Shown: piece after piece, positions 1 through 64,000 of the stretch
How positions within the stretch are numbered: position 1 is the first letter of the stretch
How the letters are laid out: the number at the start of each line of letters is the position of its first letter
Assembly (NCBI RefSeq): GCF_020402505.1
Contig: NZ_JADBZL010000023.1
Location: 3,623 to 67,622 of the forward strand
Length of the DNA: 64,000 nt
Source of the DNA: Phenylobacterium sp.
GTDB lineage: Bacteria > Pseudomonadota > Alphaproteobacteria > Caulobacterales > Caulobacteraceae
Direction: 5' to 3'
Made by a program: the position numbers and the translations under genes
The notes under the pieces: model-generated
Seen by the model: the letters and a program-made list of their open reading frames with translations, nothing else
Databases searched by the model: none
What the model was told of the DNA's origin: nothing

Positions 1-791
1 AGAAGATCGTCGCAAAGGAAGGCGATATGCTGAATGCCCTCCCCGTTGTAGGCGCGCAGGAACTCTTCGATCTGACCACCGCCCGCCTTTCCCTCCTCGT
101 TGAGCGGAATGCGGATCTTGCCGTCAGGCGCCGTCATCGCCCGGCTTGTCAGGCCCGTATACTCGCCCTTGATGTCGAAATAGCGGATCTCGCGGAAGCC
201 GAAAACGCGCTCATAGAACCCGCCCCAGTGCGCCATACGGCCGCCGTAAACGTTGTGCGTCAGGTGGTCGATGGTGTGGAAGCCCGCCCCTACCGGATGA
301 CGATCGACGCCCGGCAGATAGACGAAGTCGATATCGTAGATGGAGAGGTCGCCTTGCTCCTGGCCCTCGTACCGATCGATCAGATAGATGATGGAGCCGC
401 CAATCCCGCGGATCGCAGGGAGGCGAAGCTCCATGACCCCCGTGCGGCTTTCGACCGGCTCGGCCCCCCGTGCGAGGGCGAGTTCATAGGCCTTGTTGGC
501 GTCCCGGACGCGCCAGCCCATGCCGCAGCAGGAGACGCCGTGCTCCGCGGAGAAATAGGCGGCCGCGCTTCGCGGCTCATAATTGGCGATCAGGTTGATG
601 CCGCCCTGGCGCCACAGCTGGACGTCCTTGGATCGGTGGCGGGCGATCAGGGTGAATCCCATGCATTCGAACACGGGTTCCAGGACGCCCTTTTTCGGAG
701 CGCTGAATTCGATGAACTCGAAGCCATCCAGGCCCAGCGGGTTTTCAAACGCGTCGGCCATCGGCGGCTTCACCTGTTGCTGGTTGCTCAT
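1..791 (-). CDS. hppD: 4-hydroxyphenylpyruvate dioxygenase, 5' part (runs off the window start)
   Basis: Manual minus-strand translation: [22 protein letters not shown]...[22 protein letters not shown]...IDHLTHNV...[30 protein letters not shown]...[18 protein letters not shown]. Start is ATG 791 or ATG 761. Not in the ORF track because it has no stop inside the window. Confidence 0.95.
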
Positions 792-945
792 GGCGCCAGT
801 CTACCGCAACTTCGGTGGCCGTCAGCGTCCATTAGATGACTGAATGGGACAGAGGCGAAGGCTAGACGCCGATGGCCTGCCTGATCGTAGCGGCGCCGGC
901 CTCCAAAGATCGACGATCTCAAGCAACGCGCCCGAACTGCAAAGC

Positions 946-1266
946 CTAACGTGCGCCGATGCGCACAAGGACAGCTCTGGGAATGGCCAGGTCGGCGACC
1001 ACCTGGCGCTGGTCCTTCAGCCCACACGCCTCCCGCTGAATGAAAAAGCTCCAGACGGCGTCGGCCGCCTGACGCAGGAGGACCTCCCGACCGATCTCCG
1101 CAAGCGCCCCGGGATCCTTCAGCCTGGCGAGGGCCGCCTCGGCGCGGGTCCCGGCCCGGCCGAGGGCCGCCGCGGCCTCCGACATCATTTCGGCTTCCAG
1201 CACGCTGAGGCCGGTGTCGCGGCCGGGGACGGAGACCTGTCCAAGGCGGGGAGGACGCAGGCTCAT
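946..1266 (-). CDS. DUF6665-like small alphaproteobacterial protein
   Basis: MSLRPP...LEAEMMSEAAAALGRAG...AADAVWSFFIQREACGL...LAIPRAVLVRIGA. Confidence 0.65.
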   Translation of the reverse strand: MSLRPPRLGQVSVPGRDTGLSVLEAEMMSEAAAALGRAGTRAEAALARLKDPGALAEIGREVLLRQAADAVWSFFIQREACGLKDQRQVVADLAIPRAVLVRIGAR

Positions 1267-1347
1267 GGTGCGGCTCCGGAGAGGGGTTGGTCTCCAGTTA
1301 CAGCAATTTAAGTGGCGCCGCACGTTTCGGGGGCCCATAGGCCGCTC

Positions 1348-1899
1348 ATGGCCTCACCCCCTTTTCGACGTCTTCTTTCCAGAACCGTCGTCCTGTCCGC
1401 CCTCGCCGCCCTCGGCGGAGCGCCAGTGGCGCAGGCCCTGTCCTTCATGCCTGCAAAGGACATCCCCCGCGCCGTCAGCTTCGGCGGGGCCTGCGTCGGC
1501 TGCGACCTGTCCGGGCGGCAGCTGCCAGGCGCCCGGTTCCTGGGGGCCGACTTCTCCGGGTCGTCGCTGATCGGCGCCAATCTCCGCAAGGTGCACTTCA
1601 CCGGGGCCGACTTCAGCGGGTCCGACCTCACCCGCAGCGACCTCACAGGCGCCGCCATCACCGGGGCGGACTTCGATGAGGCCCGTCTGAACGACGCACG
1701 CCTGGACGGCGCCCTTATCCGCGGCGCCAGCTTCAAAGGCGCGGACTTCGACGGAGCCAGCCTCAAGGCCGCCGCCTTCTCCGGCGTCGATCTCAGCAAC
1801 GCCCGCAACCTCAGACAAGAGCAGCTGGACGCCGCGTGTGCGGTCGGGACCGTTCGCCTGCCCCGGGGCCTGACCTTGCGCCCCTGCCCGCAGGACTAA
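1348..1899 (+). CDS. Pentapeptide-repeat protein with N-terminal signal peptide
   Basis: Tandem repeats GADFS/GANLR/GADFD/GASFK, a CVGCDLSG motif and a hydrophobic N-terminus. Confidence 0.85.
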   Translation: MASPPFRRLLSRTVVLSALAALGGAPVAQALSFMPAKDIPRAVSFGGACVGCDLSGRQLPGARFLGADFSGSSLIGANLRKVHFTGADFSGSDLTRSDLTGAAITGADFDEARLNDARLDGALIRGASFKGADFDGASLKAAAFSGVDLSNARNLRQEQLDAACAVGTVRLPRGLTLRPCPQD

Positions 1900-1900
1900 G

Positions 1901-2028
1901 CATCCAAGCTATGAAGGTTGTTCACCCAGGACTGGGCTGAGAGGCTGGGGTCGCGAAGCTCCAACAACTAGCCCGGAAGGTCCGGGATCAACGTCCACAA
2001 GAATGCCCGTCTGACGCCGGCGGTGTCA
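1901..2028 (+). mobile_element. IS481-family left-end remnant
   Basis: gctatgaaggttgttcacc resembles the IS481 left end at 49842. It is followed by atcaacgtccacaagaatgcccgtctgacgccg = (M>I)[10 protein letters not shown], a typical IS481 transposase N-terminus, and then stops. Confidence 0.7.
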
Positions 2029-2820
2029 GACCGCCATGCGCCGAGTGCGGCCCGACGTGGATGTAGTCCAGCCGCCTGCGCTCGATCACGGCCCGGGCGT
2101 CCGACAGGCTGGCGAAGACCTCCGCGTTCAGGCGCCCGTCGCGCAGCTTGCCGTTGAAACTCTCCACGAAGTCGTTCTGCTGCGGCTTGCCCGGCGCAAT
2201 GTAGCGCCAGTCGACGCCGGTGCGGCTGGTCCATTCCAGCATGGCCCGGCTGGTCATCTCCGCGCCGTTGTCGCTGCCGATGGTCGAAGACTTGCCCCGC
2301 CGGCGGATCGGGAGGTCCAGTTCCCGGGCCATGCGATGGCCGCCGATCGAGGCGTCGACGGCCAGGGCTAGGTGTTCGCGTGTGTAGTCATCGACGCTGC
2401 TCAGGATCCGGAAGCGCCGGCCCCAGCTCAGCGTGTCGGTCACGAAGTCCAGGCTCCAGCGCTGGTTAGGTCCGCTCGGCAGGGCCATGGGCGCCCGCGA
2501 GCCGGTCGCGCGCTTGCGGCCGCGCCGGCGCCTTACCGCCAGGCCTTCCTCCCGGTAGAGCCGGAAGAGCTTCTTCTTGTTCATGCTGACGCCTTCACGT
2601 TCGAGCAGGATGCCAAGCCGCCGATAGCCGAAGCGGCGGTGTTCCGCCGCCAGGCTCCGCAGCCGCTCACGCACCTCCGAGTCGCCCGGCTGGGCTACGC
2701 GGCGCACCGTCTTCGGATCGACCTGGACCAGCCCGCAGGCGCGCCTCTGCGAGAAACCGCGCTCCGCCATCAGGCGGAGCACAGCCTCCCGGCGCGCTGC
2801 AGGCCCGATCAGTTTTTTCC
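1988..2820 (-). pseudogene. IS3 transposase OrfB (rve/DDE), drifted and 3'-truncated
   Basis: [17 protein letters not shown] and [19 protein letters not shown] motifs. Several usually conserved residues are substituted and the right IR is absent. Confidence 0.8.
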
Positions 2821-3133
2821 CAGGAGGTCCTTCAGCGCCGACACGTCCAGCATCGACTCCGCCAGCAGCTTCTTCAGCCGCCGGTTCTCGTCCTCCAGCG
2901 TCTTCAGCTTCTGCGCGTCCGACACGCTCATGCCTCTGTACTTCGCATTCCAGCGATAGAACGTCTGCTCGCTGATCCCGTGCCGACGGCACACATCCGC
3001 CGTCGGGCTACCGGCCTCCTGCTCCCACAGCACGCCGATGATCTGCGCCTCGTCGAACCAGCTCTTCTTCATGTCCGTCTCCTCTGTGGACGGACTCTCA
3101 CTCAAATCGAGCGATCAGAAGGGGGGCAGGTCA
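2029..3133 (-). mobile_element. IS3-family element (IS407-like), right end missing
   Basis: Left end TGACCTGCCCCCC at 3133. orfA/orfB overlap at a GAAAAAAC frameshift site near 2815. The 3' end is fused to the IS481 remnant. Confidence 0.9.
2809..3072 (-). CDS. IS3 transposase OrfA (HTH)
   Basis: [15 protein letters not shown]...[16 protein letters not shown]...[18 protein letters not shown]. Confidence 0.9.
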
Positions 3134-3380
3134 TGGGTCGACCTCGACAGCGCCCACGTCAATCGTCAGACCGCCACCGCTCTCGGTTCTCAGTCGCCCG
3201 CCTGGCCGGTCCTGCACCTCGAGCACCCTAACCCGCGCGCCTGCAGCCTGTAGGGTCAGGGCGGCCGACAGCCCCGGCGAGACCGGCGCCGAACACAATC
3301 ACATCATGCCGAGCCTGAGACCTTGCCCGATCCGCAAACGTCGCAGCCAGGCCAGTCGCAAGCAGTGCCCGGCGGTCCAT
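3134..3380 (-). pseudogene. Tat-signal flavin amine-oxidase-like oxidoreductase, frameshifted and cut by IS3
   Basis: MDRRALLATGLAATFADRARSQARHDVIVFGAGLAG, then one extra G, then [29 protein letters not shown]...TIDVGAVEV. This is a GxGxxG Rossmann start plus the GGR motif. ATG lies 2 nt after the upstream stop. Confidence 0.75.
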
Positions 3381-3381
3381 C

Positions 3382-4095
3382 TCAACGATCCAGCGCGATC
3401 AGTTCGTACCAGGTCTGCATGTAGCCGCCGACGCCGCCTTGAAGCATGATCGCGTCGGCATCGTCGGTGATCCAGACATCATAGGGCGGATGCTGACCCG
3501 CCATCCCCGAGCTGCCGTCATCGATAAACTGGAAGTGCTTCGTGGCAAAGGTCCCGGCCTTGACCGTCACCGTCTCGCGGCCGAGGAAGACGGCGTCGAT
3601 ATTGACCTCAGCGATGATGGGCGGGGTCGCGCCCCGGTGGTCGGGGCTTGGCAGCATGACCCGCAGTTTCTTCTTCTCGCCCTCGACCCAGTCAAACAGG
3701 CTCAGCAGATAGCCATCCGCCACGACAGGATGGGTGCCCATCCCGTCGATGGGACCGTTCAACGGCATGCGCTGGGAAAGACGGCCGATAGTGGGGCCGT
3801 AGCTCTCGCACTCGACAAAGTCTTGGGTGAAACGGAACCAACCTGATCCCATGAAGCGGTCGTCGACCGTGAGGCGAACATGACAATCCATGGGACGACC
3901 GTGCTCGTCCAGCGAGTAAACGATGTCGCGAAGCACGCTGGGATGCGGTTCCTCGATCTCACAGTGGGCGCGGAGCGTTCGCTTGCCGTCAGTGTGATGC
4001 GTGAAGCGGAAATGCTCGATGCCTCGCGGCTGATCGAGGCGATCCGGCTTCCTGGAGGTGTAGAGGATGGTGCCTGTGATGGAGCGGTGCTTCAC
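3382..4095 (-). CDS. Conserved hypothetical protein, predicted beta-rich
   Basis: 237-aa ORF coupled to the ALDH stop (TGA/GTG overlap), with normal protein-like composition. Confidence 0.75.
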   Translation of the reverse strand: MKHRSITGTILYTSRKPDRLDQPRGIEHFRFTHHTDGKRTLRAHCEIEEPHPSVLRDIVYSLDEHGRPMDCHVRLTVDDRFMGSGWFRFTQDFVECESYGPTIGRLSQRMPLNGPIDGMGTHPVVADGYLLSLFDWVEGEKKKLRVMLPSPDHRGATPPIIAEVNIDAVFLGRETVTVKAGTFATKHFQFIDDGSSGMAGQHPPYDVWITDDADAIMLQGGVGGYMQTWYELIALDR

Positions 4096-5519
4096 GTCAA
4101 TCCCTCTTCGGAAAAGGCCCCCAGCGGAACGGGTGGGGCGGTGTTGGCGATAAGGGCCTGGCGACGCAGGAACCGTCGATATCCATCCTCACCCATCCGG
4201 GAGGGGCCGAGACCTGAGCTCTTGAAACCCTGCTTCGCGGCTTCGAAGAAGATGGAGGTCAGGGCCGCGTCATTCAGACTTATGGCCCCAACCAGCAGCC
4301 GGCGCCCGATGGTCTCGGCTTCGTCCAGAGAGGCGGCGAAGACTGCGCCGGAGAGCCCATACTCCCCGTCGTTGGCCATCAACACAGCCTCGTCCAAGGT
4401 GTCAAAGGCGACGACGGGCAGAATGGGACCAAACGTCTCGTCCCGCATGACCAGCATGTCAGGAGTGACGCCGGTGAGAACCGTGGGGCGCAGCCAGCGA
4501 CCGCCGCCGTGGGTCTCGATCTCGCCGCCGGTCAGGACGCGGGCCCCCTTGTCGCGCGCATCGGCGATCTGGGTAGCCAGGATGTCTGCCTGGCGGTCAA
4601 AGATGATCGGACCTATCTCACCGAAAGCGATGTCGGGCCAGTTCAGGCGGGTGGCCTCGGCCTTCTGGACCAGACGAGCAAGGAAGGCGTCATGGATGGG
4701 TCGGGCGACATAGATGCGCTCTATCGACTGGCACGCTTGCCCCGTAGACAGAACAGAGCCGCGCAGCGCGGCGTCGGTCGCAGCCTCCAGATCTGCTCCC
4801 TGCAGAACGATCAGCGGGTCCTTGCCGCCGAGCTCAAGAAAGGCGGGGATCAGTCGCCCGGCGGCCTGGACGGCGACCTTGCGCCCTGTCGCGACCGAGC
4901 CGGTGAAACAGACGCAGTCGGCGGCGTCGACCACCGCCTGCCCTGTGATCCCATCGCCAGTGACGACGGCGAAGACGGCTGCGAGATCGGGCACCTCGGC
5001 GAGGGCAGCGATCACAGGGGCCACGAAACGGGGTGTCACCTCGGACGGCTTCATCAAGACAGCACAACCTGCCAGCAGCGCCGGGACAGCGTCAATCATG
5101 CCGAGCAGCAGGGGGAAGTTCCAAGGACTGACCACGCCGACCAGGGGATAGGCTTTCCAGGCGGTGATGTGGCGCACGGACGGAAGGCCTCGACCCTGCA
5201 CCCAAGCCGGCGGGGCGTCGGCAGCGATGACTCGGGCCCAGCCTTCGATCGAGCCGACGACGCTGTCTATCTCCAGTCGGGCGATACGGCGGCGACCCGT
5301 ATCGGTTTCCAGCGCGGCGCCGATGGGTTCGGCGTGGCGGCGGAGCGCCTGACCGAACGCGCGCAGCACCTCCAAGCGGGAGATGGCTCCTCTGGCCTCC
5401 CAGGTGGCCTGTCCATCGCGCAGGCGTGCGGCGACATCGCCGACCTCGGGCGGGTCAAGCGCCTTTCCGCGCCAGTCGTGGACGCCAGTTCTCGGGTTGC
5501 GAGCGGTGAAATCCCTCAC
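4092..5519 (-). CDS. Aldehyde dehydrogenase family protein
   Basis: SPWNFP, FTGS, LELGGKDP, catalytic GQACQS and ETFGP motifs. Confidence 0.92.
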   Translation of the reverse strand: MRDFTARNPRTGVHDWRGKALDPPEVGDVAARLRDGQATWEARGAISRLEVLRAFGQALRRHAEPIGAALETDTGRRRIARLEIDSVVGSIEGWARVIAADAPPAWVQGRGLPSVRHITAWKAYPLVGVVSPWNFPLLLGMIDAVPALLAGCAVLMKPSEVTPRFVAPVIAALAEVPDLAAVFAVVTGDGITGQAVVDAADCVCFTGSVATGRKVAVQAAGRLIPAFLELGGKDPLIVLQGADLEAATDAALRGSVLSTGQACQSIERIYVARPIHDAFLARLVQKAEATRLNWPDIAFGEIGPIIFDRQADILATQIADARDKGARVLTGGEIETHGGGRWLRPTVLTGVTPDMLVMRDETFGPILPVVAFDTLDEAVLMANDGEYGLSGAVFAASLDEAETIGRRLLVGAISLNDAALTSIFFEAAKQGFKSSGLGPSRMGEDGYRRFLRRQALIANTAPPVPLGAFSEEGLT

Positions 5520-7102
5520 AGGCCCAACACGCCGGGATTCATCCGATGGGTCGGGTCAAGATCGGCCTTGATCGCATCGATCAGCCGGCGACTGCCCTCA
5601 TCCAGATTGTCGCGCCAAGGATAGGTCCGTCCGATCTGGAAGTGAGCGGCGCCAACTTCATTGAAGGCGTCAATGACGGCGGTGCGGGCCTCGGCGATCA
5701 GCGCAGTGACCTCAGGGTTCTCGCCATGGCGAGGCAGTTTCGACAGGACGTGAGGTTCAACCGTCGCCTCATGCAGGGCGCGACGCTCTTCCGGCCAAAC
5801 AAAAACGGGCTCGATCAGGAGGGCGTTGGTCGAGAGCGCCGTCAACATCATGCCGGTCTGAACCCTTCCCGCCTCGAATCGGGGCCTCAGCGCCTCGAAC
5901 CGGGCCATGATGGCGCGATAGGCGGCCTGGCCGTCCTGCAAGGCGACGAGGCCATGAACAGGCACCCAGCGCTCGCCGTCAGGGCCCAGCACATTGTTTA
6001 GCGGCGTGAAGGGGCTAACCCTGACGACGCGCGGGACCGACGCTTCGACCTCGCGTCCACCCAGACCCAGGCAGATGCGGCGCGCCTCAACCAGATCGGC
6101 CTCGGCCCCGGCGGCGGAGCGGGCCTCGGCCGTCAGATGGATCGACCAATCATCGGCGCCGAGGAAACCCCGCCCAGCAACCGCCGTTCGGGCGGCGGCC
6201 GCCATGCCCTTGAAAAGATCGCCTCCAGACGTCGCGATGGCCCCCAGCGCCTTGACCCCCTGAAGGAGTGACGCCCGCTTCAGTCGCATCGCAGACAGAG
6301 ACGGATCGAATCCGAACATATCAGCCGCAACGCCGGCTCGGCTGATCTCGGCCGTCGCCGACAGCGCCTTGTCTGCTGTGTCAAAAGCGAAGGAGCCGTG
6401 CGCCTCGTGCGCCGGCGTCCGCATGAGCCGGAGTGTGATCTCGGCCTTGACTCCGAGCGCGCCGCAGTCACCGCAGAACAGGCCGGTCAGGTCAGGGCCA
6501 TAGTGACGGTAGAAGGCCCTGCCGTCGGCCTTGCGGCGAGCGCCGGTCGCGATGAGCCGCCCGTCGGCGAGGGCGACTGTCAGGCCGACCACGCTTTCGG
6601 ACGTCGTGCCCCAGTGGCCAGCACCGAAGACGGCGTTCAGCTGGGACAGTCCGCCGCCGATCGTCGACGACACGCCGGACAGAGGGCCCCAGAAGGGCGT
6701 CCGCAGGCCATGCGGCCTCAGGGTTTCGTGCAGGGTCTTCCAGGTACAACCGGCCTCGACCGTGACCGTCATGGCCTCGGGATCGACGTGCAGCACCCGA
6801 TCCATCCGCGACAAGTCGATCAATGCGAGCGGACCAGCGTCCGAGGCATAGCCGCCGGTGTAGCTCATGCCACCGCCGCGCGGGGCCACGGGCAGGTTCA
6901 ACCGCGCTGTTTCAGCAAGGGCCCGCGACAGGCCAGCTGTGTCTGCCGGACGGAGAATCACGACCGGACGACGACAGATCTTCCAGATGTCCTGGCCGTA
7001 GAGCTCCAGCAGGGCCGGATCGGTTGAGACGACCTCGGGGCTCAGCGCGGCCCGGAGAGAGTCGGCGGGCAAAGTGCGGGACAGGTCGTCGGCGGTGCTC
7101 AT
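5516..7102 (-). CDS. FAD-binding oxidoreductase (VAO/PCMH/D-lactate dehydrogenase-like, FAD_binding_4)
   Basis: PRGGGMSYTGGY, TVEAGCTW, STIGGGLS, DLTGLFCGDCGALGVKAEITL and C-terminal DPTHRMNPG. Confidence 0.88.
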   Translation of the reverse strand: MSTADDLSRTLPADSLRAALSPEVVSTDPALLELYGQDIWKICRRPVVILRPADTAGLSRALAETARLNLPVAPRGGGMSYTGGYASDAGPLALIDLSRMDRVLHVDPEAMTVTVEAGCTWKTLHETLRPHGLRTPFWGPLSGVSSTIGGGLSQLNAVFGAGHWGTTSESVVGLTVALADGRLIATGARRKADGRAFYRHYGPDLTGLFCGDCGALGVKAEITLRLMRTPAHEAHGSFAFDTADKALSATAEISRAGVAADMFGFDPSLSAMRLKRASLLQGVKALGAIATSGGDLFKGMAAAARTAVAGRGFLGADDWSIHLTAEARSAAGAEADLVEARRICLGLGGREVEASVPRVVRVSPFTPLNNVLGPDGERWVPVHGLVALQDGQAAYRAIMARFEALRPRFEAGRVQTGMMLTALSTNALLIEPVFVWPEERRALHEATVEPHVLSKLPRHGENPEVTALIAEARTAVIDAFNEVGAAHFQIGRTYPWRDNLDEGSRRLIDAIKADLDPTHRMNPGVLGL

Positions 7103-7749
7103 TGGGGCTTCCACAAACCCAGCAGGGCCGCCGCAAGCAGCAGCAGCCAGATGAAGAGAACGGCAGGGCGCGTCGCGGCGAGCGAGCGGGCGATACGTGT
7201 GTCGGCGTCGGTCTGTCCAGCCGCGAGCGCACCCAGCGCCGGACCGAGGTCAGCAGTGAGGCGGCGGACAAACAAGCCGGTGAGGACGCATCCGGCGAGG
7301 ATGAGGAGCTTGAGGTTCACAAACAGCGGCCAACCCATGACCCCTGCAAGCCCCGCCACGCCGCCCGCGCCGAGACCGGCTGCGACGACCCAACGCAAGC
7401 CAAGATCAATCTGGCGCAGGCTCGACCCGGGTGCGGCGTGGTCCAGATGAATTCGCCAGGCGACGAACAGCCAGATAAGGCTCGCGACGCATGAGACCGC
7501 GATCCACACCAGATCGACCGCGACCCACCCCCGCGCGGCCGCCAGGGCGAATCCGGTTGGAAACGCCAGGATGAGTGCCGTGCGAGGGGCCATGTCGACG
7601 TCGCCCAGCAAACGGGCCGCTCCTAGCCTCGCCGCCCGGTCATTGGCGGGATTGGCGATCAGGAAAGATGCGACGAACGCACCCAGATCGCCACCCAGCC
7701 AATAGACCAGGATCAGAACGTGCAGCAGCAGGAGAAGCGCGTCGGCCAA
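7099..7749 (-). CDS. Uncharacterised integral membrane protein
   Basis: Several hydrophobic helices, LHVLILVYWLGGDLG motif and C-terminal LWKPQ. TTG start with an aggag SD upstream. Confidence 0.75.
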   Translation of the reverse strand: MADALLLLLHVLILVYWLGGDLGAFVASFLIANPANDRAARLGAARLLGDVDMAPRTALILAFPTGFALAAARGWVAVDLVWIAVSCVASLIWLFVAWRIHLDHAAPGSSLRQIDLGLRWVVAAGLGAGGVAGLAGVMGWPLFVNLKLLILAGCVLTGLFVRRLTADLGPALGALAAGQTDADTRIARSLAATRPAVLFIWLLLLAAALLGLWKPQ

Positions 7750-7761
7750 GGAGTCATCCTC

Positions 7762-7785
7762 AAATGATATAACTCTATATCATTT
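7762..7785. promoter_or_regulatory. Operator motif A (perfect palindrome)
   Basis: AAATGATATA-ACTC-TATATCATTT, 13 bp upstream of the leftward operon. Confidence 0.85.
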
Positions 7786-7818
7786 GAGGACGACGCTGTT
7801 GGCAAGCCCAAAGGGCGG

Positions 7819-8610
7819 TCAGGTCCAGCCTTCGGCCCCCGACTTGCGCCGAGACGTCATGTGGTACTGGAACCGGTCTGGGCGGTAGTGGCCGACGATC
7901 ATCTGAACGGGGCGGCCGTCTGCGCCGATCATGATCCGCTCTATCTTCAGGACGGGCGATCCCGACGGCACGTCCAGACAGGCCGAAACGGTGGGCGAGG
8001 CCGCGCCCGCCGTAATCCACTGTTCAGCCTCCACGGCCTCGGCTCCAGCGCGTTCGAGCAGCGTCAGAAGAGGCGTCGTGCGCAGTTCATCAATCGGAAA
8101 GCGCGCCGCGATGTCGGCTGGAACGAAGGTCGTCAGGTAGGAGAACGGTTCGCCTTGCAGCTTTCGCAGGCGGACGGCCCTCTGAACCGTCGCCCCGGGT
8201 TCAAGCTTCAGTCGCGAGACGACAAGTGCATTGGCTGGCTCGTCCGCCACCTCCAGCAGCTCCACCTCGGTCGTGAGCCCCATCGACCTCAGGGACGAGA
8301 TCAGGGTCTCGAAGGAGCCAGACACCAGCGGGATCACCCCTCCGGTAGACACGATCGTCCCCCGACCTCGATGGCGCGAGACCAGATTGTTGGCGGCCAA
8401 TTCGTTCAACGCCCGTTTGACCGTGATACGCGACACGTCGAAGGCTCGCGCCAGCTCCTGCTCACCAGGCAGGGTCTCGCCATCGGCGTAGACGCCCGAC
8501 TGGATGCGTTCGCGCAGGATCAGATAGACCTGATGATACAACGGCGTGGGCAGGGCCGCGTTCAGAAGTCCCGCGTCGCGAGCCTCGATGTCTGATGCGC
8601 CGTCGGTCAA
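7819..8610 (-). CDS. GntR-family regulator (HutC/UTRA type)
   Basis: PLYHQVYLILRERI...LPGEQELARAFDVSRITVKRALNEL...RHRGRGT wHTH plus UTRA domain. Start uncertain (TTG 8610 or ATG 8661). Confidence 0.92.
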   Translation of the reverse strand: MTDGASDIEARDAGLLNAALPTPLYHQVYLILRERIQSGVYADGETLPGEQELARAFDVSRITVKRALNELAANNLVSRHRGRGTIVSTGGVIPLVSGSFETLISSLRSMGLTTEVELLEVADEPANALVVSRLKLEPGATVQRAVRLRKLQGEPFSYLTTFVPADIAARFPIDELRTTPLLTLLERAGAEAVEAEQWITAGAASPTVSACLDVPSGSPVLKIERIMIGADGRPVQMIVGHYRPDRFQYHMTSRRKSGAEGWT

Positions 8611-8632
8611 ATGACCTATTCCTAAACCAACT
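8609..8632. promoter_or_regulatory. Operator motif A (degenerate)
   Basis: AAATGACCTA-TTCC-TAAACCAACT between the divergent gntR and nitrilase genes. Confidence 0.5.
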
Positions 8633-8673
8633 CCGTCCGCGCTAGGCATAGGACGATCCATACGGAGCGCGCA

Positions 8674-9720
8674 ATGTCCGACCCCTCACCCTACATCGCT
8701 CTGGCCTTGCAGACGAAATGCTTCGCAGTCAACGGCGATGCCGACGCCCGCGCCAGTCGGCCCCGCATGGCGGAGGCGATCCGGCGGATCGGATCCCAGA
8801 TCGCAGCGTCGAAACGCTTCATCGGCCCGGACGTGCGACTGGTCGTCCTGCCGGAGTACTTCCTGACGGGCTTTCCAATGGGGGAACCCACCGCCGTTTG
8901 GTCCGAGAGGGCCTGCCTGGCGCCCGGAGGGCCCGAGTATCGGGCATTGGGGGAGATTGCCCGCGCCAATGACGTCTTCCTGGCCGGCAACGCCTATGAG
9001 ACCGACGAGCATTTTCCGGGCCTCTACTTCCAGTGCAGCTTCGTTGTGGCCCCCGCCGGAGAGGTGGTGCTTAGGTATCGCCGCCTTGTCACCCTGTTCG
9101 GTCCCAGCCCCTATGACGTCTGGGATCAATACTTGGCCAGGTACGGCCTGGATGGCGTCTTCCCCGTTGTCGACACCGAGATCGGTCGACTGGCGGCTAT
9201 CGCGTCGGAAGAGATCCTGTATCCCGAGATCGCCCGCGCCCAAGCCGTGCGCGGCGCCGAGGTGTTCGTCCACTCCTCAAGCGAGATCGCCGCTGCGCTG
9301 ACAACCCCGAAAAACGTCGCCAAACAGGCCCGCGCAATCGAGAACCTGACCTACGTCGTCAGCGCCAACTCGGCGGGCATAGAGGGCATCGCCATCCCCA
9401 GCGCCTCCACCGACGCATCCTCAAAGATCATCGATTTCCGGGGTCAGGTGCTCGCAGAAGCGGGCTATGGCGAGAGCATGGCGAGCTACGCCGAAATCGA
9501 CGTAGGTGATCTGCGTCGCTACCGCCGCCGTCCCGGCATGCCTAACCTCCTGTCGCGCCAGCCCATGCACCTTTGGAGCCAAGCCTACGCCGGCGTGGAC
9601 ATCCAGCCTAGCAACACACTGGTGGACGCGTGGGGAGAGCTGACCGTTCCGAACCCGGCCTTCTATGCCCAGCGTCAGCGAGCTGTGATCGACAAGCTGG
9701 TCGATGCAGGACTGATATAG
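8674..9720 (+). CDS. Nitrilase/carbon-nitrogen hydrolase superfamily protein with an atypical triad
   Basis: VVLPEYF, YRR and EIGRLAAIASEEILYPEIAR...GAEVFVH, AIENLTYVVSAN. Confidence 0.88.
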   Translation: MSDPSPYIALALQTKCFAVNGDADARASRPRMAEAIRRIGSQIAASKRFIGPDVRLVVLPEYFLTGFPMGEPTAVWSERACLAPGGPEYRALGEIARANDVFLAGNAYETDEHFPGLYFQCSFVVAPAGEVVLRYRRLVTLFGPSPYDVWDQYLARYGLDGVFPVVDTEIGRLAAIASEEILYPEIARAQAVRGAEVFVHSSSEIAAALTTPKNVAKQARAIENLTYVVSANSAGIEGIAIPSASTDASSKIIDFRGQVLAEAGYGESMASYAEIDVGDLRRYRRRPGMPNLLSRQPMHLWSQAYAGVDIQPSNTLVDAWGELTVPNPAFYAQRQRAVIDKLVDAGLI

Positions 9721-9839
9721 TCATCGCGAGCTCAACGGCGTTCACCGTGTCGTCATGGTTACGGTTTTTTGACAACCGGAGGCTCTGAACCGCGCCGCTG
9801 CATCGCAGCATTGACGCCTAATCTCGCTAGTCCATAGTC

Positions 9840-9863
9840 AAATGTCTCAAAAGTATATTGTTT
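9840..9863. promoter_or_regulatory. Operator motif A (degenerate)
   Basis: AAATGTCTCA-AAAG-TATATTGTTT upstream of TonB receptor 1. Confidence 0.6.
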
Positions 9864-9887
9864 CGGCAATAGGAGGGGCTGGACCCA

Positions 9888-12239
9888 ATGTCGCGCAATC
9901 ATCGTGTTATCCTGACCCGCAGCGTTTTCCTTGCGGGCGTCGCGTTCGCAGCCTTGACCTCGGCCGCCCCGCCCGCCTCCGCGCAGCGGGCATCGAACAC
10001 AGGCCCTGAAGCCACGACGGTCGATGACCTTGTGGTCACCGCGCGTCGGCGCGAGGAAGCGATCCAGGACGCGCCGATAGCCATCACCGCCTTCACGCAG
10101 GAAACCATCCAGGAAGCGCGGATCGAGAGCCTGGCGGACCTTGGGCGCCTGACTCCCGGCCTGGTCTACACGCCCCTGTTCGGCGCCCAGAACCAGCTGC
10201 CCATCATACGCGGCGCGGCCCAAACGTTCGGCCCACTGAACGTCGGCGTCTTCCTGGACGGCGTCTACCTTAGCGGCAAGGCCGGCGTGGACCTGGAGCT
10301 CAACGACCTGGAGCGGGTGGAGATCGTAAAGGGGCCGCAATCGGCGCTGTATGGCCGCAACACCTTCGCCGGCGCGATCAACTACATCACCCAGCGTCCC
10401 AGCAGCGGTGCTTATACCGGCAGCGCCGAGCTGACGGTCGGCGACAACGGTCTACGCAAGGGCATGCTGTCTATCAGCGGTCCGCTGAACGACTGGCTTG
10501 CGTTCCGCCTGTCGGGATTCGCGCGCACGTTCGACGGCTTCTACACCAGCTCCATCGATGGCGGCCGCGTCGACTTCGTGGAGAACAGCGGGGCGTCGCT
10601 CGTGGTTGAAGCACGTCCGACCGACCGCCTGACTGCGACCTTCCGAACGACCGTGAGCACCGAGGACTCGGGTCAGCCCGCATCGAGCGTCATTCGCACC
10701 AATGGCGCGCCCGGCACGCCTGCGGGTGGGTCGGCAACCCAGCAGCGCAACCTGCTCTACCTCGGCGAACTGCCTTCGATTCCCGAGAACGGGGTCACGG
10801 TGAATACCCGCCGCACGGGCTTCGAGCCGACCGACTACGGCCAGCGTGGCGACACCCTGCGGACCAGCCTGACGCTGGACTACGATTTCGACTATGCGAC
10901 CCTGACCTCGATCAGCAGCTACAGCCGCCGCAAGACGGAGTACACGTTTGACGGCGACAACACGATCTGCGACCGCGCCGGCGGATGCCCCAACTTCGGC
11001 TTCCCCTTCGCCCCGGCGATCCCCTTCGGCCAGAGCAGCTTCGCCACCTCCTCCAGCGAAGACCGCTTCTTAGACCGCAGCCAGGAACTGCGCCTCGCCT
11101 CCAATGGCGACAGCCGCCTGCAATGGCTGATCGGGGCCTTCTACTATTCGAACGAGGTCCGCGTTCTGGCGAAGAGCCAGGCGCCACTGACCCAAGCCGC
11201 CGTCAACACCAACGGCGTTCCGCGCTCGCGCACCGAGATCGACAGCATCGCGGTGTTCGGATCCCTCGCCTACGAGTTCTCCGACCGCCTTCGCGGGTCC
11301 GTCGAGCTACGCTACGAGGAGGAGGATCAGAGCTACCAGCAGGCGCCGTCACGAACCGGCGGAACGGGAGCCTCGGCCCTGGTTCGCAACTCCAAACAGT
11401 CCTTCGACTTCACCACGCCCCGCGTCACGCTGGACTATGACCTGACGGAAAACGGAATGCTCTACGGCATCATCGCGCGCGGAGCCAAGGCGGGCGGGTT
11501 CAACACCAACCTGAACATCACCACGGCCCAATGGACCTATCAGCCCGAGTATAGCTGGAACTACGAGATCGGGTTGAAAAACACCCTCCTGGATGGCGAT
11601 CTGATCCTGAACGCCGCCCTGTTCTATACCGACTGGACCGACCAGCAGGTGGCCTGCCAGAACCCGGTGACGCTGGGCGGGACGTCGACCCAGCGAACCT
11701 ATACCTGCAACGTCGGTAAGGCCGAGGTCCTCGGCCTGGAACTGGACGGCGTGTGGCAGCTGACCGACACCCTGACACTCAGCGGCAACTACGCTTACAC
11801 CGACGCGACCTATTCGGCGTTCGTGGACGACTCGCTCGCCGCGACCCTGGTGCTGGCCGGCCGCCCGCCCATCGACTTCAACGGCAACCACCTGCCGTAT
11901 GTGCCCGAGCACAAGCTGGTGATCAGCCCGCAGTACGAGCGCGAGCTCGGCAACGGCGTGAACTTCTCGGTCCGGGCCGACGTGGCCTACCAGTCCAAGG
12001 CCTACCTGCGCGCCGACAACCTGCAATACTTCGGCGAGAAGACGACGCTGGACCTGCGGCTGACGCTACGCGGCGAGGATGGCTGGCGGATTCAGGCCTA
12101 TGCCGACAACGTTCTGGACGACGACACGCCGACGGCCGGCGTGCGCTTCTTCGACTCGGTCAACTACTCGGTGTCCTCGCCGCTGGTGACCGGGGCCGAC
12201 CGGCGCCAGATCGGCGTGGCGATCGGGTACTCTTTCTGA
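9888..12239 (+). CDS. TonB-dependent receptor
   Basis: Signal peptide, TonB box (DDLVVTARRREE), plug motif VEIVKGPQSALYGRNTFAGAIN and C-terminal Phe. Confidence 0.96.
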   Translation: MSRNHRVILTRSVFLAGVAFAALTSAAPPASAQRASNTGPEATTVDDLVVTARRREEAIQDAPIAITAFTQETIQEARIESLADLGRLTPGLVYTPLFGAQNQLPIIRGAAQTFGPLNVGVFLDGVYLSGKAGVDLELNDLERVEIVKGPQSALYGRNTFAGAINYITQRPSSGAYTGSAELTVGDNGLRKGMLSISGPLNDWLAFRLSGFARTFDGFYTSSIDGGRVDFVENSGASLVVEARPTDRLTATFRTTVSTEDSGQPASSVIRTNGAPGTPAGGSATQQRNLLYLGELPSIPENGVTVNTRRTGFEPTDYGQRGDTLRTSLTLDYDFDYATLTSISSYSRRKTEYTFDGDNTICDRAGGCPNFGFPFAPAIPFGQSSFATSSSEDRFLDRSQELRLASNGDSRLQWLIGAFYYSNEVRVLAKSQAPLTQAAVNTNGVPRSRTEIDSIAVFGSLAYEFSDRLRGSVELRYEEEDQSYQQAPSRTGGTGASALVRNSKQSFDFTTPRVTLDYDLTENGMLYGIIARGAKAGGFNTNLNITTAQWTYQPEYSWNYEIGLKNTLLDGDLILNAALFYTDWTDQQVACQNPVTLGGTSTQRTYTCNVGKAEVLGLELDGVWQLTDTLTLSGNYAYTDATYSAFVDDSLAATLVLAGRPPIDFNGNHLPYVPEHKLVISPQYERELGNGVNFSVRADVAYQSKAYLRADNLQYFGEKTTLDLRLTLRGEDGWRIQAYADNVLDDDTPTAGVRFFDSVNYSVSSPLVTGADRRQIGVAIGYSF

Positions 12240-12253
12240 AGGCCCTTGCGGTC

Positions 12254-13204
12254 ATGATGACCGGGCTCGCCCTCGCGGCGGGCCCGGTTCTGACCCAGTC
12301 CGCGCCGCCTGCGCCGCTGGCGGCGGGGCCGCTGGAACGCGACCTGCGCGCTCTGGTCGAGATGTTTCAGGGGGACTGGGACAACGCAGAGCAGGTCGGG
12401 TTCGCCGAGGAGCTCGGCTTTCCTGCCGACGCCCCGCCGACTCGCCGCCATGTCACGATCCGCCGGGTGGAGGCCCCTGGCCTTGGGCCGCTCGTGCTGA
12501 AGCTCGACGAATACCGGAACAATGACCCCACCGATCTGGGGCGGCAGAGGTTCTATGCGCTCGCGGTTGACGCGGACCAGCGGGCGATCCGGATGGATTC
12601 CTTCACGCCGCCCGGCGACCGTCTTGCGCCCGATGCCAACCTGGCCAGCCTCACGCCGGCGACCCTGCGGCGCAATCCGGGCTGCGAGACCCTGTGGCGG
12701 CGCAGCGCCGATCAGTTCATCGGATGGATCGAAGACGGCGCATGCAGCGTGCGCACCAACGCCGGGACGACCCTGGCCATCGGGGCGGAGATCGTCCTGT
12801 CAGAGGACCAGCTCTGGATGACCGAGACCGTGCGGGACACTGAGGGCCGCGACGTCACGCCGGACGAGCCCGACGCCCCGGTCCAATACCGCCGCGCCAC
12901 GGCCTTTACCTGCTGGATAGCTGTGCCGAGGCAAGCTCCGCAGGAGGGCTGGTTCTTCGCCCGGGACCTGACCATCCACGACCAGGGCGGCGAGGTCTGG
13001 ATCACCACCGACGAGACCACGCCCCGCTCGTTTGGCTTCGGCATGCGGAACGTGCGCTGGCCGACGGGACAGAACGCCGACGCCCTGACGCTGTATGTCC
13101 ACGACCAGAGAGGCGCGCCCGCGATCAGCTATGCCTGGGCAAACCCCGACGCGACGCGGATCGGGATCAATCTGCGGACGCTGCAAGGCAGCTGTTCGCG
13201 CTAG
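12254..13204 (+). CDS. Secreted CpcT/CpeT (T-type bilin lyase)-like protein with C-terminal extension
   Basis: MFQGDWDNAEQ, GRQRFY and NPGCETLW match the CpcT/CpeT pattern. Signal-like N-terminus. Follows the receptor after 14 bp. Confidence 0.72.
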   Translation: MMTGLALAAGPVLTQSAPPAPLAAGPLERDLRALVEMFQGDWDNAEQVGFAEELGFPADAPPTRRHVTIRRVEAPGLGPLVLKLDEYRNNDPTDLGRQRFYALAVDADQRAIRMDSFTPPGDRLAPDANLASLTPATLRRNPGCETLWRRSADQFIGWIEDGACSVRTNAGTTLAIGAEIVLSEDQLWMTETVRDTEGRDVTPDEPDAPVQYRRATAFTCWIAVPRQAPQEGWFFARDLTIHDQGGEVWITTDETTPRSFGFGMRNVRWPTGQNADALTLYVHDQRGAPAISYAWANPDATRIGINLRTLQGSCSR

Positions 13205-13647
13205 GCGACCTTTACCTCGTCGATCAGCGTCCGCTGATAGCATTCACCATCCCGGAACCAGTGCCACGTCCGCGCGCGAGTCCGTCCATTCGGAGCCAGC
13301 ACGATCAGCTCATAGAGATGGGCTCCGGGCGTGTCGGTCCGCTCCCACGTCAGGATGCAGGTTCGGTCGTCGCCCTGCCAGGCATGTCCCCGGATCAATC
13401 CGGTGTCCCACCACAGCCGACCGTCGCGATAGACGCCCGGATGCTCGGCCTCCACCAACCGGCCATCGGGCCAAGTGAACCGGTTCTTCTGCACATAAGC
13501 ATAGGGGCCGTCGTCAGGGAAAGAGACCTCGATGCGCGAGGCATGACAATCGACCTCAACGCCATCGGTCGTCACCGTCCGATAGGTCCCCTCCCACACC
13601 CCCGCGTGGCTGACCAGCGCGGGCATATGCTCATGCAGGGGGTTCAC
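13201..13647 (-). CDS. DUF3598-like / nitrobindin-like beta-barrel protein
   Basis: HAGVWEGTY N-terminal motif, Trp-rich strands and RARTWHWF. Confidence 0.65.
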   Translation of the reverse strand: MNPLHEHMPALVSHAGVWEGTYRTVTTDGVEVDCHASRIEVSFPDDGPYAYVQKNRFTWPDGRLVEAEHPGVYRDGRLWWDTGLIRGHAWQGDDRTCILTWERTDTPGAHLYELIVLAPNGRTRARTWHWFRDGECYQRTLIDEVKVA

Positions 13648-14090
13648 TTCACTCGGCGCTCGGTGATGCAGGTCCGCTTGAACAGCTTGTCGTTCTCGAA
13701 CCAGTGCCAGGTTCGGGCGCGGTCGTTGCCATCCGCGGACAGCTGGATCATCTCATAGAGATAGGCGCCCGGCATGTCCTTGCGCGTCCAGGTGAGACAC
13801 ACGGTCCGCGAGTCGATTTCCCAGGCGCGGCCATCGATGCGGTCGGTGTCCCACCAGATCTGATTGTCGCGATAGGTGGCGGGGAAGTGAATCTCTTCCC
13901 TCCTGCCGTCGTCCCAGATGTAGGTGTTGATCTGATAGTAGGCATGGGGGCCGTCGTCAGGGAACTTGCACTGGAGATGCGATCGGTGACGATCGATGAC
14001 GTTGTTGTCGGGATCGACGTGGATGTATTCGCCTTCCCATTCGCCGGCGTGGCGGGCCAGGACCGGCATGCCTTCGCGGATACCCCTCAT
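13644..14090 (-). CDS. DUF3598-like / nitrobindin-like beta-barrel protein (paralog)
   Basis: HAGEWEGEY and RARTWHWF. Clearly alignable to the adjacent gene. Confidence 0.65.
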   Translation of the reverse strand: MRGIREGMPVLARHAGEWEGEYIHVDPDNNVIDRHRSHLQCKFPDDGPHAYYQINTYIWDDGRREEIHFPATYRDNQIWWDTDRIDGRAWEIDSRTVCLTWTRKDMPGAYLYEMIQLSADGNDRARTWHWFENDKLFKRTCITERRVK

Positions 14091-14130
14091 CGTCGTCTCC
14101 CTCGCTCGGGCGGTGCGATCCGCCCCTGGA

Positions 14131-14154
14131 AAGTGATATAGACTTAGATCATTT
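14131..14154. promoter_or_regulatory. Operator motif A
   Basis: AAGTGATATA-GACT-TAGATCATTT between divergent genes. Confidence 0.75.
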
Positions 14155-14217
14155 GGGCTTGAAACCCCCAATGCGCGTAGTCGGTCGAATGGCTGTAAAT
14201 CAGGCGCTCAACAGGAT

Positions 14218-15009
14218 GTGGACGGGCTTATGGATCATGCTCTGAAGGTCGAGGTCTCGGGCGATGTGGCAACCCTGACCCTGAACCGGTCCAGGAAGAA
14301 GAACGCCCTGACGCTTGCAATGTGGAGCACCTTGCCCGGCCTGCTGGCGGAGGTGGCGGCCGATCGGGCGGCCAAGGTCCTGGTGGTGCGGGGTGCTGGC
14401 GGGACCTTCGCGGCGGGGGCCGACATTGGCGAGTTCGAGACCGTTTATGCGACCCCGGACAGAACCCGCGACTATTTCGACCGGGTCGGCAAGGCAATGG
14501 CGGCGCTGGCGGCGTTCGAGAAGCCGACGATCGCCATGATCGAGGGGGCCTGCGTCGGTGGCGGACTGGGGTTGGCGCTGGCGTGTGATCTGCGGATCGC
14601 GGCCGCCGACGCATGGATGGCCCTGACCCCGGCCAAGCTGGGGCTGGTCTATTCGCTGCCGGATACACGCAGACTGGTGCAGGCCGTAGGCCTGTCCCGG
14701 GCAAAGGACATATTGTTTACCGGGCGGATGATCGCGGCGGAAGAGGCCCTCGTGATCGGGCTCGTCGATGCACTGCATGCGCCGGAGGCACTGGAGGCAG
14801 CGGTGGCCGAGAAGACCGCCCAGATCGCGGCGGCGAGCCAGTGGACCGCGCGCAGGGCAAAGGCCATCGTCGGCCTGATCGCCGACGGGGAGACAAGGGA
14901 CACGGACGAGACCGCGCGGTGGCTGATTGAAGCGGTCGAGGGCGAGGACTTCAGCGAGGGGCGGAATGCATTTCTGAGCAAGCGGAAGCCGGAGTTTCCG
15001 TTTCGCTAG
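14218..15009 (+). CDS. Enoyl-CoA hydratase/isomerase family protein
   Basis: LTLNR..KKNAL, FAAGADIGEF, GACVGGGLGLALACDLR. Confidence 0.92.
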   Translation: MDGLMDHALKVEVSGDVATLTLNRSRKKNALTLAMWSTLPGLLAEVAADRAAKVLVVRGAGGTFAAGADIGEFETVYATPDRTRDYFDRVGKAMAALAAFEKPTIAMIEGACVGGGLGLALACDLRIAAADAWMALTPAKLGLVYSLPDTRRLVQAVGLSRAKDILFTGRMIAAEEALVIGLVDALHAPEALEAAVAEKTAQIAAASQWTARRAKAIVGLIADGETRDTDETARWLIEAVEGEDFSEGRNAFLSKRKPEFPFR

Positions 15010-15021
15010 AGCGGAATCCGT

Positions 15022-15540
15022 TCACTTTGCACCGTAGCCTGCAGCCGTGAAGTAGTTGGCGCATTCGTCGGGTGTGAAGCCGTCGATGATGAGGCCTATG
15101 CGGTTCCAGAGGGCTTCGGTGGATCGTTCGGCGGCCTTGCGCAGGAGGGCCTTGAGTTTTGAGAAGGCCATCTCGATGGGGTTCAGGTCTGGCGAGTATT
15201 TCGGCAGGAATACCAGGCTGGCGCCGCAGGCTTCTATGGCCAGCCGGATCCTCGGGTTGCGGTGCGAGCCGAGGTTGTCGACCACCACGACGTCGCCTGG
15301 CTTGAGCGTCGGGCAGAGCACCTGCTCGACATAGGCCAGGAACCACTCGCCGTTGATCGGCCCCTCCAGCACCATGGGCGCCGTAAGACCATCGCAGCGG
15401 AGCGCCGCGACGAAGGTGGTGGTCTCCCAGCGCGCGAGCGGGATCTTGTCCATGAGCCGACAGCCTCGCGGGGCGCGGCCCCGAAGCCGGATCATATTGT
15501 CCTTGGCCCAGGTCTCGTCGATGAACACCAGGCGCTTCAC
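15022..15540 (-). CDS. IS630 transposase DDE part (reached by frameshift)
   Basis: FIDETW, VVVDNLGSH and LPKYSPDLNPIEMAFSKLK. Confidence 0.9.
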   Translation of the reverse strand: MKRLVFIDETWAKDNMIRLRGRAPRGCRLMDKIPLARWETTTFVAALRCDGLTAPMVLEGPINGEWFLAYVEQVLCPTLKPGDVVVVDNLGSHRNPRIRLAIEACGASLVFLPKYSPDLNPIEMAFSKLKALLRKAAERSTEALWNRIGLIIDGFTPDECANYFTAAGYGAK

Positions 15541-15589
15541 ATCGAGCGTCGGCTGCTGTTCACGCCAGAGCGCCCGGGCTTCGGCGACG

Positions 15590-15970
15590 TCAGGCCTGTC
15601 TTGCTGAGCGGCGTGCAGGGTTTTTTTTGAAGCTCAGCCGCTCGCGGTCACAGAACCGCCAGACCGCGCCATAGCTCGCTGACAGGCCCCGCTCAGCGAG
15701 AAGCTCCCGGCGCATTTCCTCCAGCGTCAGGTCCGGCTTCGCCGCGATCCGCGCCAGTAGCCAGTCCCGGTTCGCGCCCTCGATCCGGCAACCCCGGCTG
15801 CCGCCGACCGGCTTGGGCGACACGCTGCCTGTCCGACGATGGGCCTGCACCCAGCGGATCACACTGCTCACACCCACGCTGAACCGCTTCGCCGCCTGAT
15901 GTCGGCTCAGCCCGCCATCCACCGCCGCCACGGCTCGCTGCCGAAGATCATCCGAATACGGTCTCGCCAT
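15590..15970 (-). CDS. IS630 transposase N-terminal HTH part
   Basis: MARPYSDDLRQRAV...AAKRFSVGVSSVIRW...KPDLTLEEM. Confidence 0.9.
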   Translation of the reverse strand: MARPYSDDLRQRAVAAVDGGLSRHQAAKRFSVGVSSVIRWVQAHRRTGSVSPKPVGGSRGCRIEGANRDWLLARIAAKPDLTLEEMRRELLAERGLSASYGAVWRFCDRERLSFKKNPARRSARQA

Positions 15971-16057
15971 TCATGCTGGCCTCCCCCAGCCAGCATCTTG
16001 AATCACGATCCGCACGCCTCGTGAATCCCTATCGATTCCATCAGACCGGACTTTGCT

Positions 16058-17392
16058 CTAGCTTGTTCTTTCGCCCAAAAGGGAGAGCGGTGGTAGCGTC
16101 ACCGCCAACCGCTCGGCCAACCCGAGGATCGCCTGGCTGTCGCGACCAATGATCTGGGCAGACAGGGGCAGACCGTCTCTTGACAGGCCCATCGGAAACG
16201 CCACGGCGGGTAGTCCCGCGACGTTGGCGAGGCAGGTAATGTCGGCCTGGTCCGCCGGAACGGGATCACCGAACGGGAAGGCCGGGGCGCCGGTAGTGGG
16301 GCATAGAAAGCCGAGGCGGTCGCCAATCAGGACCTCCACACGCTCCTTCATCGCCGCGATCTCGGCGCGGGCCTCAGCGAGCTTTGCCGGGGGCTGGGCC
16401 GCACCCCAGCGGAGCATGCTGGCGAAGGTCTCGGAGAAGCCGTCGGGGCGGGCCTGGAGCATAGCGGCGTGCTCTGCGAAGCCCTCGGCCTCGGAGATCA
16501 GGAGGCCCCGGCGTCGCAGGCGGCCGAGATCGATATCGAGCGGCACGGACCCTTCGAGCACGCCTTGGGCTTCGGCGGCGGCGACCAGGGCGACGAAGGC
16601 GGCGCGGACATCGTCGGGCAGGGACGCGCGGTCGGTGACGTCAAGCACCGCGAGCGGGGCGTTCGGCGAGGCGGGATCCGGCACGGCGATCTCGGCGAGC
16701 ACCGCAGCGCAGTCCCCCGCCGACCTGGCGTGGACACCGACGTGGTCGAGGCTGGGCGACAGGGGCATGACCCCCTCCTCCGATATGGCGGCGTAACGAG
16801 GCTTGATCCCGAACACGCCGCAGTAGGCGGAAGGAATGCGCACCGAGCCCATAGTGTCGGTGCCCAGCGCCACCGCACATAAGCCCGCCGCCACCGCCGC
16901 GGCCGAACCGCCTGACGATCCGCCGGCCGTGTAGCCTGCGCGCCAGGGGTTCTGAGTCCGGCCGAACCACGGATTATCTGTGACGGCGCCGAGCGCCCCC
17001 TCCTCCATGTTCAGCGTGCCGAGGATGATCGCGCCGGCGGCCCGAAGGCGCGCCACGCAGGCCGCATCACGGTCGGCGACGCGGTCGCGATAGGCCCCGA
17101 TGCCGGCTGTCCAGGGCAATCCGGCGACGGCGATATTGGCCTTTACTCCAACGAGGCAGCCGTCCAGCGGCGACAAAGCCAGGCCCGAGGCCCAGCGATG
17201 GGAAGACGCTTTCGCCGCGTCGCGTGCGCCCTCGATGTCCAGATCGACAAAGGCGTGAATCGCCGGGTTCGCCTGCTCGATCCGGGCCAGATAGGTCTCA
17301 AGCACCGCGGTAGGCCTTGCGGAGCCCTCGCCATAGGCGGCGGCGAGCCCGCAAACCCCGGCCGCGACCTCGGGCTCGAACGAGCCGGTCAT
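16058..17392 (-). CDS. Amidase signature family protein
   Basis: GVKAN, NMEEGA, AGGSSGGSAAAVAAG and GTDTMGSVRIPS (Ser-cisSer-Lys triad). Confidence 0.92.
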   Translation of the reverse strand: MTGSFEPEVAAGVCGLAAAYGEGSARPTAVLETYLARIEQANPAIHAFVDLDIEGARDAAKASSHRWASGLALSPLDGCLVGVKANIAVAGLPWTAGIGAYRDRVADRDAACVARLRAAGAIILGTLNMEEGALGAVTDNPWFGRTQNPWRAGYTAGGSSGGSAAAVAAGLCAVALGTDTMGSVRIPSAYCGVFGIKPRYAAISEEGVMPLSPSLDHVGVHARSAGDCAAVLAEIAVPDPASPNAPLAVLDVTDRASLPDDVRAAFVALVAAAEAQGVLEGSVPLDIDLGRLRRRGLLISEAEGFAEHAAMLQARPDGFSETFASMLRWGAAQPPAKLAEARAEIAAMKERVEVLIGDRLGFLCPTTGAPAFPFGDPVPADQADITCLANVAGLPAVAFPMGLSRDGLPLSAQIIGRDSQAILGLAERLAVTLPPLSLLGERTS

Positions 17393-18789
17393 CAGAACCG
17401 CTCGTCAATCAGGCGGATGGGCTTCTGACGGACCTCCACCTGGGTTAAGGCGGCGGTCTCACCACGGCCCACCACTTCGACTTCGACTTCAATGCCGATC
17501 TTGCGCTTCAGGATCTCGCCGAGGCGGCCGGCAAGGGCAGGGTCTCCCGAAGCCGAGGCCTCGGCTACCACCACGAACGTATCCCGCCCGGCGGCGTCTC
17601 GGCGAGTCTTGCAGACGAACTCGCCCGCGAACTCCGGAGCCTCGTCCAGCATGGGGCCGATGGCCTGGGGGAAGATGTTGATGCCACGCACCTTCACCAT
17701 GTTGTCGGAGCGGCCCAGGAACCCCTCGATGCGCCGGAAGCTGGCGCCGATGGACGACGGCCGGGTGATGACTTCGGTCACGTCGTGGGTGTTGAAGCGG
17801 ATGATCGGGTAAAGATCATCCTTGTAGAGGCAGGTCACGACCATGTCGCCGGGCGAGCCGTCGGCCACAGGCTTGCCTGTGTCGATGTCGCAGACCTCCA
17901 GGTACTGGGCGTCTTCCATGACGTAGAGGCCGTCGCGGTCAGGGCCCTCGCCCGCGATGCAGCCGGTGTCGCCGACGCCATACCAGTCGAAGCATTCGGC
18001 CCCGCCCCAGGCTTCGGACAGGGCCTGCTTGTCCTCGCGCCCCATGTGGCCCGAGATCATCCGCACGGGAATGTCGACGCCGGGACGCAGTCCAGCCTCG
18101 CGCGCCACCTCGGCCAGCCGCTTGATGTAATCCGCGAAGCCAAAGATGGCCGTGGCCCCGAAGGTCTTCATCAGCTCGACCTGTTGGGCCGAACGGGTCT
18201 CGACTCCCGTGCCCGCCGACATGAAGACGGCGCTGGTCCAGTGGGTCACGGCCTCGCGCACATAATGGCCGCCGTTGATCATGCCGTGGCCGTAGACCGA
18301 GTGGACGACGTCGCCCGGGCGCAGTCCCTGCCAACGATAGAGGCGGGCCAGAAGCAGGTTCTGGAGCTCACGGCTCTTGGGCCCGAACAGCAGGACCTGT
18401 GGCTTTCCGGTGGTGCCCGAGGTGGTGTGGAAGATGACGGGCGGGCGTTTGGCGGCGGGGTAGCTGTCGAAGCCGGCGAAGTCGCCGAACGGCGGCGCGA
18501 TTTCCAGCGACTTCATGATGTCGGACTTGTCGAAGCTGGGCAGGCTCGGCAGGTCGTCGAGGCTCTTGATGTCGCCCTCGGCGATGCCGGCGGCGCCCCA
18601 CAGACGACGATAGAAGGCGGTCTTCCACGCGCGAGCGACGCAGCGGGCGAACAGCGTCTCTTGTCGGGCGCGCAGCTCGTCGCGGCTGATGGAGGTCACC
18701 AGCCTGGTGAAGGCATCCCCGATGGGGTGGTCACGAGCAATGGCGGCGAAATCGATCTCGTCCCAGTAGTTGCGGTGGGTGTCGGTCAT
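17392..18789 (-). CDS. Phenylacetate-CoA ligase (PaaK/F390)-like AMP-forming ligase
   Basis: HTTSGTTGKP, WYGVGD, PIIRFNTHD and GRSDNMVKVRGINIFP. Confidence 0.88.
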   Translation of the reverse strand: MTDTHRNYWDEIDFAAIARDHPIGDAFTRLVTSISRDELRARQETLFARCVARAWKTAFYRRLWGAAGIAEGDIKSLDDLPSLPSFDKSDIMKSLEIAPPFGDFAGFDSYPAAKRPPVIFHTTSGTTGKPQVLLFGPKSRELQNLLLARLYRWQGLRPGDVVHSVYGHGMINGGHYVREAVTHWTSAVFMSAGTGVETRSAQQVELMKTFGATAIFGFADYIKRLAEVAREAGLRPGVDIPVRMISGHMGREDKQALSEAWGGAECFDWYGVGDTGCIAGEGPDRDGLYVMEDAQYLEVCDIDTGKPVADGSPGDMVVTCLYKDDLYPIIRFNTHDVTEVITRPSSIGASFRRIEGFLGRSDNMVKVRGINIFPQAIGPMLDEAPEFAGEFVCKTRRDAAGRDTFVVVAEASASGDPALAGRLGEILKRKIGIEVEVEVVGRGETAALTQVEVRQKPIRLIDERF

Positions 18790-20153
18790 CGGCGGGCTCC
18801 GAGGAGAGAGAGGATCGAAGCGGCGTCAGGCAGGGCCTCGAACCGGTCGATGGCGTCGGCGAGCGCGGCCGCATTAGAACCGAGGCCCCCGAAGTCGAGG
18901 CAGGTCGCCTGCTTGGCCAGGTGCTGCTCGCGGGTCAAGGGTTGTTCGGGCGAACCCAACTGAGCCGTGATCGTGTGTCGGAACAAGCGACCATCGGTCG
19001 TGTTGACAGTAAGGGTCGCCGGCGTGAAGGCGGCGGGGTCGGGGTTATCATCGACCTCGACGCGGATGCGGTCCGCAAGCTGGAGAAGCGCCGGATCGGA
19101 CAGCCGCTCCGGCGTGAAGTCAGCGAGACCCACGGTGCCTCGGGCGAGAACTATGGCTCCAAGCCACGGCAGGCAAAGCCGCGCCCAGGCTGGAACCATG
19201 CCGGCGCCGGGGCGACGCCCGACGAGGCGGTGGATGAGGGGCGGCGCACGATAAACGATCTCCGCCACATCCTTCGAAGTCAGTCCGTGATCCGCCATAA
19301 GGGTCTGAAGGGCGACAATGCCTCCGTGGGCCGCGCGGCCGGTCGGGAAGGGCTTCCAGCTTACCTCGGCGATGCGGAAGCCGGGGGCGGGGTGGGTCAG
19401 GGGTGCGGCGTCGTGTGCCGTCTCAAACAGGGTAAGGTAGCCGAACGGCCCTTCCAGCGAAGCCTCTGGGCCTGGCAGTCCAGCTTCAGCCAGATCAACC
19501 GCCATTACGGCGGCGCGGGCGGCGTTGGCGATCTGGATTGGCAGCGCTGGCTTGCCCTCGGCGTGGGCCTGCATTGTGCCCGAGGCGAAAGCGAGGGCAT
19601 AGCCGAAGGCGGAGACACCCTGATTCACCGGCAGACGGCGCAGCGAGATCAGGGCGGCGATGCAGCCAAAGACTCCCGCCGTCGCCGGGCGGAAGAACTT
19701 GAGCGGCGTGCTGGCAGCGAGCCCCAGGGAGGCGGCGACCTCGACCCCGGCGACAAGGGCTGTCAGCAGGCCTTCGCCGGTGACGGGTTTGCCCTCGGAG
19801 GCGGCGCGGTCGGCCTCGGACAGGATCACGGCGCCAACAGTCGCCATGGGGTGAACGACGGCCGGCTCATGGACGCAGTCGAACTCCTGGGCGTGGATCT
19901 GGAAGGCGTTGACGAAGGCGGCCGAGGGCTGGGGCAATCGCACATCGGGCCGGCCGAGCACGCCGCAGGCCGAGCCCTCGCCCCAACGCCTGGCGGCGGC
20001 GAGCACGTTGTCGGCAAGCGGTGCGTGGGCTCCGGCGGCACCGACGCAAAGGGTATCGTGCAGGAAGGTCTTCGCCGCCGCTCGCGCAGCAGGGTCGATG
20101 TCCGCCCAGGTTAGGGCCAGGACGCGCTCGCCCAGCGTGCGAGACAGGGTCAT
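18786..20153 (-). CDS. MmgE/PrpD family protein
   Basis: AFVNAFQIHAQEFDCVH, VHP, WKPFPTGRAAH. Start MTLSR overlaps the upstream stop. Confidence 0.88.
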   Translation of the reverse strand: MTLSRTLGERVLALTWADIDPAARAAAKTFLHDTLCVGAAGAHAPLADNVLAAARRWGEGSACGVLGRPDVRLPQPSAAFVNAFQIHAQEFDCVHEPAVVHPMATVGAVILSEADRAASEGKPVTGEGLLTALVAGVEVAASLGLAASTPLKFFRPATAGVFGCIAALISLRRLPVNQGVSAFGYALAFASGTMQAHAEGKPALPIQIANAARAAVMAVDLAEAGLPGPEASLEGPFGYLTLFETAHDAAPLTHPAPGFRIAEVSWKPFPTGRAAHGGIVALQTLMADHGLTSKDVAEIVYRAPPLIHRLVGRRPGAGMVPAWARLCLPWLGAIVLARGTVGLADFTPERLSDPALLQLADRIRVEVDDNPDPAAFTPATLTVNTTDGRLFRHTITAQLGSPEQPLTREQHLAKQATCLDFGGLGSNAAALADAIDRFEALPDAASILSLLGARR

Positions 20154-21499
20154 GCGTCGCGCCCCGGCAGGGCGGCCGAAAGGTCCGCAACCGTGGTCCT
20201 GACGCCCAGCCCCTGGACGGCGGCGATCAGGCGCTCGGCCGCATCCGGGTTCATGCCTCCCCAGGCCAACAGGGCGCGGGCCTTGTCGCAAACTGCACCG
20301 GGCGACAGGGGGTTCTCGGGATCGCCGAGTGCGTCAAGCGTTTCGATCCGGTGGTCTACGGCGCCTGCCGTGGCGATCAAACGCGCGCCGAAGCGGGCCG
20401 GATAGGTGGCGGTCAGGTCGTCGGCCACGGCGACCGAGACGCGGGCGCGCATCGCCGCGATCTCCGGATCGGCCAGGGCGGCGGGTTCGAAGCTGTCAAG
20501 GCCCGCGTCGCCGCGGATCAGGGCGACGGCGACGCTGTGCTGGAGCGAGAACTTGGCCTCCGGGGCAGTCGTCGGCGCAGGCTTGTCGCAGAAGAGGACG
20601 CTATCGCGGTAGGTCTCGACCCGCACGGTGTCCGGCAGCCCGGCGATCCGCGCGCGCAGAGCAAGGGCGGCGTCGATGGTGGGGTGGGCGTGACGGCAGG
20701 CGGCGTGGGGCTTGAAGCTTACTTCGTGCATGAACCAGCTGTGGGCGGGAATCAGTACGGCCTCGGGGTCCGCGTCAGGGGCCATGGCCGGGAAGAAGCC
20801 CTGCTCGCCTTCCAGCACCCTGAGCGGCCCGCGGAAACCGTCGCGCGCCAGCAGAGCCGAAGCCACGCCGTTCGCCGCAGCCCGTCCGTCGTGAAGCGCC
20901 TTGACCGACCCAGGTTCATGCCGCGCCCGCCAAAGCCCGGCGCCCTGCTGGCCGGCTAATCCGAGCGCCCAGGCGGTCCGTTCGTCATCCAGTCCCATGA
21001 GGCTCGCACCAGCCGCCGCCGCACCGAATCCACCGACGGTGCCGGTCGGATGGAAGAAGCGATAGTGCGAGGCCCCGGCTGCCCGGCCGATGCGGATCAT
21101 GACCTCATAGCCGCGAACGACCGCGTCTAACAGCGCATCGCCGCTCGTCACTCCGAGATGCTCGGCCAGCGCCAGGGCGGCGGGCATGACCACGGGGCCA
21201 GGGTGCAGCAGGGCGCGGCGATCGACGTCGTCCATCTCCAGGATCGCTCCGGCTGGACCGTTGGCGAGCGCCGCCGCCTGGGGCCCAGCGCGAGCGCCGC
21301 CGATGATGCTGCAGGCGCCCGTGCCCTCTGCCTGAGCCAAACCCCGGACCCGCTCCGCGTCGGACTCCCGTGCTCCCGCCACGGTACAGCCGACCCAGTC
21401 GAGCAGGTGCAATCGGGCCCGCGCGCGATCATCCGGCGAGACCGGCCTCGCCAGCAGAACCGACAGTCGTTCGGCGATGGAGGACAAATGTCCGGACAT
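20150..21499 (-). CDS. MmgE/PrpD family protein (second)
   Basis: HLLDWVGC, ILEMDDV, HPG, FHPTG, FKPHAACRHAHP and EAKFSLQH. Confidence 0.9.
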   Translation of the reverse strand: MSGHLSSIAERLSVLLARPVSPDDRARARLHLLDWVGCTVAGARESDAERVRGLAQAEGTGACSIIGGARAGPQAAALANGPAGAILEMDDVDRRALLHPGPVVMPAALALAEHLGVTSGDALLDAVVRGYEVMIRIGRAAGASHYRFFHPTGTVGGFGAAAAGASLMGLDDERTAWALGLAGQQGAGLWRARHEPGSVKALHDGRAAANGVASALLARDGFRGPLRVLEGEQGFFPAMAPDADPEAVLIPAHSWFMHEVSFKPHAACRHAHPTIDAALALRARIAGLPDTVRVETYRDSVLFCDKPAPTTAPEAKFSLQHSVAVALIRGDAGLDSFEPAALADPEIAAMRARVSVAVADDLTATYPARFGARLIATAGAVDHRIETLDALGDPENPLSPGAVCDKARALLAWGGMNPDAAERLIAAVQGLGVRTTVADLSAALPGRDA

Positions 21500-21501
21500 A
21501 T
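21486..21501. promoter_or_regulatory. Operator motif B
   Basis: AAATGTCCGGACATAT, core palindrome ATGTCCGGACAT. Overlaps the prpD-like start codon in a divergent promoter region. Confidence 0.7.
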
Positions 21502-21554
21502 GGTGTTATCGCGTCCCCGACCCTCGCCGGTCAAGCCGGAGCCATCCTCGACCC

Positions 21555-22805
21555 ATGCCGTATTCCGAGACGATAGACGCTGCTATCGGCGCCCTCAAGT
21601 CGACCTTGCCAAACGGCGGCCGTGTCTTCGTCCAGGGCTGCGCGGGCGAGCCGCTGGCGTTGGCGGAGGCCCTGGCGCGGCAGCCCGAAGCGGCGGCGAG
21701 GCTGACGTTCGAAGGCGTATGGATACCGGGGGTCAATCGCACGGACTGGGCCGGGTTGCATGCCCTTGCACGGGCCGAGGCCATCTTTCTGGCGCCCGAA
21801 TGGCGCGACAGCTTCAGGGCGGGTCAGCTGACCTTCTCGCCCATGACCTACACCCAGGTCTGGAGACGGCTATCGGGGCGCCCGTTCGACGCCGGAGTCT
21901 TCACCATTGCTCCAGCGGGCGCGGACGGTCGTTGCAGTCTCGGTGTCGCGGCCGACTTCAGCCCGGCCGTGTTCGACCGAACCCGACTGCGGATAGGCCT
22001 GATCCATGCGGCCATGCCGGCCGTGTGTGACGGGCCGACCGTCCCGCTGGACACCTTCGATGTCGTGGTGCAGGTCGACACGCCCCTGCCGGGCTATTGC
22101 GCGGGCACGATCGATCCGGTCAGCGCCGCCATCGCCGCGCGGGTTGGGGCCTTGGTCCCCGAGGGTGCGACCGTCCAGACCGGCCTCGGCAAGATCGGCA
22201 TGGCAACGCTGGTAGCGCTGGCCGATCACCGGGGCCTGTCGATCCACTCCGGCATGGTGACCGAGCCGCTGATCGCATTGCTGGATCGCGACGCCGTGGA
22301 GGGGGTGACGACCGGAGTCGCGCTCGGTTCGGCCGACCTCTACGCCCGCGTCGCGACCGATCCGCGTGTTCGCTTCCGTTCAGTGGGCGAGACGCACGCG
22401 ATCTCGACGCTCGCGGCCATCCCGCGCTTCATCGCCGTTAACTCGGCGATCGAGATCGATCTGTTCGGGCAGGTGAACGCCGAGTGGATGGATGGACGGC
22501 AGGTGTCGGGGGGCGGTGGTTTGATCGACTTCCTTCGCGGGGCCTGGGCGTCCGACGGCGGGGTGCCGGTCGTCGCCCTGCCAGCCTCAGCCAAGGGCGA
22601 TGCGCTCAGCCGGATCGTGCCGCGCCTGTCGTGTCCGCCCAGCGTCGGTCGAGGCGATCCGGTCGTGATCGTGACGGAGCACGGCGTCGCCGATCTGCGC
22701 GGTTTGTCGATCGATGCGCGGGCTGCAGCTCTGATCGACGTCGCAGCACCCTCGCACCGCGATCGATTGGCCGAGGCCTGGTCCGCGATGCGACGGGCGA
22801 TGTAG
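21555..22805 (+). CDS. Family I CoA transferase / acetyl-CoA hydrolase-like protein
   Basis: VQTGLG, NSAIEIDLFGQVNAE, GGGGLIDFLRGA and VTEHGVADLRG. Confidence 0.88.
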   Translation: MPYSETIDAAIGALKSTLPNGGRVFVQGCAGEPLALAEALARQPEAAARLTFEGVWIPGVNRTDWAGLHALARAEAIFLAPEWRDSFRAGQLTFSPMTYTQVWRRLSGRPFDAGVFTIAPAGADGRCSLGVAADFSPAVFDRTRLRIGLIHAAMPAVCDGPTVPLDTFDVVVQVDTPLPGYCAGTIDPVSAAIAARVGALVPEGATVQTGLGKIGMATLVALADHRGLSIHSGMVTEPLIALLDRDAVEGVTTGVALGSADLYARVATDPRVRFRSVGETHAISTLAAIPRFIAVNSAIEIDLFGQVNAEWMDGRQVSGGGGLIDFLRGAWASDGGVPVVALPASAKGDALSRIVPRLSCPPSVGRGDPVVIVTEHGVADLRGLSIDARAAALIDVAAPSHRDRLAEAWSAMRRAM

Positions 22806-22813
22806 GGGAAACC

Positions 22814-23527
22814 ATGGCGTCCCCCCGTTATCGTCAGCTCGCCGAGACCCTGCGCGCCGCCATTGCTCGCGGCGACTTCCCCGTCGGGTCTCAGCTGCCG
22901 CCCGAACTGGAGCTTGCCCAGACCCACGGGGTGTCGCGCCACACCGCTCGCGACGCCATCCGCCTGCTGAGGGAGGCCGGGCTGATCGCACGGCGACGGG
23001 GGGCGGGCACCACTGTGATCGCCGCCTCCAGCCCTCAGGCCTATGTCCAGCCGCTGGGTGGGGTCGAGGATTTGATGCAGTATGCCCAGACCGCCCGGCT
23101 GACGGTGCTGACCCAGGTCGAACGTCCGCTGACGTCCGAGGAAGCGGCGCGGATCGGTGGGGACCTGTCACGAGACTGGCTGGTGATCGACGGGCTGCGC
23201 ATCGCGGAGTCGCCGCCACTGGCCCTGTCGCGGATCTATGTACCCCAGCCGTTCACCAGCGTTGCGGGTGATCTGGGCGAAGGTCGCTCTGTGTATGCCT
23301 TGCTTGACGATCGGTTCGGGGTGTCGGCAGGCCGGATCGAGCAGGAGATCACGGCGGAGTTGCTGTCCGCAGTGGACGCCAGGACCCTTAAGGCCGAGAC
23401 GGGTGGGGCCGCACTGCGGACGCTTCGTCGCTACTTCGCCGAGGACGATACCCTGATCCTGGCGTCGGACTCCGTCCATCCTGGGGGGCGGTTCGTCTAT
23501 GCGATGACATACCGGCGGGAGGGATAG
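22814..23527 (+). CDS. GntR-family regulator (UTRA), second
   Basis: PRYRQLAETLR...LPPELELAQTHGVSRHTARDAIRLL...RRRGAGT. Confidence 0.92.
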   Translation: MASPRYRQLAETLRAAIARGDFPVGSQLPPELELAQTHGVSRHTARDAIRLLREAGLIARRRGAGTTVIAASSPQAYVQPLGGVEDLMQYAQTARLTVLTQVERPLTSEEAARIGGDLSRDWLVIDGLRIAESPPLALSRIYVPQPFTSVAGDLGEGRSVYALLDDRFGVSAGRIEQEITAELLSAVDARTLKAETGGAALRTLRRYFAEDDTLILASDSVHPGGRFVYAMTYRREG

Positions 23528-23609
23528 AGGTCCCTCCCCTTCCTAGAGGCGGATCTGAGCTCGGGGCGACCACACGGAGGGTCCCAGCCGCACATGCCGC
23601 CATTCGTGG

Positions 23610-24770
23610 CTACCGCCCTCCACTATCTCGCAGTCCCCGTCCCCCAACGGCAGAGCATCCAAGCCGCGCCCGGATATCCGCACCGTGTTCGTCCAGCGAC
23701 GGCGCCTTTGGGTCTATCACCGCAGGCTCTTCGCGAAAGCGGATGGGCGTGCCGACGATTTCGTTGCCGTTCGCGTCCCGCGCCAGCATCTCCCGTTCGA
23801 CCAGCGCCGGATCGTCGAAGGCATCCTTCAGCGTCCGGACCGGCGCCCAGCAAACGTCCTTGTCGGCGAACCAGGTCTGCCACTCCGCCAACGTTCGGCT
23901 CGCGAACGTCTCACGAAGGAAGACTCGCAACGGCTCCTGCCCCGGCCCCGGCGGCAGCTCGGCGCACCGGACCAGATCCTCGCGGCCGAGCGGCGTCAGC
24001 AGGTTGCGAGCAAACTTCACCTCGGCCCCACCCAGCGCGAGCCAGCATTGGTCGGCGGTGCGGTAGAGGCCGTACATGGCATTGCCGCCCCAGGACCGTT
24101 CGTCCTTGACGACGTGGGCCTGCCCGGTCGCGAAGATCCGGCCCGTGACATTCGGGGTCCAGGCCATGACGCTGTCAAACATGGCCACATCCAGATAGTC
24201 GCCTTGCCCGGTCTCTCGCTTGCGCAACAGCGCCATCAGGACGCCCGAAAGCGCTGTCAGCGACCCGAGCGCATCGGCCACCGGCATGCCGGGCATGGCG
24301 GGCAGACCGTCCTGTCCCTCATTCAATGACACCACGCCTGCCAGCGCCTGGACCGCCACGTCATGTGCAGGGCGATCCCGATAAAGTCCGTCCTGCCCGA
24401 AGGCCGAAATCGCGCAGTAGACCACGCCGGGATTGACCGCCCGCACGGCATCGTAGTCGACTCCCAGCCGCAAGGCGACGCCGGGCCTGAAGCTCTCGAC
24501 CACGACGTCGGCTTCGGCTGCGAGCGCCATGAAGATGGCATGATCCGCCGGGTCCTTAAGGCTCAGTTGGATGGAGCGCTTGCCGCGATGAGTGTTCCTG
24601 AACCAGACGCTCTCCCCACCCTTGCGGTAACCGACGTGACGGGTGGGCTCGCCCTCTCCGGCCGGCTCAATCTTGATCACCTCGGCCCCGTGGTCGGCCA
24701 TCATCATTGTCAGCATTGGTCCCGGAAGGAACAGGCTGAGGTCGAGGACCTTGACCCCTTCGAGCTTCAT
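23610..24770 (-). CDS. CaiB/BaiF family III CoA transferase
   Basis: LEGVKVLDLS...PGP, GAEVIKIEP, RGKRS, ADVVVESFRPG and PAHD. Confidence 0.92.
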   Translation of the reverse strand: MKLEGVKVLDLSLFLPGPMLTMMMADHGAEVIKIEPAGEGEPTRHVGYRKGGESVWFRNTHRGKRSIQLSLKDPADHAIFMALAAEADVVVESFRPGVALRLGVDYDAVRAVNPGVVYCAISAFGQDGLYRDRPAHDVAVQALAGVVSLNEGQDGLPAMPGMPVADALGSLTALSGVLMALLRKRETGQGDYLDVAMFDSVMAWTPNVTGRIFATGQAHVVKDERSWGGNAMYGLYRTADQCWLALGGAEVKFARNLLTPLGREDLVRCAELPPGPGQEPLRVFLRETFASRTLAEWQTWFADKDVCWAPVRTLKDAFDDPALVEREMLARDANGNEIVGTPIRFREEPAVIDPKAPSLDEHGADIRARLGCSAVGGRGLRDSGGR

Positions 24771-25906
24771 TCGCCCAGCACCCTGGCAGTCTGCTCGCCC
24801 AGCTTGGGAGCCCGCACGCCCGGCGCGCGCCTGCCATCGATCTTGACCGGGCTCGCCAGCATGTGCAGCCCACCGTCGCGGTCAGGGTGCTCAACCACGT
24901 CCCGCATACCGACCTCGGTGACGAAAGGATTGGACAAGGCCTCGGGCACGTCGCGAACCGGTGCGAACGGAACATCGCCGCCGAACAGACCCAGCCACGC
25001 GTCCGTCGTTCGGATCGAGGTGACCGCATCTACCGCCTCGCTAAGGGCCGCCAGATTGGCCCGACGCGACGGGATGTCGGCGAAGCGCGGGTCTGCCATC
25101 AGGTGCGGCGCGCCCGCCAGCTCGCAGAAGCGGGCCCAGAACTTCGGCGTCTGGCACATCAGAAGCCCCCAACCGTCCAGGGTCTTCACCAGCTGCGAAG
25201 GCGCGATCGAGGGATGGGCGCCCCTCGGCAGGCGACCGACGTCGTGGCCCTCGTTCATGGCCCACACGGCGGGGTAGCTGAGCTGATGCAGCGCCACGTC
25301 AAACAGGCTGACATCCACGTCACAGCCGACGCCGGTCTCGCGCGCCTTCAGAATGGCGCTGACCGTGGCCATGGCCCACATCGTCCCCGTCATGAAGTCG
25401 ACCATCGACAGTCCGAACCGTGTCGGCGGAGCATCGGGCTCTCCGGTAAGGCTCATGAACCCGGCCTCGGCCTGCATCAGGTAATCATAGCCGGGCCAGG
25501 CCTCGCGGCTGTTGCCCCGCCCATAGGCCGAGAGGTGGGCGCAGACGATGGATGGCTTGGTGTCCTTTAGCGCTGGATAATCGATGCGCATCTTCGCCGG
25601 CTGATCGCCACGCAGGTTGTTGACGACGGCGTCCGCCGAACGCACCAGCCGCTCGAAGTCGGCACGGCCCTGCGGAGTCTTGATCTCCAGCGCCACCGAG
25701 GACTTTGAGCGCGAGAAAGTCTGAAAGAACTGGCTGTCCTGATCGCCGAGAAAGTAGGGCCCGGTCTGGCGACTGACGTCCCCGCCCATGGAGGGAGCCT
25801 CGATCTTGATGACCTCCGCCCCCAGCTCGGCCATCAGCATGGTGCCGTAGGGGCCTGCCCCGTACTGCTCGACCGCGAGGACGCGGACGCCTTCGAGGGG
25901 GCGCAT
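24767..25906 (-). CDS. CaiB/BaiF family III CoA transferase
   Basis: PLEGVRVL...AGPY, GAEVIKIE, PGYDYLMQAEAGFM. Confidence 0.92.
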   Translation of the reverse strand: MRPLEGVRVLAVEQYGAGPYGTMLMAELGAEVIKIEAPSMGGDVSRQTGPYFLGDQDSQFFQTFSRSKSSVALEIKTPQGRADFERLVRSADAVVNNLRGDQPAKMRIDYPALKDTKPSIVCAHLSAYGRGNSREAWPGYDYLMQAEAGFMSLTGEPDAPPTRFGLSMVDFMTGTMWAMATVSAILKARETGVGCDVDVSLFDVALHQLSYPAVWAMNEGHDVGRLPRGAHPSIAPSQLVKTLDGWGLLMCQTPKFWARFCELAGAPHLMADPRFADIPSRRANLAALSEAVDAVTSIRTTDAWLGLFGGDVPFAPVRDVPEALSNPFVTEVGMRDVVEHPDRDGGLHMLASPVKIDGRRAPGVRAPKLGEQTARVLGE

Positions 25907-27099
25907 CAGATCTTGTTCCTCGCCACCAGCTGCTTGGCGATGATGATACGCTGCATCTCATTGGTGCCCTCACCGATACACATCAGGGGGGCATCGCGGT
26001 ACAGGCGTTCGATCACGTATTCCTTGGAGTAGCCGTAACCGCCGTGGATGCGCATCGCCTCGGTGGCGACGTCGACGGCGGTCTCGGAGGCGAAGTACTT
26101 TGCCATGCCGGCCTCCATGTCGACGCGACCGCCGGCGTCGAAGGCGCGGGCGGCGTCCTCGACCAGCAGCTCAGCCGCGCGCGTGCGGGCGGCCATGTCG
26201 CCGAGCTTCAGCTGGATGGCCTGATGCTCGGCAATAGGCTTGCCCATGGTCTTGCGGGTCTGGGCGTAGGCGACGCTCTCGCGCAGCGCCCGCTTGGCGA
26301 TGCCGACCGAGCGGGCGGCGATGTTCACGCGGCCGATCTCCAGCCCGCCGGTCGCCATGGCGAAGCCCTTGCCCTCCTCGCCGCCGACGAGGCTCAGCTC
26401 GGCGTCACAGCGATAGCCGTCGAAGATGAACTCACCGGAGTCGATGCCCTTGTAGCCAAGCTTCTCCAGCTTCTTTCCGTTCGAGACGCCCGGCAGCGGC
26501 GCCTTGGTCTCCGGGTCGATCTTGGACACGATCAGCATCGACATGCCCTTGTGGCGCGGCTGGGCCTCCGGGTCGGTCTTCACCAACAGGGCGCAGCAGT
26601 GGCCCATGATAGCGTTGGAGATCCAGGTCTTGGTCCCGGTCACGACGTAGTCCGAGCCGTCGCGCGCAGCGACGGTACGGATGGCCTGAAGGTCGGTGCC
26701 CGCGTCCGGCTCGGTCAGGCCGAGGCCGCCGCGCATCTCGCCGGTGACAAATCGAGGCAGCCAGTAGTCCTTCTGCTTCCGGGTGCCGAAGCGCTGAACG
26801 ACGGTGGCCATCATCAGGTGGGAGTTGAAGATGCCCGTCAGGCTCATCCACTCCTCGGCGATACGCATGACGATGCGCGAGTAAGTCGTCGCCGAAAGGC
26901 CGAGGCCTCCGTACTCCGGATCGATTATGGCTCCGAACAGGCCCAGCTCGGCCATGTCGTCCACCAGATCGGCAGGCCAGATGTCGCCGTGCTCGAGCTC
27001 CATGGCGACGGGGCGGACCTTCTTTTCGATCCACTTGTCTATGGCGTCCAGGAAGGCGCGTTCGTCAGCGTCGGTGATGATCGAACTATGGGCGTTCAT
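25906..27099 (-). CDS. Acyl-CoA dehydrogenase
   Basis: LTEPDAGTD, GTKTWISNA, KLGYKG and RDAPLMCIGEGTNEMQR. Confidence 0.93.
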   Translation of the reverse strand: MNAHSSIITDADERAFLDAIDKWIEKKVRPVAMELEHGDIWPADLVDDMAELGLFGAIIDPEYGGLGLSATTYSRIVMRIAEEWMSLTGIFNSHLMMATVVQRFGTRKQKDYWLPRFVTGEMRGGLGLTEPDAGTDLQAIRTVAARDGSDYVVTGTKTWISNAIMGHCCALLVKTDPEAQPRHKGMSMLIVSKIDPETKAPLPGVSNGKKLEKLGYKGIDSGEFIFDGYRCDAELSLVGGEEGKGFAMATGGLEIGRVNIAARSVGIAKRALRESVAYAQTRKTMGKPIAEHQAIQLKLGDMAARTRAAELLVEDAARAFDAGGRVDMEAGMAKYFASETAVDVATEAMRIHGGYGYSKEYVIERLYRDAPLMCIGEGTNEMQRIIIAKQLVARNKI

Positions 27100-27100
27100 G

Positions 27101-27622
27101 TCAGTAGTTCCCGGCGCGATCCTCGACCGCGTTGCCGCGCGCCGGGATCAGCATGTTGCGCACGAAGGTGCAGACTCTCACCCCGTCCTGGTTCAGGCCG
27201 ATGGTGCGGATGGTAACGATGCCCTGGCCCGGCCGCGACTTGCTCTCGCGTTTGGCCAGGACCTCGCTCTCGCTGTAGATGGTGTCTCCTGCGAAGACGG
27301 GAGCTGTGAACTTGACCTCATCCATGCCCAGGTTCGCGATGGCCTTCTGGCTGCAGTCCGTCACGCTCATGCCGATCAGCAGCGCCAGGGTGTAGGGGCT
27401 GACCACGATGTTCCGTCCGAACTCCGAGGACTTGGCGAACTCGGCGTCGAAGTGCATCGGGTGGGTGTTCATTGTCAGCAGCGTGAACAGGTGGTTGTCG
27501 TACTCCGTCACCGTCTTGCCGGGACGGTGCTCATAGACGTCACCGACGACAAAATCCTCGAAATAGCGACCAAAGGTCTCCCGATAGCGTTGGGGGCCGA
27601 CTTCCTTGAACTTCTGCACCAT
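27101..27622 (-). CDS. MaoC-family (hot-dog) dehydratase
   Basis: GRYFEDF.VG, DNHLFTLLTMNTHPMHFD and PVFAGDTI. Confidence 0.88.
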   Translation of the reverse strand: MVQKFKEVGPQRYRETFGRYFEDFVVGDVYEHRPGKTVTEYDNHLFTLLTMNTHPMHFDAEFAKSSEFGRNIVVSPYTLALLIGMSVTDCSQKAIANLGMDEVKFTAPVFAGDTIYSESEVLAKRESKSRPGQGIVTIRTIGLNQDGVRVCTFVRNMLIPARGNAVEDRAGNY

Positions 27623-28411
27623 TTAGGCACCTCCGACGTGTTCGAGCGTGCGCATCGCGGCGCGGATCACGGGTTTTTCGATCAGCTTGCCGTCCAGCAG
27701 GGCGGCGCCGCCGCCGGCCGCCTTGAAGGCCTCCAGTATCCGGCGCGCGCGGGCGATTTCGACCTCGGTCGGTGTGAAGACGGCGTGAACTGGGCAGATC
27801 TGCGAGGGGTGGATGCAGGCGCGGCCCGTGAAGCCCATGGCCTTGATCCGTCGAGTCGAGGCCGAGAGGTCCACCTCGTCGGCGATGTCGAGGTGGGGCA
27901 CGTCCAGGAGCTCGACTCCCGCCCGCGCGCAGGCGGCGGCGAGTACGCTCCGCGCATGGAACAGCGGCTCCCACTCCATGGTGCAACCCAGGTCGGCGGC
28001 ATAATCTGCCCCGCCGAACAGGACGCCGACGACGCCCGGCGCACCGGCGATCTCCCAGGCGGCGTGCAGACCGCCGGCGCTCTCTACGATGGGCCACAGG
28101 GGGGCGTCGGTCTTGACCCGTACGGCGGCGACATCGGCGGCAGAGGCTACCTTAGGAATCATGACGAAGACCGGCTTTACGGCCGCGAGCGCGTCCCGGT
28201 CCGCCTCGCCCTCAGCCGTGCCGACCGCGTTGATCCGCAGCCCGAACAGGCCATCCAGGGCCGCGACTGCCACCTCGCGCGCCGCGTCCTTGCCGTCAGG
28301 CGTCACGGCGTCTTCCAAGTCGATGCACACGGCGTCGGCCCCCGCATTGGCCGCCTTGTCGAAGCGGTCGGGTCGCGAACCGGGTACGAATAGGAGAGAG
28401 CGATAGGCCAT
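27623..28411 (-). CDS. CitE/HpcH-family acyl-CoA lyase (citryl/malyl/citramalyl-CoA lyase-like)
   Basis: RSLLFVPG, DLEDAV, MIPKV, GGADY and CIHPSQI. Confidence 0.9.
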   Translation of the reverse strand: MAYRSLLFVPGSRPDRFDKAANAGADAVCIDLEDAVTPDGKDAAREVAVAALDGLFGLRINAVGTAEGEADRDALAAVKPVFVMIPKVASAADVAAVRVKTDAPLWPIVESAGGLHAAWEIAGAPGVVGVLFGGADYAADLGCTMEWEPLFHARSVLAAACARAGVELLDVPHLDIADEVDLSASTRRIKAMGFTGRACIHPSQICPVHAVFTPTEVEIARARRILEAFKAAGGGAALLDGKLIEKPVIRAAMRTLEHVGGA

Positions 28412-28424
28412 GACGCCTCGGATC

Positions 28425-28440
28425 AAATGTCCGGACATTC
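28425..28440. promoter_or_regulatory. Operator motif B
   Basis: AAATGTCCGGACATTC, 14 bp upstream of the citE-like start. Confidence 0.7.
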
Positions 28441-28461
28441 TGTCGGAGCCAGGCGCGGAGG

Positions 28462-29091
28462 TCAATCCGTCCCGACCGCCATGCCTCTTTGGACGGCTGG
28501 GCGTCTGGCTACCTCGTCATGCCACCGCCTGAGCGACGGGTAGCCGTCCAGCCAGCCGTCCAGCCGCTTCGCCGAGGTTGCAACGACCGGGAACAGCAGG
28601 CAATCGACGATGCTGAAAGTCGGACCGCAAACCCAAGCCCGCTCCGCCAGAAGCGCCTCGAACACGTCGAGTGAGCGGCGCGCGCCACTGGTCATCGTCT
28701 CGATGAGCCAGGGGTCGGGCTTGGGAGCCAGGTGAGTGGCGAAGAACTGCATGGCGAAGGGCATGGCGACCGAGGATGAGATGGCGGCGGCCCACATCAT
28801 CTGCTCGGCGCGCGCGGCCGGGTCGTCGGAGATCAAGCCGTTTGCGCCCTTCTCGGCCGCGTACCAGGCGATGGCGAGCGTCTCGGCCAGCACCAAAGGC
28901 CGCCCGCCCGGTCCTTCTGAGTCCCGCATCACCGGGGCCTTTCCGAAGGGGTTCAGCGCGAGGAACTCCGGCGTCTGGTGCTCGCCGTTTGTGAGGTCGA
29001 CCATGGTCGCGCGCCAGGCCAGCCCGGCCTCGTCCAACACGATGTGGACCTTCTGACCGTTCGCCGTCGGGACGGACCAGAGGTCAATCAT
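28462..29091 (-). CDS. Glutathione S-transferase (YfcG-like)
   Basis: PTANGQKV, LNPFGKAP, LAETLAI and FSIVD. Confidence 0.88.
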   Translation of the reverse strand: MIDLWSVPTANGQKVHIVLDEAGLAWRATMVDLTNGEHQTPEFLALNPFGKAPVMRDSEGPGGRPLVLAETLAIAWYAAEKGANGLISDDPAARAEQMMWAAAISSSVAMPFAMQFFATHLAPKPDPWLIETMTSGARRSLDVFEALLAERAWVCGPTFSIVDCLLFPVVATSAKRLDGWLDGYPSLRRWHDEVARRPAVQRGMAVGTD

Positions 29092-29972
29092 GCGACGGGC
29101 GGCGGAACGGCGGCGGCGAAGGCCTTGGCGATCCTTGCGCGGCTGGCGATCCAGACCCCAGGCTTCCCTGCTACGTGCTCCAGGAAGCCTCGGAATGCGC
29201 CGATCCGACCGGGTCGGCCGATGATCCTAAGGTGGAGCCCCAGGCTCATCATCCTGGTCTCTCCTTCCATGGCCTCGGCGTGCAACTGATCGAAGGTGTC
29301 GGTGGCGTACTGTAGCCAGTCCCGCGCCGTCAGCGCCGGGGCCAGCCAGAACTTCATGTCATTGGAGTCAAGCGCATAGGGCACAATGACGATGGGTTTA
29401 GCGCCCTCTGAAGTCTCGACCACGTCCCAGAACGGAAAGTCGTCGGAGTAGTCGTCCATGTGATAGGAGAACCCCTCCTCGGCCAGCAATCTCCGGGTCG
29501 CATCGGTGTGCAAATAGCGGCTGAGCCACCCGATCGGACGCTTGCCGATCGTGCGCTCGATGGACTGCCAGCCCTTCCGGATGAAGTCGCGCTCCTTCTC
29601 CTCGTCCATCCAGAACTGGTGCGCCCAGCGCCAGCCATGGCAGCAGACCTCGTCGCCCCGCTCGGCGATCCTTGCCGCAAGCTCCGGAGCTCGCTCCAGC
29701 GCCAGAGCGGCCGCCGTCCAGGTCGCCTCGATCTTGTGGTCGTCCAGCAGCTTCAGGATGCGTGGCGCCCCCGCCTTTATGCCGTACTGATAGTTGGACT
29801 CGTTTCCGTGCATCCGCATCGGCCGCTTGGGCACGGCAGACAACTCATCAACGGGCTCGGGCCCCTTGTCGCCGTCGCGGATATTCTGCTCCGCTCCCTC
29901 CTCGACATTGACGACAATGGACAGGGCCAGGCGATGGCCACCGGGCCAGATGAAGTCGGAGGGTGCGGGCAT
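29088..29972 (-). CDS. Polysaccharide-deacetylase-fold (PuuE allantoinase-like) protein
   Basis: VVNVEEGAE, ESNYQYG...G..R, HGWRW, PYALDSND and MMSLGLHLRIIGRPGR. Confidence 0.88.
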   Translation of the reverse strand: MPAPSDFIWPGGHRLALSIVVNVEEGAEQNIRDGDKGPEPVDELSAVPKRPMRMHGNESNYQYGIKAGAPRILKLLDDHKIEATWTAAALALERAPELAARIAERGDEVCCHGWRWAHQFWMDEEKERDFIRKGWQSIERTIGKRPIGWLSRYLHTDATRRLLAEEGFSYHMDDYSDDFPFWDVVETSEGAKPIVIVPYALDSNDMKFWLAPALTARDWLQYATDTFDQLHAEAMEGETRMMSLGLHLRIIGRPGRIGAFRGFLEHVAGKPGVWIASRARIAKAFAAAVPPPVA

Positions 29973-30042
29973 CGAAAACTCTTGCGGAGGATCTTATGAT
30001 CGATTGATACAACTTTATTCGTTTTCGGGGGAAGGGTACGCG

Positions 30043-30527
30043 ATGATCATCGGCGAAATTGAGGTCCTGCGCCGGCTGCACATTCTGGCCATGGTCTACT
30101 TGTTGGGGGGAGTGGGGGGGTCTTCATCGCCTTGCTAAGCCTGACCTGGTCCGCCTTCTTCCAGCGCGAAACGGATCTGGGTTTCCGTCTCACAAAGATC
30201 GATGAGACACTGCGATAAATCCTCATTCCGGCCTTGCTGATCGTCGGGGTCGCCTCCCTTCTGGACCACGGTCCGCTGGCTGTCGGTGAAGGCACGCTGT
30301 GGTACCCGGCGAAGATCACCGTCTATGGCTTGATGCTGGTCATTGGGCTTGGCCTGCGCTTCATCATGCGGGCGTGGACCACGCGCTTTCGTCGCCTCGC
30401 CAAGTGACCCAACCCCCGGGAGGAAGCCGCGCTGAAGCGCGAGATCGCCATCGGACGCGGCCTGGCCCATGTCTTCGGAATCGAGATTGCGTCGGCGGCG
30501 TTCCTCGGGGAAGCCAAACCATTCTGG
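30043..30527 (+). pseudogene. Decayed paralog of the 7099-7749 membrane protein
   Basis: MIIGEIEVLRRLHILAMVYLLGG, frameshifts in G-runs near 30105-30120, then ...KITVYGLMLVIGLGLRFIMRAW..., in-frame TGA at 30405 and ...AFLGEAKPF. Confidence 0.7.
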
Positions 30528-30531
30528 CCGT

Positions 30532-31356
30532 TCAGTGGGGCTCTTCTCCGCCGGAGACGTTCAGGCTTTCGGCAGTGATGTATTTGGCCGCGTCCGAGCA
30601 TAGGAAGGCGACAGCGTCCGCTGTGTCCTGCGGCAGGCCAGGGCGGCGCATGGGAATGCGATTGGCCATGGCCTGCAGGTAGTCGTCGACCGAGGCAGCC
30701 CCCACGACCCTGGAGAAGTACTCGTTCTGCCAAGCCCCCAGACCCGTGGTGACGTGGTTGGGGCAGACGTTGTTCAGCGTGATCCCGTGCGGGCCCAGTT
30801 CAATTGCCGCCGACCGCGTCAGACCGACGAGGCCGTGCTTGGAGGCGGTATAGGCCTGGGCGTGGGGAAAGCCGGACTTGGCGGCCTGGGAGGCGATATT
30901 GACGATCCGTCCACCACGGCCCTGTCTGATCATCACCTCCGCAGCCGCCTGGATGCCGTAGAAGCAGCCAGACAGATTGACGTCGATCACGGCGCGCCAG
31001 TCGTCGGGCGTCACATCCATCAGGGGCTTCATGATGTAACCGATGCCGGCGTTATTGACCCAGATGTCGAGCCCGCCGTGCGTCTCGACCGCATGGGCCG
31101 CGAGAGCCCGCACCTGGTTCGGATCGCGCACGTCGCAAACACAGGTCGAGGCGCCCGGCAGCTCGGCTGCGATCGCCGCCATCTCTCCGGTCGCGCCAAT
31201 CATACCGCCCGGCGTGGCCGCATCCCTTGAAGCGCCGATGTCAGAGATGACCACCCGCGCGCCTTCCATCGCCAACGTCTTGGCGATCGCCTCGCCCAGA
31301 CCCTTGCGGCGGCCTGATCCGGTGACGACCGCCACCTTGCCATCGAAGCGCCCCAT
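30532..31356 (-). CDS. Short-chain dehydrogenase/reductase (SDR)
   Basis: VVTGSG...GLG, VNNAG, NIASQ and YTASK. Confidence 0.93.
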   Translation of the reverse strand: MGRFDGKVAVVTGSGRRKGLGEAIAKTLAMEGARVVISDIGASRDAATPGGMIGATGEMAAIAAELPGASTCVCDVRDPNQVRALAAHAVETHGGLDIWVNNAGIGYIMKPLMDVTPDDWRAVIDVNLSGCFYGIQAAAEVMIRQGRGGRIVNIASQAAKSGFPHAQAYTASKHGLVGLTRSAAIELGPHGITLNNVCPNHVTTGLGAWQNEYFSRVVGAASVDDYLQAMANRIPMRRPGLPQDTADAVAFLCSDAAKYITAESLNVSGGEEPH

Positions 31357-31676
31357 CAGAGACTCTTGGTCACGAGGAAGGTCACGTCGACCATCGACTG
31401 GAACTCACCTGCGATCTTCTGCGCCTGCGGAGTGGAAATCTCGGCGAAGAATTGATCCATATCACGGACATCAATGGTTTCGATGTAGCCATATGGCGGG
31501 GCGACGTCGGAGCCGAGCAGACCTTCGACCTTGTGGACCTGAAAGTCGTCGACAGACGCCATGGCCCTGACCGCAGGAATGTCGGTCGCCTTGGCCCACG
31601 CTTCATAGGCCGCCGGATTCTGGCCGGTCTTCAGGTTGAAAAGGGCTAAGATTCGGGTGGCGGGCATGTGCATCAT
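31356..31676 (-). CDS. HapK/RedY-like dimeric alpha-beta barrel protein
   Basis: LFNLK.G...YEAWAKATDIP.V...VDDF...LLGSDVAPPY.YIE.IDV matches my recollection of the REDY-like HapK family. Confidence 0.68.
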   Translation of the reverse strand: MMHMPATRILALFNLKTGQNPAAYEAWAKATDIPAVRAMASVDDFQVHKVEGLLGSDVAPPYGYIETIDVRDMDQFFAEISTPQAQKIAGEFQSMVDVTFLVTKSL

Positions 31677-31705
31677 CCTGGAAGCTAAAGGAACCCTCGA
31701 CGGGC

Positions 31706-31729
31706 AAATGATATAACCCTATATCATTT
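31706..31729. promoter_or_regulatory. Operator motif A (perfect palindrome)
   Basis: AAATGATATA-ACCC-TATATCATTT between divergent hapK-like and methyltransferase genes. Confidence 0.85.
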
Positions 31730-31756
31730 GTGCGCGGCAAGCCCCGGAGGTCGATC

Positions 31757-32986
31757 ATGGATGGTTCACCCGATGTGAAGAACGCTGGCCCGGCCCAGAC
31801 CTACTCGGGTCCCCCAGACTATCGCGTGGTCGGTCGCCACGGCGTTTTTCCTGACACCAGCCACGACGAGATCGCGCGATTCAACTTCCTGGCTCACCTG
31901 AACCGGCACCTCTCGACCAGGGTCATGCCGGCGGTAAAGACGGCATGGGAGCGCCGCGCCGGTCCGGCCTTCGAGGCCCGCGAAGGCCGCACACCGAAGG
32001 ACCGCCACGAGGTGCGCAAGGCATTGCTGCAGGATCCCTACTACCAGGCTTGGTCTGCCTTGCGCCGCGCGACCATGGAACAACGTCAACAGGCCGGCCG
32101 CTGGATCGCCCTTCGGCAGGCCGAAACCTTGTCGGCCAAAGTCGACGCGCTGACCAGGTCGGCCGACCAGCTGGAGCTGAACCCCGCCATCCCGATTCCA
32201 CGCTATGTCTCGGCTGTGGATCATCATTGCATGCCGGGCAGCTATCACCTCGAGGTCTTCCCGGGTGACGTTTCCGGGGCGGCCAACTACGACAGCGGCA
32301 TCTTCGCCACAACGGGCGGTGCGCTGGGCCGATTCTCCGACGGTGGCGGCCATGCTGTGGTCAAGTGGATCAGAAAGACCCTTCCAGACTTCCGGCCGCG
32401 TCGCATCCTCGACATCGGCGCGAACCTCGGCCAGAACGTCCTTCCGATCGCAGAGGCCTTTCCCGAGGCCGAGGTGGTCGCCTTGGATGTCGGCGCGCCC
32501 ATGCTGCGCTACGGAGCGGCGCGGGCGAAGTCGCTGGGCGTCGAGAACGTGCGCTTCGTTCAAGGCGATGGATCGGACCTGTCGCGCTGGGCAGACGGCT
32601 CGTTCGATTGGGTGCAGACCACCATGACCCTGCACGAGCTGTCCCTGACCTCCATGAAGTCCATTTTCGCAGAATCCTTCCGCGTCCTGTCACCCGACGG
32701 GATCGTGCTCCACGTTGAACAGCCCCAGTACGCTGCTGACATGCCCCTGTTCGAACAGGCCATGCGCGACTGGGATGCCTTCTACAACAACGAGCCCTTC
32801 TGGAGCACGATGCACGGCCTGGACATCGACGGCTTCCTGATCGAGGCGGGCTTCCGGAGCGATCGACTGATCCACGGCGGCGTCACGGCCGTGGTCGACA
32901 AGGATGTCTTCCCCGACGCGGCCGACGATGAGGGGGAGGACTTTGGCCGTAAGGCCGCATGGCATGTGATCGGGGCTCGAAAATGA
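31757..32986 (+). CDS. Class I SAM-dependent methyltransferase with long N-terminal helical extension
   Basis: ILDIGANLGQN (motif I), LDVGAPMLRY and SFDWV...LHEL. Confidence 0.85.
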   Translation: MDGSPDVKNAGPAQTYSGPPDYRVVGRHGVFPDTSHDEIARFNFLAHLNRHLSTRVMPAVKTAWERRAGPAFEAREGRTPKDRHEVRKALLQDPYYQAWSALRRATMEQRQQAGRWIALRQAETLSAKVDALTRSADQLELNPAIPIPRYVSAVDHHCMPGSYHLEVFPGDVSGAANYDSGIFATTGGALGRFSDGGGHAVVKWIRKTLPDFRPRRILDIGANLGQNVLPIAEAFPEAEVVALDVGAPMLRYGAARAKSLGVENVRFVQGDGSDLSRWADGSFDWVQTTMTLHELSLTSMKSIFAESFRVLSPDGIVLHVEQPQYAADMPLFEQAMRDWDAFYNNEPFWSTMHGLDIDGFLIEAGFRSDRLIHGGVTAVVDKDVFPDAADDEGEDFGRKAAWHVIGARK

Positions 32987-33345
32987 GCATCGATCTTGCG
33001 CTGGCCCTGTCGTCCGCAAAGGCGGCGGGCAAACGACCCTACTTCATGGACCGCGAGGTTGAGCGGGTCCTCAACATCCTGATGGCGACGGTCCAGGAAC
33101 TGGCCGTCACGCGCGAAAGGCTGGACACTCTGGAACGGCTGCTAGAGGCCAAGGGCATTGTCGCCCGGTCCGAGATCGAGCGCTTTGAGCCAAACAAGGA
33201 CGAGGCCGCCGAGCGGGGCTTATGGATGCAGGAGTATCTCAACCGCGTGCTGCGCACCCTGCAACAGGAAGCGGAAGCGATGCAGACCACGGACGACCTA
33301 GCCTCGGAAGAGGTTGCGCTTGAAGTGTCCAGGGCCGACGGCTGA
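32983..33345 (+). CDS. Conserved hypothetical coiled-coil protein
   Basis: GKRPYF...ELAVTRERLDTLERLLE, coupled to the methyltransferase stop. Confidence 0.7.
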   Translation: MSIDLALALSSAKAAGKRPYFMDREVERVLNILMATVQELAVTRERLDTLERLLEAKGIVARSEIERFEPNKDEAAERGLWMQEYLNRVLRTLQQEAEAMQTTDDLASEEVALEVSRADG

Positions 33346-33346
33346 G

Positions 33347-33835
33347 ATGCCGATTTCCAGCCTCATCCGCTCGGCCGTGTTCTGCTCGGACCTGGATCGA
33401 TCCACCGCCTTTTACCGTGCGCTGGGTCTGAACGCCGTCTACTTCGAGGGTGACCTCGACCCTGAGTCCTCGCAGGGCGCGCTTCATGTCCCGGCGGTAT
33501 CGACCCTGCGCTGTCGAATCCTCAAGCGCAGCGCGGACGCACCCAACTTCGGCATGGTCGGCCTGTTCGAGCTGACGCCGGCGCTAGAGCCCCTGCCCGT
33601 GCCCGCCGGGCCGCCACGCCTGGGCGAGACGGCGCTGGTCTTCTACGCCCAGCCCTTCATGGAGGTGCTGATCGCGGCGCGACGGGCCGGCGCCACCTGG
33701 TCGCCTGAGCCGATTATCTTCACCATGCCTCATCGCAGCCAGATGGAGGTCTGCCTGCGCGATCCTGACGGCGTGCTGGTCAATCTCATCGACCGCGACC
33801 CTGCAGAGCAGGACCGGACGATCCCGGTCAGATGA
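33347..33835 (+). CDS. VOC (glyoxalase-like) family protein
   Basis: DLDRSTAFYRALGL and C-terminal RDPDGVLVNL. Confidence 0.8.
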   Translation: MPISSLIRSAVFCSDLDRSTAFYRALGLNAVYFEGDLDPESSQGALHVPAVSTLRCRILKRSADAPNFGMVGLFELTPALEPLPVPAGPPRLGETALVFYAQPFMEVLIAARRAGATWSPEPIIFTMPHRSQMEVCLRDPDGVLVNLIDRDPAEQDRTIPVR

Positions 33836-33843
33836 CGGCCATC

Positions 33844-33864
33844 CCTCTCCCACCGGGAGAGGGA
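33844..33864. repeat. Short intergenic palindrome (REP-like)
   Basis: CCCTCTCCC-ACC-GGGAGAGGG between convergent genes. A partial copy, TCTCCCACCGGGAGA, lies near 44788. Confidence 0.5.
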
Positions 33865-33875
33865 GACCTGTACCC

Positions 33876-34766
33876 TCACTTCGCCACAGCACGTTTCGCG
33901 TCGAAGACTTTCCGGAAATACGACCAGCTGGTCTCGTTCGGCCGCGCATCATTCAGCGGGGGCGGGGCGACATAGTCCGGGTAGTTCGTCGCGATCTCGT
34001 CTCTCAGAATCTGCGGCAGGCCGTTGATGCCATTCGCCATGGTCTGGCCGACCGCGTTGAATACCAGCCCGCCCGGCCGACCGCCCATCCTCATCCAAGG
34101 CAGCCACGGCGAGATCCGCACCCAAGCAATCGAAGCGTCGGCGCGGGGGCGCGACGCGTCCAGGAGGTCGTCTTGCCGCACCGAGAAGTCGAAGATCTCC
34201 ATGGCGTGGTAATGGTTGCCGACATACTCTTGATAATCGCCGCCCAACGGGTTCACGTAAAACAGCGGTGCCTCGAACGGCAGGAAGACCCAGCCTTGGC
34301 TGACCCGGCCCGAAAACCGAAACGGAGACCCGTCCGCTGTCCGCTCATAGGTCGGGCGCGAGTTCACCGGATCGTTGGCGACGTGTACCACCTCGACGAC
34401 CTGGTCGGTCTCGGGATTGGTCCAGGTCCGCAGGATCTCGTTGGTACGGGGGTCGAGGTAGATCATGAGTTCGCGCGACACAAGGCGATAGCCGGTCCCG
34501 CGTGAGGAGTCCCTAACCGTGCCGCACTGGCGCACGTTCATCCCCTCGACGTTGAAGACGTGACGGTCCGGCATGCCCGGCATACGGGCGTAGACTCGAC
34601 CGGACCAGTGATAGACCACCGGCTCACCGTCCACGGTCGAGCACTGTATCTTACGGTTCGCCGCGATCGCGCCGGCCGGCGTCGACAGATCGATCGTCTG
34701 CGACGACGCCGCCATCGGCATCGCCATGGCGGCCAGCACGGCCGAGGTCATCAGTACAAGCCTCAC
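33876..34766 (-). CDS. DUF1838-like secreted protein
   Basis: Signal peptide, YHWSGRVY...FNVEGMNVRQC, LVSRELMIYLDP and WVRISPWLPWMRMG. Confidence 0.75.
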   Translation of the reverse strand: MRLVLMTSAVLAAMAMPMAASSQTIDLSTPAGAIAANRKIQCSTVDGEPVVYHWSGRVYARMPGMPDRHVFNVEGMNVRQCGTVRDSSRGTGYRLVSRELMIYLDPRTNEILRTWTNPETDQVVEVVHVANDPVNSRPTYERTADGSPFRFSGRVSQGWVFLPFEAPLFYVNPLGGDYQEYVGNHYHAMEIFDFSVRQDDLLDASRPRADASIAWVRISPWLPWMRMGGRPGGLVFNAVGQTMANGINGLPQILRDEIATNYPDYVAPPPLNDARPNETSWSYFRKVFDAKRAVAK

Positions 34767-34794
34767 CTCTCGCCCTCCGGTGCGTTCAGATGAT

Positions 34795-35088
34795 TCATGG
34801 GGCCTCGACGGCCCATACGCGGCAGTCGGCGACGCCCTGGCGGAGCTTCTTCACTTCTGCGTACTCGGGGCTGTCCCAAAAGGCGCGCAAAGCCGTCATG
34901 TCCGGCCACTCGGAGATGACTGCCGACGATCCGTCGCCCCAGTCACCCTCCAGCAGCCGCACCCCTGGCCCGCGCAGCAGATAGCGCCCGCCGTGCTGTT
35001 CGATCAGGGCCGCGGCTGCCTTGCCGTAGCCACCGAGGAACGCCTCGCGGTCCGCGATTTTTGCCAATACGATCATATATGCCGCCAC
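34795..35088 (-). CDS. DUF1330 family protein
   Basis: AY.IV...Y......HGGRYL.RG.....LEG.W......EWP......FWDSPEY. Confidence 0.82.
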   Translation of the reverse strand: MAAYMIVLAKIADREAFLGGYGKAAAALIEQHGGRYLLRGPGVRLLEGDWGDGSSAVISEWPDMTALRAFWDSPEYAEVKKLRQGVADCRVWAVEAP

Positions 35089-35123
35089 GTCAGCCCCCTT
35101 GCCATATCCACACTAGCGCGCTC

Positions 35124-35147
35124 AAATGGCATAAATCTATATCATTT
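35124..35147. promoter_or_regulatory. Operator motif A
   Basis: AAATGGCATA-AATC-TATATCATTT between divergent genes. Confidence 0.78.
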
Positions 35148-35172
35148 CGCCAACTAACGAGAACCGGGCCTC

Positions 35173-36054
35173 ATGGAACTTCTGCGCGCCGCCACCTTGA
35201 CCGTTGCCGATCCGGAAGCGACGGCGGCTCGTTATGTCGAGTGGCTCGACTATTCGATTGTCGAGCGCGGCCCGGTCTCCGTCGATCTGGCTGCCGCATG
35301 GGGATGTCCGGCGTCAGCGGGCCGCGCGTCGGTAGTCTGCCGTCCGGCATCGGCTGCGGAGGTTTTCCTTCGCTTCATCGAGGGCGCGACGCCTGCTGAC
35401 TTCAAGCCCCTGCGCACCTTCGGTTGGGCGGCCATCGAGATCTGCACTCAGGACACCCACGCCGTAAACGCGCGCATGGAGGGCTCGCCCTTCCAGATCA
35501 TCGGCCCGCCCAAGGAGCTTGACGGGCTGCCCTCCATCTTCCCCATGCAGGTGAAGGGTCCGGATCAGGAAATCGTCTACCTGACCCAGATTCGGGACAA
35601 TCTGCCGGCCTACGACCTGCCCCGTGCTGCAAGTCTGATCGACAAGCTATTCATCATCGTGCTGGCCTGTTCGGACCTTCAGGCTTCGCTGGACTGGTTC
35701 GAGACCGAGCTGAAGCTGTCAGCTGGCCGTTCAATGGACCTGGTCTACACCATGATCAACGCGGCCTTCGACCTGCCCGCGGACACGAAGCACGCCCTCG
35801 CCACCATGATGCACGGGCGCGACTGCTTCCTGGAGCTGGACCAGTATCCGGACGAGACGACCGCCCGCCCGACGGAACCCGGGGCCCTGCCCCCCGGCAT
35901 CGCCATCACCACCTTCCGCCACCCGGACTTCGACGCCCTGAAGGGCTGGATCAGCCCGCCGGTTGTCCGCAACGGCGCCGTCTACGGCGGCAGGCGTGCG
36001 GGTACGCTTCGCGCGCCCGACGGCGCCCTTGTCGAGGTCGTCGAGGCGGCATGA
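35173..36054 (+). CDS. Tandem VOC-fold protein
   Basis: LRAATLTVAD...ARYVEWLDY and C-terminal RAPDGALVEV. Confidence 0.7.
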   Translation: MELLRAATLTVADPEATAARYVEWLDYSIVERGPVSVDLAAAWGCPASAGRASVVCRPASAAEVFLRFIEGATPADFKPLRTFGWAAIEICTQDTHAVNARMEGSPFQIIGPPKELDGLPSIFPMQVKGPDQEIVYLTQIRDNLPAYDLPRAASLIDKLFIIVLACSDLQASLDWFETELKLSAGRSMDLVYTMINAAFDLPADTKHALATMMHGRDCFLELDQYPDETTARPTEPGALPPGIAITTFRHPDFDALKGWISPPVVRNGAVYGGRRAGTLRAPDGALVEVVEAA

Positions 36055-37052
36055 CCAACACCGCTTGCGAAGTCGTCCTGGCCCGCCCTGTCACAGCCGC
36101 CCCGGTCGCCGCAGACTTCACCGTCGTGACTCGCGACCGCCGACAGCCCGAGGGCGAGGGGTGGCTGAAAGTCCGACCGCTGTTCCTGTCTCTCGACCCC
36201 TACATCGGCGCCCGCATCCGGGGTCGTCACATGGGCGAGCCCGCCCCTGCGCCCGGCGAGCCCCTGCCCGGCTTCTGCGTCGCCGAGGTCGAGGAGAGCT
36301 GTGACCCCGCCTTCGCGCCGGGCGACCGCGTCGTCACCGAGGCCGGCTGGACCGACCTTGTCTGGGTCCGATCCGGGACCGCACGCAAAGTCTCATCCGA
36401 TATCGCCGCGTCCCTGCATCTCAGCGTGCTCGGCATGCCTGGCCTGACCGCCTGGGCCGGCATTACCCAGCTGGCGAAGGCCGGCGCTGACGATCTCCTG
36501 ACCGTCAACGCGGCGGCCGGAACGGTCGGCGGAGTCGCTGGCCAGATCACCAGAAACCTCGGCGGCCGCGCCGTCGGCATCGCGAGCGGATCGGAAAAGT
36601 GCGGCCTCGTCGTTGATCGCTATGGCTTCGAGGCCTGCATCGACTACCGTACCGAGGACTGGGAGACACAGCTGGCCTCCGCGGTCGCTCCGGGGTCGAC
36701 CATCCATTTCGAGAACGTCGGCGCGAGCCAACTCGCCGCCGGCATCCGAAACCTCAACCTCTATGGCCGCATCGTCCTGTGCGGGCTGGCCGAGCATTAT
36801 CACGCCGACGCCGGCCCGGCCGTCACCGCCATCGGTCCCCTCCTGGGCAAGCGGGCTGCCGTCTTTGGTCTGGTCGTCTACGACTTCTATCCCCGCTGGG
36901 CGGAGTGGACCGCTCTGGCCGAGCCCTGGGTCAAGGCGGGCCGCCTGACCATCGCCGAGGACATAGGGCAAGGCCTCGACAACGCGGGCGCCCAGCTGGA
37001 ACGGCTTGTCCGCGGCGAGAACGTCGGCAAGACCCTGGTCCGGGTAGCGTGA
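36051..37052 (+). CDS. NADP-dependent oxidoreductase (PTGR/CurA-like MDR ene-reductase)
   Basis: SLDPY, LGMPGLTAW, AAAGTVG, FENVG and GENVGK. Confidence 0.9.
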   Translation: MTNTACEVVLARPVTAAPVAADFTVVTRDRRQPEGEGWLKVRPLFLSLDPYIGARIRGRHMGEPAPAPGEPLPGFCVAEVEESCDPAFAPGDRVVTEAGWTDLVWVRSGTARKVSSDIAASLHLSVLGMPGLTAWAGITQLAKAGADDLLTVNAAAGTVGGVAGQITRNLGGRAVGIASGSEKCGLVVDRYGFEACIDYRTEDWETQLASAVAPGSTIHFENVGASQLAAGIRNLNLYGRIVLCGLAEHYHADAGPAVTAIGPLLGKRAAVFGLVVYDFYPRWAEWTALAEPWVKAGRLTIAEDIGQGLDNAGAQLERLVRGENVGKTLVRVA

Positions 37053-38449
37053 TCCGCCCCGGCGGCGAGCGCGGCTTCGTCACGGTCGACGGCCGTCGCG
37101 TCCTGATCCGTCGTTACGGACGCGGCCCTGCGGTCTTTGTGATCCACGGCTCGCCCCAGTCCTCGCGCGCCGTCGAGGCCGTGTGTCAGACCCTCGCCGC
37201 GCGCGGCCTGACCGCCATAGCCCCGGACACGCCGGGGGCCGGAGCTTCGGATCCCCTGCCCCTTGCAGACCCCGACAGCGCCGACTTCGCCGCCGCCCTG
37301 CACCGCCTGACCGGGACGCTGGGCCTTTCCCGTGTTGGCCTTTACGGCTTTCACACCGGGGCCGCGACCGCCGCAACCTTTGCGGCCCTGTTCCCTCAGA
37401 ACACCGCCGCTCTTGTCTGTGACGGCCTGCCCGCGTGGACCGAAACCGAACGCGCCCGCTTTCTCGCGGACTATCTGACGCCCTTCGAACCGAGGTGGGA
37501 CGGCTCCCACATGGCCTGGCTGTGGGCGCGTATGGAGGCCCAGACCGTCTTCTTCCCCTGGCACTCGACCGCCCCTTCAGAGCGCATGTCGATGGCCGTC
37601 TCCAGCCCGGAGCAAATCCATGCCAACGCTATGGACCTCCTGGCCGCGGGAGATTGCTATCGCCCGGTCTATCGCGCCGCCTTTACGTTCCGGGCCGAGA
37701 CCGTTGTTGCTCGCCTGCCGTCCACCGCCCTCGTCGTATGCGCCGCCTCCGACGTCCTCGCCACCCATCTTGACCGCCCGGCGCTCGCTGGTCGTGGCCT
37801 GATCCTGCCGGACATGCCGAACCTTCACGCCGCCGCCGCCGACCACCTCGCGGCCCATCCTGGTGAGCCGGCTCCCAATCACCTCGAGGGCGGTTTCCTC
37901 GCGCTCGGCGACGAGCGCCTCGCGATCCACCGCCTCTCCGAAGGGCCCGGCTGCCCGCTCGTAATCCTCCACGACGCCGGCGGTTCAGCCGAAGATCTGA
38001 CAGCGCCGACCGACCGCCCCGTCATCGCGCTGGATCTCCCTGGCCACGGACTTTCTGCAGAGGGCTGGCACGGTCCCGTTGACTGGCCCGGGATCGTCCG
38101 CACCGTGCTAAACGCGTTGAACCTCTCTGACGCCGAGGTCTCCGGCGTGGGCGCCGGCTCTGTGCTCGCATCCGCCCTGTCCGGCGCGGCGCCCATGCCC
38201 TGCCGTGTCCTCGGCGTGCCAAATCCCCCGCCGAAGCTGTCGCCCCAATGGGACGGCGCCCACCTGATCCGCGCCTTCCGCATCGCCTCATGGGAGCGGC
38301 TGTTCGACCCTTGGCACCGCCGCGACCCTGCTCATCGCATCCACCGTCCGTCAGACCTCAGCGCCGTCCATGCCCGAGCAGTCAGTCTGCTCCTCGCCCA
38401 ACAGAGATGGTCCGCCCTGGAGACATGGGCGGTTCAAAACGCGCCCTGA
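37049..38449 (+). CDS. Two-domain alpha/beta-hydrolase-fold protein
   Basis: IHGSP, APDTPG.G.S, GFHTGA elbow, and a second module LHDAGG...DLPGHG. GTG start overlaps the upstream TGA. Confidence 0.8.
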   Translation: MIRPGGERGFVTVDGRRVLIRRYGRGPAVFVIHGSPQSSRAVEAVCQTLAARGLTAIAPDTPGAGASDPLPLADPDSADFAAALHRLTGTLGLSRVGLYGFHTGAATAATFAALFPQNTAALVCDGLPAWTETERARFLADYLTPFEPRWDGSHMAWLWARMEAQTVFFPWHSTAPSERMSMAVSSPEQIHANAMDLLAAGDCYRPVYRAAFTFRAETVVARLPSTALVVCAASDVLATHLDRPALAGRGLILPDMPNLHAAAADHLAAHPGEPAPNHLEGGFLALGDERLAIHRLSEGPGCPLVILHDAGGSAEDLTAPTDRPVIALDLPGHGLSAEGWHGPVDWPGIVRTVLNALNLSDAEVSGVGAGSVLASALSGAAPMPCRVLGVPNPPPKLSPQWDGAHLIRAFRIASWERLFDPWHRRDPAHRIHRPSDLSAVHARAVSLLLAQQRWSALETWAVQNAP

Positions 38450-38562
38450 AGGGGACTCGAACGATACGGACGTCTAGGTGCAAAGCGTTGCCTGATGTCG
38501 AAGTCGAGCGGCTCAATCGGGATGACGAGGTGGACCCAGCGAACCGTGTCCTTCACCGGGTC

Positions 38563-39870
38563 TCAGGCCGCCGGATCCGCCGTTTGCCCCGCTGCAGCCA
38601 GGCCTTCCGTCCGATCCCCACCGAAATTGCGGTACCTGCCCATCAAGAGCAGCAGCGCCGCCCCGGCAACCAGCCCCAAAGCCGAGTACAGCAGGATCGT
38701 CTCATAGCTGCCGGTCCGATCGAAGTACTGGCCGAAGATCACCGGCCCGACGCCGGCCCCCAGCGCGAAGAAGCCGTACAGCGCGCCATAGATGCCGCCA
38801 TAGCTCTTCAGCCCGAAGTAGCGCGCCACCATAAAGGCCATCAGATCGAATTCCACACCCGCCGCGAACCCGATCAGTACGATTGACAGGCCCGCGATAA
38901 GCGGGTCGGTTGTTCCGGCAGCCAGGAGCCAACAGGCCACGGCGGGCGCGCTCAGGAATACAAAGGCCACACCCGGCGCCCAGAAGCGGTCGATCAGCCA
39001 GCCGCCCAAGAGCCGACCTCCGATCACCGACAGACCGATAAGCGAGGCGAGCGAAACTATATCCCCGGCTTCGAAGCCATTGGAGCGCAAGATGTTCTCG
39101 ATGTTCGGGATCGGTCCCCCGACCGCGAAGCTGATCGGCACGAAGGCGACCGCCAGAATCCAGAAACGCCAGTCACGCAGAGCCTCCCCGAAGCTCTTTC
39201 CCGGCGTCACGGCCTTGCGCTCCGCATCCGCCGCACGCCGCTCGGCCGCCGTGACGGTCCTGCCGCCCACGTCGTGGAAGAAGATGAAGGCGACCGGGAG
39301 GGCGATCAGAAGCGGCAAGGCCGCCACACCCAGATAGGCGATCCGCCAGCCGAACTCTTCCACCAGCCAGGCCGTGTAGGGCTTGCATGCGAAACCAAAC
39401 AGACCGGTGCCCACCAGCGACAGTCCGAGCGCCAACCCCTTGTGCACCTCGAACCGGTTGTTCACCGCCCGCGTCCAGGTCACCGGCAGGGTGCCCGCGC
39501 CAACTAGCGCCATGACGCCCCAGGTCACGTAGAAGAGCATGATGTCGCCGTTGCTCGCCGCGAACCCCGCGAAGGCCAGGCCGAACAGCAGCAGCGACAA
39601 CAGAGCCACCGTCCGTACGCCGATCCGGTCCGCCAGCAGCCCCACCAGCGGGCTCGCCAACAGCACGGCGAACGTCATGATCGGAAGCCCGCCGAGGATC
39701 TCGGCGAAGCCCCAGCCAAACTCTCTGGCCAGCTCCGGGGCCAGGACGCCAATGGTGTAAAACGGCAGCGGCGACAGACCGAGCCCGATGCCAAGCATGG
39801 CGGACACCACGACGGGCCAGCCCAGCTTGAACTCACCGTATCCGGCCTTCGCCCCAGACTTTTCTTGCAT
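38563..39870 (-). CDS. MFS transporter
   Basis: About 12 hydrophobic helices and the MFS loop motifs GLLADRIG and GWLIDRF. Confidence 0.92.
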   Translation of the reverse strand: MQEKSGAKAGYGEFKLGWPVVVSAMLGIGLGLSPLPFYTIGVLAPELAREFGWGFAEILGGLPIMTFAVLLASPLVGLLADRIGVRTVALLSLLLFGLAFAGFAASNGDIMLFYVTWGVMALVGAGTLPVTWTRAVNNRFEVHKGLALGLSLVGTGLFGFACKPYTAWLVEEFGWRIAYLGVAALPLLIALPVAFIFFHDVGGRTVTAAERRAADAERKAVTPGKSFGEALRDWRFWILAVAFVPISFAVGGPIPNIENILRSNGFEAGDIVSLASLIGLSVIGGRLLGGWLIDRFWAPGVAFVFLSAPAVACWLLAAGTTDPLIAGLSIVLIGFAAGVEFDLMAFMVARYFGLKSYGGIYGALYGFFALGAGVGPVIFGQYFDRTGSYETILLYSALGLVAGAALLLLMGRYRNFGGDRTEGLAAAGQTADPAA

Positions 39871-40029
39871 GCCGGTCCCGTTCAGTGGGTAAAATGTAAA
39901 TCCATTTGCCGATGGATTCCCGACCAATGCAAGAGCCGACCGCCGCGACGCTGTCCGTGATCTTCCCTCGAATTAGTGGACGGGGTTTAGCCGATCGGCG
40001 CTCGGCGTCGGATGGGCTGATATAGTCCA

Positions 40030-40170
40030 TGACCTGCCCCCCTTTCTGATCCGTCGATTTGAGTGAGAGTCTGTCACAGCAAGGAGACGGACGTGAAGAG
40101 GAGCAGGTTCAAGGAGACGCAGTTCATTGGCGCGCTGCGGGAGCAGGAGGCCGGAAGCCCGACCGCGGAA
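40030..40170 (+). mobile_element. IS3-family left-end remnant (same group as 2029-3133)
   Basis: TGACCTGCCCCCC...GATTTGAGTGAGAGTC...GGAGACGGAC, then (V)[25 protein letters not shown], then truncated. Confidence 0.82.
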
Positions 40171-40194
40171 TTGCCTTTGCAAGCCCGCAAGAGC

Positions 40195-40218
40195 AAATGA
40201 TATAGGATTATATCTTTT
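40195..40218. promoter_or_regulatory. Operator motif A
   Basis: AAATGATATA-GGAT-TATATCTTTT upstream of the leuC-like gene. Confidence 0.82.
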
Positions 40219-40250
40219 GCGCGGTCAGCCCGCGCCACTAAGGGGTTCGG

Positions 40251-41561
40251 ATGGCTGGAGCCAAGGCCACAAGGGGTCGCACGCTTGTCGAGAAGATCGC
40301 CGCCAAGGCGTCGGGTCAAAAAGACGCGCGCGCGGGCGATCTGGTGACGGCCGAGGTGGACCTCTGCTTCGCGCATGACAGCTCTGGACCACGCCGCTGG
40401 GCGCCGATGCTGGCGGAGATTGGGCGCGGCCTGTGGGATCCGTCCAAGGTCGTGATCGCGTCGGATCACTACGTGCCTGCGGTTGACGCCGAGAGCGCAG
40501 CTATTTTGAGCCTGACACGCCGGTTCGCTGCCGAACATGCCGTGGGCCGCTTCTACGACATGGAAGGAATCGGCCATATGCTGCTGGCCGAACGGGGACT
40601 GGTGCGGCCTGGCATGCTCGTGGCGGGGGGCGACAGCCATACGCCTATGGCCGGCGCCTTCGGGGCCTATGCCGCCGGCTACGGAGCGACAGATATGGCG
40701 GCGATCGCTGCAACGGGTCGCACCTGGCTGGAAGTGCCCGCGACGATCAGGGTGGAGTGGTCCGGGGCCCTGGCGGACGGGGTGACGGCCAAGGACGTGA
40801 TGCTGTTCCTGTGCCGCGAACTGGGCATGGACAATGCCTTCCGCGCGGTGGAGTTCGCCGGTCCGATGGTCGAGGCCATGTCGATGCCCGAGCGGCTGGT
40901 CTTGACCAATATGGCCGCCGAGCTGGGAGCCGAAACCGGGATCGTGGCGCCGGACGCGACCACCCTTGCCTGGCTGAGGGAGGTCGGAGCGCCGGTCGAG
41001 GATGAGGCGGCGGCGCAGGCCTGGACGTCCGATCCGGACGCGGACTATATCGCTTTACACCGGTTCGACGCGGGCGCCCTCGAACCCATGATCGCCCTGC
41101 CCCACTCCCCCGCCAACAGTGTGTCGGTCGCCAGCGCCGCTGGTCGCCGAATTGACCAAGCCTATGTCGGAGCCTGCGTGGGAGCAAAGCTGGAAGACCT
41201 GCACATGGCCTCGCGGGTGCTGGCGGGCCAAAGGATAGCGCCTGGCGTGCGGTTGCTCGTCGCCCCGGCGTCGTCGCGGGTTACGGAGGCCGCCGCGCGA
41301 GATGGGACCCTGGCCTGTCTGATGGCTGCCGGGGCCACCCTTTTGCCGTCGGGTTGCGGGGCCTGCGCGGGGATGGGCGCGGGCCTGCTGGCCGATGGCG
41401 AGGTTTGCATCTCGACGACCAATCGGAATTTCAAGGGCCGGATGGGCCATGCAGGAGCCGAGGTCTATCTCGGCTCGCCCTATAGTGTGGCGGCGGCGGC
41501 CGTCGCTGGAAGGATCATCGATCCGCGGGGTTACCTCGGTCAACGGAGGGCGGCGGCATGA
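40251..41561 (+). CDS. LeuC/DmdA/HacA-like aconitase-family hydratase large subunit
   Basis: DH.VP, GGDSHT, three cluster Cys (GACVG, GCGAC) and STTNRNFKGRMG. Confidence 0.9.
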   Translation: MAGAKATRGRTLVEKIAAKASGQKDARAGDLVTAEVDLCFAHDSSGPRRWAPMLAEIGRGLWDPSKVVIASDHYVPAVDAESAAILSLTRRFAAEHAVGRFYDMEGIGHMLLAERGLVRPGMLVAGGDSHTPMAGAFGAYAAGYGATDMAAIAATGRTWLEVPATIRVEWSGALADGVTAKDVMLFLCRELGMDNAFRAVEFAGPMVEAMSMPERLVLTNMAAELGAETGIVAPDATTLAWLREVGAPVEDEAAAQAWTSDPDADYIALHRFDAGALEPMIALPHSPANSVSVASAAGRRIDQAYVGACVGAKLEDLHMASRVLAGQRIAPGVRLLVAPASSRVTEAAARDGTLACLMAAGATLLPSGCGACAGMGAGLLADGEVCISTTNRNFKGRMGHAGAEVYLGSPYSVAAAAVAGRIIDPRGYLGQRRAAA

Positions 41562-42070
41562 CCCTACCCGACAGCGGCCGTGCCTTCGTGTTCGGCGACC
41601 AGATCGATACCGACCTCCTGGCGCCAGGCCACCTGATGAAGCTCGATCCAGACGCTCTGGCAAGCCACTGCCTGGAGGCCATCAATCCGACGTTCGCGAG
41701 CAGCGTACGCGCGGGAGACTTCGTCGTGGCCGGGCTGAACTTCGGTCTGGGGTCGTCGCGCGAGCAGGCCGCAGTCTCGCTGAAGCGCCTGGGGGTGCGA
41801 GCCGTCATCGCCCGGTCTTTCGCGCGAATCTTCTGGCGCAATGCCATCAACCTGGGCCTACCTGCGATAACTCTCGCCGCCGCGCACGAGATCATGGCCG
41901 GCGACCGGCTGAGCCTCGATCTGCAGGCGGGCGAACTGATCAATGAGACTTCGGGTCGGGTCTATGCGTTCGCCCCCTTCCCCGACCACCTGACGGCGAT
42001 GATGCGCGATGGAGGGCTGATCGCCCATCTGAAGCGTTCCGCCTCTGAACCCTCGGGAGCCGCATCGTGA
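41558..42070 (+). CDS. LeuD/DmdB-like hydratase small subunit
   Basis: FGDQIDTD, NFGLGSSREQA and SFARIFWRNAINLGL. Confidence 0.9.
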   Translation: MTLPDSGRAFVFGDQIDTDLLAPGHLMKLDPDALASHCLEAINPTFASSVRAGDFVVAGLNFGLGSSREQAAVSLKRLGVRAVIARSFARIFWRNAINLGLPAITLAAAHEIMAGDRLSLDLQAGELINETSGRVYAFAPFPDHLTAMMRDGGLIAHLKRSASEPSGAAS

Positions 42071-42945
42071 GCCTGAAGGCCCGCCTGACAACGCCGGGAC
42101 CGGCGGTCCACGCACCGGGTGCATTCGACGCTCTGTCGGCCCTGCTGATCCAGCAGGCGGGCTTTGAGGCCATCTACTTGTCCGGCGCGTCTATCGCTTA
42201 CACCCAACTTGGACGGCCGGACCTTGGGCTGGTTAGCTTCGACCACGTCGCAGATGTGGTGGCCCGCATCTGCGAGCGGGTGGACATTCCCCTGATCGTC
42301 GATGCCGATACGGGCTTCGGGAACGCCCTGAACGTGGCGCGTACGGTCAAGGTTTTCGAGCGTAACGGGGCCCGCGCCATTCAGCTGGAGGATCAGACGT
42401 TCCCGAAACGCTGCGGACACCTTGCCGGCAAGGGCGTGACCTCGACGAAGGACATGGTCGGCAAGATCCATGCGGCGCTGGATGCCAAGAGATTCGACGA
42501 GACCCTGATCATCGCCCGGACCGACGCCATCGCGGTGGAGGGATTCGAACCCGCACTGGAGAGAGCGGTCGCCTATGCAGAGGCGGGCGCGGACGTTGTC
42601 TTTGTCGAGGCCCCGCGCGACCAGGAGCAGATGAAGTGCATCGTGACGACGCTCGGCCGCACGCCCGCCATGGCCAATATGGTCGAGGGCGGAAAGACGC
42701 CGATACTGACCCGGGACGCCCTGGGAGAGATTGGCTTCAGGCTGGTTATCAGCCCTGGCGCCCTCGTGCGCGCCCTGATCCCTGCGGCGGAGAGCTTCCT
42801 GAGGACGCTCGGGACGGAAGGGTCGACCGTCAGCTACAGGGACAGGATGACGGACCTCGCCGGGGTAAACGCCCGAATCGGCCTGGAGGAGATGTTGGCG
42901 CTCGGCGACCGCTACGAGCGGGAGCGAGAGGAAGCGGCAGAGTGA
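42067..42945 (+). CDS. Isocitrate lyase/PEP mutase family C-C lyase (2,3-dimethylmalate/methylisocitrate lyase-like)
   Basis: DADTGFG, LEDQ.FPKRCGH, IARTDA, FVEA and ANMVEGGKTP. Confidence 0.9.
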   Translation: MSLKARLTTPGPAVHAPGAFDALSALLIQQAGFEAIYLSGASIAYTQLGRPDLGLVSFDHVADVVARICERVDIPLIVDADTGFGNALNVARTVKVFERNGARAIQLEDQTFPKRCGHLAGKGVTSTKDMVGKIHAALDAKRFDETLIIARTDAIAVEGFEPALERAVAYAEAGADVVFVEAPRDQEQMKCIVTTLGRTPAMANMVEGGKTPILTRDALGEIGFRLVISPGALVRALIPAAESFLRTLGTEGSTVSYRDRMTDLAGVNARIGLEEMLALGDRYEREREEAAE

Positions 42946-43892
42946 ACCGCTCCGATCCCAACCTCTACGACCACTGGCCCTATCGCGACCGGCCGAAGAT
43001 CACCTGGCCGGGCGGCAAGGCCCTGGCCTTCTGGATCGCGCCCAACATCGAATTCTACGAGTTCGACCCGCCGGTGAACCCGGCGCGACCCGGCTGGCCG
43101 CGCCCGGCCCCGGATGTGGTTGGCTATTCCCAGAGGGACTGGGGCAATCGGGTCGGGCACTGGCGGCTTCAGGACCTGCTGGACCGGCACGGGCTGAGGG
43201 GGTCCGTATCGCTGTCGATCGGGCTGATCGACCACCACCCCGAGATCATCGAAGCAGCCAACGCGCGGGGCTGGGAGTTCTTCAGCCACGGTATCTACAA
43301 CACCCGCTACTCCTACGGCATGGACGAGGCCCAGGAACGGGCGATTCTGGTCGACTCGATCCGCTCGGTCGAGGCCGCGACGGGCCAGCGCATCCGGGGT
43401 TATCTGGCGCCTGCCCTGACGCACACGGCGCGGACCCTTGATCTGCTCGGCGAGCACGACTTCTGGTATTCCTGCGACTTGTTCCAGGATGACCAGCCCC
43501 AACCACTGAAGACGAGATCCGGGCGGCTGGTCTCCATGCCCTATTCGCTCGAGGTCAACGACGTCATCGGCTACTCGGTGATGGGCTTGGACCCTTGGCG
43601 ATATGCCGACATCCTGAAGCGTCATTTCGACCAGCTGCTGGCCGAGGGGCGCGAGAGCGGAACGGTGATGTGCATACCGCTGCACGCTTATCTGGTCAGC
43701 CAGCCGCATCGTATCCGGGCCTTCGAGAACGCGCTGGAGCACATAATGGACCACCGCGATGATGTCTGGTTCGCGACGGGGTCGGAGATCGCGGCTCACT
43801 ACCTGGAGCACTGCTGGGATCAGACGGTGGCGGACATTCAGCGGCGCGGCCTGGCGACAGGCGGATATGGGTTCGACGATGCCGCTGCCTGA
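42942..43892 (+). CDS. Polysaccharide-deacetylase-fold (PuuE-like) protein
   Basis: WPGGKALAFWIAPNIE, RDWGNRVG.WR, PYSLEVND and PLH..LVSQP.R. Confidence 0.88.
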   Translation: MNRSDPNLYDHWPYRDRPKITWPGGKALAFWIAPNIEFYEFDPPVNPARPGWPRPAPDVVGYSQRDWGNRVGHWRLQDLLDRHGLRGSVSLSIGLIDHHPEIIEAANARGWEFFSHGIYNTRYSYGMDEAQERAILVDSIRSVEAATGQRIRGYLAPALTHTARTLDLLGEHDFWYSCDLFQDDQPQPLKTRSGRLVSMPYSLEVNDVIGYSVMGLDPWRYADILKRHFDQLLAEGRESGTVMCIPLHAYLVSQPHRIRAFENALEHIMDHRDDVWFATGSEIAAHYLEHCWDQTVADIQRRGLATGGYGFDDAAA

Positions 43893-44781
43893 GGAGCATC
43901 TTATCTATCCACACCGGCGACGGGGCATGGACCAGTCGCTCTACGACTGGCGGCCGGCGACGGCGCGGCCCAGGGGGCGCTGGCCCGGCGACCGCGAGAT
44001 GGCGATCATGATTGTGATGCCGGTCGAGTGGCACATGCTTGATCCTTCGGGAAAGCCGTTCAAGCATCCCGGCGCCATGCAGACCGCATGGCCGGACCTC
44101 CGGCACTACACGACAAGAGACTATGGCCCCCGCGTGGGGGGCTTCCGCCTGCTACGGGCGCTGAAGGAGGCGGGGCTGAAGGCGACTGTCCCGGTGAACG
44201 GAATCGCGTTGGAGCGTTACCGGCCGCTGGTCGAGGCGGCGCTGGAGGACGGGCACGAGATCGCAGCTCACGGCTGGTCTACGGATGCGATCCATCATTC
44301 GGGTTTGTCCGAGGGCGAAGAGAGGGCGCTGGTGGCGCGCGCACGCGAAGCCTTCGAGCGCGTGGGCCTGAAGCCCCGCACGTGGATGAGCCCGGCACGG
44401 CAGCAGTCATTCCGCACCCTGTCGCTGATCGCCGAGGCAGGCTTCGACGTCTGCCTGGACTGGGAGCAGGACGAGGTGCCGGTGGTGATGACCACCGACG
44501 CCGGGATGGTTCACGCCGTGCCGTTGATGAACGAGCTTGACGACCGGACGCTGCTGATCGATCGGCGACAGACAGAAGACGCGTGGATCGATCAGGTGCT
44601 GGAGGCGGCGACCTATCTGAAGGCCGACGCCGGAACCGAAGACCGGCGGGTGCTGGGCTTTACCCTGACGAGCTACGTCGCGGGCCAGCCGTTCCGGATG
44701 AGCGCCGTGCGCCGCATGCTCGCGGGTCTGGCGGAAGTTCGGGCGTGGTCTGCGACGGCGAGCGAGATCGCGGCCGCCTGA
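43879..44781 (+). CDS. Polysaccharide-deacetylase-fold (PuuE-like) protein, divergent paralog
   Basis: RDYGPRVG.FR, EIAAHG and NELDD. Confidence 0.82.
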   Translation: MPLPEEHLIYPHRRRGMDQSLYDWRPATARPRGRWPGDREMAIMIVMPVEWHMLDPSGKPFKHPGAMQTAWPDLRHYTTRDYGPRVGGFRLLRALKEAGLKATVPVNGIALERYRPLVEAALEDGHEIAAHGWSTDAIHHSGLSEGEERALVARAREAFERVGLKPRTWMSPARQQSFRTLSLIAEAGFDVCLDWEQDEVPVVMTTDAGMVHAVPLMNELDDRTLLIDRRQTEDAWIDQVLEAATYLKADAGTEDRRVLGFTLTSYVAGQPFRMSAVRRMLAGLAEVRAWSATASEIAAA

Positions 44782-44784
44782 CGC

Positions 44785-45381
44785 CTATTCTCCCACCGGG
44801 AGATCGGTAAGTACCTGATTCAGTTCGACGTAATGACCGTCGGGATCATAAACCGACGAGAAGCTCACGCGGATCACGCTGGTCCCGTCGTAGCCGGGGT
44901 AGGTCACCACATGAGGCGTCTCCCCCACCCGGACGCCCGGCGAGGCGACGGCGCGGGCGAAGACCTCTTCCTGGTTCTCGACGTTGAACACGAGCACGAT
45001 GTCGCCGGGATTCAGCAAGTTGTCGTCCGGGGCGCGCTTGGGCCGGGGCTGGCGTTCAGGCCTAGTGTATTCCATCAGGCCGAGGATGCCGATGTAGTCG
45101 TTGTTGGCGCGCAGGAAGACGAGCCGCAAAGACTGCTCGGCCGACTCGTCGTTCTTGGCGTCTCGCGGCGTACGGATCACGTTGTCATAGATCGGCACGA
45201 GACCGATCGCTCGGTAAAAGGCCAGAGATGCCTCGATGTCGCGCACCACCAGGGTGGTGCGCCGCAGGTCCAGCGGAACACGCTGGTCGGCCGACACCCG
45301 CTCGGGAGCGGGCGCGGCAATTGCACCGGCGCCACAGGCCGAGGTCGCCACGACCAAAGCCAACATCAGGGCGCGGATCAT
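44785..45381 (-). CDS. VOC family protein with signal peptide
   Basis: Hydrophobic N-terminus, RRTTLVVRDIEASLAFY and YDPDGHYVELN. Confidence 0.8.
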   Translation of the reverse strand: MIRALMLALVVATSACGAGAIAAPAPERVSADQRVPLDLRRTTLVVRDIEASLAFYRAIGLVPIYDNVIRTPRDAKNDESAEQSLRLVFLRANNDYIGILGLMEYTRPERQPRPKRAPDDNLLNPGDIVLVFNVENQEEVFARAVASPGVRVGETPHVVTYPGYDGTSVIRVSFSSVYDPDGHYVELNQVLTDLPVGE

Positions 45382-46076
45382 CGGGCGGTCTCCAGGTGGT
45401 TCAGGACATCGGCCGCCGGCAGGACATCGGCGTACTTCAGCAGCAGGTCCGTCAGGTTGGCGTAGTGGTAGCTCTCGTGCTTGTCGGCGACGCATTCGAC
45501 CGGGACGATCGTCCGGTATCCGCGCGACAGGCTTTCCACGGCCGTGGCGCGAACACAGCCCGAGGTCGAGCCACCGGTGACGATCACCGTGTCGATGCGA
45601 TGCCAGATCAGGTAGCTCTGCAGCGGCGTCTCGTGAAATGCCGACGGCATGCGCTTGTCGAAGATCAGGTCGACCTCGCAGTCGGGCCGAGCGCGCGGAT
45701 CAAACGCGTGACGGTCCGAGCCGAACCGGATGTTCTGCAGGCTGTCGGGCGTGTCGCTCCGTGTGCCCCACACGCCCGCGTCACCGCCGTCGGGCTTGTA
45801 ACAGACGCGGGTCCAGACGACCGGCAGACTTGCGGCGCGAGCAGCTTCGCTGATCCGGTTGATCCAGGCTATCTGGTCCGGGTCAGTCACGTAGGCTGTC
45901 TTCGGAAAAAGGTCTGGCCGGGTGTAAGCTTGCTGCACATCGACATTGACAACAGCGGATCGCTGGCCGAAGCCGAAACTCCGGCGCGCCGGGCTCGCCC
46001 GCACTTCCTCATAGATCAGTCTAGCGGGCCGGTCGTCGCGGGTCATCGTGGGTTCGAAACGCAGATCGCCCATCAT
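45378..46076 (-). CDS. Isochorismatase-family amidohydrolase (maleamate amidohydrolase NicF / N-carbamoylsarcosine amidase-like)
   Basis: VDVQ (Asp), DKR.PSAF (Lys), TSGCVRAT (Cys) and H.ANL.D...KYADV. Confidence 0.87.
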   Translation of the reverse strand: MMGDLRFEPTMTRDDRPARLIYEEVRASPARRSFGFGQRSAVVNVDVQQAYTRPDLFPKTAYVTDPDQIAWINRISEAARAASLPVVWTRVCYKPDGGDAGVWGTRSDTPDSLQNIRFGSDRHAFDPRARPDCEVDLIFDKRMPSAFHETPLQSYLIWHRIDTVIVTGGSTSGCVRATAVESLSRGYRTIVPVECVADKHESYHYANLTDLLLKYADVLPAADVLNHLETAR

Positions 46077-46870
46077 TGCGGCTCCCCGGACTGCAGGCGC
46101 CGGATCTCTTGAAGTCCCGTCGGCGGCGCTCGCCAGAGCGGGGCCTCCGTCTCGACGTAGTCGCGCAGCGAGGCGGGCACGTCCTTCCATTGGTCAATGC
46201 GCCAAGTAACCAGGTGCATGATCGCCGGCCCACCGCCTGCCCACGCCGGGGCCTCTCCGTACCGGACCCAGGAAAGCTGGTTCGGATTGGAGGCCCCGCC
46301 CGGCGCCTGGATGAAGAAATCGTAGTTCTCGAAGGCCTGGTAGCGGCGCTCCCCGCGGGTCGGTATGTCCAGAAAGAGCGGCGCGGTGAACACGTAGGCG
46401 TCGCCGATCCGGCGCGCCTGCATCGTATCGCCCGGTCCGATGCGCTGGAGACGCGCGCCTGAGCCTTGTTCCACCATCGTTGTCAGGCGATCACCGACCA
46501 GCTCGTAGGTGATGAACTGATAGGGATAAGCCACCGGTTCGACGGCGACTCCGTTCCTCTCCCGCAGGACCTCGTTCGATTCCGCGTCCCGATAGATGTA
46601 AATCTTGCGCGAGAACTGCCGCGCCAGCGCCCGGCCGGGATCCGGGCGGTCGGACATCGATGTGTCGAAGCCTTCGACCCGCGCAAGCAGATCGCCCGAA
46701 GGATAGGCCCGCAGAGTGCCGACGGAATACCAATAGACCGGCCGCCCCGTCCCGGTGCGAGCATCGACAAACACGTCGAAGCTTTCCCGGTTGAACCCCT
46801 GGCTCTTGGCGTCGTCTCCCAAGCCAGCCAGAGTGGCCGCGATGAATGCAAGCAGGGTCAATCGTCGCAT
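46073..46870 (-). CDS. DUF1838-like secreted protein (second, divergent)
   Basis: Signal peptide, VYWYSVG...LARVEGF and LSWVRYG..P.W. Confidence 0.6.
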   Translation of the reverse strand: MRRLTLLAFIAATLAGLGDDAKSQGFNRESFDVFVDARTGTGRPVYWYSVGTLRAYPSGDLLARVEGFDTSMSDRPDPGRALARQFSRKIYIYRDAESNEVLRERNGVAVEPVAYPYQFITYELVGDRLTTMVEQGSGARLQRIGPGDTMQARRIGDAYVFTAPLFLDIPTRGERRYQAFENYDFFIQAPGGASNPNQLSWVRYGEAPAWAGGGPAIMHLVTWRIDQWKDVPASLRDYVETEAPLWRAPPTGLQEIRRLQSGEPQ

Positions 46871-46920
46871 TTGTGCGCCTCCAATCCGCAATCAGGGTAA
46901 CCCCGCTTGTCGGCGGCTTC

Positions 46921-46944
46921 AAATGATATAAGATTATACCAATA
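46921..46944. promoter_or_regulatory. Operator motif A
   Basis: AAATGATATA-AGAT-TATACCAATA between DUF1838-like gene 2 and TonB receptor 2. Confidence 0.72.
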
Positions 46945-46992
46945 GAACCGGGCTGAGATCCGGGCCCACAACATGAACCCGGAGATCCCTCC

Positions 46993-49308
46993 ATGCGTTT
47001 TTCCGTTTTGCTTCTCTCCACCGCCTCCGCCGCCGCCATGTTTGTCGCACTTCCTGCGGCTGCTCAGGATGGGCCGTCCGACCAGGCCGTCACGCGCGTC
47101 GATGAAATCATCGTCACTGCCCAGCGCCGGGAGCAGAACATCCAGGACGTGCCGATAGCCGTTACGGCCTTCACGGATACGCAGCTGGAAGTCGCGATCG
47201 TAGAGGATACAAGCGATCTCGTGCGAGTGACGCCAAGCCTGACGGGGGGGTTGAACACCGGCACGGGAGGCGCTGTCAGCTACTTCATCCGCGGTCTCGG
47301 ATCGACCGAACAGGTCGCTACCTTCGATGTGCCTGTCGCGACCTATGTCGATGAAGTCTATGTCGCCCGGCAGATCGCCAACAACATCACCCTGCTGGAC
47401 GTGGATCAGATCGAGGTCTTGCGCGGGCCGCAAGGCACATTGTTTGGACGCAACACAACAGGCGGCGCAATTTCCATCACGACGCGCAAGCCCAGTCAGG
47501 ACTTCCGAGCCTCCGTTGAAGGCGCCTTCGGATCATTCGACCGCTATACCTTGCGCGGTGCAATCAGTGGACCGCTGAATGACGCCGTCTCGGCGGGCGC
47601 GACGGTACTCCGAATCGGCGATAACGGTTACTCGCGCAGCCTTGTTACCGGACAGGATCTGAACGGCGAGGACACTTGGGGCGTCCGCGCGGCCTTGCGT
47701 TTCCAGCCGAACGAGACTTGGGACTGGAACCTGTCCGCCGACTACATCGACCAGGCCAAGACCACCATTGGCGTGAACCCGCTGGATCGCCAGTACACGA
47801 GCCGGACGGGATTGAGGCGCGGCGACTGCTCCGACAGCGCGGTGGAGTCGTTCCTGAACCAACGCCTTGGCAACTGTGCCCGCACTCGGGTCACCACCGT
47901 GATTTCGAACCTGACCCACGACATGGACTGGGCCAGTGTCACCTGGATCAGCGGCTACATCTCCACCGATCAGATTTTCTCGGTCGACTTCGGCCTTGGC
48001 GGCAGCCCGACGCCGTTCGGCGGCTTCGTCATTTCCAATGACGTCGAGACGAGGCAATGGACGCAGGAGCTCAAGCTGGTCGGCGAAACCGGCCGCGTCA
48101 ACTGGGTCGCGGGCCTCTTCTACCTTGATGAGGACAACTCGACCTATCAGGTCGACACCTTCGCCACGACGCCGACGGCCACCAGCGCCCTGGTGTTGGG
48201 CGATCGTCTGCTCAATAACGGGACCCGGTCCTTTGCGGCCTACGCCCAGGGCGACTTCGCGATCACGGACCAGCTCACCCTGACGCTTGGGGGGCGTTAC
48301 ACCGATGAAGACAAGGACGTCCGTTTCGGTGATCGGACCCGAGCAACCTATCCGGCCGGCTTCATCGGCTTCACCGGCGCCGCGACCTCACGGCCGACGA
48401 CCGCGAACCTGATTGCGGCCGGAATACCGGTGTCGCAGTCCACCTCGAAGTTCACGCCCCGCGTCGCCCTCGCCTACCAAATGAACGATGACGTGATGTT
48501 CTTTGCTTCGGCGACCAATGGCTTCAAGTCAGGCGGCTGGAACGCGCGCGGCACAACCGCAATCACCAACTCCGCCTTCGGCCCGGAGGAGGCATGGTCG
48601 TACGAACTCGGCATGCGTTCTGACCTTCTTGAGGATACGTTGCGCCTGAACTTGACCCTGTATCGTCTGGAGGTGGAGAACCTGCAGTTGCTTTCGGGTC
48701 AACCTCGCCCCGGCGGCGGGATCGACTTCGTGACCCGTAATGCGGGTGGGCTCGAAGCAACCGGCCTTGAGGCCGAGATCACCTGGCGTCCGACAGAAGC
48801 GCTGGAAGTCTATGCCACCGGCTCAATCGCTGATCGGCAATACGTCGACATCCCGCTGCGTAACGGCGCAGGTGGCGTCCCGTGTTCAACGACGCCAGAG
48901 CCGCTGAACTGTGTGACCACTCGCGACCAGCCGGTCCGTTTCCCGGAGAGTCAGGGCACGCTAGGCGGCCGCTATACCCTGCCCACCACACTGCTCGACG
49001 GCGAGTGGTCGCTGAACGGTTCGATCAGCTACTCTGACGAGTACTGGACTTCGACCTACAACGATGCGCGCACCGTGACCGGTGTGCCGTTTGGCGGAAC
49101 GACAGCCATCACGGCGCCGTTATCCCTGACCGCAGCAACCACGGTCTACAACATCGGCGTGCGCTACGAGAGCAGCGACGGGGCCTGGCAAGCATCGCTG
49201 GACTGCTCGAACTGCGGTGAAGAGTATTACGTCACCACCTCGCTGGTGGGCCTGGCCTATCCGAACGATCCGCGTCGGATCACCTTCCGCCTGCGCCGGA
49301 ATTTCTGA
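46993..49308 (+). CDS. TonB-dependent receptor (second)
   Basis: Signal peptide, DEIIVTAQRREQ, IEVLRGPQGTLFGRNTTGGAI and C-terminal Phe. Confidence 0.96.
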   Translation: MRFSVLLLSTASAAAMFVALPAAAQDGPSDQAVTRVDEIIVTAQRREQNIQDVPIAVTAFTDTQLEVAIVEDTSDLVRVTPSLTGGLNTGTGGAVSYFIRGLGSTEQVATFDVPVATYVDEVYVARQIANNITLLDVDQIEVLRGPQGTLFGRNTTGGAISITTRKPSQDFRASVEGAFGSFDRYTLRGAISGPLNDAVSAGATVLRIGDNGYSRSLVTGQDLNGEDTWGVRAALRFQPNETWDWNLSADYIDQAKTTIGVNPLDRQYTSRTGLRRGDCSDSAVESFLNQRLGNCARTRVTTVISNLTHDMDWASVTWISGYISTDQIFSVDFGLGGSPTPFGGFVISNDVETRQWTQELKLVGETGRVNWVAGLFYLDEDNSTYQVDTFATTPTATSALVLGDRLLNNGTRSFAAYAQGDFAITDQLTLTLGGRYTDEDKDVRFGDRTRATYPAGFIGFTGAATSRPTTANLIAAGIPVSQSTSKFTPRVALAYQMNDDVMFFASATNGFKSGGWNARGTTAITNSAFGPEEAWSYELGMRSDLLEDTLRLNLTLYRLEVENLQLLSGQPRPGGGIDFVTRNAGGLEATGLEAEITWRPTEALEVYATGSIADRQYVDIPLRNGAGGVPCSTTPEPLNCVTTRDQPVRFPESQGTLGGRYTLPTTLLDGEWSLNGSISYSDEYWTSTYNDARTVTGVPFGGTTAITAPLSLTAATTVYNIGVRYESSDGAWQASLDCSNCGEEYYVTTSLVGLAYPNDPRRITFRLRRNF

Positions 49309-49380
49309 CGCCAACAGATTGCGCCGCCGCACGCTTTTGGCTGGCGGCGCCATGGGGGCGGTTCTGAACGCGAACCCTCA

Positions 49381-49419
49381 GAGGGCGCGAGCACATGGCT
49401 CGCGCCCCTCTTCGTTTTT
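49381..49419 (+). terminator. Rho-independent terminator after receptor 2
   Basis: GGGCGCGAGC-ACATG-GCTCGCGCCC stem-loop followed by CTCTTCGTTTTT. Confidence 0.6.
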
Positions 49420-49595
49420 GAACGATGCCCGGGCCAAGATTGAGGCGTGGCGACGGGACTTCGACGAGAGCCGTCCTCACACATCTCTGGGGTTCATGAC
49501 GCCTGCCGAATTTGCTTCATCGGCCGGGGTTAACCCCGGCCGATGAAGCGCCAGATCTCTCGTTCTGGGCGGATACAAATCCGGGACAGGGTCAT
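49420..49595 (+). mobile_element. IS3-family right-end remnant
   Basis: DARAKIEAWRRDFDESRPHTSLGFMTPAEF...* (integrase-core C-terminus), ending ...GGGACAGGGTCA. Contains a perfect 36-bp palindrome at 49514-49549. Confidence 0.78.
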
Positions 49596-49619
49596 TCGTA
49601 GCGGATCACAGCCACCCGC

Positions 49620-49842
49620 AGATCAGGCGTCTTGCGCGGACACCGTCGAGACGCGGCGGCCTGCGCCGCCGCCTTAACCGACCAGCCCTGATAAATCCGC
49701 TCAGCCAGAAGGTCTCGACCCGAAGGCGTCAGCCGGGCTTTCTGGTGCACGTTCATCCGAGGAGTTCCGCTGGAAGTGGTGTGTTGCAACTCCAGCTTCG
49801 CTCAAGCGCCTCCTCGGGTGAACAACCATCGTAGCAACGACA
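49620..49842 (-). mobile_element. IS481-family left-end remnant
   Basis: TGTCGTTGCTACGATGGTTGTTCACC end, ATG at 49756 giving MNVHQKARLTPSGR...GWSVKAAAQAA, then degenerate. Confidence 0.78.
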
Positions 49843-50007
49843 CCTAGGTCGCCTTGCGAGTCCATCGACGCCACCGATGAAGATGGCCCGCCGGCAAACC
49901 TTTCCGACCGGGCCCGGCTGTCGCATCAAGTTCAGCAAGACTTGCCGCACCCCGGCTGGTATCTCGTCGGGGAACCCCGGCCAGAGATCAGAATTCGGGA
50001 TGAGGAA

Positions 50008-51204
50008 ATGCTGCTTAAAGGTCTGAAAGTCATCGAATTCGCCTCCTATATCGCAGCGCCGGGCGCCGCTGGCGTCCTCGGCGACTGGGGGGCGGACGTC
50101 ATCAAGGTCGAACGCCCCGAAGGCGACCCCATGCGTCACGTTTTCGCCGACACCAAGAACGCCGTCGCCGGAAACCCGACCTTCGCCGTCGACAACCGCG
50201 GCAAGCGCGCCATTGTCCTGGACATCTCACGTCCCGAAGGCCGGGACGCCCTCGCCCGTCTGGCGGCCACGGCGGATGTGTTCCTGACCAATGTCCGTCC
50301 CGCCGCCCTGAAGCGCGCCGGTCTCGATGAGGCGGCTCTGCGCCGGGACAACCCCCGTCTGGTCTACGCCATGGTCACCGGCTACGGTCTCGAAGGCCCC
50401 GACGCCCACCTGCCCGGCTTTGACGTCACCGCCTTCTGGGCCCGCTCCGGAGTCGCTCGGATGCATGCCCCCAAGGGGACGGACCCCTTCATCCTGCGCA
50501 CCGGGGTCGGCGATCACACCACCTCGATGGCCACTGTTTCCGCCATACTGGCCGCCCTCTATGAGCGCGAGCAGACCGGCCGGGGCCGGCTGGTGCAGAC
50601 CTCGCTTCTGGCCACCGGGGTCTACACCGTCTCTTCCGACATGGCTGTTCAGCTCGCTTTCGGGCGTCTGGCCTCCAACCGGCCGCGCACGGATCCCTTC
50701 GATCCCCTCGCCAACTTCTATCGCAGTTCCGACGACCACTGGTTCGTGCTCAACCCCCGTGGGGGTGGCGCGGACTGGAAGGCGCTCACCCGCGCCTGCG
50801 GTCGCCCTGACCTCGCCGATGATGAGCGCTTCGCCAACGGCCGCTCCCGGCGCATGAACAGCGCGGCCCTGGTCCGGGAGCTTGAGGCCGCCTTCGCTGC
50901 GTTCGATTTTCAGGAGGTGCGGGCGCGGCTGGACGGCGAGGACCTCGTCTGGGCGCCGGTCCAGACGCCCGCCGAGGTCGCAGCGGACCCGCAGGTGGCC
51001 GCCGCAGGCGGCTGGGTCGAGGTCGAGGATGGCGCGGGAGGTCACTTCCGGTCCCCGGCGGCGCCCGCCCGGTTCCCCGGGGCCGACCAGCCGGTCCGCC
51101 CGCCCCCGCCGGGGCTGGGCCAGCACACCCGCGAAGTCCTCTCCGAGCTGGGATACTCCGAAAGCGAGATCGAGGCCCTCTACGCCAGCGGCGCCGCCGC
51201 CTGA
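50008..51204 (+). CDS. CaiB/BaiF family III CoA transferase
   Basis: LKGLKVIEF...AAP, GADVIKVE, NRGKR and PGFD. Confidence 0.92.
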   Translation: MLLKGLKVIEFASYIAAPGAAGVLGDWGADVIKVERPEGDPMRHVFADTKNAVAGNPTFAVDNRGKRAIVLDISRPEGRDALARLAATADVFLTNVRPAALKRAGLDEAALRRDNPRLVYAMVTGYGLEGPDAHLPGFDVTAFWARSGVARMHAPKGTDPFILRTGVGDHTTSMATVSAILAALYEREQTGRGRLVQTSLLATGVYTVSSDMAVQLAFGRLASNRPRTDPFDPLANFYRSSDDHWFVLNPRGGGADWKALTRACGRPDLADDERFANGRSRRMNSAALVRELEAAFAAFDFQEVRARLDGEDLVWAPVQTPAEVAADPQVAAAGGWVEVEDGAGGHFRSPAAPARFPGADQPVRPPPPGLGQHTREVLSELGYSESEIEALYASGAAA

Positions 51205-51213
51205 GGCGCCGGG

Positions 51214-52074
51214 CTAGCCGAGGAGGGGCTCATCCCCCCTGCGACCGGCGGCGGAGTCCCTCCCCGCGGACGCCTCGGACAGGATTCTCAGCATCTCCGT
51301 CGAGAACATCGAGCCGCCCAGCCGCGCCCCGGGGGTCGAACCGTCTCCGCCGCGGTCTCCGCCGAGAATGAGGGACATCAGCACCTCCTGCTCGCGCTGT
51401 ATATCCTGGGACCGGCTGTTGCCTGCGTACTGGATGAAGCCGGACGGTTCGGGCGCGGAAGGCGGGCTCGCCGGCGCAGAGCCGCCCGTCCGGCTGAGGT
51501 TGGCGTAGAGCTCCTGCACGGTCGCCGCACGCCCTTCCTTGTAGAAGATGGTCGGATTGGCCCGCGCCGCTTCCGGAAAGAGATTCGCGGCCGGCGCCGC
51601 GCCCTGCTTCTCGAGGGCCTCGATGAGTCGGGCGGATCCCAGGACACCGAGGAAGTGGGCCATGTAAAGCTCCCCCAGGGTCGGATCGCGACCGATCCGG
51701 CCCCTCAGGTAGGCGGCGTTCTGCGAGGTGAACTCGGCCGCCATGACCGAGGCGGCGTTGGGGTCTAACCGCAGGTCCAGTATGGCCTGCCGCGCCCCGC
51801 CCGGCACCGTATAGCGACCGTCTGGGTTCCGGCGAATCTGGTCGGCGTAGGCCCCGTAGCCGTGCCGTTCGCCGAACTGCTTCATGGTGGCCAGCCAGGT
51901 CTGCTCGGTGAACTGAAACAAGCCGGCGGCGGTGGAGGTCGATGCCCGGGCGGAGGGGTTAAAGCTGCTCTCCCGCTGGGCGGTCTTCATCAGATAGCCA
52001 TAGTCCACCCCGGTCGCAGCGCTCGCACGCTGGATCACAGAATGGACGGCGGACCTGATTCCACTGATCGACAT
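51214..52074 (-). CDS. Lytic transglycosylase (SLT domain) protein
   Basis: TAQRESSFNP, AAGLFQF...TW and YMAHFLG. Confidence 0.88.
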   Translation of the reverse strand: MSISGIRSAVHSVIQRASAATGVDYGYLMKTAQRESSFNPSARASTSTAAGLFQFTEQTWLATMKQFGERHGYGAYADQIRRNPDGRYTVPGGARQAILDLRLDPNAASVMAAEFTSQNAAYLRGRIGRDPTLGELYMAHFLGVLGSARLIEALEKQGAAPAANLFPEAARANPTIFYKEGRAATVQELYANLSRTGGSAPASPPSAPEPSGFIQYAGNSRSQDIQREQEVLMSLILGGDRGGDGSTPGARLGGSMFSTEMLRILSEASAGRDSAAGRRGDEPLLG

Positions 52075-52097
52075 GGCCCCAGCCTGTCTGGGTATGG

Positions 52098-52146
52098 TAA
52101 ACGAACGCTTAACCATACCCGTTTAGACGGGTTACTGAAACGTTAA
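52098..52146. promoter_or_regulatory. Two CtrA-like boxes upstream of the SLT gene
   Basis: TAAA-N7-TTAA (52098-52112) and TTAC-N7-TTAA (52132-52146), each one mismatch from TTAA-N7-TTAA. Confidence 0.45.
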
Positions 52147-52148
52147 TA

Positions 52149-53318
52149 TCAGTAGCTCTTGGGGAGGTCCAGAACCTGCTCGGCGATGAAGTTGCAGATC
52201 ATTTCCCGGCTGACGGGGGCGATCCGGGCGATCATCGCCTCCCGGAAATAGCGCTCCACATGGTACTCCCTGGCGTAGCCCATGCCGCCATGGGTCAGGA
52301 CCGCCGTCTCGCACGCGGCGAAACCCGCCTCCCCGCCCAGGTACTTGGCCGCGTTCGCCTCCGCGCCGCAGGGCTTTCCGGCATCGAACAGGGCGGCGGC
52401 GCGGAAGGCCATGAGGCTCGCCGCCTCCAGCCCCATCCAGGCCCGCGCCAGCGGATGGGCGACCCCCTGGTTCTGACCGATGGGCCGGCCGAACACCCGC
52501 CGCTCCCGCGCATAGGCCGCCGCCCGCGCCAGCGCTGCGCGCCCCAGGCCCACGGCTTCGACGCCGATCAGCACGCGCTCGGGATTGAGGCCCGCCAGCA
52601 GGTAGGCGAACCCCTTGCCCTCCTCCCCCACCAGGTCCTCGGCCGGAACCTCGAGGTTGTCGATGAAGACGCTGTTCGACTCGATGGCCCTGCGGCCCAT
52701 CTTGGGGATGACCGTGGCCGTGATGCGGCTGCGGTCAAAGTCCGTATAGAACAGGCTGAGGCCCTCGGTCGGCTTCCTCACGGCCTCCCGAGGCGTGGTC
52801 CGGGCGATGATCAGGATCTTGTTCGCCCGCTGGGCCATGGTGGTCCAGACCTTGCGCCCGTTGATCACCCACCCGTTCCCCCGCCGCTCGGCGCGGGTCG
52901 TCAGGCTCGCCGTGTCCAGGCCGGAGTCCGGCTCGGTGACCGCAAAGCACATCCGGTCGCGGCCATCGATCAGCCGCGGAATGGCGCTCGCCTTCTGGGC
53001 GTCCGATCCGAACTTGACGATCGGCATGGGCCCGAAAATGTTCAGGTGCACCGCGCTGGCGCCTGAGAAACCCGCCCCGGACTCCGCCACCGTCTGCATG
53101 ATCAGGGCGGCCTCGGTCAGGCCCAGGCCGGCGCCGCCCAGGGCTTCCGGCATGGCCGCGCCCAGCCAGCCTCCGGACGCCATGGCGGACACGAAGGCCT
53201 CGGGAAAATCGCCGGTCTCGTCGACCTGGCGCCAGTAGTCGGCGTCAAACCCTGCGCACAGACGGCGAACGCCCTCCCGCAGCTCCAGTTGCGCCTCTGT
53301 GAAGTCGAAACCCGTCAT
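52149..53318 (-). CDS. Acyl-CoA dehydrogenase
   Basis: FAVTEPDSGLD, NGRKVWT, KMGRR and REAMIARIAP. Confidence 0.92.
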   Translation of the reverse strand: MTGFDFTEAQLELREGVRRLCAGFDADYWRQVDETGDFPEAFVSAMASGGWLGAAMPEALGGAGLGLTEAALIMQTVAESGAGFSGASAVHLNIFGPMPIVKFGSDAQKASAIPRLIDGRDRMCFAVTEPDSGLDTASLTTRAERRGNGWVINGRKVWTTMAQRANKILIIARTTPREAVRKPTEGLSLFYTDFDRSRITATVIPKMGRRAIESNSVFIDNLEVPAEDLVGEEGKGFAYLLAGLNPERVLIGVEAVGLGRAALARAAAYARERRVFGRPIGQNQGVAHPLARAWMGLEAASLMAFRAAALFDAGKPCGAEANAAKYLGGEAGFAACETAVLTHGGMGYAREYHVERYFREAMIARIAPVSREMICNFIAEQVLDLPKSY

Positions 53319-53337
53319 CGGCCGCCGCTCTCCGCCC

Positions 53338-54378
53338 TCACCCGAACCGGGCGGGATCGAGTCGCACCGCCCAGGCTCCGGCATCCTCGCCGGTCACCGC
53401 GGCGGTGACAATCCGGGCGACCAGCGGCGCCAGGAGCCATCCGTTCCGGCGGGCGCCGACGGCCAGGAACACCCCGGGCTGCGAGGCGAACCCGGCCAGG
53501 GGCAGACCGTCCGCTGAGGCCGCCCGCACGCCCGCGCGCGCACTCCAGGCCTCCGGGGGCGCGTCGGGCAGGAGGGCCCCGACCGCGGCCCGCAACCCCG
53601 CCTGCGCCCCGGCGTCCGCCGTCAGGTCGCGCCGTCCGGGCTCCATGGTGGCCCCGGCCAGGACGCCGCCCTCCGATCCCAGGAGATAGGCGCCCTCGGT
53701 CCGGATCACCCGGGCGGGCGGCGCAAGGTCGCCCCGCCAGAGGATCTGCCCCTTGATCGGGGCCAACCCCTGCAGCTCGGACGCCGCCGCCTCCAGGGCG
53801 GGGTCTGCGCCGGTGGCCAGGACGATCGGGCCGCTCTCCCCTCGCAGGTCCTCCGGCGCCAGCCGGCGACGCTCGAGGGTTCCGCCAAGCTCGGCCAGCC
53901 GCGCCGCCATGGCGGCCAGGGCGACCCGGGGCTCGATCCGCCAGTCCTCGGGGGTCAGGAGACCCCCGGCGTATCGGGGGTTCAGTCCCGGAAGCCAGGC
54001 CTCCATCTCCGAACGCCCCGCCCGGCCGATCCGGAGCCCCCGGGCCCGGAACCCCGCCTCCAGCCGGTCCGTCCAGTCCGCCCCGCCCGTCGCCGCCGTC
54101 CCGCTCCGGTCGAGGGTCAGGCCCAGCCGCGCCGCCAGTTCGGGCCAGAGGTCGCGGGCGGCCAGGAAGAGGTCGAGGGCATCATGGATGGGCGGGTCCA
54201 GCAGGGTCTCGAAGGCCGGCGCCAGCATGCCCGCCGCCACGCCCGAGGCCGTCCGGCCCGGCTCCGCATCCGCCACGACCCGCACCTTCAGCCCGGCCTC
54301 CGCCAGAGACAGGGCCGTCGCCAGGCCGAATACGCCGGCGCCGACCACCAACACGGAATCTGCCCCCGGACCGGTCAT
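53338..54378 (-). CDS. DAO-family FAD oxidoreductase (glycine oxidase ThiO-like)
   Basis: VVGAGVFG, ASGVAAGMLAP..E, GVR...DGLP..G and RNG.LLAP. Confidence 0.82.
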   Translation of the reverse strand: MTGPGADSVLVVGAGVFGLATALSLAEAGLKVRVVADAEPGRTASGVAAGMLAPAFETLLDPPIHDALDLFLAARDLWPELAARLGLTLDRSGTAATGGADWTDRLEAGFRARGLRIGRAGRSEMEAWLPGLNPRYAGGLLTPEDWRIEPRVALAAMAARLAELGGTLERRRLAPEDLRGESGPIVLATGADPALEAAASELQGLAPIKGQILWRGDLAPPARVIRTEGAYLLGSEGGVLAGATMEPGRRDLTADAGAQAGLRAAVGALLPDAPPEAWSARAGVRAASADGLPLAGFASQPGVFLAVGARRNGWLLAPLVARIVTAAVTGEDAGAWAVRLDPARFG

Positions 54379-54408
54379 GCCCTCAGGCGCCGGATTCCGG
54401 CGGGGAAA

Positions 54409-55263
54409 TCAAGGGCGGGGCGCAGGGGGCGGCGGAAAGCGCACCTCGGCTATCCGGGCCCGGAAGAACGGGAAGTAGGCTTCCGTGCCGAACATCGATC
54501 CGGCCTCCACCGCAAAGGGCACGCGAAATCCCTGCACGTCCCGGAAGTCCGAGAGGACGCCGCCGAAGGGCTGCAGCCGGTAGCGCCGTTCGGGATTGGC
54601 GTCGCTCCAGCGCTGGAAATGGACGGTGATCGGCCGCCCGTCGGGGGCCACCTCGATATCCACCGCCTGGGACAGCGGCCCGCGGGTGACCGTCACCCGC
54701 GCCGTATCGGGGCCCGGGGCCTCCCAGGTCACGCCGGGGCCCGGCAGCAGGGCGGCGGGGGTCCAGAAGACGGCCTCGGCCACATAGCGGCCGAAGGCGG
54801 CGCGGGTATGGTCGGCGTTCCCGCCCAGCCGGGCCACGGGAAAGAGGCCGAAGATCCGGAACCGGGTCCAGCCGCGGGCGGGCGAGCCGAAGTCGGACCC
54901 GGACACCCCGTTCGGCAGGCGGAGCGTCCACAGAAAGCCCTCCGGCGCGGCGAGGATCTGGCGGGCGTCCATCGGCTGGTAGACGGGCCTGTCCGGCGGA
55001 CCGAGGCTGAACTCGCCCCCCATGTGAAGCTCGGCCACGGTCAGCAGGGGCGCGCCCGGCGCAATGGCGAACCGCAGAAAGCGGCGGGCGGGCTCGGGCA
55101 GGCCCGCAACGCTCTGCGGATCAAAGACGGCGGGCCGGACCGGCTGCAGGGCGGCGAGCCTGCGCCACTGGGCGCGGTCGTCCCGCGCATCAAGGACGCG
55201 CAGCGCCGCCAGCCCCAGCAGGGCGAGGGCGAAGACGCCCGGGAGAAGCCAAAGGAAGATCAT
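54409..55263 (-). CDS. DUF6544-like membrane-anchored protein
   Basis: N-terminal TM, LPEPARRFLRFAI, EAVFWTPAAL and RW...P....PFGG. Confidence 0.72.
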   Translation of the reverse strand: MIFLWLLPGVFALALLGLAALRVLDARDDRAQWRRLAALQPVRPAVFDPQSVAGLPEPARRFLRFAIAPGAPLLTVAELHMGGEFSLGPPDRPVYQPMDARQILAAPEGFLWTLRLPNGVSGSDFGSPARGWTRFRIFGLFPVARLGGNADHTRAAFGRYVAEAVFWTPAALLPGPGVTWEAPGPDTARVTVTRGPLSQAVDIEVAPDGRPITVHFQRWSDANPERRYRLQPFGGVLSDFRDVQGFRVPFAVEAGSMFGTEAYFPFFRARIAEVRFPPPPAPRP

Positions 55264-55276
55264 GCCCGGCGGCGCC

Positions 55277-57349
55277 TCAAAGAAGGTGGCGGGTCAGGGC
55301 CCGGATCGCCGGCCTGGTCCCCCGGGCCGCGTCCGACGCGCCGACCTCCATCTCGAAGCGGCAATGAACCCCCGTCGGCGTCACGACCCGAAGATCATCG
55401 GGGTCCGTCGAGGAAAGCATGCGGTGCCGATGAAAGCGATGTCCATACTCACGCGGCGGCAATCCGGCGGCGATGAAGGCGGCGATCGCTTCCGCGCCCC
55501 GGATCTCGCCGGTGGCCGGGCCGGGGGCCCAGACGCCGTCAGGATGAAAGAGGCTCGCCGCTCCGGCGCCGTCGCGCATGTCCACCCGGTCCAGGAAGCG
55601 CATCAGGAGGGATCTCCTGGTGTCCCTGGCGGCGGACTGGGTGTGCAGCCATTCCCGGGCGGCGGGCGACCCGGGCTCGATAAGCTCGTCGGCGTAAAGT
55701 TTCTGAACGTCCGGGTTCTCATGCGAACGACGTCTCGGCGCTGCGGCGTCGATCGCATAGGTCGCCTGACTGCGCTTCTGCAGGACCTGAGGATCCAGCG
55801 ACTTGGGTTCGCCCCCTCCCCCCAGACAACCGCCGACGCACGCCATCACCTCGATGGCGATGTACTCCGACCGCCAGGCCTCGGTCTCCAGAAATCGCTG
55901 GGCGGCGGCGATCCCGTTGCAGACGGCGACAGCGCCGAGGCCCTCCACCCGGGCGGTCTTCACCCCCTCGCTGACGCCGCGCAGCGAACGCCATTCCAGC
56001 GGCAGCGCCTCTTCGGCGTCCCGCAAGTGCGCCGCCGTCCGCAACATGGCTTCCATCACGCCGCCGGATGCGGCGAAGATCTGGCCGGCTCCCGTACTCT
56101 CGCCGAGGGGGCTGTCGAACACCCCGTCGTCTGCGAGCGCGCCAAAGGCGATGCCGCGGGTCCTGATCATCCTCGCCAGTTCCCGCGTCGTCAGCACGTG
56201 GTCGACGTCACCCGACATGCCGGGCCGGCGGGCCTCGTCCTTTTTCGCCGTGCACGGCATGACGGAGACCACATAGGGCTCCGTCCTTCCTTCTGCGAAA
56301 GCTGGCCCCAGGGATCGCGCAAATCCGCCCCGTTTGGTCACGGCGCCGTGCATCTGCTGTGGAGATTTCGTCGTGCTCAGATGCGGCAACAGGTCCGGCC
56401 GATTGATCTCGACCCAGTTCACCCAGCCCGGGCAGCATGACGTGAAGAGCGGAATCCTGTCGCCGTCCGCAAGCCGGCCGAGGAGTTCGAAAGCTTCCTC
56501 GACGATCGTCAGATCGGCGCCGAAGTTGGTGTCGAAGACGTAATCGAAGCCGAGGCTTCTCAACGCATTGATCAACCTTCCCGTACTCACGGCGCCGGGC
56601 GCCATGCCGAACTCTTCACTGATGGCGATGCGCGTCGCCGGCGCGACCTGAACCACCGATACGCGCCGCCGCGTCTCAAGGGTCTTCAGCACATCGCGCC
56701 AGTGCGGCGCTTCGATCAGGGCGCCGACGGGGCAGACGACGGTGCACTGGCCGCAGGAAATGCAGCGGGTGTTCTCGAGCGGCTCATCGAAGACCGTGAC
56801 CGGCAGACGATCGCCGCCCCGTTCCGCAAAGCCGATGACAAACTGCTGCTGGCCGGACTCTCCGCAGGCTTCGGCGCACAGTCCGCATTCAATGCATTTC
56901 GAGAGATCCCGCCAGATGCTCGGCGAAGTGTGGTCGGTCAGCACATGCTCCGGGTGCGACGGGGATCCGACCGGGATCTCGCCCCAGCGCTCCTCCCACT
57001 GGTTTTCGTTCACCAGCCGCTGAAGCTGGCACGAACCGTTCACCTCGCAGCGCATGCAGTCGTTCGGGTGACGCGCCAGCAGCCATTCGGTGTTCGCCTT
57101 GCGGAAGGCGTTCAGGGACGCGGACTCCGTCTCAACCCTGTCGCCGTCCTTCGCAAGCGTGCTGCAGGCGGGTTGAGGGTTGGCCCCGCCCGCCACCTCC
57201 ACCAGGCAGGATCGGCAGACGGAATGCGAGGGCAGTCGGGGATGATGGCACAGTGTGGGCACATGCACGCCCGCAGCCCTTGTCGCCTCAAGCAGGGTTG
57301 CGCCGTCGGCAAGTTCGATGGACCGACCGTTCACCGTCAGCGTGATCAT
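55277..57349 (-). CDS. hydA: Group A monomeric [FeFe]-hydrogenase (2Fe-2S, His-4Fe-4S, 2x4Fe-4S, H-cluster) with C-terminal SnoaL/NTF2-like domain
   Basis: P1 FTSCCPGW, P2 MPCTAKKDE, P3 EVMACVGGCLGGGGEP, plus APA, ADLTIVEE and GGVMEA. F-clusters: PTLC..CRSC..C, HPNDCMRC....SC, CIECGLC...C, CISCGQC...CP. Likely start MITLTVNG at 57349. Confidence 0.92.
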   Translation of the reverse strand: MITLTVNGRSIELADGATLLEATRAAGVHVPTLCHHPRLPSHSVCRSCLVEVAGGANPQPACSTLAKDGDRVETESASLNAFRKANTEWLLARHPNDCMRCEVNGSCQLQRLVNENQWEERWGEIPVGSPSHPEHVLTDHTSPSIWRDLSKCIECGLCAEACGESGQQQFVIGFAERGGDRLPVTVFDEPLENTRCISCGQCTVVCPVGALIEAPHWRDVLKTLETRRRVSVVQVAPATRIAISEEFGMAPGAVSTGRLINALRSLGFDYVFDTNFGADLTIVEEAFELLGRLADGDRIPLFTSCCPGWVNWVEINRPDLLPHLSTTKSPQQMHGAVTKRGGFARSLGPAFAEGRTEPYVVSVMPCTAKKDEARRPGMSGDVDHVLTTRELARMIRTRGIAFGALADDGVFDSPLGESTGAGQIFAASGGVMEAMLRTAAHLRDAEEALPLEWRSLRGVSEGVKTARVEGLGAVAVCNGIAAAQRFLETEAWRSEYIAIEVMACVGGCLGGGGEPKSLDPQVLQKRSQATYAIDAAAPRRRSHENPDVQKLYADELIEPGSPAAREWLHTQSAARDTRRSLLMRFLDRVDMRDGAGAASLFHPDGVWAPGPATGEIRGAEAIAAFIAAGLPPREYGHRFHRHRMLSSTDPDDLRVVTPTGVHCRFEMEVGASDAARGTRPAIRALTRHLL

Positions 57350-57509
57350 GCCGCGACATCCATAGGCGCTCTTGTCACCCGGAACCCTCTCGCCCGGACG
57401 CGGGCCCGGCGCCAGTTCCGGATGAATCCCTAGGGGTGAACGCCCCGGGGCTTCAGCGCCTGCTTCAGGTTGCGAGGGTCCCGGAGCCGCCTCCCGAACG
57501 CCTCTGATC

Positions 57510-59171
57510 TCAAGCGGGGCGTGAAACGATCTTTCGAAGCGCCGCCTCAACCTCGCCGTCGGCGGTGGGCGGGAATGCGGTGCGCCAACCGATATGGCCG
57601 TCCGGTCTGACGAGCACGGCGCCGGCTTCGCCCATGCGGTAGAGATCTTCGAATCGCGGGTTGGACTGAAGTCCCGGGGAACCCATCCGGTATCGATACA
57701 CTCGCAGCCCCAGAACCCGCTCGGCTGCGGCCGCCTGTTCCATCCAAGCCTCCCCGCCGCGCGCCGCCAGCAAGGTGAACCCTGGGCCGAACAGGTCCAA
57801 CGTGGAAAATTGGGCTTCCGGTCGCCCGATCCAGACATGCGGAGCCCGCGCACCCGGCGTGGCGGACTGAGTGTAGTCGGAGTAACTGTCCTCGACGTCT
57901 GGCGGCTCGCTTCCGTCGGCGATCACGGCCGACGAGACATAGACGGCGCCGAACTCGACCCCCAGGTGATTACCATATCGGCGAGAGGCGCTCGCGACTT
58001 CGGCAGGGTCGAGGCCGCTGTCCCGGCCCGAACGCGCTGCAGCGTGAACCTTGGCGACGTTGGCGGAATTCGTCAGGGACTGGGCGGCGATCTGCTGAGA
58101 GAGACGACGGCGCTCGTCCTGGTAGGTGCCCAGCAAGGGCCAGCCGGCAAGCGCCTTCACACACAGGGCGAGCTTCCACATGACGTTGTGCATGCCCTGC
58201 AGCCCGGTGTTTACGCCCAGGCCTCCGGTGGGCGGAAACTGATGTGCGGCGTCGCCGCACATCACCACCCGACCGACAACCAGCTGATCGGCGACCGTGG
58301 CGTTCATCTTCCACAGGCCGAGCGAGACGACATCGACTTCAAGATCCTCCACGCCGACGGCCGCGCGCACCCACTCGCGGGCGCGGTCCTTTGTGAACGC
58401 TTCCAAAGACCAATCCTCAGGGCGAACGCCTATCTGGCAGAGCCACCGACCGGCGCCGTCCAGCGGCTGGAGCACACCTTGGGCGCGGGGGTTGGAGACG
58501 AACATCAGGACACTCTTCCTGTCCGCGATCAAGGGCTCGATCTCGGCTCGAAAGTAGCAGTTGACGACGTGCGAGAGCCCCCGAGGTCCCTCCATATCTA
58601 ATCCCAGCTCACTCCGGATCAGGCTGCCCGCGCCATCCGCCGCCACGAGGGCCGATCCATTGATCTGTTCGACCCGGCGGTTGGCGAGATCCAGGACTTC
58701 CAGCGTTACGCTGCTGTCTGCCGGGTGCCCGCCCTGAACCAGACGTGTCGCCTCGTGGCGAAAACGGAACTCGATCAATCCCGTCGCTCGTGCGGCGTCC
58801 AGCAGGATCTCCTCGAGGAGTTCCTGCGACGACATGATGGGCAGGGCGGGGCTGATGTCCGCCCCAGGCCCCTCGAAACCCTTGGTCTCGATCAGCCCGT
58901 ACTCCTCGCCCGTCGCGGACGTCAGAAACCGTATGGGGCTCTTCCACCCTTCCGGAGTATCGATGCTGCGTAACCGCCTGTAGACGGCCTCGCCCCAGCC
59001 GCGGGCGATCTCCATGGTGCGCGTATTGATGTTGCGCGTCTTGGGATGCCAGGACGTCGTTTCACGCTTTTCCACCACGAGGCTCGGCACGCCGAAACGC
59101 GCCAGCTCAAGAGCGGCGCCCAATCCCACCGGTCCGGCGCCGAGGATCAAGATGCGTTCAAGTCTAGTCAT
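57510..59171 (-). CDS. FAD-dependent aromatic monooxygenase (PheA/TfdB-like)
   Basis: GAGPVGL, ADGAGS.IR, GDAAHQFPPTGGLGVNTG and LVRPDGH. Confidence 0.92.
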   Translation of the reverse strand: MTRLERILILGAGPVGLGAALELARFGVPSLVVEKRETTSWHPKTRNINTRTMEIARGWGEAVYRRLRSIDTPEGWKSPIRFLTSATGEEYGLIETKGFEGPGADISPALPIMSSQELLEEILLDAARATGLIEFRFRHEATRLVQGGHPADSSVTLEVLDLANRRVEQINGSALVAADGAGSLIRSELGLDMEGPRGLSHVVNCYFRAEIEPLIADRKSVLMFVSNPRAQGVLQPLDGAGRWLCQIGVRPEDWSLEAFTKDRAREWVRAAVGVEDLEVDVVSLGLWKMNATVADQLVVGRVVMCGDAAHQFPPTGGLGVNTGLQGMHNVMWKLALCVKALAGWPLLGTYQDERRRLSQQIAAQSLTNSANVAKVHAAARSGRDSGLDPAEVASASRRYGNHLGVEFGAVYVSSAVIADGSEPPDVEDSYSDYTQSATPGARAPHVWIGRPEAQFSTLDLFGPGFTLLAARGGEAWMEQAAAAERVLGLRVYRYRMGSPGLQSNPRFEDLYRMGEAGAVLVRPDGHIGWRTAFPPTADGEVEAALRKIVSRPA

Positions 59172-59811
59172 GTCGAGGAACCGCTGAATCCAGGTATTTG
59201 GCGCGATATCCGAGCGCTCTGAGCGTCAGGCGCACATGTCTCCGGGTGTTTGCGGTCACCGGCGCCGACGGCGCGGCCGGCGAGGCCTGCAGGTCCGAGA
59301 GGCCGTGAACGGCGGTCCATGCGAAATACTGGTCTTCGGGCGTCGCAGTCTCGATCAGGCCATGCGCATGAAGCTCGGCGAGCGCCTTGCCCAGCCATTG
59401 ATAGGTGGTGGGCCGCTCAGGCCTGGGCGCCTCAGGATCGCGACCATAAGGGCCGAACATCAGCCTCCAGAGACCGTAGTGGGTGCTGGCGAATGTCACG
59501 TAGGCTATGGCGAGCGCCTCGAACCTCGCCACCGCATCGGCCCCGCTCGTCGCCGTTGAATCGAAGGGTAGCGCCGCAGCGAACCGCTCAGCGAGAAGGT
59601 CGAAGCCCGCCTGGGCGACGGCGCGAAGGATGGCGTCCCGATCCTCGAAGTGCCGGTAGATCGCGCCCGGCGAGACGCCCAGCTGGCGTGAGAGGTCGCG
59701 CATGGACAGACCTTCGATCGCACCCAGGCGCGCTTCGGCCAACGCATGCCGGATCACCTCCTCGCGCAGGCGACCATGATGCAGGGGTTTCGTGTCGGCG
59801 GACTGGGTCAT
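59164..59811 (-). CDS. TetR-family regulator
   Basis: HHG.LRE...GLSMRDLSRQLGVSPGAIYRHF. Confidence 0.93.
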   Translation of the reverse strand: MTQSADTKPLHHGRLREEVIRHALAEARLGAIEGLSMRDLSRQLGVSPGAIYRHFEDRDAILRAVAQAGFDLLAERFAAALPFDSTATSGADAVARFEALAIAYVTFASTHYGLWRLMFGPYGRDPEAPRPERPTTYQWLGKALAELHAHGLIETATPEDQYFAWTAVHGLSDLQASPAAPSAPVTANTRRHVRLTLRALGYRAKYLDSAVPRHD

Positions 59812-59821
59812 GTCGCCAGGG

Positions 59822-59874
59822 TGTAATCAGTGTTTACATCGATCGCAAGGGGCGGTATGTAAACAGTGATTACA
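59822..59874. promoter_or_regulatory. Paired TetR-type operators
   Basis: TGTAATCAGTGTTTACAT (59822-59839) and ATGTAAACAGTGATTACA (59857-59874): 18-bp inverted copies with one mismatch, in the divergent promoter region. Confidence 0.72.
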
Positions 59875-60735
59875 GCGGAGAACCCCGTGACCAAAAGGAA
59901 CGCAAGAGCCCCTTACGCGTCGGGCGAAGACCGGATGATTTCGACCTCTCTCGGCGAAATCGCCGTGCGGGTCGTGGGTGACGGACCGCAGAAGGTTGTG
60001 CTCTGGCCGGCGATCTTCACCGACCATAATATCTATGACCGGCTCGTGGACGGTCTGGCGTCGGCGGCGACCTTTGTCCTGATTGACGGCCCTGGGCACG
60101 GGCGCAGCCCGGGTGTGGCCCGGGAGTTCACCCTGGGCGAAACGGCCGCGGCGATGCTGTCGGTCATGGATGCGCTCGGGATCGACAGGGCCACGGTGGG
60201 CGGCGTTTCCTGGGGCGGCATGGTGGCGGCTGAGGCGACCCTCAAGGCGCCGGAACGTGTTGAACGACTGATCCTTATGAACACCCCCATGGATATCTGT
60301 GGCGCGCATCCGAAATTCGGTGACCGGCTCGTCGCACTCGGCGCCCGGTGGATGCTGAACCGCGAGGTGTTCCGCAACGGCGTCGCGAGAAGCTTCTTCA
60401 GACCCGAGTCGCTTTCTCGTGATCCGGACGCCTCCAGGTCCTTTCATGCGATGCTCAGCAGAGCGGATCCGGTCCGATTGTCGGCCGCCGTGCGGTCCGT
60501 CATCCTGCGGGGGCAGCCTCTGCGTCCGCGCTTGTCCGCAATCACTGCCCCCACACTGGTGATCTCCGGGATCAACGATGGCCTTTATCCGCTTGAAGGG
60601 CAGGCGTCGGCGGCGCTGAGGCTGCAAGACGGCCGCTTCGCCCCCGTCGAGGGTTGTCACATCTCGCCGATCGATGCGCCAGAGGAGGTCAAGAGCCTGA
60701 TCAAAGCCTTTCTGACCGAGGAGTCCTACAGATGA
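59866..60735 (+). CDS. Alpha/beta hydrolase (enol-lactonase-like)
   Basis: DGPGHGRS, GVSWGG nucleophile and C-terminal His (GCHISP). The true start is probably downstream (GTG or MISTSLG). Confidence 0.85.
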   Translation: MITAENPVTKRNARAPYASGEDRMISTSLGEIAVRVVGDGPQKVVLWPAIFTDHNIYDRLVDGLASAATFVLIDGPGHGRSPGVAREFTLGETAAAMLSVMDALGIDRATVGGVSWGGMVAAEATLKAPERVERLILMNTPMDICGAHPKFGDRLVALGARWMLNREVFRNGVARSFFRPESLSRDPDASRSFHAMLSRADPVRLSAAVRSVILRGQPLRPRLSAITAPTLVISGINDGLYPLEGQASAALRLQDGRFAPVEGCHISPIDAPEEVKSLIKAFLTEESYR

Positions 60736-61586
60736 CGATCTTGGTGCTGGGAGCCACCGGTCAACAGGGCGGCGTCGTCGCGCGCGCCCTTTTGGCCCGA
60801 GGCCGAACCGTTCGAGCCCTCACCCGTCGACCGGATGGCGCGGCCGCTCAGGAACTCTCGGCGATCGGGGCCGAGGTCGTCGGGGGCGACCTCGATCAGC
60901 CCGGGACGCTGGACGCCGCCTTTGCCGGCGCGACCGGCGTCTTCTCTGTCCAGGACTACTATGCCCCAGGTGTGGGGCTTGCGGGAGAGATCCGCCAAGG
61001 CCGCGCTGTGATCGCCGCCGCCAAGCGCGCGGGGGTGCGTCATATCGTTCAATCAACCATGGGCGATGGCTTCGACATCGGCGGACCGCCTCACTTCCTT
61101 TCGAAGGCTGTGCTGGAACAGGAGGTTCGCCGAAGCGGACTCGAATGGACGCTGCTCGGCACCGTCTGGTTCCTGGACAATCTCTTGAACCCGGCAATGC
61201 AGCCGCACCTGATGTTTCCAGTACTCTCCGGCAGCCTGCGGGATACGACCCGCTTCCAGATGTTGGCCCTGGAGGATCTGGGGTGGATCGCGGCGGAAGC
61301 GCTGGCCAATCCGGCGCATTGGGCCGGACGCAAGATCAATCTCGCCGGCGACACGCTGACCGTGCCCCAGATGAAGGCGGTCTATCGTCAGGTCCTGGGA
61401 CGAAATCCAAAGTCTTGGCGTCTTCCCGCCTTCCTGTTTCGCCGACTTGTCCCGGAGTTTGCGGAGCAGCTGAGGTGGCACAACGATGTGGGGTTCGCCT
61501 TCGACGAGGGTCCGTTCCGCAAGGTCAAACCCGACGCCATGGGCTTTCGCCGCTTCCTTGAGAAACATCCGATCCGAGACATGTAG
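60732..61586 (+). CDS. NmrA-family NAD(P)-binding protein
   Basis: ILVLGATGQQGG, GDL, HFLSK. Confidence 0.9.
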   Translation: MTILVLGATGQQGGVVARALLARGRTVRALTRRPDGAAAQELSAIGAEVVGGDLDQPGTLDAAFAGATGVFSVQDYYAPGVGLAGEIRQGRAVIAAAKRAGVRHIVQSTMGDGFDIGGPPHFLSKAVLEQEVRRSGLEWTLLGTVWFLDNLLNPAMQPHLMFPVLSGSLRDTTRFQMLALEDLGWIAAEALANPAHWAGRKINLAGDTLTVPQMKAVYRQVLGRNPKSWRLPAFLFRRLVPEFAEQLRWHNDVGFAFDEGPFRKVKPDAMGFRRFLEKHPIRDM

Positions 61587-61670
61587 GCGCGCAGGATCAC
61601 GGCCAGGACTTGACACTGTCATTTCAAAATGACCCGCGCCGATTGGGTCGTTGAAAAGGGAGGCACGCAG

Positions 61671-62936
61671 ATGGAGCTGAAAGAGTTGGTCGCCAGTGAC
61701 GGGGGCTGGATCAACCCGCGTATCTTTTCCGACGAAGAGCTCTATCGGGCTGAACAACGTGCGGTTTTCGGACATTCCTGGCTGTTCGTCGGTCACCTCA
61801 GTCAGCTCCCGGAGCCTGGATCTTTCCTGCGGGTCTGGATGGGTGAGGAGTCGGTCCTGGTCACCCGAGACCGGTCGGGCGCCTTGCGGGCTCACCTCAA
61901 TGCCTGTCGCCATCGAGGTTTCCAGGTCTGCCAGGAAGATCGGGGCCACGCGAGCAGGTTTCAGTGCCGCTATCACGGCTGGGTTTATGGATCTGACGGC
62001 GCACTGATCGGCGTACCGGGCGAGGACACCATCTATTATGGCGAAGTCGACAAGAAGGCCTGGGGTCTCATCCCTGTGCGCGTCGAGGTCTATAAGGGCC
62101 TGATCTTCGGGTGCTTCGACAACGACGCCCCGGCGCTGGTCGAATGGCTGGGCGATATGGCCTGGTATCTCGATATCCTCCTGGATCGCCGCGAAGGCGG
62201 AACCGAGCTGCTCGGCCCGCACCGTTGGAGGATCAAGGCGAACTGGAAGGTGGTGGCCGAAAATCACTGTGGGGACGAGTACCACATCGGATTCGCCCAC
62301 GGCTCCAACTTCCCGCCGGATCTCGGCGCCAACCGCGCAACGCCCCTGCCCCTGGCCCGCGAGATCCGACCGGGGCTCGGCCATGGCCTTGGGGCCAACA
62401 TCTATCCCGATGAACTGGCGCCCGAAGACTGGCTGGGCGCCGCGATGCCGCCCTATCCGGCCCATGTCTTCGACTATCTGCGCGCCAGCTTCGATGAGGC
62501 GGAGAAGAGGCTGGGTCGCCATCGAGCGCGAATAAGTCTCATACACGGAGCCGTCTGGCCAAACCTCGGGATGGTGCCGGTGTTCAGCACCCTCCGGGCG
62601 ATCCATCCCCGGGGCGTCAATGAGGTCGAGATGTGGTCCTATTGCCTCGTCGACCGGGATGCACCGCCGGACGTGAAGGCCTGGATGGTCTCGCGCTCGA
62701 CCACGACCTTTGGGCCCGGCGGAAGCTTCGAGCAGGACGACGCCAACAACTGGTCCGCCGTCACCCGCTCCAGCTTCGGCCTCCAGGCAAGGAAGGGCCG
62801 GTTGAATCTGCAGATGGGACTCGGCCACGAAGAGCGGTCCGACCGTCTGCCGGGCGAGCTCGGCCTGACAGCCAGCGAGATTAATCAGCGCGGCTTCTAT
62901 CGTCGTTGGCGTCAAGAGCTGGAGGCCGCGACGTGA
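61671..62936 (+). CDS. Rieske aromatic ring-hydroxylating dioxygenase alpha subunit
   Basis: CRHRG...CRYHGW Rieske motif, ENHCGDEYHIGFAH and EQDD iron ligands. Confidence 0.95.
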   Translation: MELKELVASDGGWINPRIFSDEELYRAEQRAVFGHSWLFVGHLSQLPEPGSFLRVWMGEESVLVTRDRSGALRAHLNACRHRGFQVCQEDRGHASRFQCRYHGWVYGSDGALIGVPGEDTIYYGEVDKKAWGLIPVRVEVYKGLIFGCFDNDAPALVEWLGDMAWYLDILLDRREGGTELLGPHRWRIKANWKVVAENHCGDEYHIGFAHGSNFPPDLGANRATPLPLAREIRPGLGHGLGANIYPDELAPEDWLGAAMPPYPAHVFDYLRASFDEAEKRLGRHRARISLIHGAVWPNLGMVPVFSTLRAIHPRGVNEVEMWSYCLVDRDAPPDVKAWMVSRSTTTFGPGGSFEQDDANNWSAVTRSSFGLQARKGRLNLQMGLGHEERSDRLPGELGLTASEINQRGFYRRWRQELEAAT

Positions 62937-63469
62937 CCGAGGCCGAAGTGCTTCGCCAGGCTCGTATCGAGCAATGGCTCTATCGGGAGGCTCGGCTGCT
63001 CGATGAGCGGCGTTGGGACCTCTGGCTCGACCTGATGGATGAGCAGATCCGCTACGTGGTGCCGGACAGGACTTGGCGGCTGCAGAGCGATGTCCGCGAC
63101 TTCGCCACCTGGTCGGTCGACGCTGAACTCTCGCCGCCCTGGGGAGCGCCCCTGATCGACGAGGATCTCGCGGCCCTTCGCCAGCGTGTCGCCCGGTTCC
63201 AGAGCCGAATGGGCTGGTCGGAGATGCCCGCGTCGATGACCCGCCGGATCGTCTCCAATGTGATGATCGACGCCGTTCAAGGGTCGCTGCTTTCGGTGGT
63301 CAGCAACCTGTTCCTGTCCAAGGTCCGACCGGACGAGGTCGCCCTGTTCACAGCCCAGCGTCGAGACCAGCTCATTGATCTCGACGGAGATGGCCTGCGC
63401 CTGCGATCAAGGACCGTCGTCCTGGATGCCGTCGTGCTCCCTTCAGAGAACCTGTCACTCCTGTTCTGA
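62933..63469 (+). CDS. Ring-hydroxylating dioxygenase beta subunit
   Basis: WLYREARLLDE...W, WSEMPAS.T.R.VSNV and R.V.LD......NL. Confidence 0.92.
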   Translation: MTEAEVLRQARIEQWLYREARLLDERRWDLWLDLMDEQIRYVVPDRTWRLQSDVRDFATWSVDAELSPPWGAPLIDEDLAALRQRVARFQSRMGWSEMPASMTRRIVSNVMIDAVQGSLLSVVSNLFLSKVRPDEVALFTAQRRDQLIDLDGDGLRLRSRTVVLDAVVLPSENLSLLF

Positions 63470-63832
63470 TCCGCTTGACCTTTGGGAGAGCCGCGCAGCC
63501 AGCTCAGCCTCGTCGTTCAGGAACCAGACGTGATCGCCGCGATTGCACTCCCGCACCCAGTCGCGCAGGGCGGAGGATGTCGCCAGGGCGGGCCCGATGT
63601 CGCCCAGGATCGCCAATCCAATCCGATAGTTGACGCACTTCTGGGCGAATTCGCCGGCCTGACCGGTCGACAGGACGAGAAATCCGGGCGGCAGGCCTGC
63701 GGCCTTCAGCGCGACCCAGCGCGCTCCAGCCTCGAGGGCGGCGCCAATCAGGTCGGAGGCCTCGCCCCGGCCGGGAATCCGGTCCAGGACCAGGACCGCA
63801 GGGTCGGGCCTATCCGTCGGCGGCGGGGTCAT
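63455..63832 (-). CDS. DUF4180-like protein
   Basis: F..LSTG.AGEF.QK..NYR..LAI.GD......S.ALRD.VRE.NRG. Confidence 0.8.
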   Translation of the reverse strand: MTPPPTDRPDPAVLVLDRIPGRGEASDLIGAALEAGARWVALKAAGLPPGFLVLSTGQAGEFAQKCVNYRIGLAILGDIGPALATSSALRDWVRECNRGDHVWFLNDEAELAARLSQRSSGSEQE

Positions 63833-63936
63833 GCCGGCCTTTTCGCCCGGCGAACCTTTCTGGAAAGTTAGCCTCACGCAGTTTTGACTCACCGGTACGG
63901 GCTGGAGGCCGCAGGACATTCGGCGTAGGAGAAGCC

Positions 63937-64000
63937 ATGCCCGTGATCGACCTCGGCGACCTCCTGGCGGAACGCACCCGGACCACCCCCCTGACGGGTG
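63937..64000 (+). CDS. Start of an unidentified ORF (runs off the window end)
   Basis: AGGAG SD then ATG, MPVIDLGDLLAERTRTTPLTG. Confidence 0.4.
   Translation, partial: MPVIDLGDLLAERTRTTPLTG

What the first reader, a model, noticed from the sequence alone, without database searches (positions are those of the whole stretch)
7762..46944. A 24-bp palindromic operator repeated at 8 promoter regions unifies the island
Consensus AAATGATATA-N4-TATATCATTT at 7762 (perfect), 8609, 9840, 14131, 31706 (perfect), 35124, 40195 and 46921. All are AT-rich spots just upstream of operon starts, several between divergent genes, including both TonB receptors. I did not notice it outside the island. The site at the first gntR start suggests that GntR is the autoregulated repressor (inference). 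This is direct sequence evidence that these scattered operons answer to one signal.
Basis: partly seen in the sequence, partly recalled or inferred. Interest (0 to 1): 0.78.

Follow-up and report, generated by a model that had tools for sequence, protein, structure and literature searches.

The report
GntR repressor operator of a catabolic island
A 26-bp palindrome found only in this Brevundimonas gene island is very probably the DNA docking site of the island's own HutC-type GntR regulator, so about a dozen scattered operons of an uncharacterised breakdown pathway are switched together; the kind of switch is ordinary, but it is well supported and conserved in many related bacteria.

Summary
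The observation largely holds. Six of the eight listed sites are strong matches to cAAATGrTMTA-N4-TAKAyCATTTg (7762, 14131, 31706, 35124, 40195, 46921). They are the only such sites in the 2.87-Mb assembly, and all are intergenic.

The 8609 site is weaker but conserved in relatives. The 9840 site is a decayed copy of a site that is strong in relatives.

The GntR interpretation is supported by comparative genomics, not by experiment:
- Orthologues of the 7819-8661 HutC-type GntR carry this motif within 5 kb in 70 of 80 loci from many genera, mainly Caulobacterales plus Niveispirillum/Azospirillum.
- The motif sits upstream of orthologues of the same target genes.
- The second GntR of the island co-occurs in most of these genomes but is not adjacent to the motif.
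- The two arms vary independently, which points to protein half-sites and not to a hairpin.

"Unifies the island" is only partly right. The central 16-30 kb block lacks the motif and carries another palindrome next to the second GntR.

One unusual point: the half-sites lie 12-14 nt apart, against 5-8 nt in solved GntR-DNA complexes.

Verdict: a new, well-supported member of a known kind of regulon. Binding, repression and the inducer are untested.

The parts
7762..7785 (.). Operator site 1, a perfect palindrome AAATGATATAACTCTATATCATTT. It lies 33 bp after the gntR1 stop and 12 bp before the ATG (7749) of the membrane-protein/FAD-oxidase/aldehyde-dehydrogenase operon.
   Evidence: 51-54 bits. 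The same position is occupied in 23 relatives' sites.
8609..8632 (.). Operator site 2, a diverged site in the gntR1/nitrilase-like divergent region. It lies 41 bp before the nitrilase-like ATG (8674) and overlaps the possible gntR1 starts.
   Evidence: 17.4 and 20.8 bits. Conserved as AGTTGGTATAGGAATAGGTCATTTG in 7 relatives, and 35 bits in L043.
9840..9863 (.). Decayed operator in front of TonB-dependent receptor 1 (ATG 9888). A TTGACG-16-CATAGT promoter-like element ends at 9838.
   Evidence: 12.3 bits and below 10 bits with the independent PWM. The orthologous position holds 36-41-bit sites in relatives. Promoter scan.
14131..14154 (.). Operator site between the tandem DUF3598-like genes (-, probable ATG 14090) and the enoyl-CoA hydratase gene (+, 14218).
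   Evidence: 35-41 bits. Orthologous sites lie before the ECH gene in 9 relatives' sites.
31706..31729 (.). Operator site, a perfect palindrome, between the HapK-like/SDR operon (-, start 31676) and the methyltransferase operon (+, probable ATG 31757).
   Evidence: 46-50 bits. The same divergent pair carries a site in relatives.
35124..35147 (.). Operator site between the DUF1330/DUF1838 operon (-, 35088) and the unknown-293/ADH/alpha-beta-hydrolase operon (+, 35173).
   Evidence: 42-44 bits. L063 has a site at the same pair.
40195..40218 (.). Operator site 32 bp before the operon for the aconitase-like hydratase (large and small subunits), ICL-family lyase and deacetylase (+, 40251). The MFS transporter gene (-, 39927) lies 267 bp away.
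   Evidence: 45-48 bits. 15 relatives' sites lie before orthologues of the hydratase gene.
46921..46944 (.). Operator site between the unknown-272/isochorismatase-like/glyoxalase operon (-, 46891) and TonB-dependent receptor 2 (+, 46993).
   Evidence: 46-47 bits. 10 relatives' sites lie before orthologues of this receptor.
7819..8661 (-). gntR1, a HutC-subfamily GntR regulator (wHTH plus UTRA) and the proposed cognate repressor. The start is uncertain (ATG 8661, ATG 8649 or TTG 8612).
   Evidence: Pfam GntR 6e-21 and UTRA 2e-31. PDB relatives DasR and NagR/YvoA. Orthologue-motif linkage.
3382..7749 (-). Target operon: 216-aa membrane protein (no Pfam family), FAD_binding_4 oxidase, aldehyde dehydrogenase and an unknown 237-aa protein.
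   Evidence: Pfam. This is the most often motif-preceded operon in relatives.
8674..13204 (+). Target genes: nitrilase-fold protein (8674-9720), TonB-dependent receptor 1 (9888-12239) and a downstream CpeT/CpcT-like protein.
   Evidence: Pfam. Sites 8609 and 9840.
30532..38449 (.). Target divergent operons: HapK-like/SDR against methyltransferase plus two unknowns, and DUF1330/DUF1838 against unknown-293/ADH/alpha-beta hydrolase.
   Evidence: Pfam. Sites 31706 and 35124.
40251..49308 (.). Target operons: LeuCD-like hydratase, ICL/PrpB-like lyase and deacetylase (+); unknown-272, isochorismatase-like and glyoxalase (-); TonB-dependent receptor 2 (+).
   Evidence: Pfam and NCBIfam. Sites 40195 and 46921.

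Best explanation
The element is the operator of a local regulon. Its consensus is the palindrome cAAATGrTMTA-N4-TAKAyCATTTg.

I infer that the HutC-subfamily GntR protein encoded at 7819-8661 binds it as a dimer (or higher oligomer), one winged-helix domain per arm. The sites lie 12-63 bp upstream of start codons, where they probably overlap the core promoter or transcription start.

In the proposed model, binding shuts off up to about 12 transcription units (roughly 25-30 genes) through six strong sites and one weaker one. These include two TonB-dependent receptors, an MFS transporter, amidases and deacetylases, a LeuCD-like hydratase, an ICL-family lyase, an FAD oxidase and an aldehyde dehydrogenase. 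The regulator's own gene would be controlled through the weaker site at 8609.

A pathway substrate or intermediate would bind the UTRA domain, release the protein and induce all units together.

Shown here: the sites, their exclusivity to the island, their conservation upstream of orthologous genes, and their linkage to gntR1 orthologues. Inferred: binding itself, repression rather than activation, autoregulation, and the nature of the inducer.
For: 1. Statistics. Six matches against 0.00 expected. Two PWMs, one built only from other genomes' sites, find strong hits nowhere else in the 2.87-Mb assembly.

2. Linkage to gntR1.
- In 80 loci fetched by gntR1 homology from many genera there are 139 PWM hits in 1.27 Mb, against 0 for a column-permuted PWM.
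- 70 of 80 loci have a site within 5 kb of the gene, and 52 within 700 bp.

3. Phyletic pattern.
- In 41 relatives the motif occurs in 6 genomes. All 6 are among the 8 that have a gntR1 orthologue.
- In 201 genomes of the order, 19 of 23 motif-bearing genomes have the orthologue, against 22 of 178 without the motif.

4. Regulon conservation. Sites precede orthologues of the same genes: membrane-protein operon 23 times, hydratase operon 15, the two receptors 17, ECH 9, methyltransferase/HapK 7 and 4. In genus g8 the only two sites in a genome sit at the hydratase operon divergent from gntR1 and at the FAD-oxidase operon 300 kb away.

5. Discrimination from GntR2.
- 16 loci centred on GntR2 orthologues have only 3 weak, differently shaped hits.
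- G036 and G099 have the motif and a gntR1-like gene but no GntR2.
- G112 and G189 have GntR2 but neither gntR1 nor the motif.

6. The arms vary independently (odds ratio 1.0 at the R position), as expected for protein half-sites.

7. The protein is a bona fide HutC-type regulator. Its recognition region VSRITVKRA is invariant among orthologues. Variant half-sites TGGTATA and TGGTCTA resemble classic HutC-family half-sites (PMC4333415).

8. No other recognisable transcription factor is encoded in the island apart from GntR2.
Against: - No binding or expression data exist.
- The 80 loci were collected through gntR1 homology, so adjacency there is partly by design. The unbiased evidence is the phyletic pattern. 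That pattern is shared in large part by GntR2, which occurs in 16 of the 23 motif genomes, and related genomes are not independent.
- About half of the genomes with a gntR1 orthologue (mostly 40-52% identity, genera g7 and g2) lack a stringent motif match. Only weak diverged hits were seen next to the gene in L030 and none in L031.
- The operator does not fit the usual HutC-subfamily consensus GT-N4-AC. Its half-sites are 12-14 nt apart, against 5-8 nt in solved GntR-DNA complexes (PMC4494728, PMC4333415), so a canonical dimer footprint is not assured.
- Promoters are not mapped. Only one consensus promoter was found, at the decayed site, so repression by occlusion is inferred from position alone.
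Confidence: 0.78

Rival explanations
1. The motif is bound by the island's second HutC-type regulator, GntR2 (about 22829-23527, +), or by both paralogues, and not by GntR1.
For: GntR2 orthologues (37-59% identity) occur in 32 of 201 genomes of the order and in 16 of the 23 motif-bearing ones. The phyletic pattern alone therefore does not separate the two. GntR2 is also a GntR+UTRA protein.
Against: - No motif-A site lies near gntR2 in the window; the nearest palindrome is a different one at 21487.
- 16 GntR2-centred loci (10 kb each) have no strong site, only 3 weak hits of a different shape.
- G036 and G099 have the motif but no GntR2, and G112 and G189 have GntR2 but no motif.
- The recognition helix differs: SRHTARDAIRLL against SRITVKRALNEL.
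Confidence: 0.07
2. The motif is the site of an unlinked regulator encoded elsewhere (for example a TetR, MarR or IclR protein), or it works as an activator site. The gntR1 linkage would then only reflect co-inheritance with the pathway genes.
For: - Any gene of the conserved pathway cluster would show a similar phyletic correlation.
- The half-site spacing is atypical for GntR proteins (PMC4494728, PMC4333415).
- In g7 genomes gntR1 orthologues exist without clear motif matches.
Against: - In genomes with a minimal regulon (g8, two sites only), one site is in the gntR1 divergent promoter.
- In g11 the single site heads the operon that contains the gntR1-like gene.
- No other transcription factor is found in the island.
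- TGGTATA and TGGTCTA variant half-sites are typical of the HutC family.
Confidence: 0.1
3. The palindrome acts as a nucleic-acid structure (an RNA hairpin in 5' UTRs, or a terminator after gntR1), or it is a small mobile repeat (MITE/REP-like), and is not a protein operator.
For: - Ten-bp arms with a 4-nt loop could fold.
- Site 7762 lies 33 bp after the gntR1 stop.
- The island contains IS elements.
Against: - Arm positions that vary do so independently. There are no compensatory changes (observed paired equals expected; odds ratio 1.0, p=1 at position 6), while specific bases (G, T, A) are invariant.
- Flanks are not conserved.
- Sites occupy orthologous promoter positions in distant genera with 48-72% GC.
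- Sites serve divergent gene pairs, so most cannot be in both transcripts.
Confidence: 0.03

Closest known systems
NagR/YvoA of Bacillus subtilis and DasR of Streptomyces coelicolor (GntR/HutC repressors with dre operators)
   Same: - The same two-domain architecture, with full-length homology (E 4e-18 to 6e-21).
- Arg48 and the wing Gly69 of NagR are conserved.
- Palindromic operators at promoters of catabolic and transport genes, with release by a pathway metabolite (PMC4333415).
- Variant half-sites here read TGGTCTA or TGGTATA, like dre half-sites.
   Different: - NagR's recognition tetrads are separated by 6 nt (GTGGTCTAGACCAC). Here the invariant G and C are 14 nt apart, and an inner TMTA block is also conserved.
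- NagR Arg38, which reads G-5, is Gln here and in most orthologues.
- The targets are not amino-sugar genes.
HutC-subfamily regulons reconstructed by comparative genomics (Suvorova et al. 2015, PMC4494728; Leyn et al. 2016, PMC5343134)
   Same: - The logic and the evidence type are the same: 15-25-nt palindromes.
- A single site in the middle of a divergon serves both operons.
- The regulator gene is part of the regulon.
   Different: - Most HutC-subfamily motifs have GT and AC 4 nt apart (NyGTMTAKACNy). This one would be GT-N10-AC in its TGGTATA form.
- It belongs with the listed exceptions (FarR, NagQ, SdhR).
- I found no description of this regulator or motif in the searchable library.
NagQ (HutC-type regulator of N-acetylglucosamine genes in proteobacteria)
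   Same: A TGGTAT-type box repeated with a spacer of a few bases (direct repeats TGGTATT, PMC4494728). In some Xanthomonas genomes the NAG regulons include TonB-dependent receptors, though under NagR (PMC5343134).
   Different: NagQ boxes are direct repeats. Here the boxes are inverted. The regulon content is unrelated.

Membership tests
GntR family, HutC subfamily (the regulator) | N-terminal GntR-type winged helix-turn-helix domain (PF00392) | tested here: met
   PF00392 at 6.1e-21, residues 41-104.
GntR family, HutC subfamily (the regulator) | C-terminal UTRA effector-binding domain (PF07702) | tested here: met
   PF07702 at 2.2e-31, residues 127-265, covering the full profile.
GntR family, HutC subfamily (the regulator) | Full-length similarity to structurally solved HutC members | tested here: met
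   2ra5, DasR (4zs8, 9i0v) and NagR/YvoA (4u0v, 4wwc, 2wv0), E 5e-23 to 5e-18 over residues 10-246.
GntR family, HutC subfamily (the regulator) | DNA-reading residues of NagR (Arg38, Arg48, wing Gly69; PMC4333415) | tested here: inconclusive
   Arg48 and Gly69 are conserved. Arg38 is Gln in GntR1 and in 5 of its 6 aligned orthologues, and Lys in the sixth. This is compatible with an altered half-site but is not a test of binding.
HutC-subfamily operator (the DNA site) | Palindrome matching NyGTMTAKACNy, with GT and AC 4 nt apart (PMC4494728) | tested here: not met
   The consensus is AAATGrTMTA-N4-TAKAyCATTT. The invariant G and C are 14 nt apart, and GT...AC (in TGGTATA variants) are 10 nt apart. 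The source paper lists exceptions, so this lowers 'canonical HutC operator', not 'HutC-type regulator site'.
HutC-subfamily operator (the DNA site) | Direct binding by the regulator and release by an effector | not testable with these tools
   Needs EMSA, footprinting or DAP-seq, and effector screening.
Conserved transcription-factor regulon (comparative-genomics criterion) | Sites conserved upstream of orthologous genes in several genomes that carry the TF orthologue, and not found where the TF is missing | tested here: met
   Caveat: genomes with 40-52%-identical orthologues often lack stringent matches.
Mobile repeat (MITE/REP) or structured RNA element | Conserved flanks or terminal repeats, or compensatory changes that keep arm pairing | tested here: not met
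   There is no information outside the 26 bp. There is no arm covariation.

The most novel reading that the evidence does not exclude
Two things could be new.

(a) This HutC-type protein reads two half-sites 12-14 nt apart, about half a helical turn more than in any solved GntR-DNA complex. The conserved TATA-N4-TATA core might act as a flexible hinge, or two dimers might bind. Either would mean a DNA-binding-domain arrangement not yet seen in the family.

(b) The regulon it defines could be an undescribed pathway for taking up and degrading a nitrogen-containing, branched-dicarboxylate-yielding compound. Candidates are tetrapyrrole- or bilin-derived maleimides. Pointers are the receptors, a CpcT-like protein, amidases, a dimethylmaleate-hydratase-like LeuCD and an ICL-family lyase. 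The carriers are alphaproteobacteria that often live with cyanobacteria and algae.
Probability: 0.2. Interest if true: 0.75.

Novelty: new member of a known kind. Interest (0 to 1): 0.45.

Why it matters
The motif and its regulator give a clean, experimentally tractable definition of which of the roughly 40 island genes act together. They also show that this set is conserved from Brevundimonas to Oceanicaulis, Phycosocius and Niveispirillum. That makes the unknown pathway directly testable in three ways:
- the inducer of one purified regulator should be the substrate or an intermediate;
- a gntR1 deletion in a cultured carrier (for example Brevundimonas bacteroides DSM 4726) should derepress the whole set;
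- the operator could serve as a biosensor part.

The wide half-site spacing is a useful test case for how flexible HutC-type dimers are on DNA. As a regulatory principle it is ordinary.

Tried and rejected
- Neighbour check in g8. I first assumed that the gene next to the single g8 site would be the gntR orthologue. Alignment showed it is an AccD-like protein, and the neighbour in G017 is a paralogue of the membrane protein. The true orthologues lie elsewhere.
- Phyletic profiling to separate GntR1 from GntR2. This does not separate them well, because both belong to the same conserved gene set. Adjacency and four discordant genomes had to carry the argument.
- Motif B (AATGTCCGGACATT) in relatives. 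The search was as noisy as its control, so GntR2 could not be tied to it.
- Consensus promoter scans. They gave one hit at the decayed site and nothing at the strong sites, at chance level overall.
- The weak 30002 hit from the first PWM was not reproduced by the independent PWM.
- Literature searches for the regulator, the pathway or a bilin/maleimide catabolic route found nothing pertinent.
- The scan's own index holds no look-alike of the regulator.
Full report
**Setting**

The window is G000:C141:3623-67622 of a 2.87-Mb, 224-contig assembly with 68.5% GC, rated 93% complete. Titles of the closest loci name Brevundimonas. Genes were called by GC3 and annotated with Pfam and NCBIfam.

**The observation**

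The pattern AAATGATATA-N4-TATATCATTT with up to 3 mismatches occurs six times, against 0.00 expected from shuffles:

| Site | Mismatches |
|---|---|
| 7762 | 0 |
| 31706 | 0 |
| 40195 | 1 |
| 14131 | 2 |
| 35124 | 2 |
| 46921 | 3 |

- Aligning the sites shows one more conserved base on each side (C...G) and no information beyond that. The unit is therefore a 26-bp palindrome and not part of a longer repeat.
- A PWM from these six sites finds them again at 41-54 bits in the whole assembly and nothing else above 17.4 bits. Three of the eight best weak hits (8609, 30002, 9840) lie in the island.
- A second PWM, built only from 104 distinct sites of other genomes, again recovers the six (35-51 bits) plus 8609 (20.8 bits). 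The best hit outside the island is 16 bits, and 9840 and 30002 fall below 10 bits.
- Site 8609 is conserved almost base for base in seven close relatives (AGTTGGTATAGGAATAGGTCATTTG). It reaches 35 bits in a Phenylobacterium-labelled locus.
- Site 9840 lies exactly where relatives have a 36-41-bit site (CCAAATGATATACTTTTAAGCCATTTGA). In this genome both arms are mutated, including the otherwise invariant T and C. It is a decayed operator.

The tally is six strong sites, one weaker conserved site, one remnant, and none elsewhere in the assembled genome.

**Positions**

All sites are intergenic.

| Site | Neighbouring genes and distances |
|---|---|
| 7762 | 33 bp after the gntR1 stop; 12 bp before the ATG of a four-gene operon (216-aa membrane protein, FAD_binding_4 oxidase, aldehyde dehydrogenase, unknown) |
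| 8609 | 41 bp before the nitrilase-fold gene; on top of the possible starts of gntR1 (ATG 8661, ATG 8649, TTG 8612; unresolved) |
| 14131 | between two DUF3598-like genes and an enoyl-CoA hydratase gene |
| 31706 | between HapK-like/SDR and a methyltransferase operon |
| 35124 | between DUF1330/DUF1838 and an unknown/ADH/hydrolase operon |
| 40195 | 32 bp before a LeuCD-like hydratase/ICL-family lyase/deacetylase operon; 267 bp from an MFS gene |
| 46921 | between an unknown/isochorismatase-like/glyoxalase operon and the second TonB-dependent receptor |

Distances to start codons are 12-63 bp. Promoters are not mapped. The only consensus sigma-70-type match is TTGACG-16-CATAGT, ending at 9838, just before the decayed site. 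Its -35 element (TTGACGCC) is conserved in relatives.

**Which protein binds it**

The island encodes two recognisable regulators, both GntR+UTRA (HutC subfamily): gntR1 at 7819-8661(-) and gntR2 at about 22829-23527(+). They share 28% identity. No other transcription factor was found among the island's genes.

*Phyletic pattern*
- In 41 relatives the motif (2 mismatches or fewer) occurs in six genomes. All six are among the eight that have a gntR1 orthologue.
- In an even draw of 201 genomes of the order, 23 have the motif and 41 have a gntR1 orthologue, with 19 in common. The four discordant motif hits are 2-mismatch, GC-richer matches.

*Linkage*
- 80 loci retrieved by gntR1 homology come from Brevundimonas, Phenylobacterium, Oceanicaulis, Glycocaulis, Maricaulis, Alkalicaulis, Aquidulcibacter, Candidatus Phycosocius, Niveispirillum, Azospirillum and others.
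- They contain 139 PWM hits in 1.27 Mb, against none for a column-permuted PWM.
- 70 of 80 loci have a site within 5 kb of the gene and 52 within 700 bp. Typical positions are about 50-100 bp past the stop (as in the window) or about 575 bp upstream in a divergent promoter.

*Minimal regulons*
- In genus g8 each genome has just two sites. One lies in the promoter region between the gntR1 orthologue and the divergent hydratase/lyase operon. The other lies 300 kb away before the membrane-protein/FAD-oxidase/ALDH operon.

*GntR1 against GntR2*
- GntR2 orthologues co-occur with the pathway too: 32 of 201 genomes, and 16 of the 23 with the motif. The phyletic profile alone therefore cannot decide.
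- 16 GntR2-centred loci show no strong motif-A site.
- G036 and G099 have the motif next to a gntR1-like gene and no GntR2.
- G112 and G189 have GntR2 but neither gntR1 nor the motif.
- In the window, gntR2 is associated with a different palindrome, AATGTCCGGACAT(A/T), at 21487 and 28426.

The gntR1 assignment is therefore well supported but remains an inference from comparative genomics.

**Regulon conservation**

Across the 80 loci the motif precedes orthologues of the same genes:

| Gene or operon | Sites preceding it |
|---|---|
| Membrane-protein operon | 23 |
| Hydratase operon | 15 |
| The two receptors | 17 |
| Enoyl-CoA hydratase | 9 |
| Methyltransferase / HapK pair | 7 / 4 |
| Isochorismatase-like gene | 4 |
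| Nitrilase-like gene | 3 |

This is the standard criterion for a true regulon.

**Protein site or nucleic-acid structure**

In 80 distinct sites, positions that vary (R at arm position 6, M at position 8) vary independently in the two arms. The observed count of symmetric pairs equals the expected count, with odds ratio 1.0 and p=1 at position 6. G5, T9 and A10 are essentially invariant. That is the signature of two independently read half-sites, not of a hairpin kept by compensatory change.

**Geometry**

- GntR1 aligns over its whole length with NagR/YvoA and DasR.
- In the NagR-DNA structure the recognition tetrads of GTGGTCTAGACCAC are 6 nt apart. G-5 is read by Arg38, G-4 by Arg48, and the wing Gly69 enters the minor groove. 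FadR has 5 nt and AraR 6 or 8 nt between tetrads (PMC4333415).
- Most HutC-subfamily motifs have GT and AC 4 nt apart (PMC4494728).
- In GntR1, Arg48 and Gly69 are kept, but Arg38 is Gln. This holds in 5 of its 6 aligned orthologues.
- The operator has one invariant G per arm, preceded by T and followed by A (72%) or G (28%).
- If the invariant G corresponds to NagR's G-4, the tetrads (AATG) are 14 nt apart. If it corresponds to G-5, they are 12 nt apart. Either way the spacing is about half a turn wider than in any solved complex.
- The inner TMTA blocks are conserved as well. The protein may use a more open arrangement of its two DNA-binding domains, helped by the flexible TA-rich core, or more than one dimer may bind. 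This is inference.
- The family paper lists other non-canonical HutC motifs (FarR, NagQ, SdhR), so this is unusual but not unprecedented.

**What the motif does not cover**

The block from 16 to 30 kb has no supported motif-A site. It contains:
- the amidase/PaaK-like ligase/two PrpD-like operon;
- the acetyl-CoA-hydrolase-like gene plus gntR2 operon;
- the deacetylase/GST/HpcH-lyase/MaoC/ACAD/two CoA-transferase operon.

The island is thus two sub-regulons and not one. It is flanked on the left by an rve-type transposase and interrupted by an IS630 element. Within Brevundimonas it is patchy, found in 2 of 25 genomes sampled.

**Mechanism proposed**

- In the absence of inducer, GntR1 occupies the operators at or just downstream of the core promoters and represses. 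HutC-type proteins are typically repressors (PMC4333415).
- Single sites in divergent regions serve both operons, as described for this family (PMC4494728).
- The weaker 8609 site gives milder autoregulation.
- A pathway metabolite bound by the UTRA domain releases the protein.
- The decayed 9840 site predicts that receptor 1 is partly or fully constitutive in this strain.

**Limits**

- No experiment and no transcript data were available.
- E-values and counts across related genomes are not independent.
- The literature library searched is partial.

**Verdict**

The feature is real and well supported. It is a new member of a known kind: a HutC-type GntR regulon with a palindromic operator. 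The operator spacing is atypical, and the target pathway is unidentified and possibly interesting.

Noticed in passing
window 21487-21500 and 28426-28439: A second palindrome, AATGTCCGGACAT(A/T), occurs twice against 0.09 expected. One copy is at the divergent start of the PrpD-like operon and the operon holding the second GntR. The other is at the GST/HpcH-lyase junction inside the 29972->23610 operon. It may be the GntR2 operator.
   Followed up: partly
window 9840-9863: The operator before TonB-dependent receptor 1 has decayed in this genome (5-6 changes, including invariant bases), while close relatives keep a 36-41-bit site. The promoter-like element TTGACG-16-CATAGT directly upstream is conserved.
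   Followed up: yes
L044 12465/12567, L046 10209/10312, L050 4817/4920, L084 12463/12567, L010 6153/6255: In loci labelled Phenylobacterium, in unclassified Alphaproteobacteria MAGs and in G017, the membrane-protein operon has two operators 102-104 bp apart (about ten helical turns). This suggests cooperative binding or looping. The window has single sites only.
   Followed up: no
window 30048-30700 (+): An apparent broken paralogue of the 216-aa membrane protein (MIIGEIEVLRRLHILAMVYLLGG...) starts after the weak 30002 hit and seems frameshifted near G-runs. An intact divergent paralogue exists in G017 (L010:6265-7041).
   Followed up: no
window 1988-2992 (-) and 15022-15970 (-): An rve-type (IS3-like) transposase lies at the left edge of the island and an IS630-type element inside it. 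With the patchy distribution within Brevundimonas, this fits an accessory, transferable gene set.
   Followed up: partly
window 7099-7749 (-) and orthologues (alignment A2): The first gene of the most conserved target operon encodes a 216-aa multi-pass membrane protein with no Pfam family. It has many invariant residues (HxLxxxVYWLGGDLG..., DMAPRTA) and always precedes the FAD_binding_4 oxidase. It may be a membrane partner or electron acceptor of that oxidase.
   Followed up: no
window 40251-42945 (+): The small subunit of the hydratase matches NCBIfam's 'LeuD/DmdB family' model. The lyase scores below the PrpB cut-off (278 against 354 bits).
   Followed up: partly
L119:9876, L124:954, L127:9712 (near GntR2 orthologues of genus g8): Weak PWM hits there share a different palindrome of the same layout (TAGGTATA-N4-6-TATACCTA). 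It is possibly the site of another HutC-type paralogue.
   Followed up: no
L036, L037 (record titles): Loci 91-93% identical to the Brevundimonas gntR1 region are deposited under MAGs labelled Methylocystis and Phenylobacterium. This is probably a binning or labelling error.
   Followed up: no
record titles of L034-L113: Many carriers of the regulon come from cyanobacterial or algal associations or bloom metagenomes: Phycosocius from Botryococcus, Oceanicaulis from black-band disease mats and a CCAP culture, and Lake Mendota and pond MAGs. This is a hint about the source of the substrate.
   Followed up: no

Follow-up and report, generated by a model that had tools for sequence, protein, structure and literature searches.

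A GntR-type regulator and two copies of a conserved palindrome probably define a regulon that forms the cytoplasmic lower half of nitrogen-heterocycle catabolism in Phenylobacterium sp. and degrades a branched succinate via a CoA route. The genes lie at and just beyond positions 16058 to 28440 of the window (the whole stretch of DNA analyzed, 64,000 nucleotides). Those named in an earlier sequence-only reading of this region are all present and intact, in the order and orientation it gave, and its proposal of a CoA-dependent route for branched dicarboxylates is supported, with cleavage by the CitE-family lyase as the likely last step.

Operator B and its predicted regulator

Operator B (ATGTCCGGACAT) occurs at 21488 and 28427, with no other exact copy in the 2.87-Mb assembly; the order-3 Markov expectation is 0.30 copies per genome and 0.0013 per 12.4 kb. 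The sequence-only reading had reported the palindrome at two places. Both copies exist, but the positions needed correction by +1 base, the 13-mer matching 21487 to 21499 and 28426 to 28438. The regulatory features are as follows.

21488 to 21499: operator B site 1, 12-bp perfect palindrome (ATGTCCGGACAT) doubling as codons 1 to 4 of prpD1
21505 to 21534, minus strand: likely prpD1 promoter (TTGACC, 18 nt, GATAAC, 5 nt, ATG), kept in Caulobacteraceae loci
22814 to 23527, plus strand: GntR2, HutC subfamily, GntR and UTRA domains (PF00392, PF07702), predicted reader of operator B
28426 to 28439: operator B site 2, perfect palindrome of 14 bp, sharing bases with the -10 hexamer of the citE promoter
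28437 to 28465, minus strand: sigma-70-type promoter of citE-maoC-acad-caiB-caiB (TTGACC-17-CAGAAT)

Both copies sit on conserved promoters. Site 1 contains the in-frame ATG of prpD1, whose putative start, inside the operator, is likely leaderless, and lies ahead of the divergent CoA-transferase-like gene (21555) at a distance of 55 bp; no promoter was found for that gene. The -35 element of the citE promoter overlaps the stop codon of a GST gene, and most orthologous loci have TTGAC at an identical spacing. The operator is conserved in orthologous promoters: WTGTCCGGACAW is exact at the site 1 position (prpD side) in 22 other loci, with 1 mismatch in 2 further loci, and operator B is exact on the citE/maoC side in 17 other loci, non-coding positions included. 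It recurs ahead of the same genes in about 10 proteobacterial families, beside orthologues of the GntR gene at 22814. In Caulobacterales, site 1 encodes M-S-G-H of prpD1. An origin of the palindrome by chance or coding constraint was rejected, since the wobble bases do not vary and the palindrome is kept where it is non-coding.

The ascription of the motif to GntR/HutC operators is also supported: a GT-N4-AC palindrome is kept in front of orthologous operons and tracks the regulator. Operator B shares this palindrome, A/T flanks and an adjoining GntR-UTRA gene with the operators of the HutC subfamily (GTMTAKAC; PMC4494728), but its center is CG instead of TA. Operator B is absent from the loci of the ligase and ring hydrolase (described below) in five genomes that have both genes but no GntR2 orthologue. 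In one lineage, the site is symmetrically changed to TTGTTCGAACAA, together with a D47-to-Q substitution in the GntR2 recognition helix, where co-variation of this position with HutC sites has been reported (PMC4494728). As a counterpoint, this helix/site co-variation comes from a single lineage. GntR2 would repress the two promoters by binding to WTGTCCGGACAW, and probably its own operon as well, from site 1; binding and repression are predicted here from sequence, and induction by a pathway intermediate is plausible. Conservation, co-absence, co-variation, promoter position and distinctness from the island's other operator thus favor the separate regulon with its own GntR that had been proposed. 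No description of this regulon was found in the literature searched.

Control by the island's other GntR protein (7819 to 8661) is unlikely, because candidate operator, helix and genome distribution all differ. Its candidate operator is a 24-bp palindrome, AAATGATATA-N4-TATATCATTT, present in six copies, its recognition helix is unlike that of GntR2, and genomes G074, G062 and G791 carry operator B with no match to this protein.

Gene content and distribution of the module

The module and its neighbors comprise the following genes, with refined starts for prpD2 (20153), the CoA-transferase-like gene (21555) and citE (28411).

14218 to 15009, plus strand: crotonase-fold protein, following the amidase gene in many orthologous loci
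16058 to 17392, minus strand: amidase-signature enzyme (PF01425, E 3e-84; triad K84, S159/S160, S183 present)
17392 to 18789, minus strand: PaaK-like AMP-forming CoA ligase of an unnamed subfamily (PDB 2Y4O, E 5e-43)
18786 to 20153, minus strand: MmgE/PrpD protein 2 (PrpD2), keeping H87, E90, H101 and K267
20150 to 21499, minus strand: MmgE/PrpD protein 1 (PrpD1), keeping E88, H99, Y146, H150, K200 and K263
21555 to 22805, plus strand: Cat1-fold CoA-transferase-like protein, similar to RipA/4-hydroxybutyrate CoA-transferase, without the catalytic Glu
23610 to 24770, minus strand: CaiB2, family III CoA transferase (catalytic Asp166 present, conserved)
24767 to 25906, minus strand: CaiB1, family III CoA transferase (catalytic Asp170 present, conserved)
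25906 to 27099, minus strand: FadE3-like acyl-CoA dehydrogenase (PDB 4IV6, E 5e-120)
27101 to 27622, minus strand: RipB-like MaoC-type hydratase
27623 to 28411, minus strand: CitE-family C-C lyase (R59/E110/D136 present, conserved in orthologues)
29088 to 29972, minus strand: PuuE-allantoinase-like cyclic-amide hydrolase, outside 16058 to 28440 but a core module partner
30532 to 31667, minus strand: hapK and SDR, from the upstream part of the gene string; assigned to operator A here and to operator B in G791

The sequence-only reading was right about the genes that it named but drew the module too small: the PuuE-like ring hydrolase was present in all module genomes tested, and in G281 and G110 it lies behind operator B. 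SDR, HapK and an enoyl-CoA hydratase-like protein adjoin the module in several genomes. On visual inspection, neither of the two usual catalytic Glu residues appears to be present in the crotonase-fold protein at 14218. In its smallest form, in G791, the module is a compact regulon under operator B, and the island's other GntR, DUF1838, the ICL-family lyase and the flavoprotein are missing there.

Among 400 alphaproteobacterial genomes, the PaaK-like ligase and the PuuE-like hydrolase occur in exactly the same 17, and the MaoC protein in 64. Because the MaoC arm is far commoner than the ligase arm, the two may not share one substrate. One regulator could then govern two routes, prpD-paaK-amidase and the ring hydrolase serving an N-heterocycle, and citE-maoC-acad-caiB-caiB, cast as a generic branched-diacid module, serving another fragment of the parent compound. 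A Pseudosulfitobacter plasmid with the MaoC arm, a GntR2-like regulator and operator B but no ligase nearby fits this scheme, as does G228, which has ligase and ring hydrolase without a close MaoC. However, 16 of the 17 ligase genomes also carry MaoC, and the arms are interleaved across genomes, with prpD2 shifting between them; we regard two routes as unlikely.

Relation to itaconate and methylsuccinate degradation

The sequence-only reading equated the enzymes with Ict/Ich/Ccl or RipABC. That a GntR controls a cluster for itaconate/methylsuccinate breakdown (RipABC or Ict/Ich/Ccl/Mcd/Msi) is indeed suggested by the MaoC protein, which shares 55% identity with an annotated RipB, and by CitE, whose best structure matches are RipC (3QLL, E 8e-46) and a Pseudomonas aeruginosa lyase (8KHL, E 8e-40). 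With the Yersinia-type system (RipA/Ict, RipB/Ich, RipC/Ccl), the module has in common a Cat1-fold protein, a single-domain MaoC and a CitE-family lyase, and its list of gene families agrees with the Pseudomonas/Cupriavidus cluster (Ict, Ich, Ccl, Mcd and methylsuccinate isomerase; PMC12290011), in which the same five occur together: family III CoA transferase, acyl-CoA dehydrogenase, MmgE/PrpD, MaoC-fold hydratase and CitE lyase.

Closer comparison argues against this identity, which we consider quite unlikely. Against the RipB/Ich family NF038241, MaoC scored 232 bits (cut-off, 340), with the motif TMNTHP in place of TMNTQQ in the annotated RipB, and CitE scored 208 bits against the RipC/Ccl family NF038242 (cut-off, 375). 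CitE does carry the Arg and the Mg-binding Glu/Asp of its superfamily on a lyase barrel. The RipA-like protein has Gly at the position of the catalytic Glu249. Of the residues conserved in methylsuccinate isomerase and IDS epimerase (H85, D/E88, H99, Y145, H150, K198 and K266, IDS numbering), PrpD1 has six of seven, with Ala instead of H85 (most orthologues have Asn there), and PrpD2 four of seven, without equivalents of Y145, H150 (now R155) and K198 (now L204). The CaiB proteins are only 31 to 38% identical to those of Pseudomonas-type clusters, which were identified by gene layout. The FadE3-like dehydrogenase is 31 to 33% identical to two ich-mcd-ict dehydrogenases known from layout only, themselves without the C-terminal Glu. 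The module further differs from the PMC12290011 cluster in its dehydrogenase subfamily, altered PrpD active sites, short RipB-type hydratase and attached nitrogen-removing enzymes, and from the Yersinia type in having a dehydrogenase, two CaiB, two PrpD, a ligase, an amidase and a ring hydrolase in addition. Its regulator is a GntR protein, whereas LysR genes adjoin the Burkholderia rip locus.

The amidase and the imide-type hydrolase have no role in itaconate/methylsuccinate degradation. The best characterized relative of the hydrolase is PuuE allantoinase (PDB 3CL6, E 8e-62); the hydrolase itself scored 244 bits against the PuuE family TIGR03212, below the cut-off of 425, and no purine-catabolism genes were recognized in the window. 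The PaaK-like ligase reached 156 bits against TIGR02155 (cut-off, 646).

A Cat1-fold protein without the catalytic glutamate

The Cat1 fold of the CoA-transferase-like protein was confirmed by a structural model (pLDDT 94.5), with RipA as top structural match (Foldseek E 4e-34, TM 0.89), and the QxGhG loop is present (Q208-T-G-L-G). G233, H281 and L323 occupy the positions where the family has Glu, Asn and Gln. The catalytic Glu of intermolecular family I CoA transferases (Glu249 in RipA, Glu294 in AarC) is thus absent, and G233 aligns to the residue mutated in RipA E249A. Gly stands at this position in 134 of 134 homologues; the change is concerted with Asn to His and Gln to Leu/Ala, and the tree splits these proteins from Glu-bearing enzymes at 100/97 support. 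A single prediction of a physical complex with GntR2 scored 0.00 and was given no weight.

In anaerobic naphthalene degradation, the Cat1-family protein ThnP, which also has Gly where the catalytic Glu would stand, works as an intramolecular CoA transferase (PMC11659651). The protein described here, likened to ThnP by fold family and by this residue, probably has the same function. Counting against this, Glu-less relatives also turn up in unrelated contexts. The parallel extends to the dehydrogenase, in which Gly376 precedes the catalytic Glu377 and leaves room for a beta-branch: ThnO likewise has no bulky residue there, and each is paired with a Glu-less Cat1-family protein (PMC11659651). ThnP and ThnO act on branched dicarboxylyl-CoA, as proposed here, although organism and pathway differ (PMC11659651).

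Alternatively, the regulon might leave the ring intact and shorten its acid side chain (e.g., in a pyrrole or imide propionate) by PaaK activation and subsequent beta-oxidation, the Glu-less protein acting as a His-dependent acyl-CoA hydrolase/isomerase or only binding a CoA ester. PaaK relatives take aryl-substituted acids as substrates for activation, the residue matching the oxyanion-hole Asn is invariably His281, and Glu-less relatives are found elsewhere beside thiolase and MaoC genes. Yet the module has no thiolase, and CoA shifting is the activity of the sole characterized enzyme that has this Gly. Malyl-type CoA esters are the substrates cleaved by CitE-family lyases, whose chemistry requires a 3-carboxy-3-hydroxy acyl-CoA, which also speaks against side-chain shortening; we hold it to be quite improbable.

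Proposed pathway

For the preferred reading, degradation of a branched succinate released from a nitrogen heterocycle, the step order is proposed from the family chemistry of each enzyme, and reactions and substrate are predictions. The PuuE-like enzyme would open a five-membered cyclic imide or lactam, and the amidase would release ammonia. The two atypical MmgE/PrpD proteins may alter stereochemistry or move a double bond, perhaps with the mono-amide or the CoA ester as substrate; that ester would be made by the PaaK-like ligase or the CaiB pair. The Glu-less Cat1 protein would then shift CoA to the other carboxyl via an internal anhydride, as proposed for ThnP; dehydrogenase and MaoC would yield a 3-hydroxy-3-carboxy acyl-CoA, and CitE would cleave it, yielding a 2-oxo acid along with an acyl-CoA. 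As substrate, we predict a substituted succinate that differs from itaconate and methylsuccinate or exceeds them in size. A point against this scheme is that two CaiB proteins and a ligase together offer more activation than a single linear route would need.

Bilin or chlorophyll fragments are a plausible source. More speculatively, and less likely than not in our view, the regulon may remove nitrogen and burn carbon as the lower half of an undescribed bacterial pathway for tetrapyrrole fragments (of bilin, chlorophyll or haem, e.g., alkyl-substituted maleimides or succinimides), with a widespread Glu-less CoA-shifting enzyme and two new MmgE/PrpD activities. In the literature searched on DUF1838/DUF3598, bilin or tetrapyrrole catabolism and RipB, nothing on this cluster was found.

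Implications

These findings caution against annotating such clusters as itaconate degradation. The proposed pathway, present in about 4% of the alphaproteobacterial genomes sampled and without a published function in the literature searched, now has a conserved operator, a likely regulator and a compact set of enzymes, of which G791 carries the smallest form. The Glu-less family I CoA-transferase homologues are a large family of at least 134 sequences with one characterized parallel only, and hosts of such proteins are aerobic and culturable, e.g., Brevundimonas bacteroides DSM 4726. If the module is fed by pyrrole or bilin debris, it would raise the question of how bacteria mineralize tetrapyrrole fragments.

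Operator B and its predicted reader

The short palindrome WTGTCCGGACAW (operator B) is present as an exact copy only twice in the whole genome, and both copies lie in the module; the chance expectation for a stretch of the module's size is 0.0013 copies. The sequence-only reading had found this pair, with positions 1 base off, and its gene order and families in the module were borne out.

Operator B sites (window positions)
21488-21499, site 1, begins with the in-frame ATG of prpD1
28426-28439, site 2, overlaps the -10 element of the citE promoter

Site 2 lies 15 bp upstream of citE, on the -10 of a TTGACC-17-CAGAAT promoter, and most orthologues keep TTGAC at the same spacing. The prpD1 ATG, which is also the start in the B. 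aurifodinae gene call, falls 5 bases past a TTGACC-18-GATAAC promoter, suggesting that prpD1 mRNA is leaderless, with its 5′ end within site 1.

The earlier proposal that the second GntR (GntR2, 22814) has its own operator gains support from a site that is conserved, missing without the regulator, and covarying with it in one lineage. Four lines of evidence make operator B the predicted operator of GntR2. On the prpD side, 22 other loci have an exact copy at this position (2 more have 1 mismatch), and 17 loci have one on the citE/maoC side; the operator B loci represent ∼10 families and include one genome outside the class. The palindrome is absent from the corresponding loci of five genomes with the ligase and ring hydrolase that lack a GntR2 orthologue. 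In family f30, the gntR2-adjacent site carries a symmetric double change (TTGTTCGAACAA), and the GntR2 helix residue D/E47 is Gln in this single lineage. Residue 47 is position 43 of the HTH, for which a correlation with the bases of HutC sites is reported (PMC4494728). Finally, three operator B genomes have no match to GntR1, the island's other GntR, which has a separate candidate palindrome (operator A). As for the suggested HutC/GntR-type core, the GT-N4-AC spacing is as in HutC, but the central TA is replaced by CG.

Extent and setting of the regulon

Operator A sites (window positions)
7763, 14132, 31707, 35125, 40196, 46922, AAATGATATA-N4-TATATCATTT

All six copies lie in the island, with none in the rest of the assembly; their presumed reader is the GntR at 7819-8661. 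In other genomes, further genes also lie behind operator B: the PuuE-like hydrolase, hapK-SDR, DUF3598, the crotonase-fold gene, the nitrilase-like gene, and membrane-protein/flavoprotein genes. Where one regulon ends and the other begins is thus plastic. Within the window, hapK-SDR-hydrolase-GST-citE-maoC-acad-caiB-caiB are co-oriented in a single string; operator A (31707) stands at its head, a decayed gene breaks it, and the operator B promoter lies inside it. Genome G791 carries a minimal operator B regulon (amidase-paaK-prpD1; CoA-transferase-like-gntR2; hapK-SDR-hydrolase-prpD2-citE-maoC-acad-caiB-caiB), and a search of it for DUF1838, ICL-family lyase, flavoprotein, and GntR1 found none of them. 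To describe it as a lower, separable module is therefore fair. In G017, operator B also flanks a TonB receptor (L067:4137 and 4226), and one promoter has interleaved A-B-A operators (L068:3655-3779).

The host contig is 71.5 kb, in an assembly of 2.87 Mb and 68.5% GC. Most of the nearest orthologues of GntR2 (85-95%) come from Brevundimonas, Phenylobacterium, and other Caulobacteraceae. An island of ∼48 kb encloses the module and also encodes two TonB receptors, a CpcT/CpeT-like protein, DUF3598 and DUF1838 proteins, HapK, LeuCD-like and ICL-family enzymes, and GntR1. The crotonase-fold gene and the amidase are separated by a transposase pair (15022-15970) that looks IS630-like from its sequence and is missing from orthologous loci, and insertion-sequence remnants lie at the island's left edge (1988-3105) and before leuC (∼40090-40170). 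The membrane-protein gene at 30024-30530 (+), between SDR and ring hydrolase, is decayed by two premature stops that its relatives lack in the aligned part; its orthologue sits behind operator B in G017, G255, and G455. Two AT-rich inverted-repeat sites (TGTAATCAGTGTTTACA and a near mirror; 59823-59880) adjoin a probable TetR-type gene (59164-59811) and are likely a third operator, unrelated to A and B. G228, an alphaproteobacterial genome of 5 Mb, has seven relatives of the island's flavoprotein and ∼60 DUF1838 matches, a large expansion of an uncharacterized family.

Divergence from itaconate degradation

The module resembles itaconate/methylsuccinate degradation in its working but does not belong to it. 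That label was contradicted by MaoC and CitE, which score under the cutoffs of the RipB (232 versus 340 bits) and RipC (208 versus 375 bits) models, and by the loss of a catalytic Glu and of PrpD residues. Among the residues common to IDS epimerase and methylsuccinate isomerase (PMC12290011), PrpD1 lacks H85 and PrpD2 lacks Y145, H150, and K198. Decay was rejected as the cause, since these changes are fixed across orthologues; the loss of carboxylate-binding residues would be in keeping with a mono-amide, a CoA ester, or a bulkier diacid as substrate. The acyl-CoA dehydrogenase is FadE3-like, with Gly directly before the catalytic Glu, and shares 31-33% identity with Pseudomonas-type cluster dehydrogenases picked by gene layout only. 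Both CaiB proteins have the catalytic Asp.

The family I (Cat1) protein has the RipA fold, with Gly233 in place of RipA Glu249 (PMC3180442). Gly occupies this position in 134/134 homologues. His281 and Leu323 replace the active-site Asn and Gln of 4-hydroxybutyrate CoA-transferase, that Asn matching, we assume, AarC Asn347. The latter is described in PMC4876117. The three changes are concerted, and the tree splits these proteins from Glu-bearing enzymes with support of 100/97. ThnP, of anaerobic naphthalene degradation, likewise has Gly238 at the Glu position and catalyzes CoA transfer that is solely intramolecular, its substrate being a branched dicarboxylyl-CoA; an internal anhydride is proposed for this transfer (PMC11659651). 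Glu-less Cat1 proteins outside the island (L118:5001-6239, L089, L090, L105, L112, L116, L120) lie beside dUTPase in Caulobacter and beside thiolase/MaoC/acyl-CoA dehydrogenase genes in other proteobacteria.

A probable nitrogen link and the proposed pathway

The PaaK-like ligase has matches at E ≤ 1e-100 in 17 of 400 alphaproteobacterial genomes, and with that threshold the PuuE-like hydrolase (29088) occurs in the identical 17 (at least 9 families; kin among them are not independent); the amidase follows the ligase in nearly all loci. MaoC is more widespread (64/400, including 16 of the 17). Streamlined genomes (1.3-1.4 Mb, 34% GC) have a MaoC (L123:9157-9675 and L124:8908-9426) that shares 72-75% identity with the one in the window and stands alone, the rest of the module not being nearby. 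A ring-opening amidohydrolase plus an amidase would convert an imide via an amic acid to a diacid, and would be unneeded for itaconate.

The pathway, whose order and substrate we infer, would probably run from ring opening through deamidation, stereo-adjustment, CoA activation, CoA shift, and desaturation to hydration and a final retro-Claisen cleavage. CitE-family enzymes cleave to acyl-CoA and a 2-oxo acid, and these would thus be its end products. The CpcT-like, DUF3598, and HapK neighbors point, tentatively, to pyrroles or bilins, whose breakdown yields alkyl maleimides, as a possible source. A GntR2-like regulator and operator B also head a maoC-prpD-acad-citE cluster that has no ligase in its vicinity, which fits, without proving, a diacid or its CoA ester as inducer. 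The regulon is real, conserved, and apparently unpublished, and, rather than an itaconate cluster, represents a variant form of the CoA-dependent catabolism of branched diacids.

Follow-up and report, generated by a model that had tools for sequence, protein, structure and literature searches.

A conserved alphaproteobacterial gene block that probably opens a substituted maleimide and cleaves the remaining acid

Results

We analyzed a 64,000-nucleotide stretch of Phenylobacterium sp. DNA (contig NZ_JADBZL010000023.1; the window). Two convergent operons lie side by side in it. The plus-strand operon (40251-44781) carries five translationally coupled genes, encoding a LeuC-like protein, a LeuD-like protein, a C-C lyase and two PuuE-like hydrolases, with overlaps between consecutive genes of 4, 4, 4, and 29 nt. 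In the minus-strand operon (46891-44785), an amidase gene is flanked by two genes for exported proteins, and the genes overlap as ATGA. The first-pass annotation had named a hydratase pair, a lyase, and an amidase between 40251 and 46076, and all of these genes were located there; the same span also holds the two PuuE-like genes and one of the exported-protein genes, which its title left out. Its end, 46076, is exactly the amidase ATG, which shares an ATGA with the stop codon of the gene before it. Relative to the closest genomes, synteny begins at about 40160, and an IS3-family orfA remnant (40093-40200, plus strand; 67% identity in a 27-aa comparison with the orfA at 2809-3105) marks the left edge of a conserved 9.25-kb block. 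The block is common to many water and soil bacteria, and we found no description of its pathway or function in the literature.

The first two genes encode the subunits of an aconitase-family hydratase. The large subunit (40251-41561, plus strand) is of the LeuC/HacA type (PF00330, E value = 3.9e-90; NF001614, 505 bits; PDB 4KP1, 353 bits) and retains the three cluster cysteines and the DSHT, HD, and NRNFxGR motifs, yet it scored under both the LeuC and the HacA equivalog cutoffs. As previously noted for this locus, GACVGAK stands in place of GSCTNGR (QAYVGACVGAKLEDL in the window versus QVFIGSCTNGRLEDL in the Methanocaldococcus isopropylmalate isomerase, PDB 4KP1/4NQY). GAC[VT]GAK was present in 80 of 83 LeuC-like orthologues, so the motif holds as a clade marker; the further suggestion that it changes the choice of substrate is a hypothesis. 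The small subunit (41558-42070, plus strand), whose gene shares 4 nt with the end of the LeuC-like gene, belongs to the LeuD/DmdB family (TIGR02087, 182 bits versus a cutoff of 109) and contains GSSRE. Its specificity loop reads PG-HLMK-LDP, where HLMK aligns with YLRT of HacB and YLVY of LeuD. The Met-Lys pair is conserved among orthologues, and homoaconitase has Arg-Thr there; the small subunit thus retains a basic loop residue.

The third gene (42067-42945, plus strand) encodes a C-C lyase of the isocitrate lyase/PEP-mutase superfamily (PF13714, E value = 2e-47) with a KRCGH motif. The prediction that it is not a plain PrpB agreed with its score against the PrpB equivalog model TIGR02317 (278.6 bits, cutoff of 354.4 not reached). 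Among solved structures it scored 196 bits to PrpB, 178 to petal death protein (PDP), and 165 to DML, with a C-terminal part nearest to PDP; judged by its sequence, the lyase is an intermediate between PrpB and PDP. KRCGH, ANMVEGG, R235, F179, I228, and P230 are each kept in at least 64 of 68 sequences. The residues aligned with PrpB Phe186, Leu234, and Pro236, which form its methyl pocket, and with Arg241 are invariant. PrpB Arg270, however, is replaced by Leu or Phe, which counts against the explanation that we favor below.

Could these simply be housekeeping genes, with LeuCD serving leucine biosynthesis and PrpB the methylcitrate cycle? Public annotation calls the orthologues "3-isopropylmalate dehydratase," prpB is the best family match of the lyase, and the genome holds no PEP-mutase-family gene other than this one and an isocitrate lyase. 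We nevertheless consider this reading very improbable, given that all equivalog cutoffs were missed (371 versus 611 bits for LeuC, 148 versus 246 for LeuD, and 279 versus 354 for PrpB), that GSCTNGR is replaced clade-wide, and that another contig of the same genome carries a second, LeuC-sized aconitase-family gene (473-aa frame, 602 bits). Moreover, the genes always occur together and are linked to amide hydrolases behind a HutC-type operator of the catabolic kind (described below), with none of leuA, leuB, and prpC alongside; the earlier remark that leuA and leuB are missing nearby held for the approximately 65 window open reading frames run against Pfam.

The last two genes of the plus-strand operon encode PuuE-like hydrolases. 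Hydrolase A (42942-43892, plus strand; PF01522; PDB 1Z7A/3CL6, E value = 1e-29) begins in a GTGA overlap with the lyase stop and retains the Glu, the His (SHG), and the late His (PLHAY), but the Trp of the PuuE Glu-His-Trp triad is Asn. It is probably the catalytic imidase subunit. Hydrolase B (43864-44781, plus strand; PF01522; PDB 3S6O, E value = 5e-18) appears to be a degenerate partner: Thr replaces the late His, the first His is not conserved (44 orthologues), and the gene invariably adjoins that of hydrolase A in related loci. Three members of the PuuE clade, BpIH, the Pseudomonas putida YZ-26 imidase, and HxnM, are true cyclic imidases (PMC11424739, PMC9304392). Because hydrolase A lacks the PuuE Trp and both paralogues fall well short of the PuuE cutoff (TIGR03212, 119 bits for A and 73 for B versus 424.6), imide ring opening by this pair is an extrapolation.

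The amidase (45378-46076, minus strand) is an isochorismatase-family cysteine amidase (PF00857, E value = 6e-28) and a candidate half-amidase, with an Asp-Lys-Cys triad that aligns with those of solved relatives. Its closest solved relatives include maleamate amidases (4L07/4L08, E value = 2e-23; 3OT4/3UAO, 7e-19), but the best match is N-carbamoylsarcosine amidase (1NBA, 9e-25), and the label "NicF-like" given at first pass therefore describes a resemblance and not membership. That best match also suits a ureide route, in which the PuuE-like pair would open a 5-substituted hydantoin or related cyclic ureide, the amidase would act as an N-carbamoyl-amino-acid amidase, and the carbon skeleton would be deaminated before it came to the hydratase and lyase. 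PuuE itself opens a hydantoin ring, being an allantoinase, and a nitrilase-superfamily C-N hydrolase (8674-9720 in the window) accompanies the module in about 17 loci. However, maleamate and N-carbamoylsarcosine share one shape, which leaves the PDB ranking unable to tell them apart, and the module has no conserved deaminase, transaminase, or ammonia-lyase partner to convert an amino acid to a cis-unsaturated diacid. A maleamate-type half-amide leads straight to a LeuCD-type enzyme without extra steps, and we judge the ureide route unlikely.

Several genes in and around the operons encode exported or transport proteins. Last in the minus-strand operon is an exported VOC (glyoxalase/dioxygenase-fold) protein (44785-45381, minus strand; PF00903, E value = 8e-7) with a signal-like N terminus (MIRALMLALVVATSACGAGA) and an ATGA overlap with the amidase stop. 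First in the operon is an exported DUF1838-like protein (46073-46891, minus strand; weak PF08894 match, E value = 0.0014), also with a signal-like N terminus, whose gene is kept beside the receptor gene in distant loci (e.g., L015 and L016, 58% identity). This receptor is a TonB-dependent outer-membrane protein (46993-49308, plus strand; PF00593 and PF07715), and its orthologues adjoin the module in 14 loci. A gene for an MFS transporter of the monocarboxylate/oxalate-formate family (38563-39927, minus strand; PF07690; NF049980 L-lactate MFS, 141 bits) is divergent from the LeuC-like operon and was absent from the corresponding place in all 83 related loci; lineages with a six-gene operon (see below) have a TRAP DctPQM system. 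Both transporter types are organic-anion carriers.

A 26-nt palindrome, CAAATGATATA-N4-TATATCATTTG, is the predicted operator and precedes six promoters in the window, including that of the LeuC-like operon (six copies, versus 0 in shuffled windows). The copy ahead of the LeuC-like gene (40194-40219; repeat family D1, CAAATGATATAGGATTATATCTTTTG) ends 32 nt before its start and has 1 mismatch to the consensus. Another lies between the minus-strand operon and the receptor gene (46920-46945), as it does in L004 to L012. Perfect copies were found ahead of the g7099/FAD-oxidase/aldehyde-dehydrogenase operon (7761-7786) and between the HapK-like/SDR genes and a methyltransferase operon (31705-31730). 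Copies with 3 mismatches lie between the DUF1330/DUF1838 genes and the 35173-38449 operon (35123-35148) and between DUF3598-like genes and an enoyl-CoA hydratase gene (14130-14155). Of the 83 related loci, 43, from many alphaproteobacterial families, have the palindrome upstream of the LeuC-like gene. The candidate binder is a GntR/HutC-family regulator (7819-8661, minus strand; PF00392 and PF07702); its orthologues (44 to 63% identity) were seen in 34 related loci, and in about 11 of these the regulator gene immediately precedes the LeuC-like gene.

Next, we looked at linkage across the 83 related loci. The LeuC-LeuD-lyase trio was kept together in all sufficiently long loci, PuuA and PuuB (the PuuE-like pair) occurred in 43 to 44, and the amidase occurred in 33 to 36, never without the pair (33 of the 44 loci with the pair and 0 of those lacking it). 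In seven loci (L023, L026, L049, L050, L056, L073, and L077), one operon carries all six genes in the order LeuC-LeuD-lyase-amidase-PuuA-PuuB. In about 22 loci, the LeuC-like gene has as its head-to-head neighbor a bona fide glutaryl-CoA dehydrogenase gene (gcdH; 535 bits to 3GNC and 516 to human 1SIR, next acyl-CoA dehydrogenase class 223), with the operator between them and with or without a PuuE pair nearby; in Brevundimonas, gcdH is followed by a succinate-glutarate CoA-transferase-like gene (544 bits). The window itself contains no glutaryl-CoA dehydrogenase gene, its two acyl-CoA dehydrogenases being only 28% identical to that enzyme. A CpeT-like gene, the strongest bilin hint in the window, adjoins the module in just 1 of the 83 loci. 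Both observations weigh against the explanation favored below.

In about 40% of loci, the trio had neither the PuuE pair nor the amidase within 10 kb, just a HutC regulator, a YCII protein, or gcdH alongside, and in some (Aquidulcibacter and Phycosocius) it sits amid housekeeping genes. Such loci would fit a self-contained isomerase-lyase route by which the trio turns a free tricarboxylate (a homocitrate, homoaconitate, or methylcitrate analogue) into glutarate plus glyoxylate or pyruvate, with the hydrolases merely coregulated and acting on another molecule. LeuCD-family enzymes naturally interconvert 2-hydroxy and 3-hydroxy acids, and gcdH tracks the trio and not the hydrolases (gcdH without the PuuE pair in 10 loci). 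We still regard this route as rather unlikely: the seven six-gene operons come from different orders, five of the six genes form an operon in Caulobacteraceae, and the trio and hydrolases share one predicted operator. To our knowledge, free tricarboxylates of this sort have no natural source as growth substrates.

Discussion

With moderate confidence, we read block 40160-49416 as the core of a catabolic regulon that the 26-nt operator controls and that acts on a small maleimide-type cyclic imide. The block probably opens a substituted maleimide, removes its nitrogen, and cleaves the acid that is left, yielding pyruvate and probably glutarate. What we observed is the gene content, the motifs, their conservation, and the structure of the operons and the regulon; every enzymatic step, and the substrate itself, we infer from family chemistry and gene context. 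The substrate would enter through the TonB-dependent receptor in the outer membrane and a carboxylate-type carrier in the inner membrane. The PuuE-like pair, with A catalytic and B its degenerate partner, would open the imide ring to a maleamate-type half-amide, from which the cysteine amidase, by its likeness to maleamate amidases, would release ammonia and a 2,3-disubstituted maleate. The Fe-S LeuCD-type hydratase may then add water to the double bond, and the PrpB/PDP-like lyase may cleave the hydroxy acid into pyruvate and a carboxylate. The overall route would thus run from imide through half-amide, 2-(carboxyalkyl)-3-methylmaleate, and hydroxy acid to pyruvate and glutarate, and in many relatives the glutarate would pass to the glutaryl-CoA dehydrogenase encoded head-to-head with the hydratase gene. 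This order, essentially that of the first-pass annotation, is backed by gene context (the inseparable hydratase and lyase, the confinement of the amidase to loci with the PuuE pair, the six-gene operons, the conserved operator, and the maleamate-amidase relatives), with the qualification that the amidase here lies in a separate, convergent operon.

LeuCD-type maleate hydratases and NicF are known, and the same enzymes could in principle end a pyridine- or nicotinate-type pathway on unsubstituted maleate, with a NicF-like step from maleamate to maleate, hydration to D-malate, and cleavage. Brevundimonas sanguinis has a flavin monooxygenase gene and an Asp/Glu-racemase-type gene (Amdase family, that of maleate isomerase) within 7 kb, which would suit such a pathway. 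Equivalents of nicAB, nicC, nicX, and nicD are, however, absent from the window, and the neighboring glutaryl-CoA dehydrogenase, the PrpB-type methyl pocket with its Arg, and the basic LeuD-loop residue favor a substituted, carboxyl-bearing substrate, making this reading quite unlikely. The same dehydrogenase, Arg, and loop residue, together with the carboxylate-type transporters, refine the earlier proposal of a dialkylmaleate: the evidence points more to a carboxyalkyl-methyl-maleate giving glutarate than to a simple dialkylmaleate.

Glutarate is the most likely carboxylate product of the lyase and, on that basis, we infer hematinic acid, 3-(2-carboxyethyl)-4-methylmaleimide, as the leading candidate and the best single candidate substrate, with simple alkyl-methyl-maleimides as possible cosubstrates. 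Hematinic acid is the monopyrrole that remains when haem, bilins, and chlorophyll are oxidized, which suggests a link between the module and pyrrole rings. If this is true, the module may serve to consume breakdown fragments of haem, bilins, or chlorophyll.

Gene organization of the locus

The genes for the LeuC-like large subunit (40251-41561), the LeuD-like small subunit (41558-42070), a lyase of the ICL/PEP-mutase family (42067-42945) and two PuuE-like hydrolases, paralogues A (PuuA, 42942-43892) and B (PuuB, 43864-44781), follow one another on the plus strand. Their successive overlaps of 4, 4, 4 and 29 nt indicate that all five belong to one translationally coupled operon. Convergent with it, minus-strand genes for a DUF1838-like exported protein (46891-46073), an isochorismatase-family amidase (46076-45378) and an exported VOC-fold protein (45381-44785) are linked through two ATGA overlaps, and a TonB-dependent receptor gene (46993-49308) is divergent from this minus-strand operon. 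The first-pass annotation had described 40251-46076 as a hydratase, a lyase and a NicF-like amidase forming a dialkyl-maleate route; the genes it named are there, but the span holds seven genes, not three.

The window (G+C content, ~66%) is part of contig C141 of a 2.87-Mb genome in 224 contigs, and its nearest relatives are Brevundimonas and Phenylobacterium metagenome-assembled genomes (LeuC-like protein identity, 97%). The closest genomes are syntenic with the window at the DNA level over precisely 40160-49416, a stretch that runs from the operator, a 26-nt palindrome ahead of the LeuC-like gene, through the end of the receptor gene. At the left edge of this conserved 9.25-kb block lies a 35-codon orfA remnant (40093-40200, plus strand) with 67% identity to the orfA of the IS3-family element at 1988-3105 (orfA, 2809-3105; integrase-core orfB, 1988-2992; minus strand); the 35-aa fragment had no Pfam match. 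A DDE_3 transposase fragment is located at 15022-15540 (minus strand). Insertion sequences have rearranged the island. Upstream of the remnant is an MFS transporter gene, and the corresponding place in Brevundimonas loci L008 and L012 (and, by tblastn, L007) is taken by gcdH, the glutaryl-CoA dehydrogenase gene. Scans for consensus promoters and terminators across 39800-47100 returned nothing exceeding chance.

Conservation across loci

A scan at one genome per species yielded 352 stretches encoding relatives, and we analyzed the best 80 of these together with three loci from protein look-ups (83 loci). The LeuC-like, LeuD-like and lyase genes (the trio) were present in 83, 81 and 73 loci, respectively, and occurred together wherever the contig allowed; the lyase gene directly followed the hydratase genes in at least 73 of the 83. 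The genes for PuuA and PuuB, found in 43 to 44 of the 83 loci, were always adjacent to each other, and the amidase gene (33 to 36 of 83) never occurred without this pair. All six genes formed a single operon, in the order LeuC-LeuD-lyase-amidase-PuuA-PuuB, in loci L023, L026, L049, L050, L056, L073 and L077. The trio had no hydrolase gene within 10 kb in ~40% of loci, where it sometimes lay amid housekeeping genes.

Recurrent neighbors were a HutC-type GntR regulator (34 loci), a nitrilase-superfamily hydrolase (~17), an aldehyde dehydrogenase (16 to 18) and an FAD-linked oxidase (10 to 11), and homologues of all four are encoded in the window at 3382-9720. Nearly the whole gene set of the window lies within 21 kb in a single Hyphomonadaceae locus (L015).

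Genes for an amidase-signature amidase, a PaaK-like ligase and two MmgE/PrpD-family proteins were observed at 16058-21499 (minus strand), 19 kb from the module and without the 26-nt palindrome. In Caulobacter endophyticus (L001), as in L015, this set adjoins the LeuC-like module, which indicates that it is a conserved companion module. We also observed a gene for an FAD_binding_2 flavoprotein of ~465 to 480 aa after the PuuE pair in L056 (15238-16632) and L073 (15236-16636), and also in L002 (916-2355). In size and family, the protein matches tricarballylate dehydrogenase TcuA, and it could oxidize a saturated tricarboxylate to a maleate-type substrate of the hydratase.

The hydratase and the lyase

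Replacement of the LeuC motif GSCTNGR by GACVGAK around a cluster Cys had earlier been read as a sign of a different substrate, and the lack of a nearby leuA or leuB had been noted too. Both observations held: the window carries QAYVGACVGAKLEDL where the Methanocaldococcus isopropylmalate isomerase (4KP1) has QVFIGSCTNGRLEDL, and neither leuA nor leuB was found among ~65 ORFs scanned across the window. GAC[VT]GAK was present in 80 of the 83 orthologues and is thus a marker of the clade. The cluster Cys of the large subunit is kept, in GACVGAK and CGAC, as are the catalytic motifs DSHT, HD and NRNFxGR (NRNFKGR here), and the small subunit retains GSSRE.

The closest solved structures are methanogen homoaconitase HacAB and isopropylmalate isomerase (4KP2/2PKP and 4KP1/3VBA; large subunit, 353/333 bits, the former to 4KP1; small subunit, 129/127 bits). 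The proteins share their architecture, the three Cys ligands and GSSRE with these enzymes and differ from them in the GACVGAK motif and in their catabolic context. The specificity loop of the LeuD-like subunit, PG-HLMK-LDP, with its Met-Lys pair conserved, is one residue shorter (HLMK versus YLRT or YLVY) than that of homoaconitase (PGPYLRTTDP) or isopropylmalate isomerase (PARYLVYTKP).

The lyase lay at roughly the same distance from PrpB, petal death protein and dimethylmalate lyase (196, 178 and 165 bits, respectively). It resembles PrpB (1MUM, 6T4V) and petal death protein (1ZLP) in the KRCGH catalytic loop, which was kept in all 68 orthologues (Arg in 64, Lys in 4). PKRCGH, DADTGFG and EDQ, comprising the catalytic loop and the Mg-binding Asp/Glu, were invariant or nearly so, as were the positions aligned with PrpB Phe186, Leu234, Pro236 and Arg241. 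We take the first three of these to be the methyl pocket of PrpB and Arg241, with Arg270, to be the arginines that hold the distal carboxylate. Of the two arginines, Arg241 has an invariant equivalent (R235), and Arg270 is replaced by Leu or Phe; further differences from PrpB are Val at the Thr212 position and the lack of prpC. The C-terminal third, with the motif ANMVEGGKTP, is nearest to petal death protein. The proposed substrate, a methyl-homoisocitrate-type acid, would have one carbon more than that of PrpB.

We considered whether these genes are simply housekeeping LeuCD and PrpB. The large subunit fell short of both LeuC equivalog cutoffs (TIGR02083, 370.8 versus 610.65; TIGR00170, 215.6 versus 560.25), the small subunit of both LeuD cutoffs (TIGR02084, 148.3 versus 245.85; TIGR00171, 43.6 versus 116.25) and the lyase of those for PrpB (TIGR02317, 278.6 versus 354.4; NF008455, 248.7 versus 353). 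The HacA equivalog cutoffs were likewise missed, and the hydratase satisfied only broad subfamily models; the small subunit passed TIGR02087, "LeuD/DmdB family" (182 bits versus a cutoff of 109). The genome also encodes, elsewhere, a separate LeuC-sized aconitase-family protein, on another contig, and an AcnA-sized one. The equivalog scores, the second LeuC-sized gene, the motif of the clade and the linkage of the genes led us to reject the housekeeping assignment.

The PuuE-like pair and the amidase

Within the deacetylase fold, the PuuE clade includes true cyclic imidases, namely BpIH (PDB 3S6O is a 91%-identical relative), fungal HxnM and the imidase of Pseudomonas putida YZ-26 (PMC11424739, PMC9304392), and a Glu-His-Trp triad plus a late His make up the catalytic set of the clade (PMC11424739). 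In paralogue A, the Glu, the His and the late His are kept and Asn replaces the Trp in all 44 orthologues, whereas paralogue B keeps the Glu alone, its late His being replaced by Thr. Both scored below the TIGR03212 (PuuE) cutoff of 424.6 (A, 119.2; B, 72.8). From these residues, we read the pair as one putative catalytic subunit and one degenerate partner.

The amidase belongs to PF00857, and its Asp-Lys-Cys triad aligns with those of N-carbamoylsarcosine amidase (1NBA) and maleamate amidase (4L07). Its best solved relative was 1NBA, with the maleamate amidases 4L07/4L08 and 3OT4/3UAO ranking second and fifth (PDB E values, 7e-19 to 9e-25). Such resemblance cannot tell maleamates from N-carbamoyl amino acids as the likely substrate, and the amidase reached no NCBIfam equivalog cutoff. 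It shares the isochorismatase fold and triad with NicF/Ami (3UAO, 4L07/4L08) and 1NBA, and the predicted substrate, as for NicF/Ami, would be a C4 half-amide bearing a carboxylate. Unlike that of NicF, its gene lies between two exported-protein genes outside any nic cluster, and its closest characterized relative is not NicF. The nicotinate pathway was rejected as the setting of these genes because no nicAB, nicC, nicX, nicD or nicE was found in the window.

A cyclic-imide pathway consisting of an imidase plus a half-amidase is known in Blastobacter sp. A17p-4. HxnM/HxnN of Aspergillus nidulans (PMC9304392) and BpIH (PMC11424739) represent further cyclic-imide pathways. As in these systems, an enzyme of the PuuE/CE4 fold would open the imide here and a second amidase would free ammonia. 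In contrast to them, the imidase candidate is a conserved paralogue pair with one degenerate member, the half-amidase is of the isochorismatase family, and the product would pass not directly to central metabolism but to a hydratase and a lyase that act independently of CoA.

A shared operator

The 26-nt palindrome CAAATGATATA-N4-TATATCATTTG occurs at 7761, 14130, 31705, 35123, 40194 and 46920, with a weak copy at 30001-30026. Every copy lies within a promoter region, and shuffled windows contained none. The copy at 40194 ends 32 nt ahead of the ATG of the LeuC-like gene, and across the comparison the palindrome was found 60 to 100 nt upstream of that gene in 43 of the 83 loci, distant lineages and trio-only loci included. 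We infer that the HutC regulator is the obvious candidate to bind it. The shared palindrome indicates that the module is the core of a larger co-regulated system, which also takes in the receptor, two exported DUF1838-type proteins, VOC proteins, a methyltransferase operon, a HapK-like protein and a third, fully PuuE-like paralogue.

This third paralogue (29088-29972, minus strand) has the full PuuE/BpIH catalytic set (TIGR03212, 243.6) and heads an operon (29972-23610) that continues with genes for a GST, a CitE/HpcH-type lyase, a mesaconyl-CoA hydratase-like MaoC protein, an acyl-CoA dehydrogenase and two family-III CoA-transferases. The operon has the appearance of a CoA-dependent branch that would serve a saturated analogue of the succinimide or alkylsuccinate type.

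Several other genes follow operator copies. At 31730-33345 (plus strand), a perfect copy precedes a gene for an SAM methyltransferase, which is extended by a long stretch at its N terminus, and a small partner ORF; behind the same operator, distant lineages with the six-gene operon carry a homologous methyltransferase gene plus a small ORF (L056, 3171-4562). Trans-aconitate methyltransferase offers an analogy, by which the enzyme might handle trans-isomers of the substituted maleate. Operator-preceded small proteins include a HapK/REDY-like protein (31356-31676, minus strand; PF11639, E value 7e-10), a DUF1330 protein (34795-35088, minus strand) and two tandem paralogues (13201-14171, minus strand), one matching DUF3598_N (E value, 7e-5); their folds are of the ligand-binding or cofactor-free-oxygenase type.

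Glutaryl-CoA dehydrogenase and the predicted product

Directly upstream of the LeuC-like gene, and divergent from it, lies gcdH in ~22 loci from several families (Brevundimonas, Caulobacter, Glycocaulis, Oceanicaulis, Roseiterribacter and Rhodospirillales among the groups), with the operator between the two genes. The protein is a bona fide glutaryl-CoA dehydrogenase, with scores of 535 bits (Burkholderia GcdH) and 516 bits (human enzyme) against 223 for the next acyl-CoA dehydrogenase class. It accompanied the trio with the PuuE pair in 13 loci and without it in 10, and gcdH is therefore tied to the hydratase-lyase steps. In Brevundimonas sanguinis, gcdH is followed by a succinate-glutarate CoA-transferase-like gene (544 bits). 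No gcdH was found within the window. Uptake genes point in the same direction: a monocarboxylate/oxalate-formate-type MFS transporter is encoded in the window and TRAP DctPQM in the lineages with the six-gene operon, and both transporter types carry organic anions. Together, gcdH, the uptake genes, the PrpB-like methyl pocket of the lyase, its retained Arg and the basic residue in the LeuD-like loop favor a maleate bearing a methyl and a 2-carboxyethyl group as the substrate of the hydratase. Water would be added at the methyl-bearing carbon, and C-C cleavage would then give pyruvate and glutarate.

The first-pass annotation had proposed a sequence from imide through maleamate, dialkylmaleate and dialkylmalate to a 2-oxo acid plus a carboxylate. 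That outline is supported, with two refinements: the imidase pair belongs to the pathway, and the starting compound is probably a carboxyalkyl-methyl-maleimide.

Among the closest known systems is DmdAB and Dml of Eubacterium barkeri, in which genes for a two-subunit LeuCD-type Fe-S hydratase likewise lie beside one for an ICL/PEP-mutase-family lyase and a tetrasubstituted maleate is hydrated and then cut to pyruvate plus a carboxylate. The likeness to DmdAB is one of gene layout, with an archaeal-type, two-subunit LeuCD homologue beside the lyase, and of the NCBIfam "LeuD/DmdB family" model. The systems differ in that the carriers here are aerobic alphaproteobacteria, nicotinate genes are lacking, imide and amide hydrolases are coupled to the module, and the product is apparently glutarate rather than the propionate of E. 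barkeri nicotinate fermentation. The lyase is also closer to PrpB and petal death protein (196 and 178 bits) than to the fungal DML structure (165 bits). A literature search returned no account of such a pathway.

Possible origin of the substrate

Hematinic acid would be the imide that matches a methyl/2-carboxyethyl maleate, and a pyrrole origin of the substrate is a plausible hypothesis. A broader reading, which we hold to be possible but rather unlikely, is that the regulon constitutes the missing bacterial route that mineralizes the monopyrrole debris (hematinic acid and alkyl-methyl-maleimides) of heme, bilins and chlorophyll. Saturated succinimide analogues would then enter via the third PuuE paralogue and the CoA-dependent branch at 23610-29972, ring carbon would leave as pyruvate and glutarate via the LeuCD-like hydratase and the PrpB-like lyase, and nitrogen would leave as ammonia.

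Other genes of the window were noted alongside. At 9888-13204 (plus strand), a second TonB-dependent receptor gene is followed by one for a 322-aa protein of the CpeT/CpcT bilin-lyase family (PF06206, E value 3e-14), a domain unusual in a heterotroph. We rejected the CpeT-like gene as conservation support, as it lay beside the module in only 1 of the 83 loci, and gave it no weight outside the regulon of this window. The bilin hints in the window (CpeT-like, DUF3598-like and HapK-like proteins) are suggestive and are not conserved with the module. In an 858-aa protein (55277-57853, minus strand), domains of both the large and the small subunit of [FeFe]-hydrogenase occur together with several Fe-S domains and, at the C terminus, a SnoaL-like domain; its gene adjoins those for a flavin aromatic-ring hydroxylase and a TetR regulator, and the host is apparently an aerobic alphaproteobacterium.

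Significance

Tetrapyrroles (chlorophyll, heme and phycobilins) are synthesized and broken down in very large amounts, and maleimides and hematinic acid are oxidative end products of them familiar to chemists and geochemists. No microbial pathway that consumes maleimides or hematinic acid was found in the literature search. A gene set that is conserved, defined by a shared operator and plausibly capable of this would offer a testable entry into that gap. Its carriers include easily grown Brevundimonas and Caulobacter. Whatever the substrate, the module would give a function to a large clade annotated as "3-isopropylmalate dehydratase," to an orphan branch of the isocitrate lyase superfamily and to a conserved PuuE paralogue pair, one apparently catalytic and one degenerate, and it would mean that glutaryl-CoA dehydrogenase can be wired beyond lysine or aromatic catabolism.
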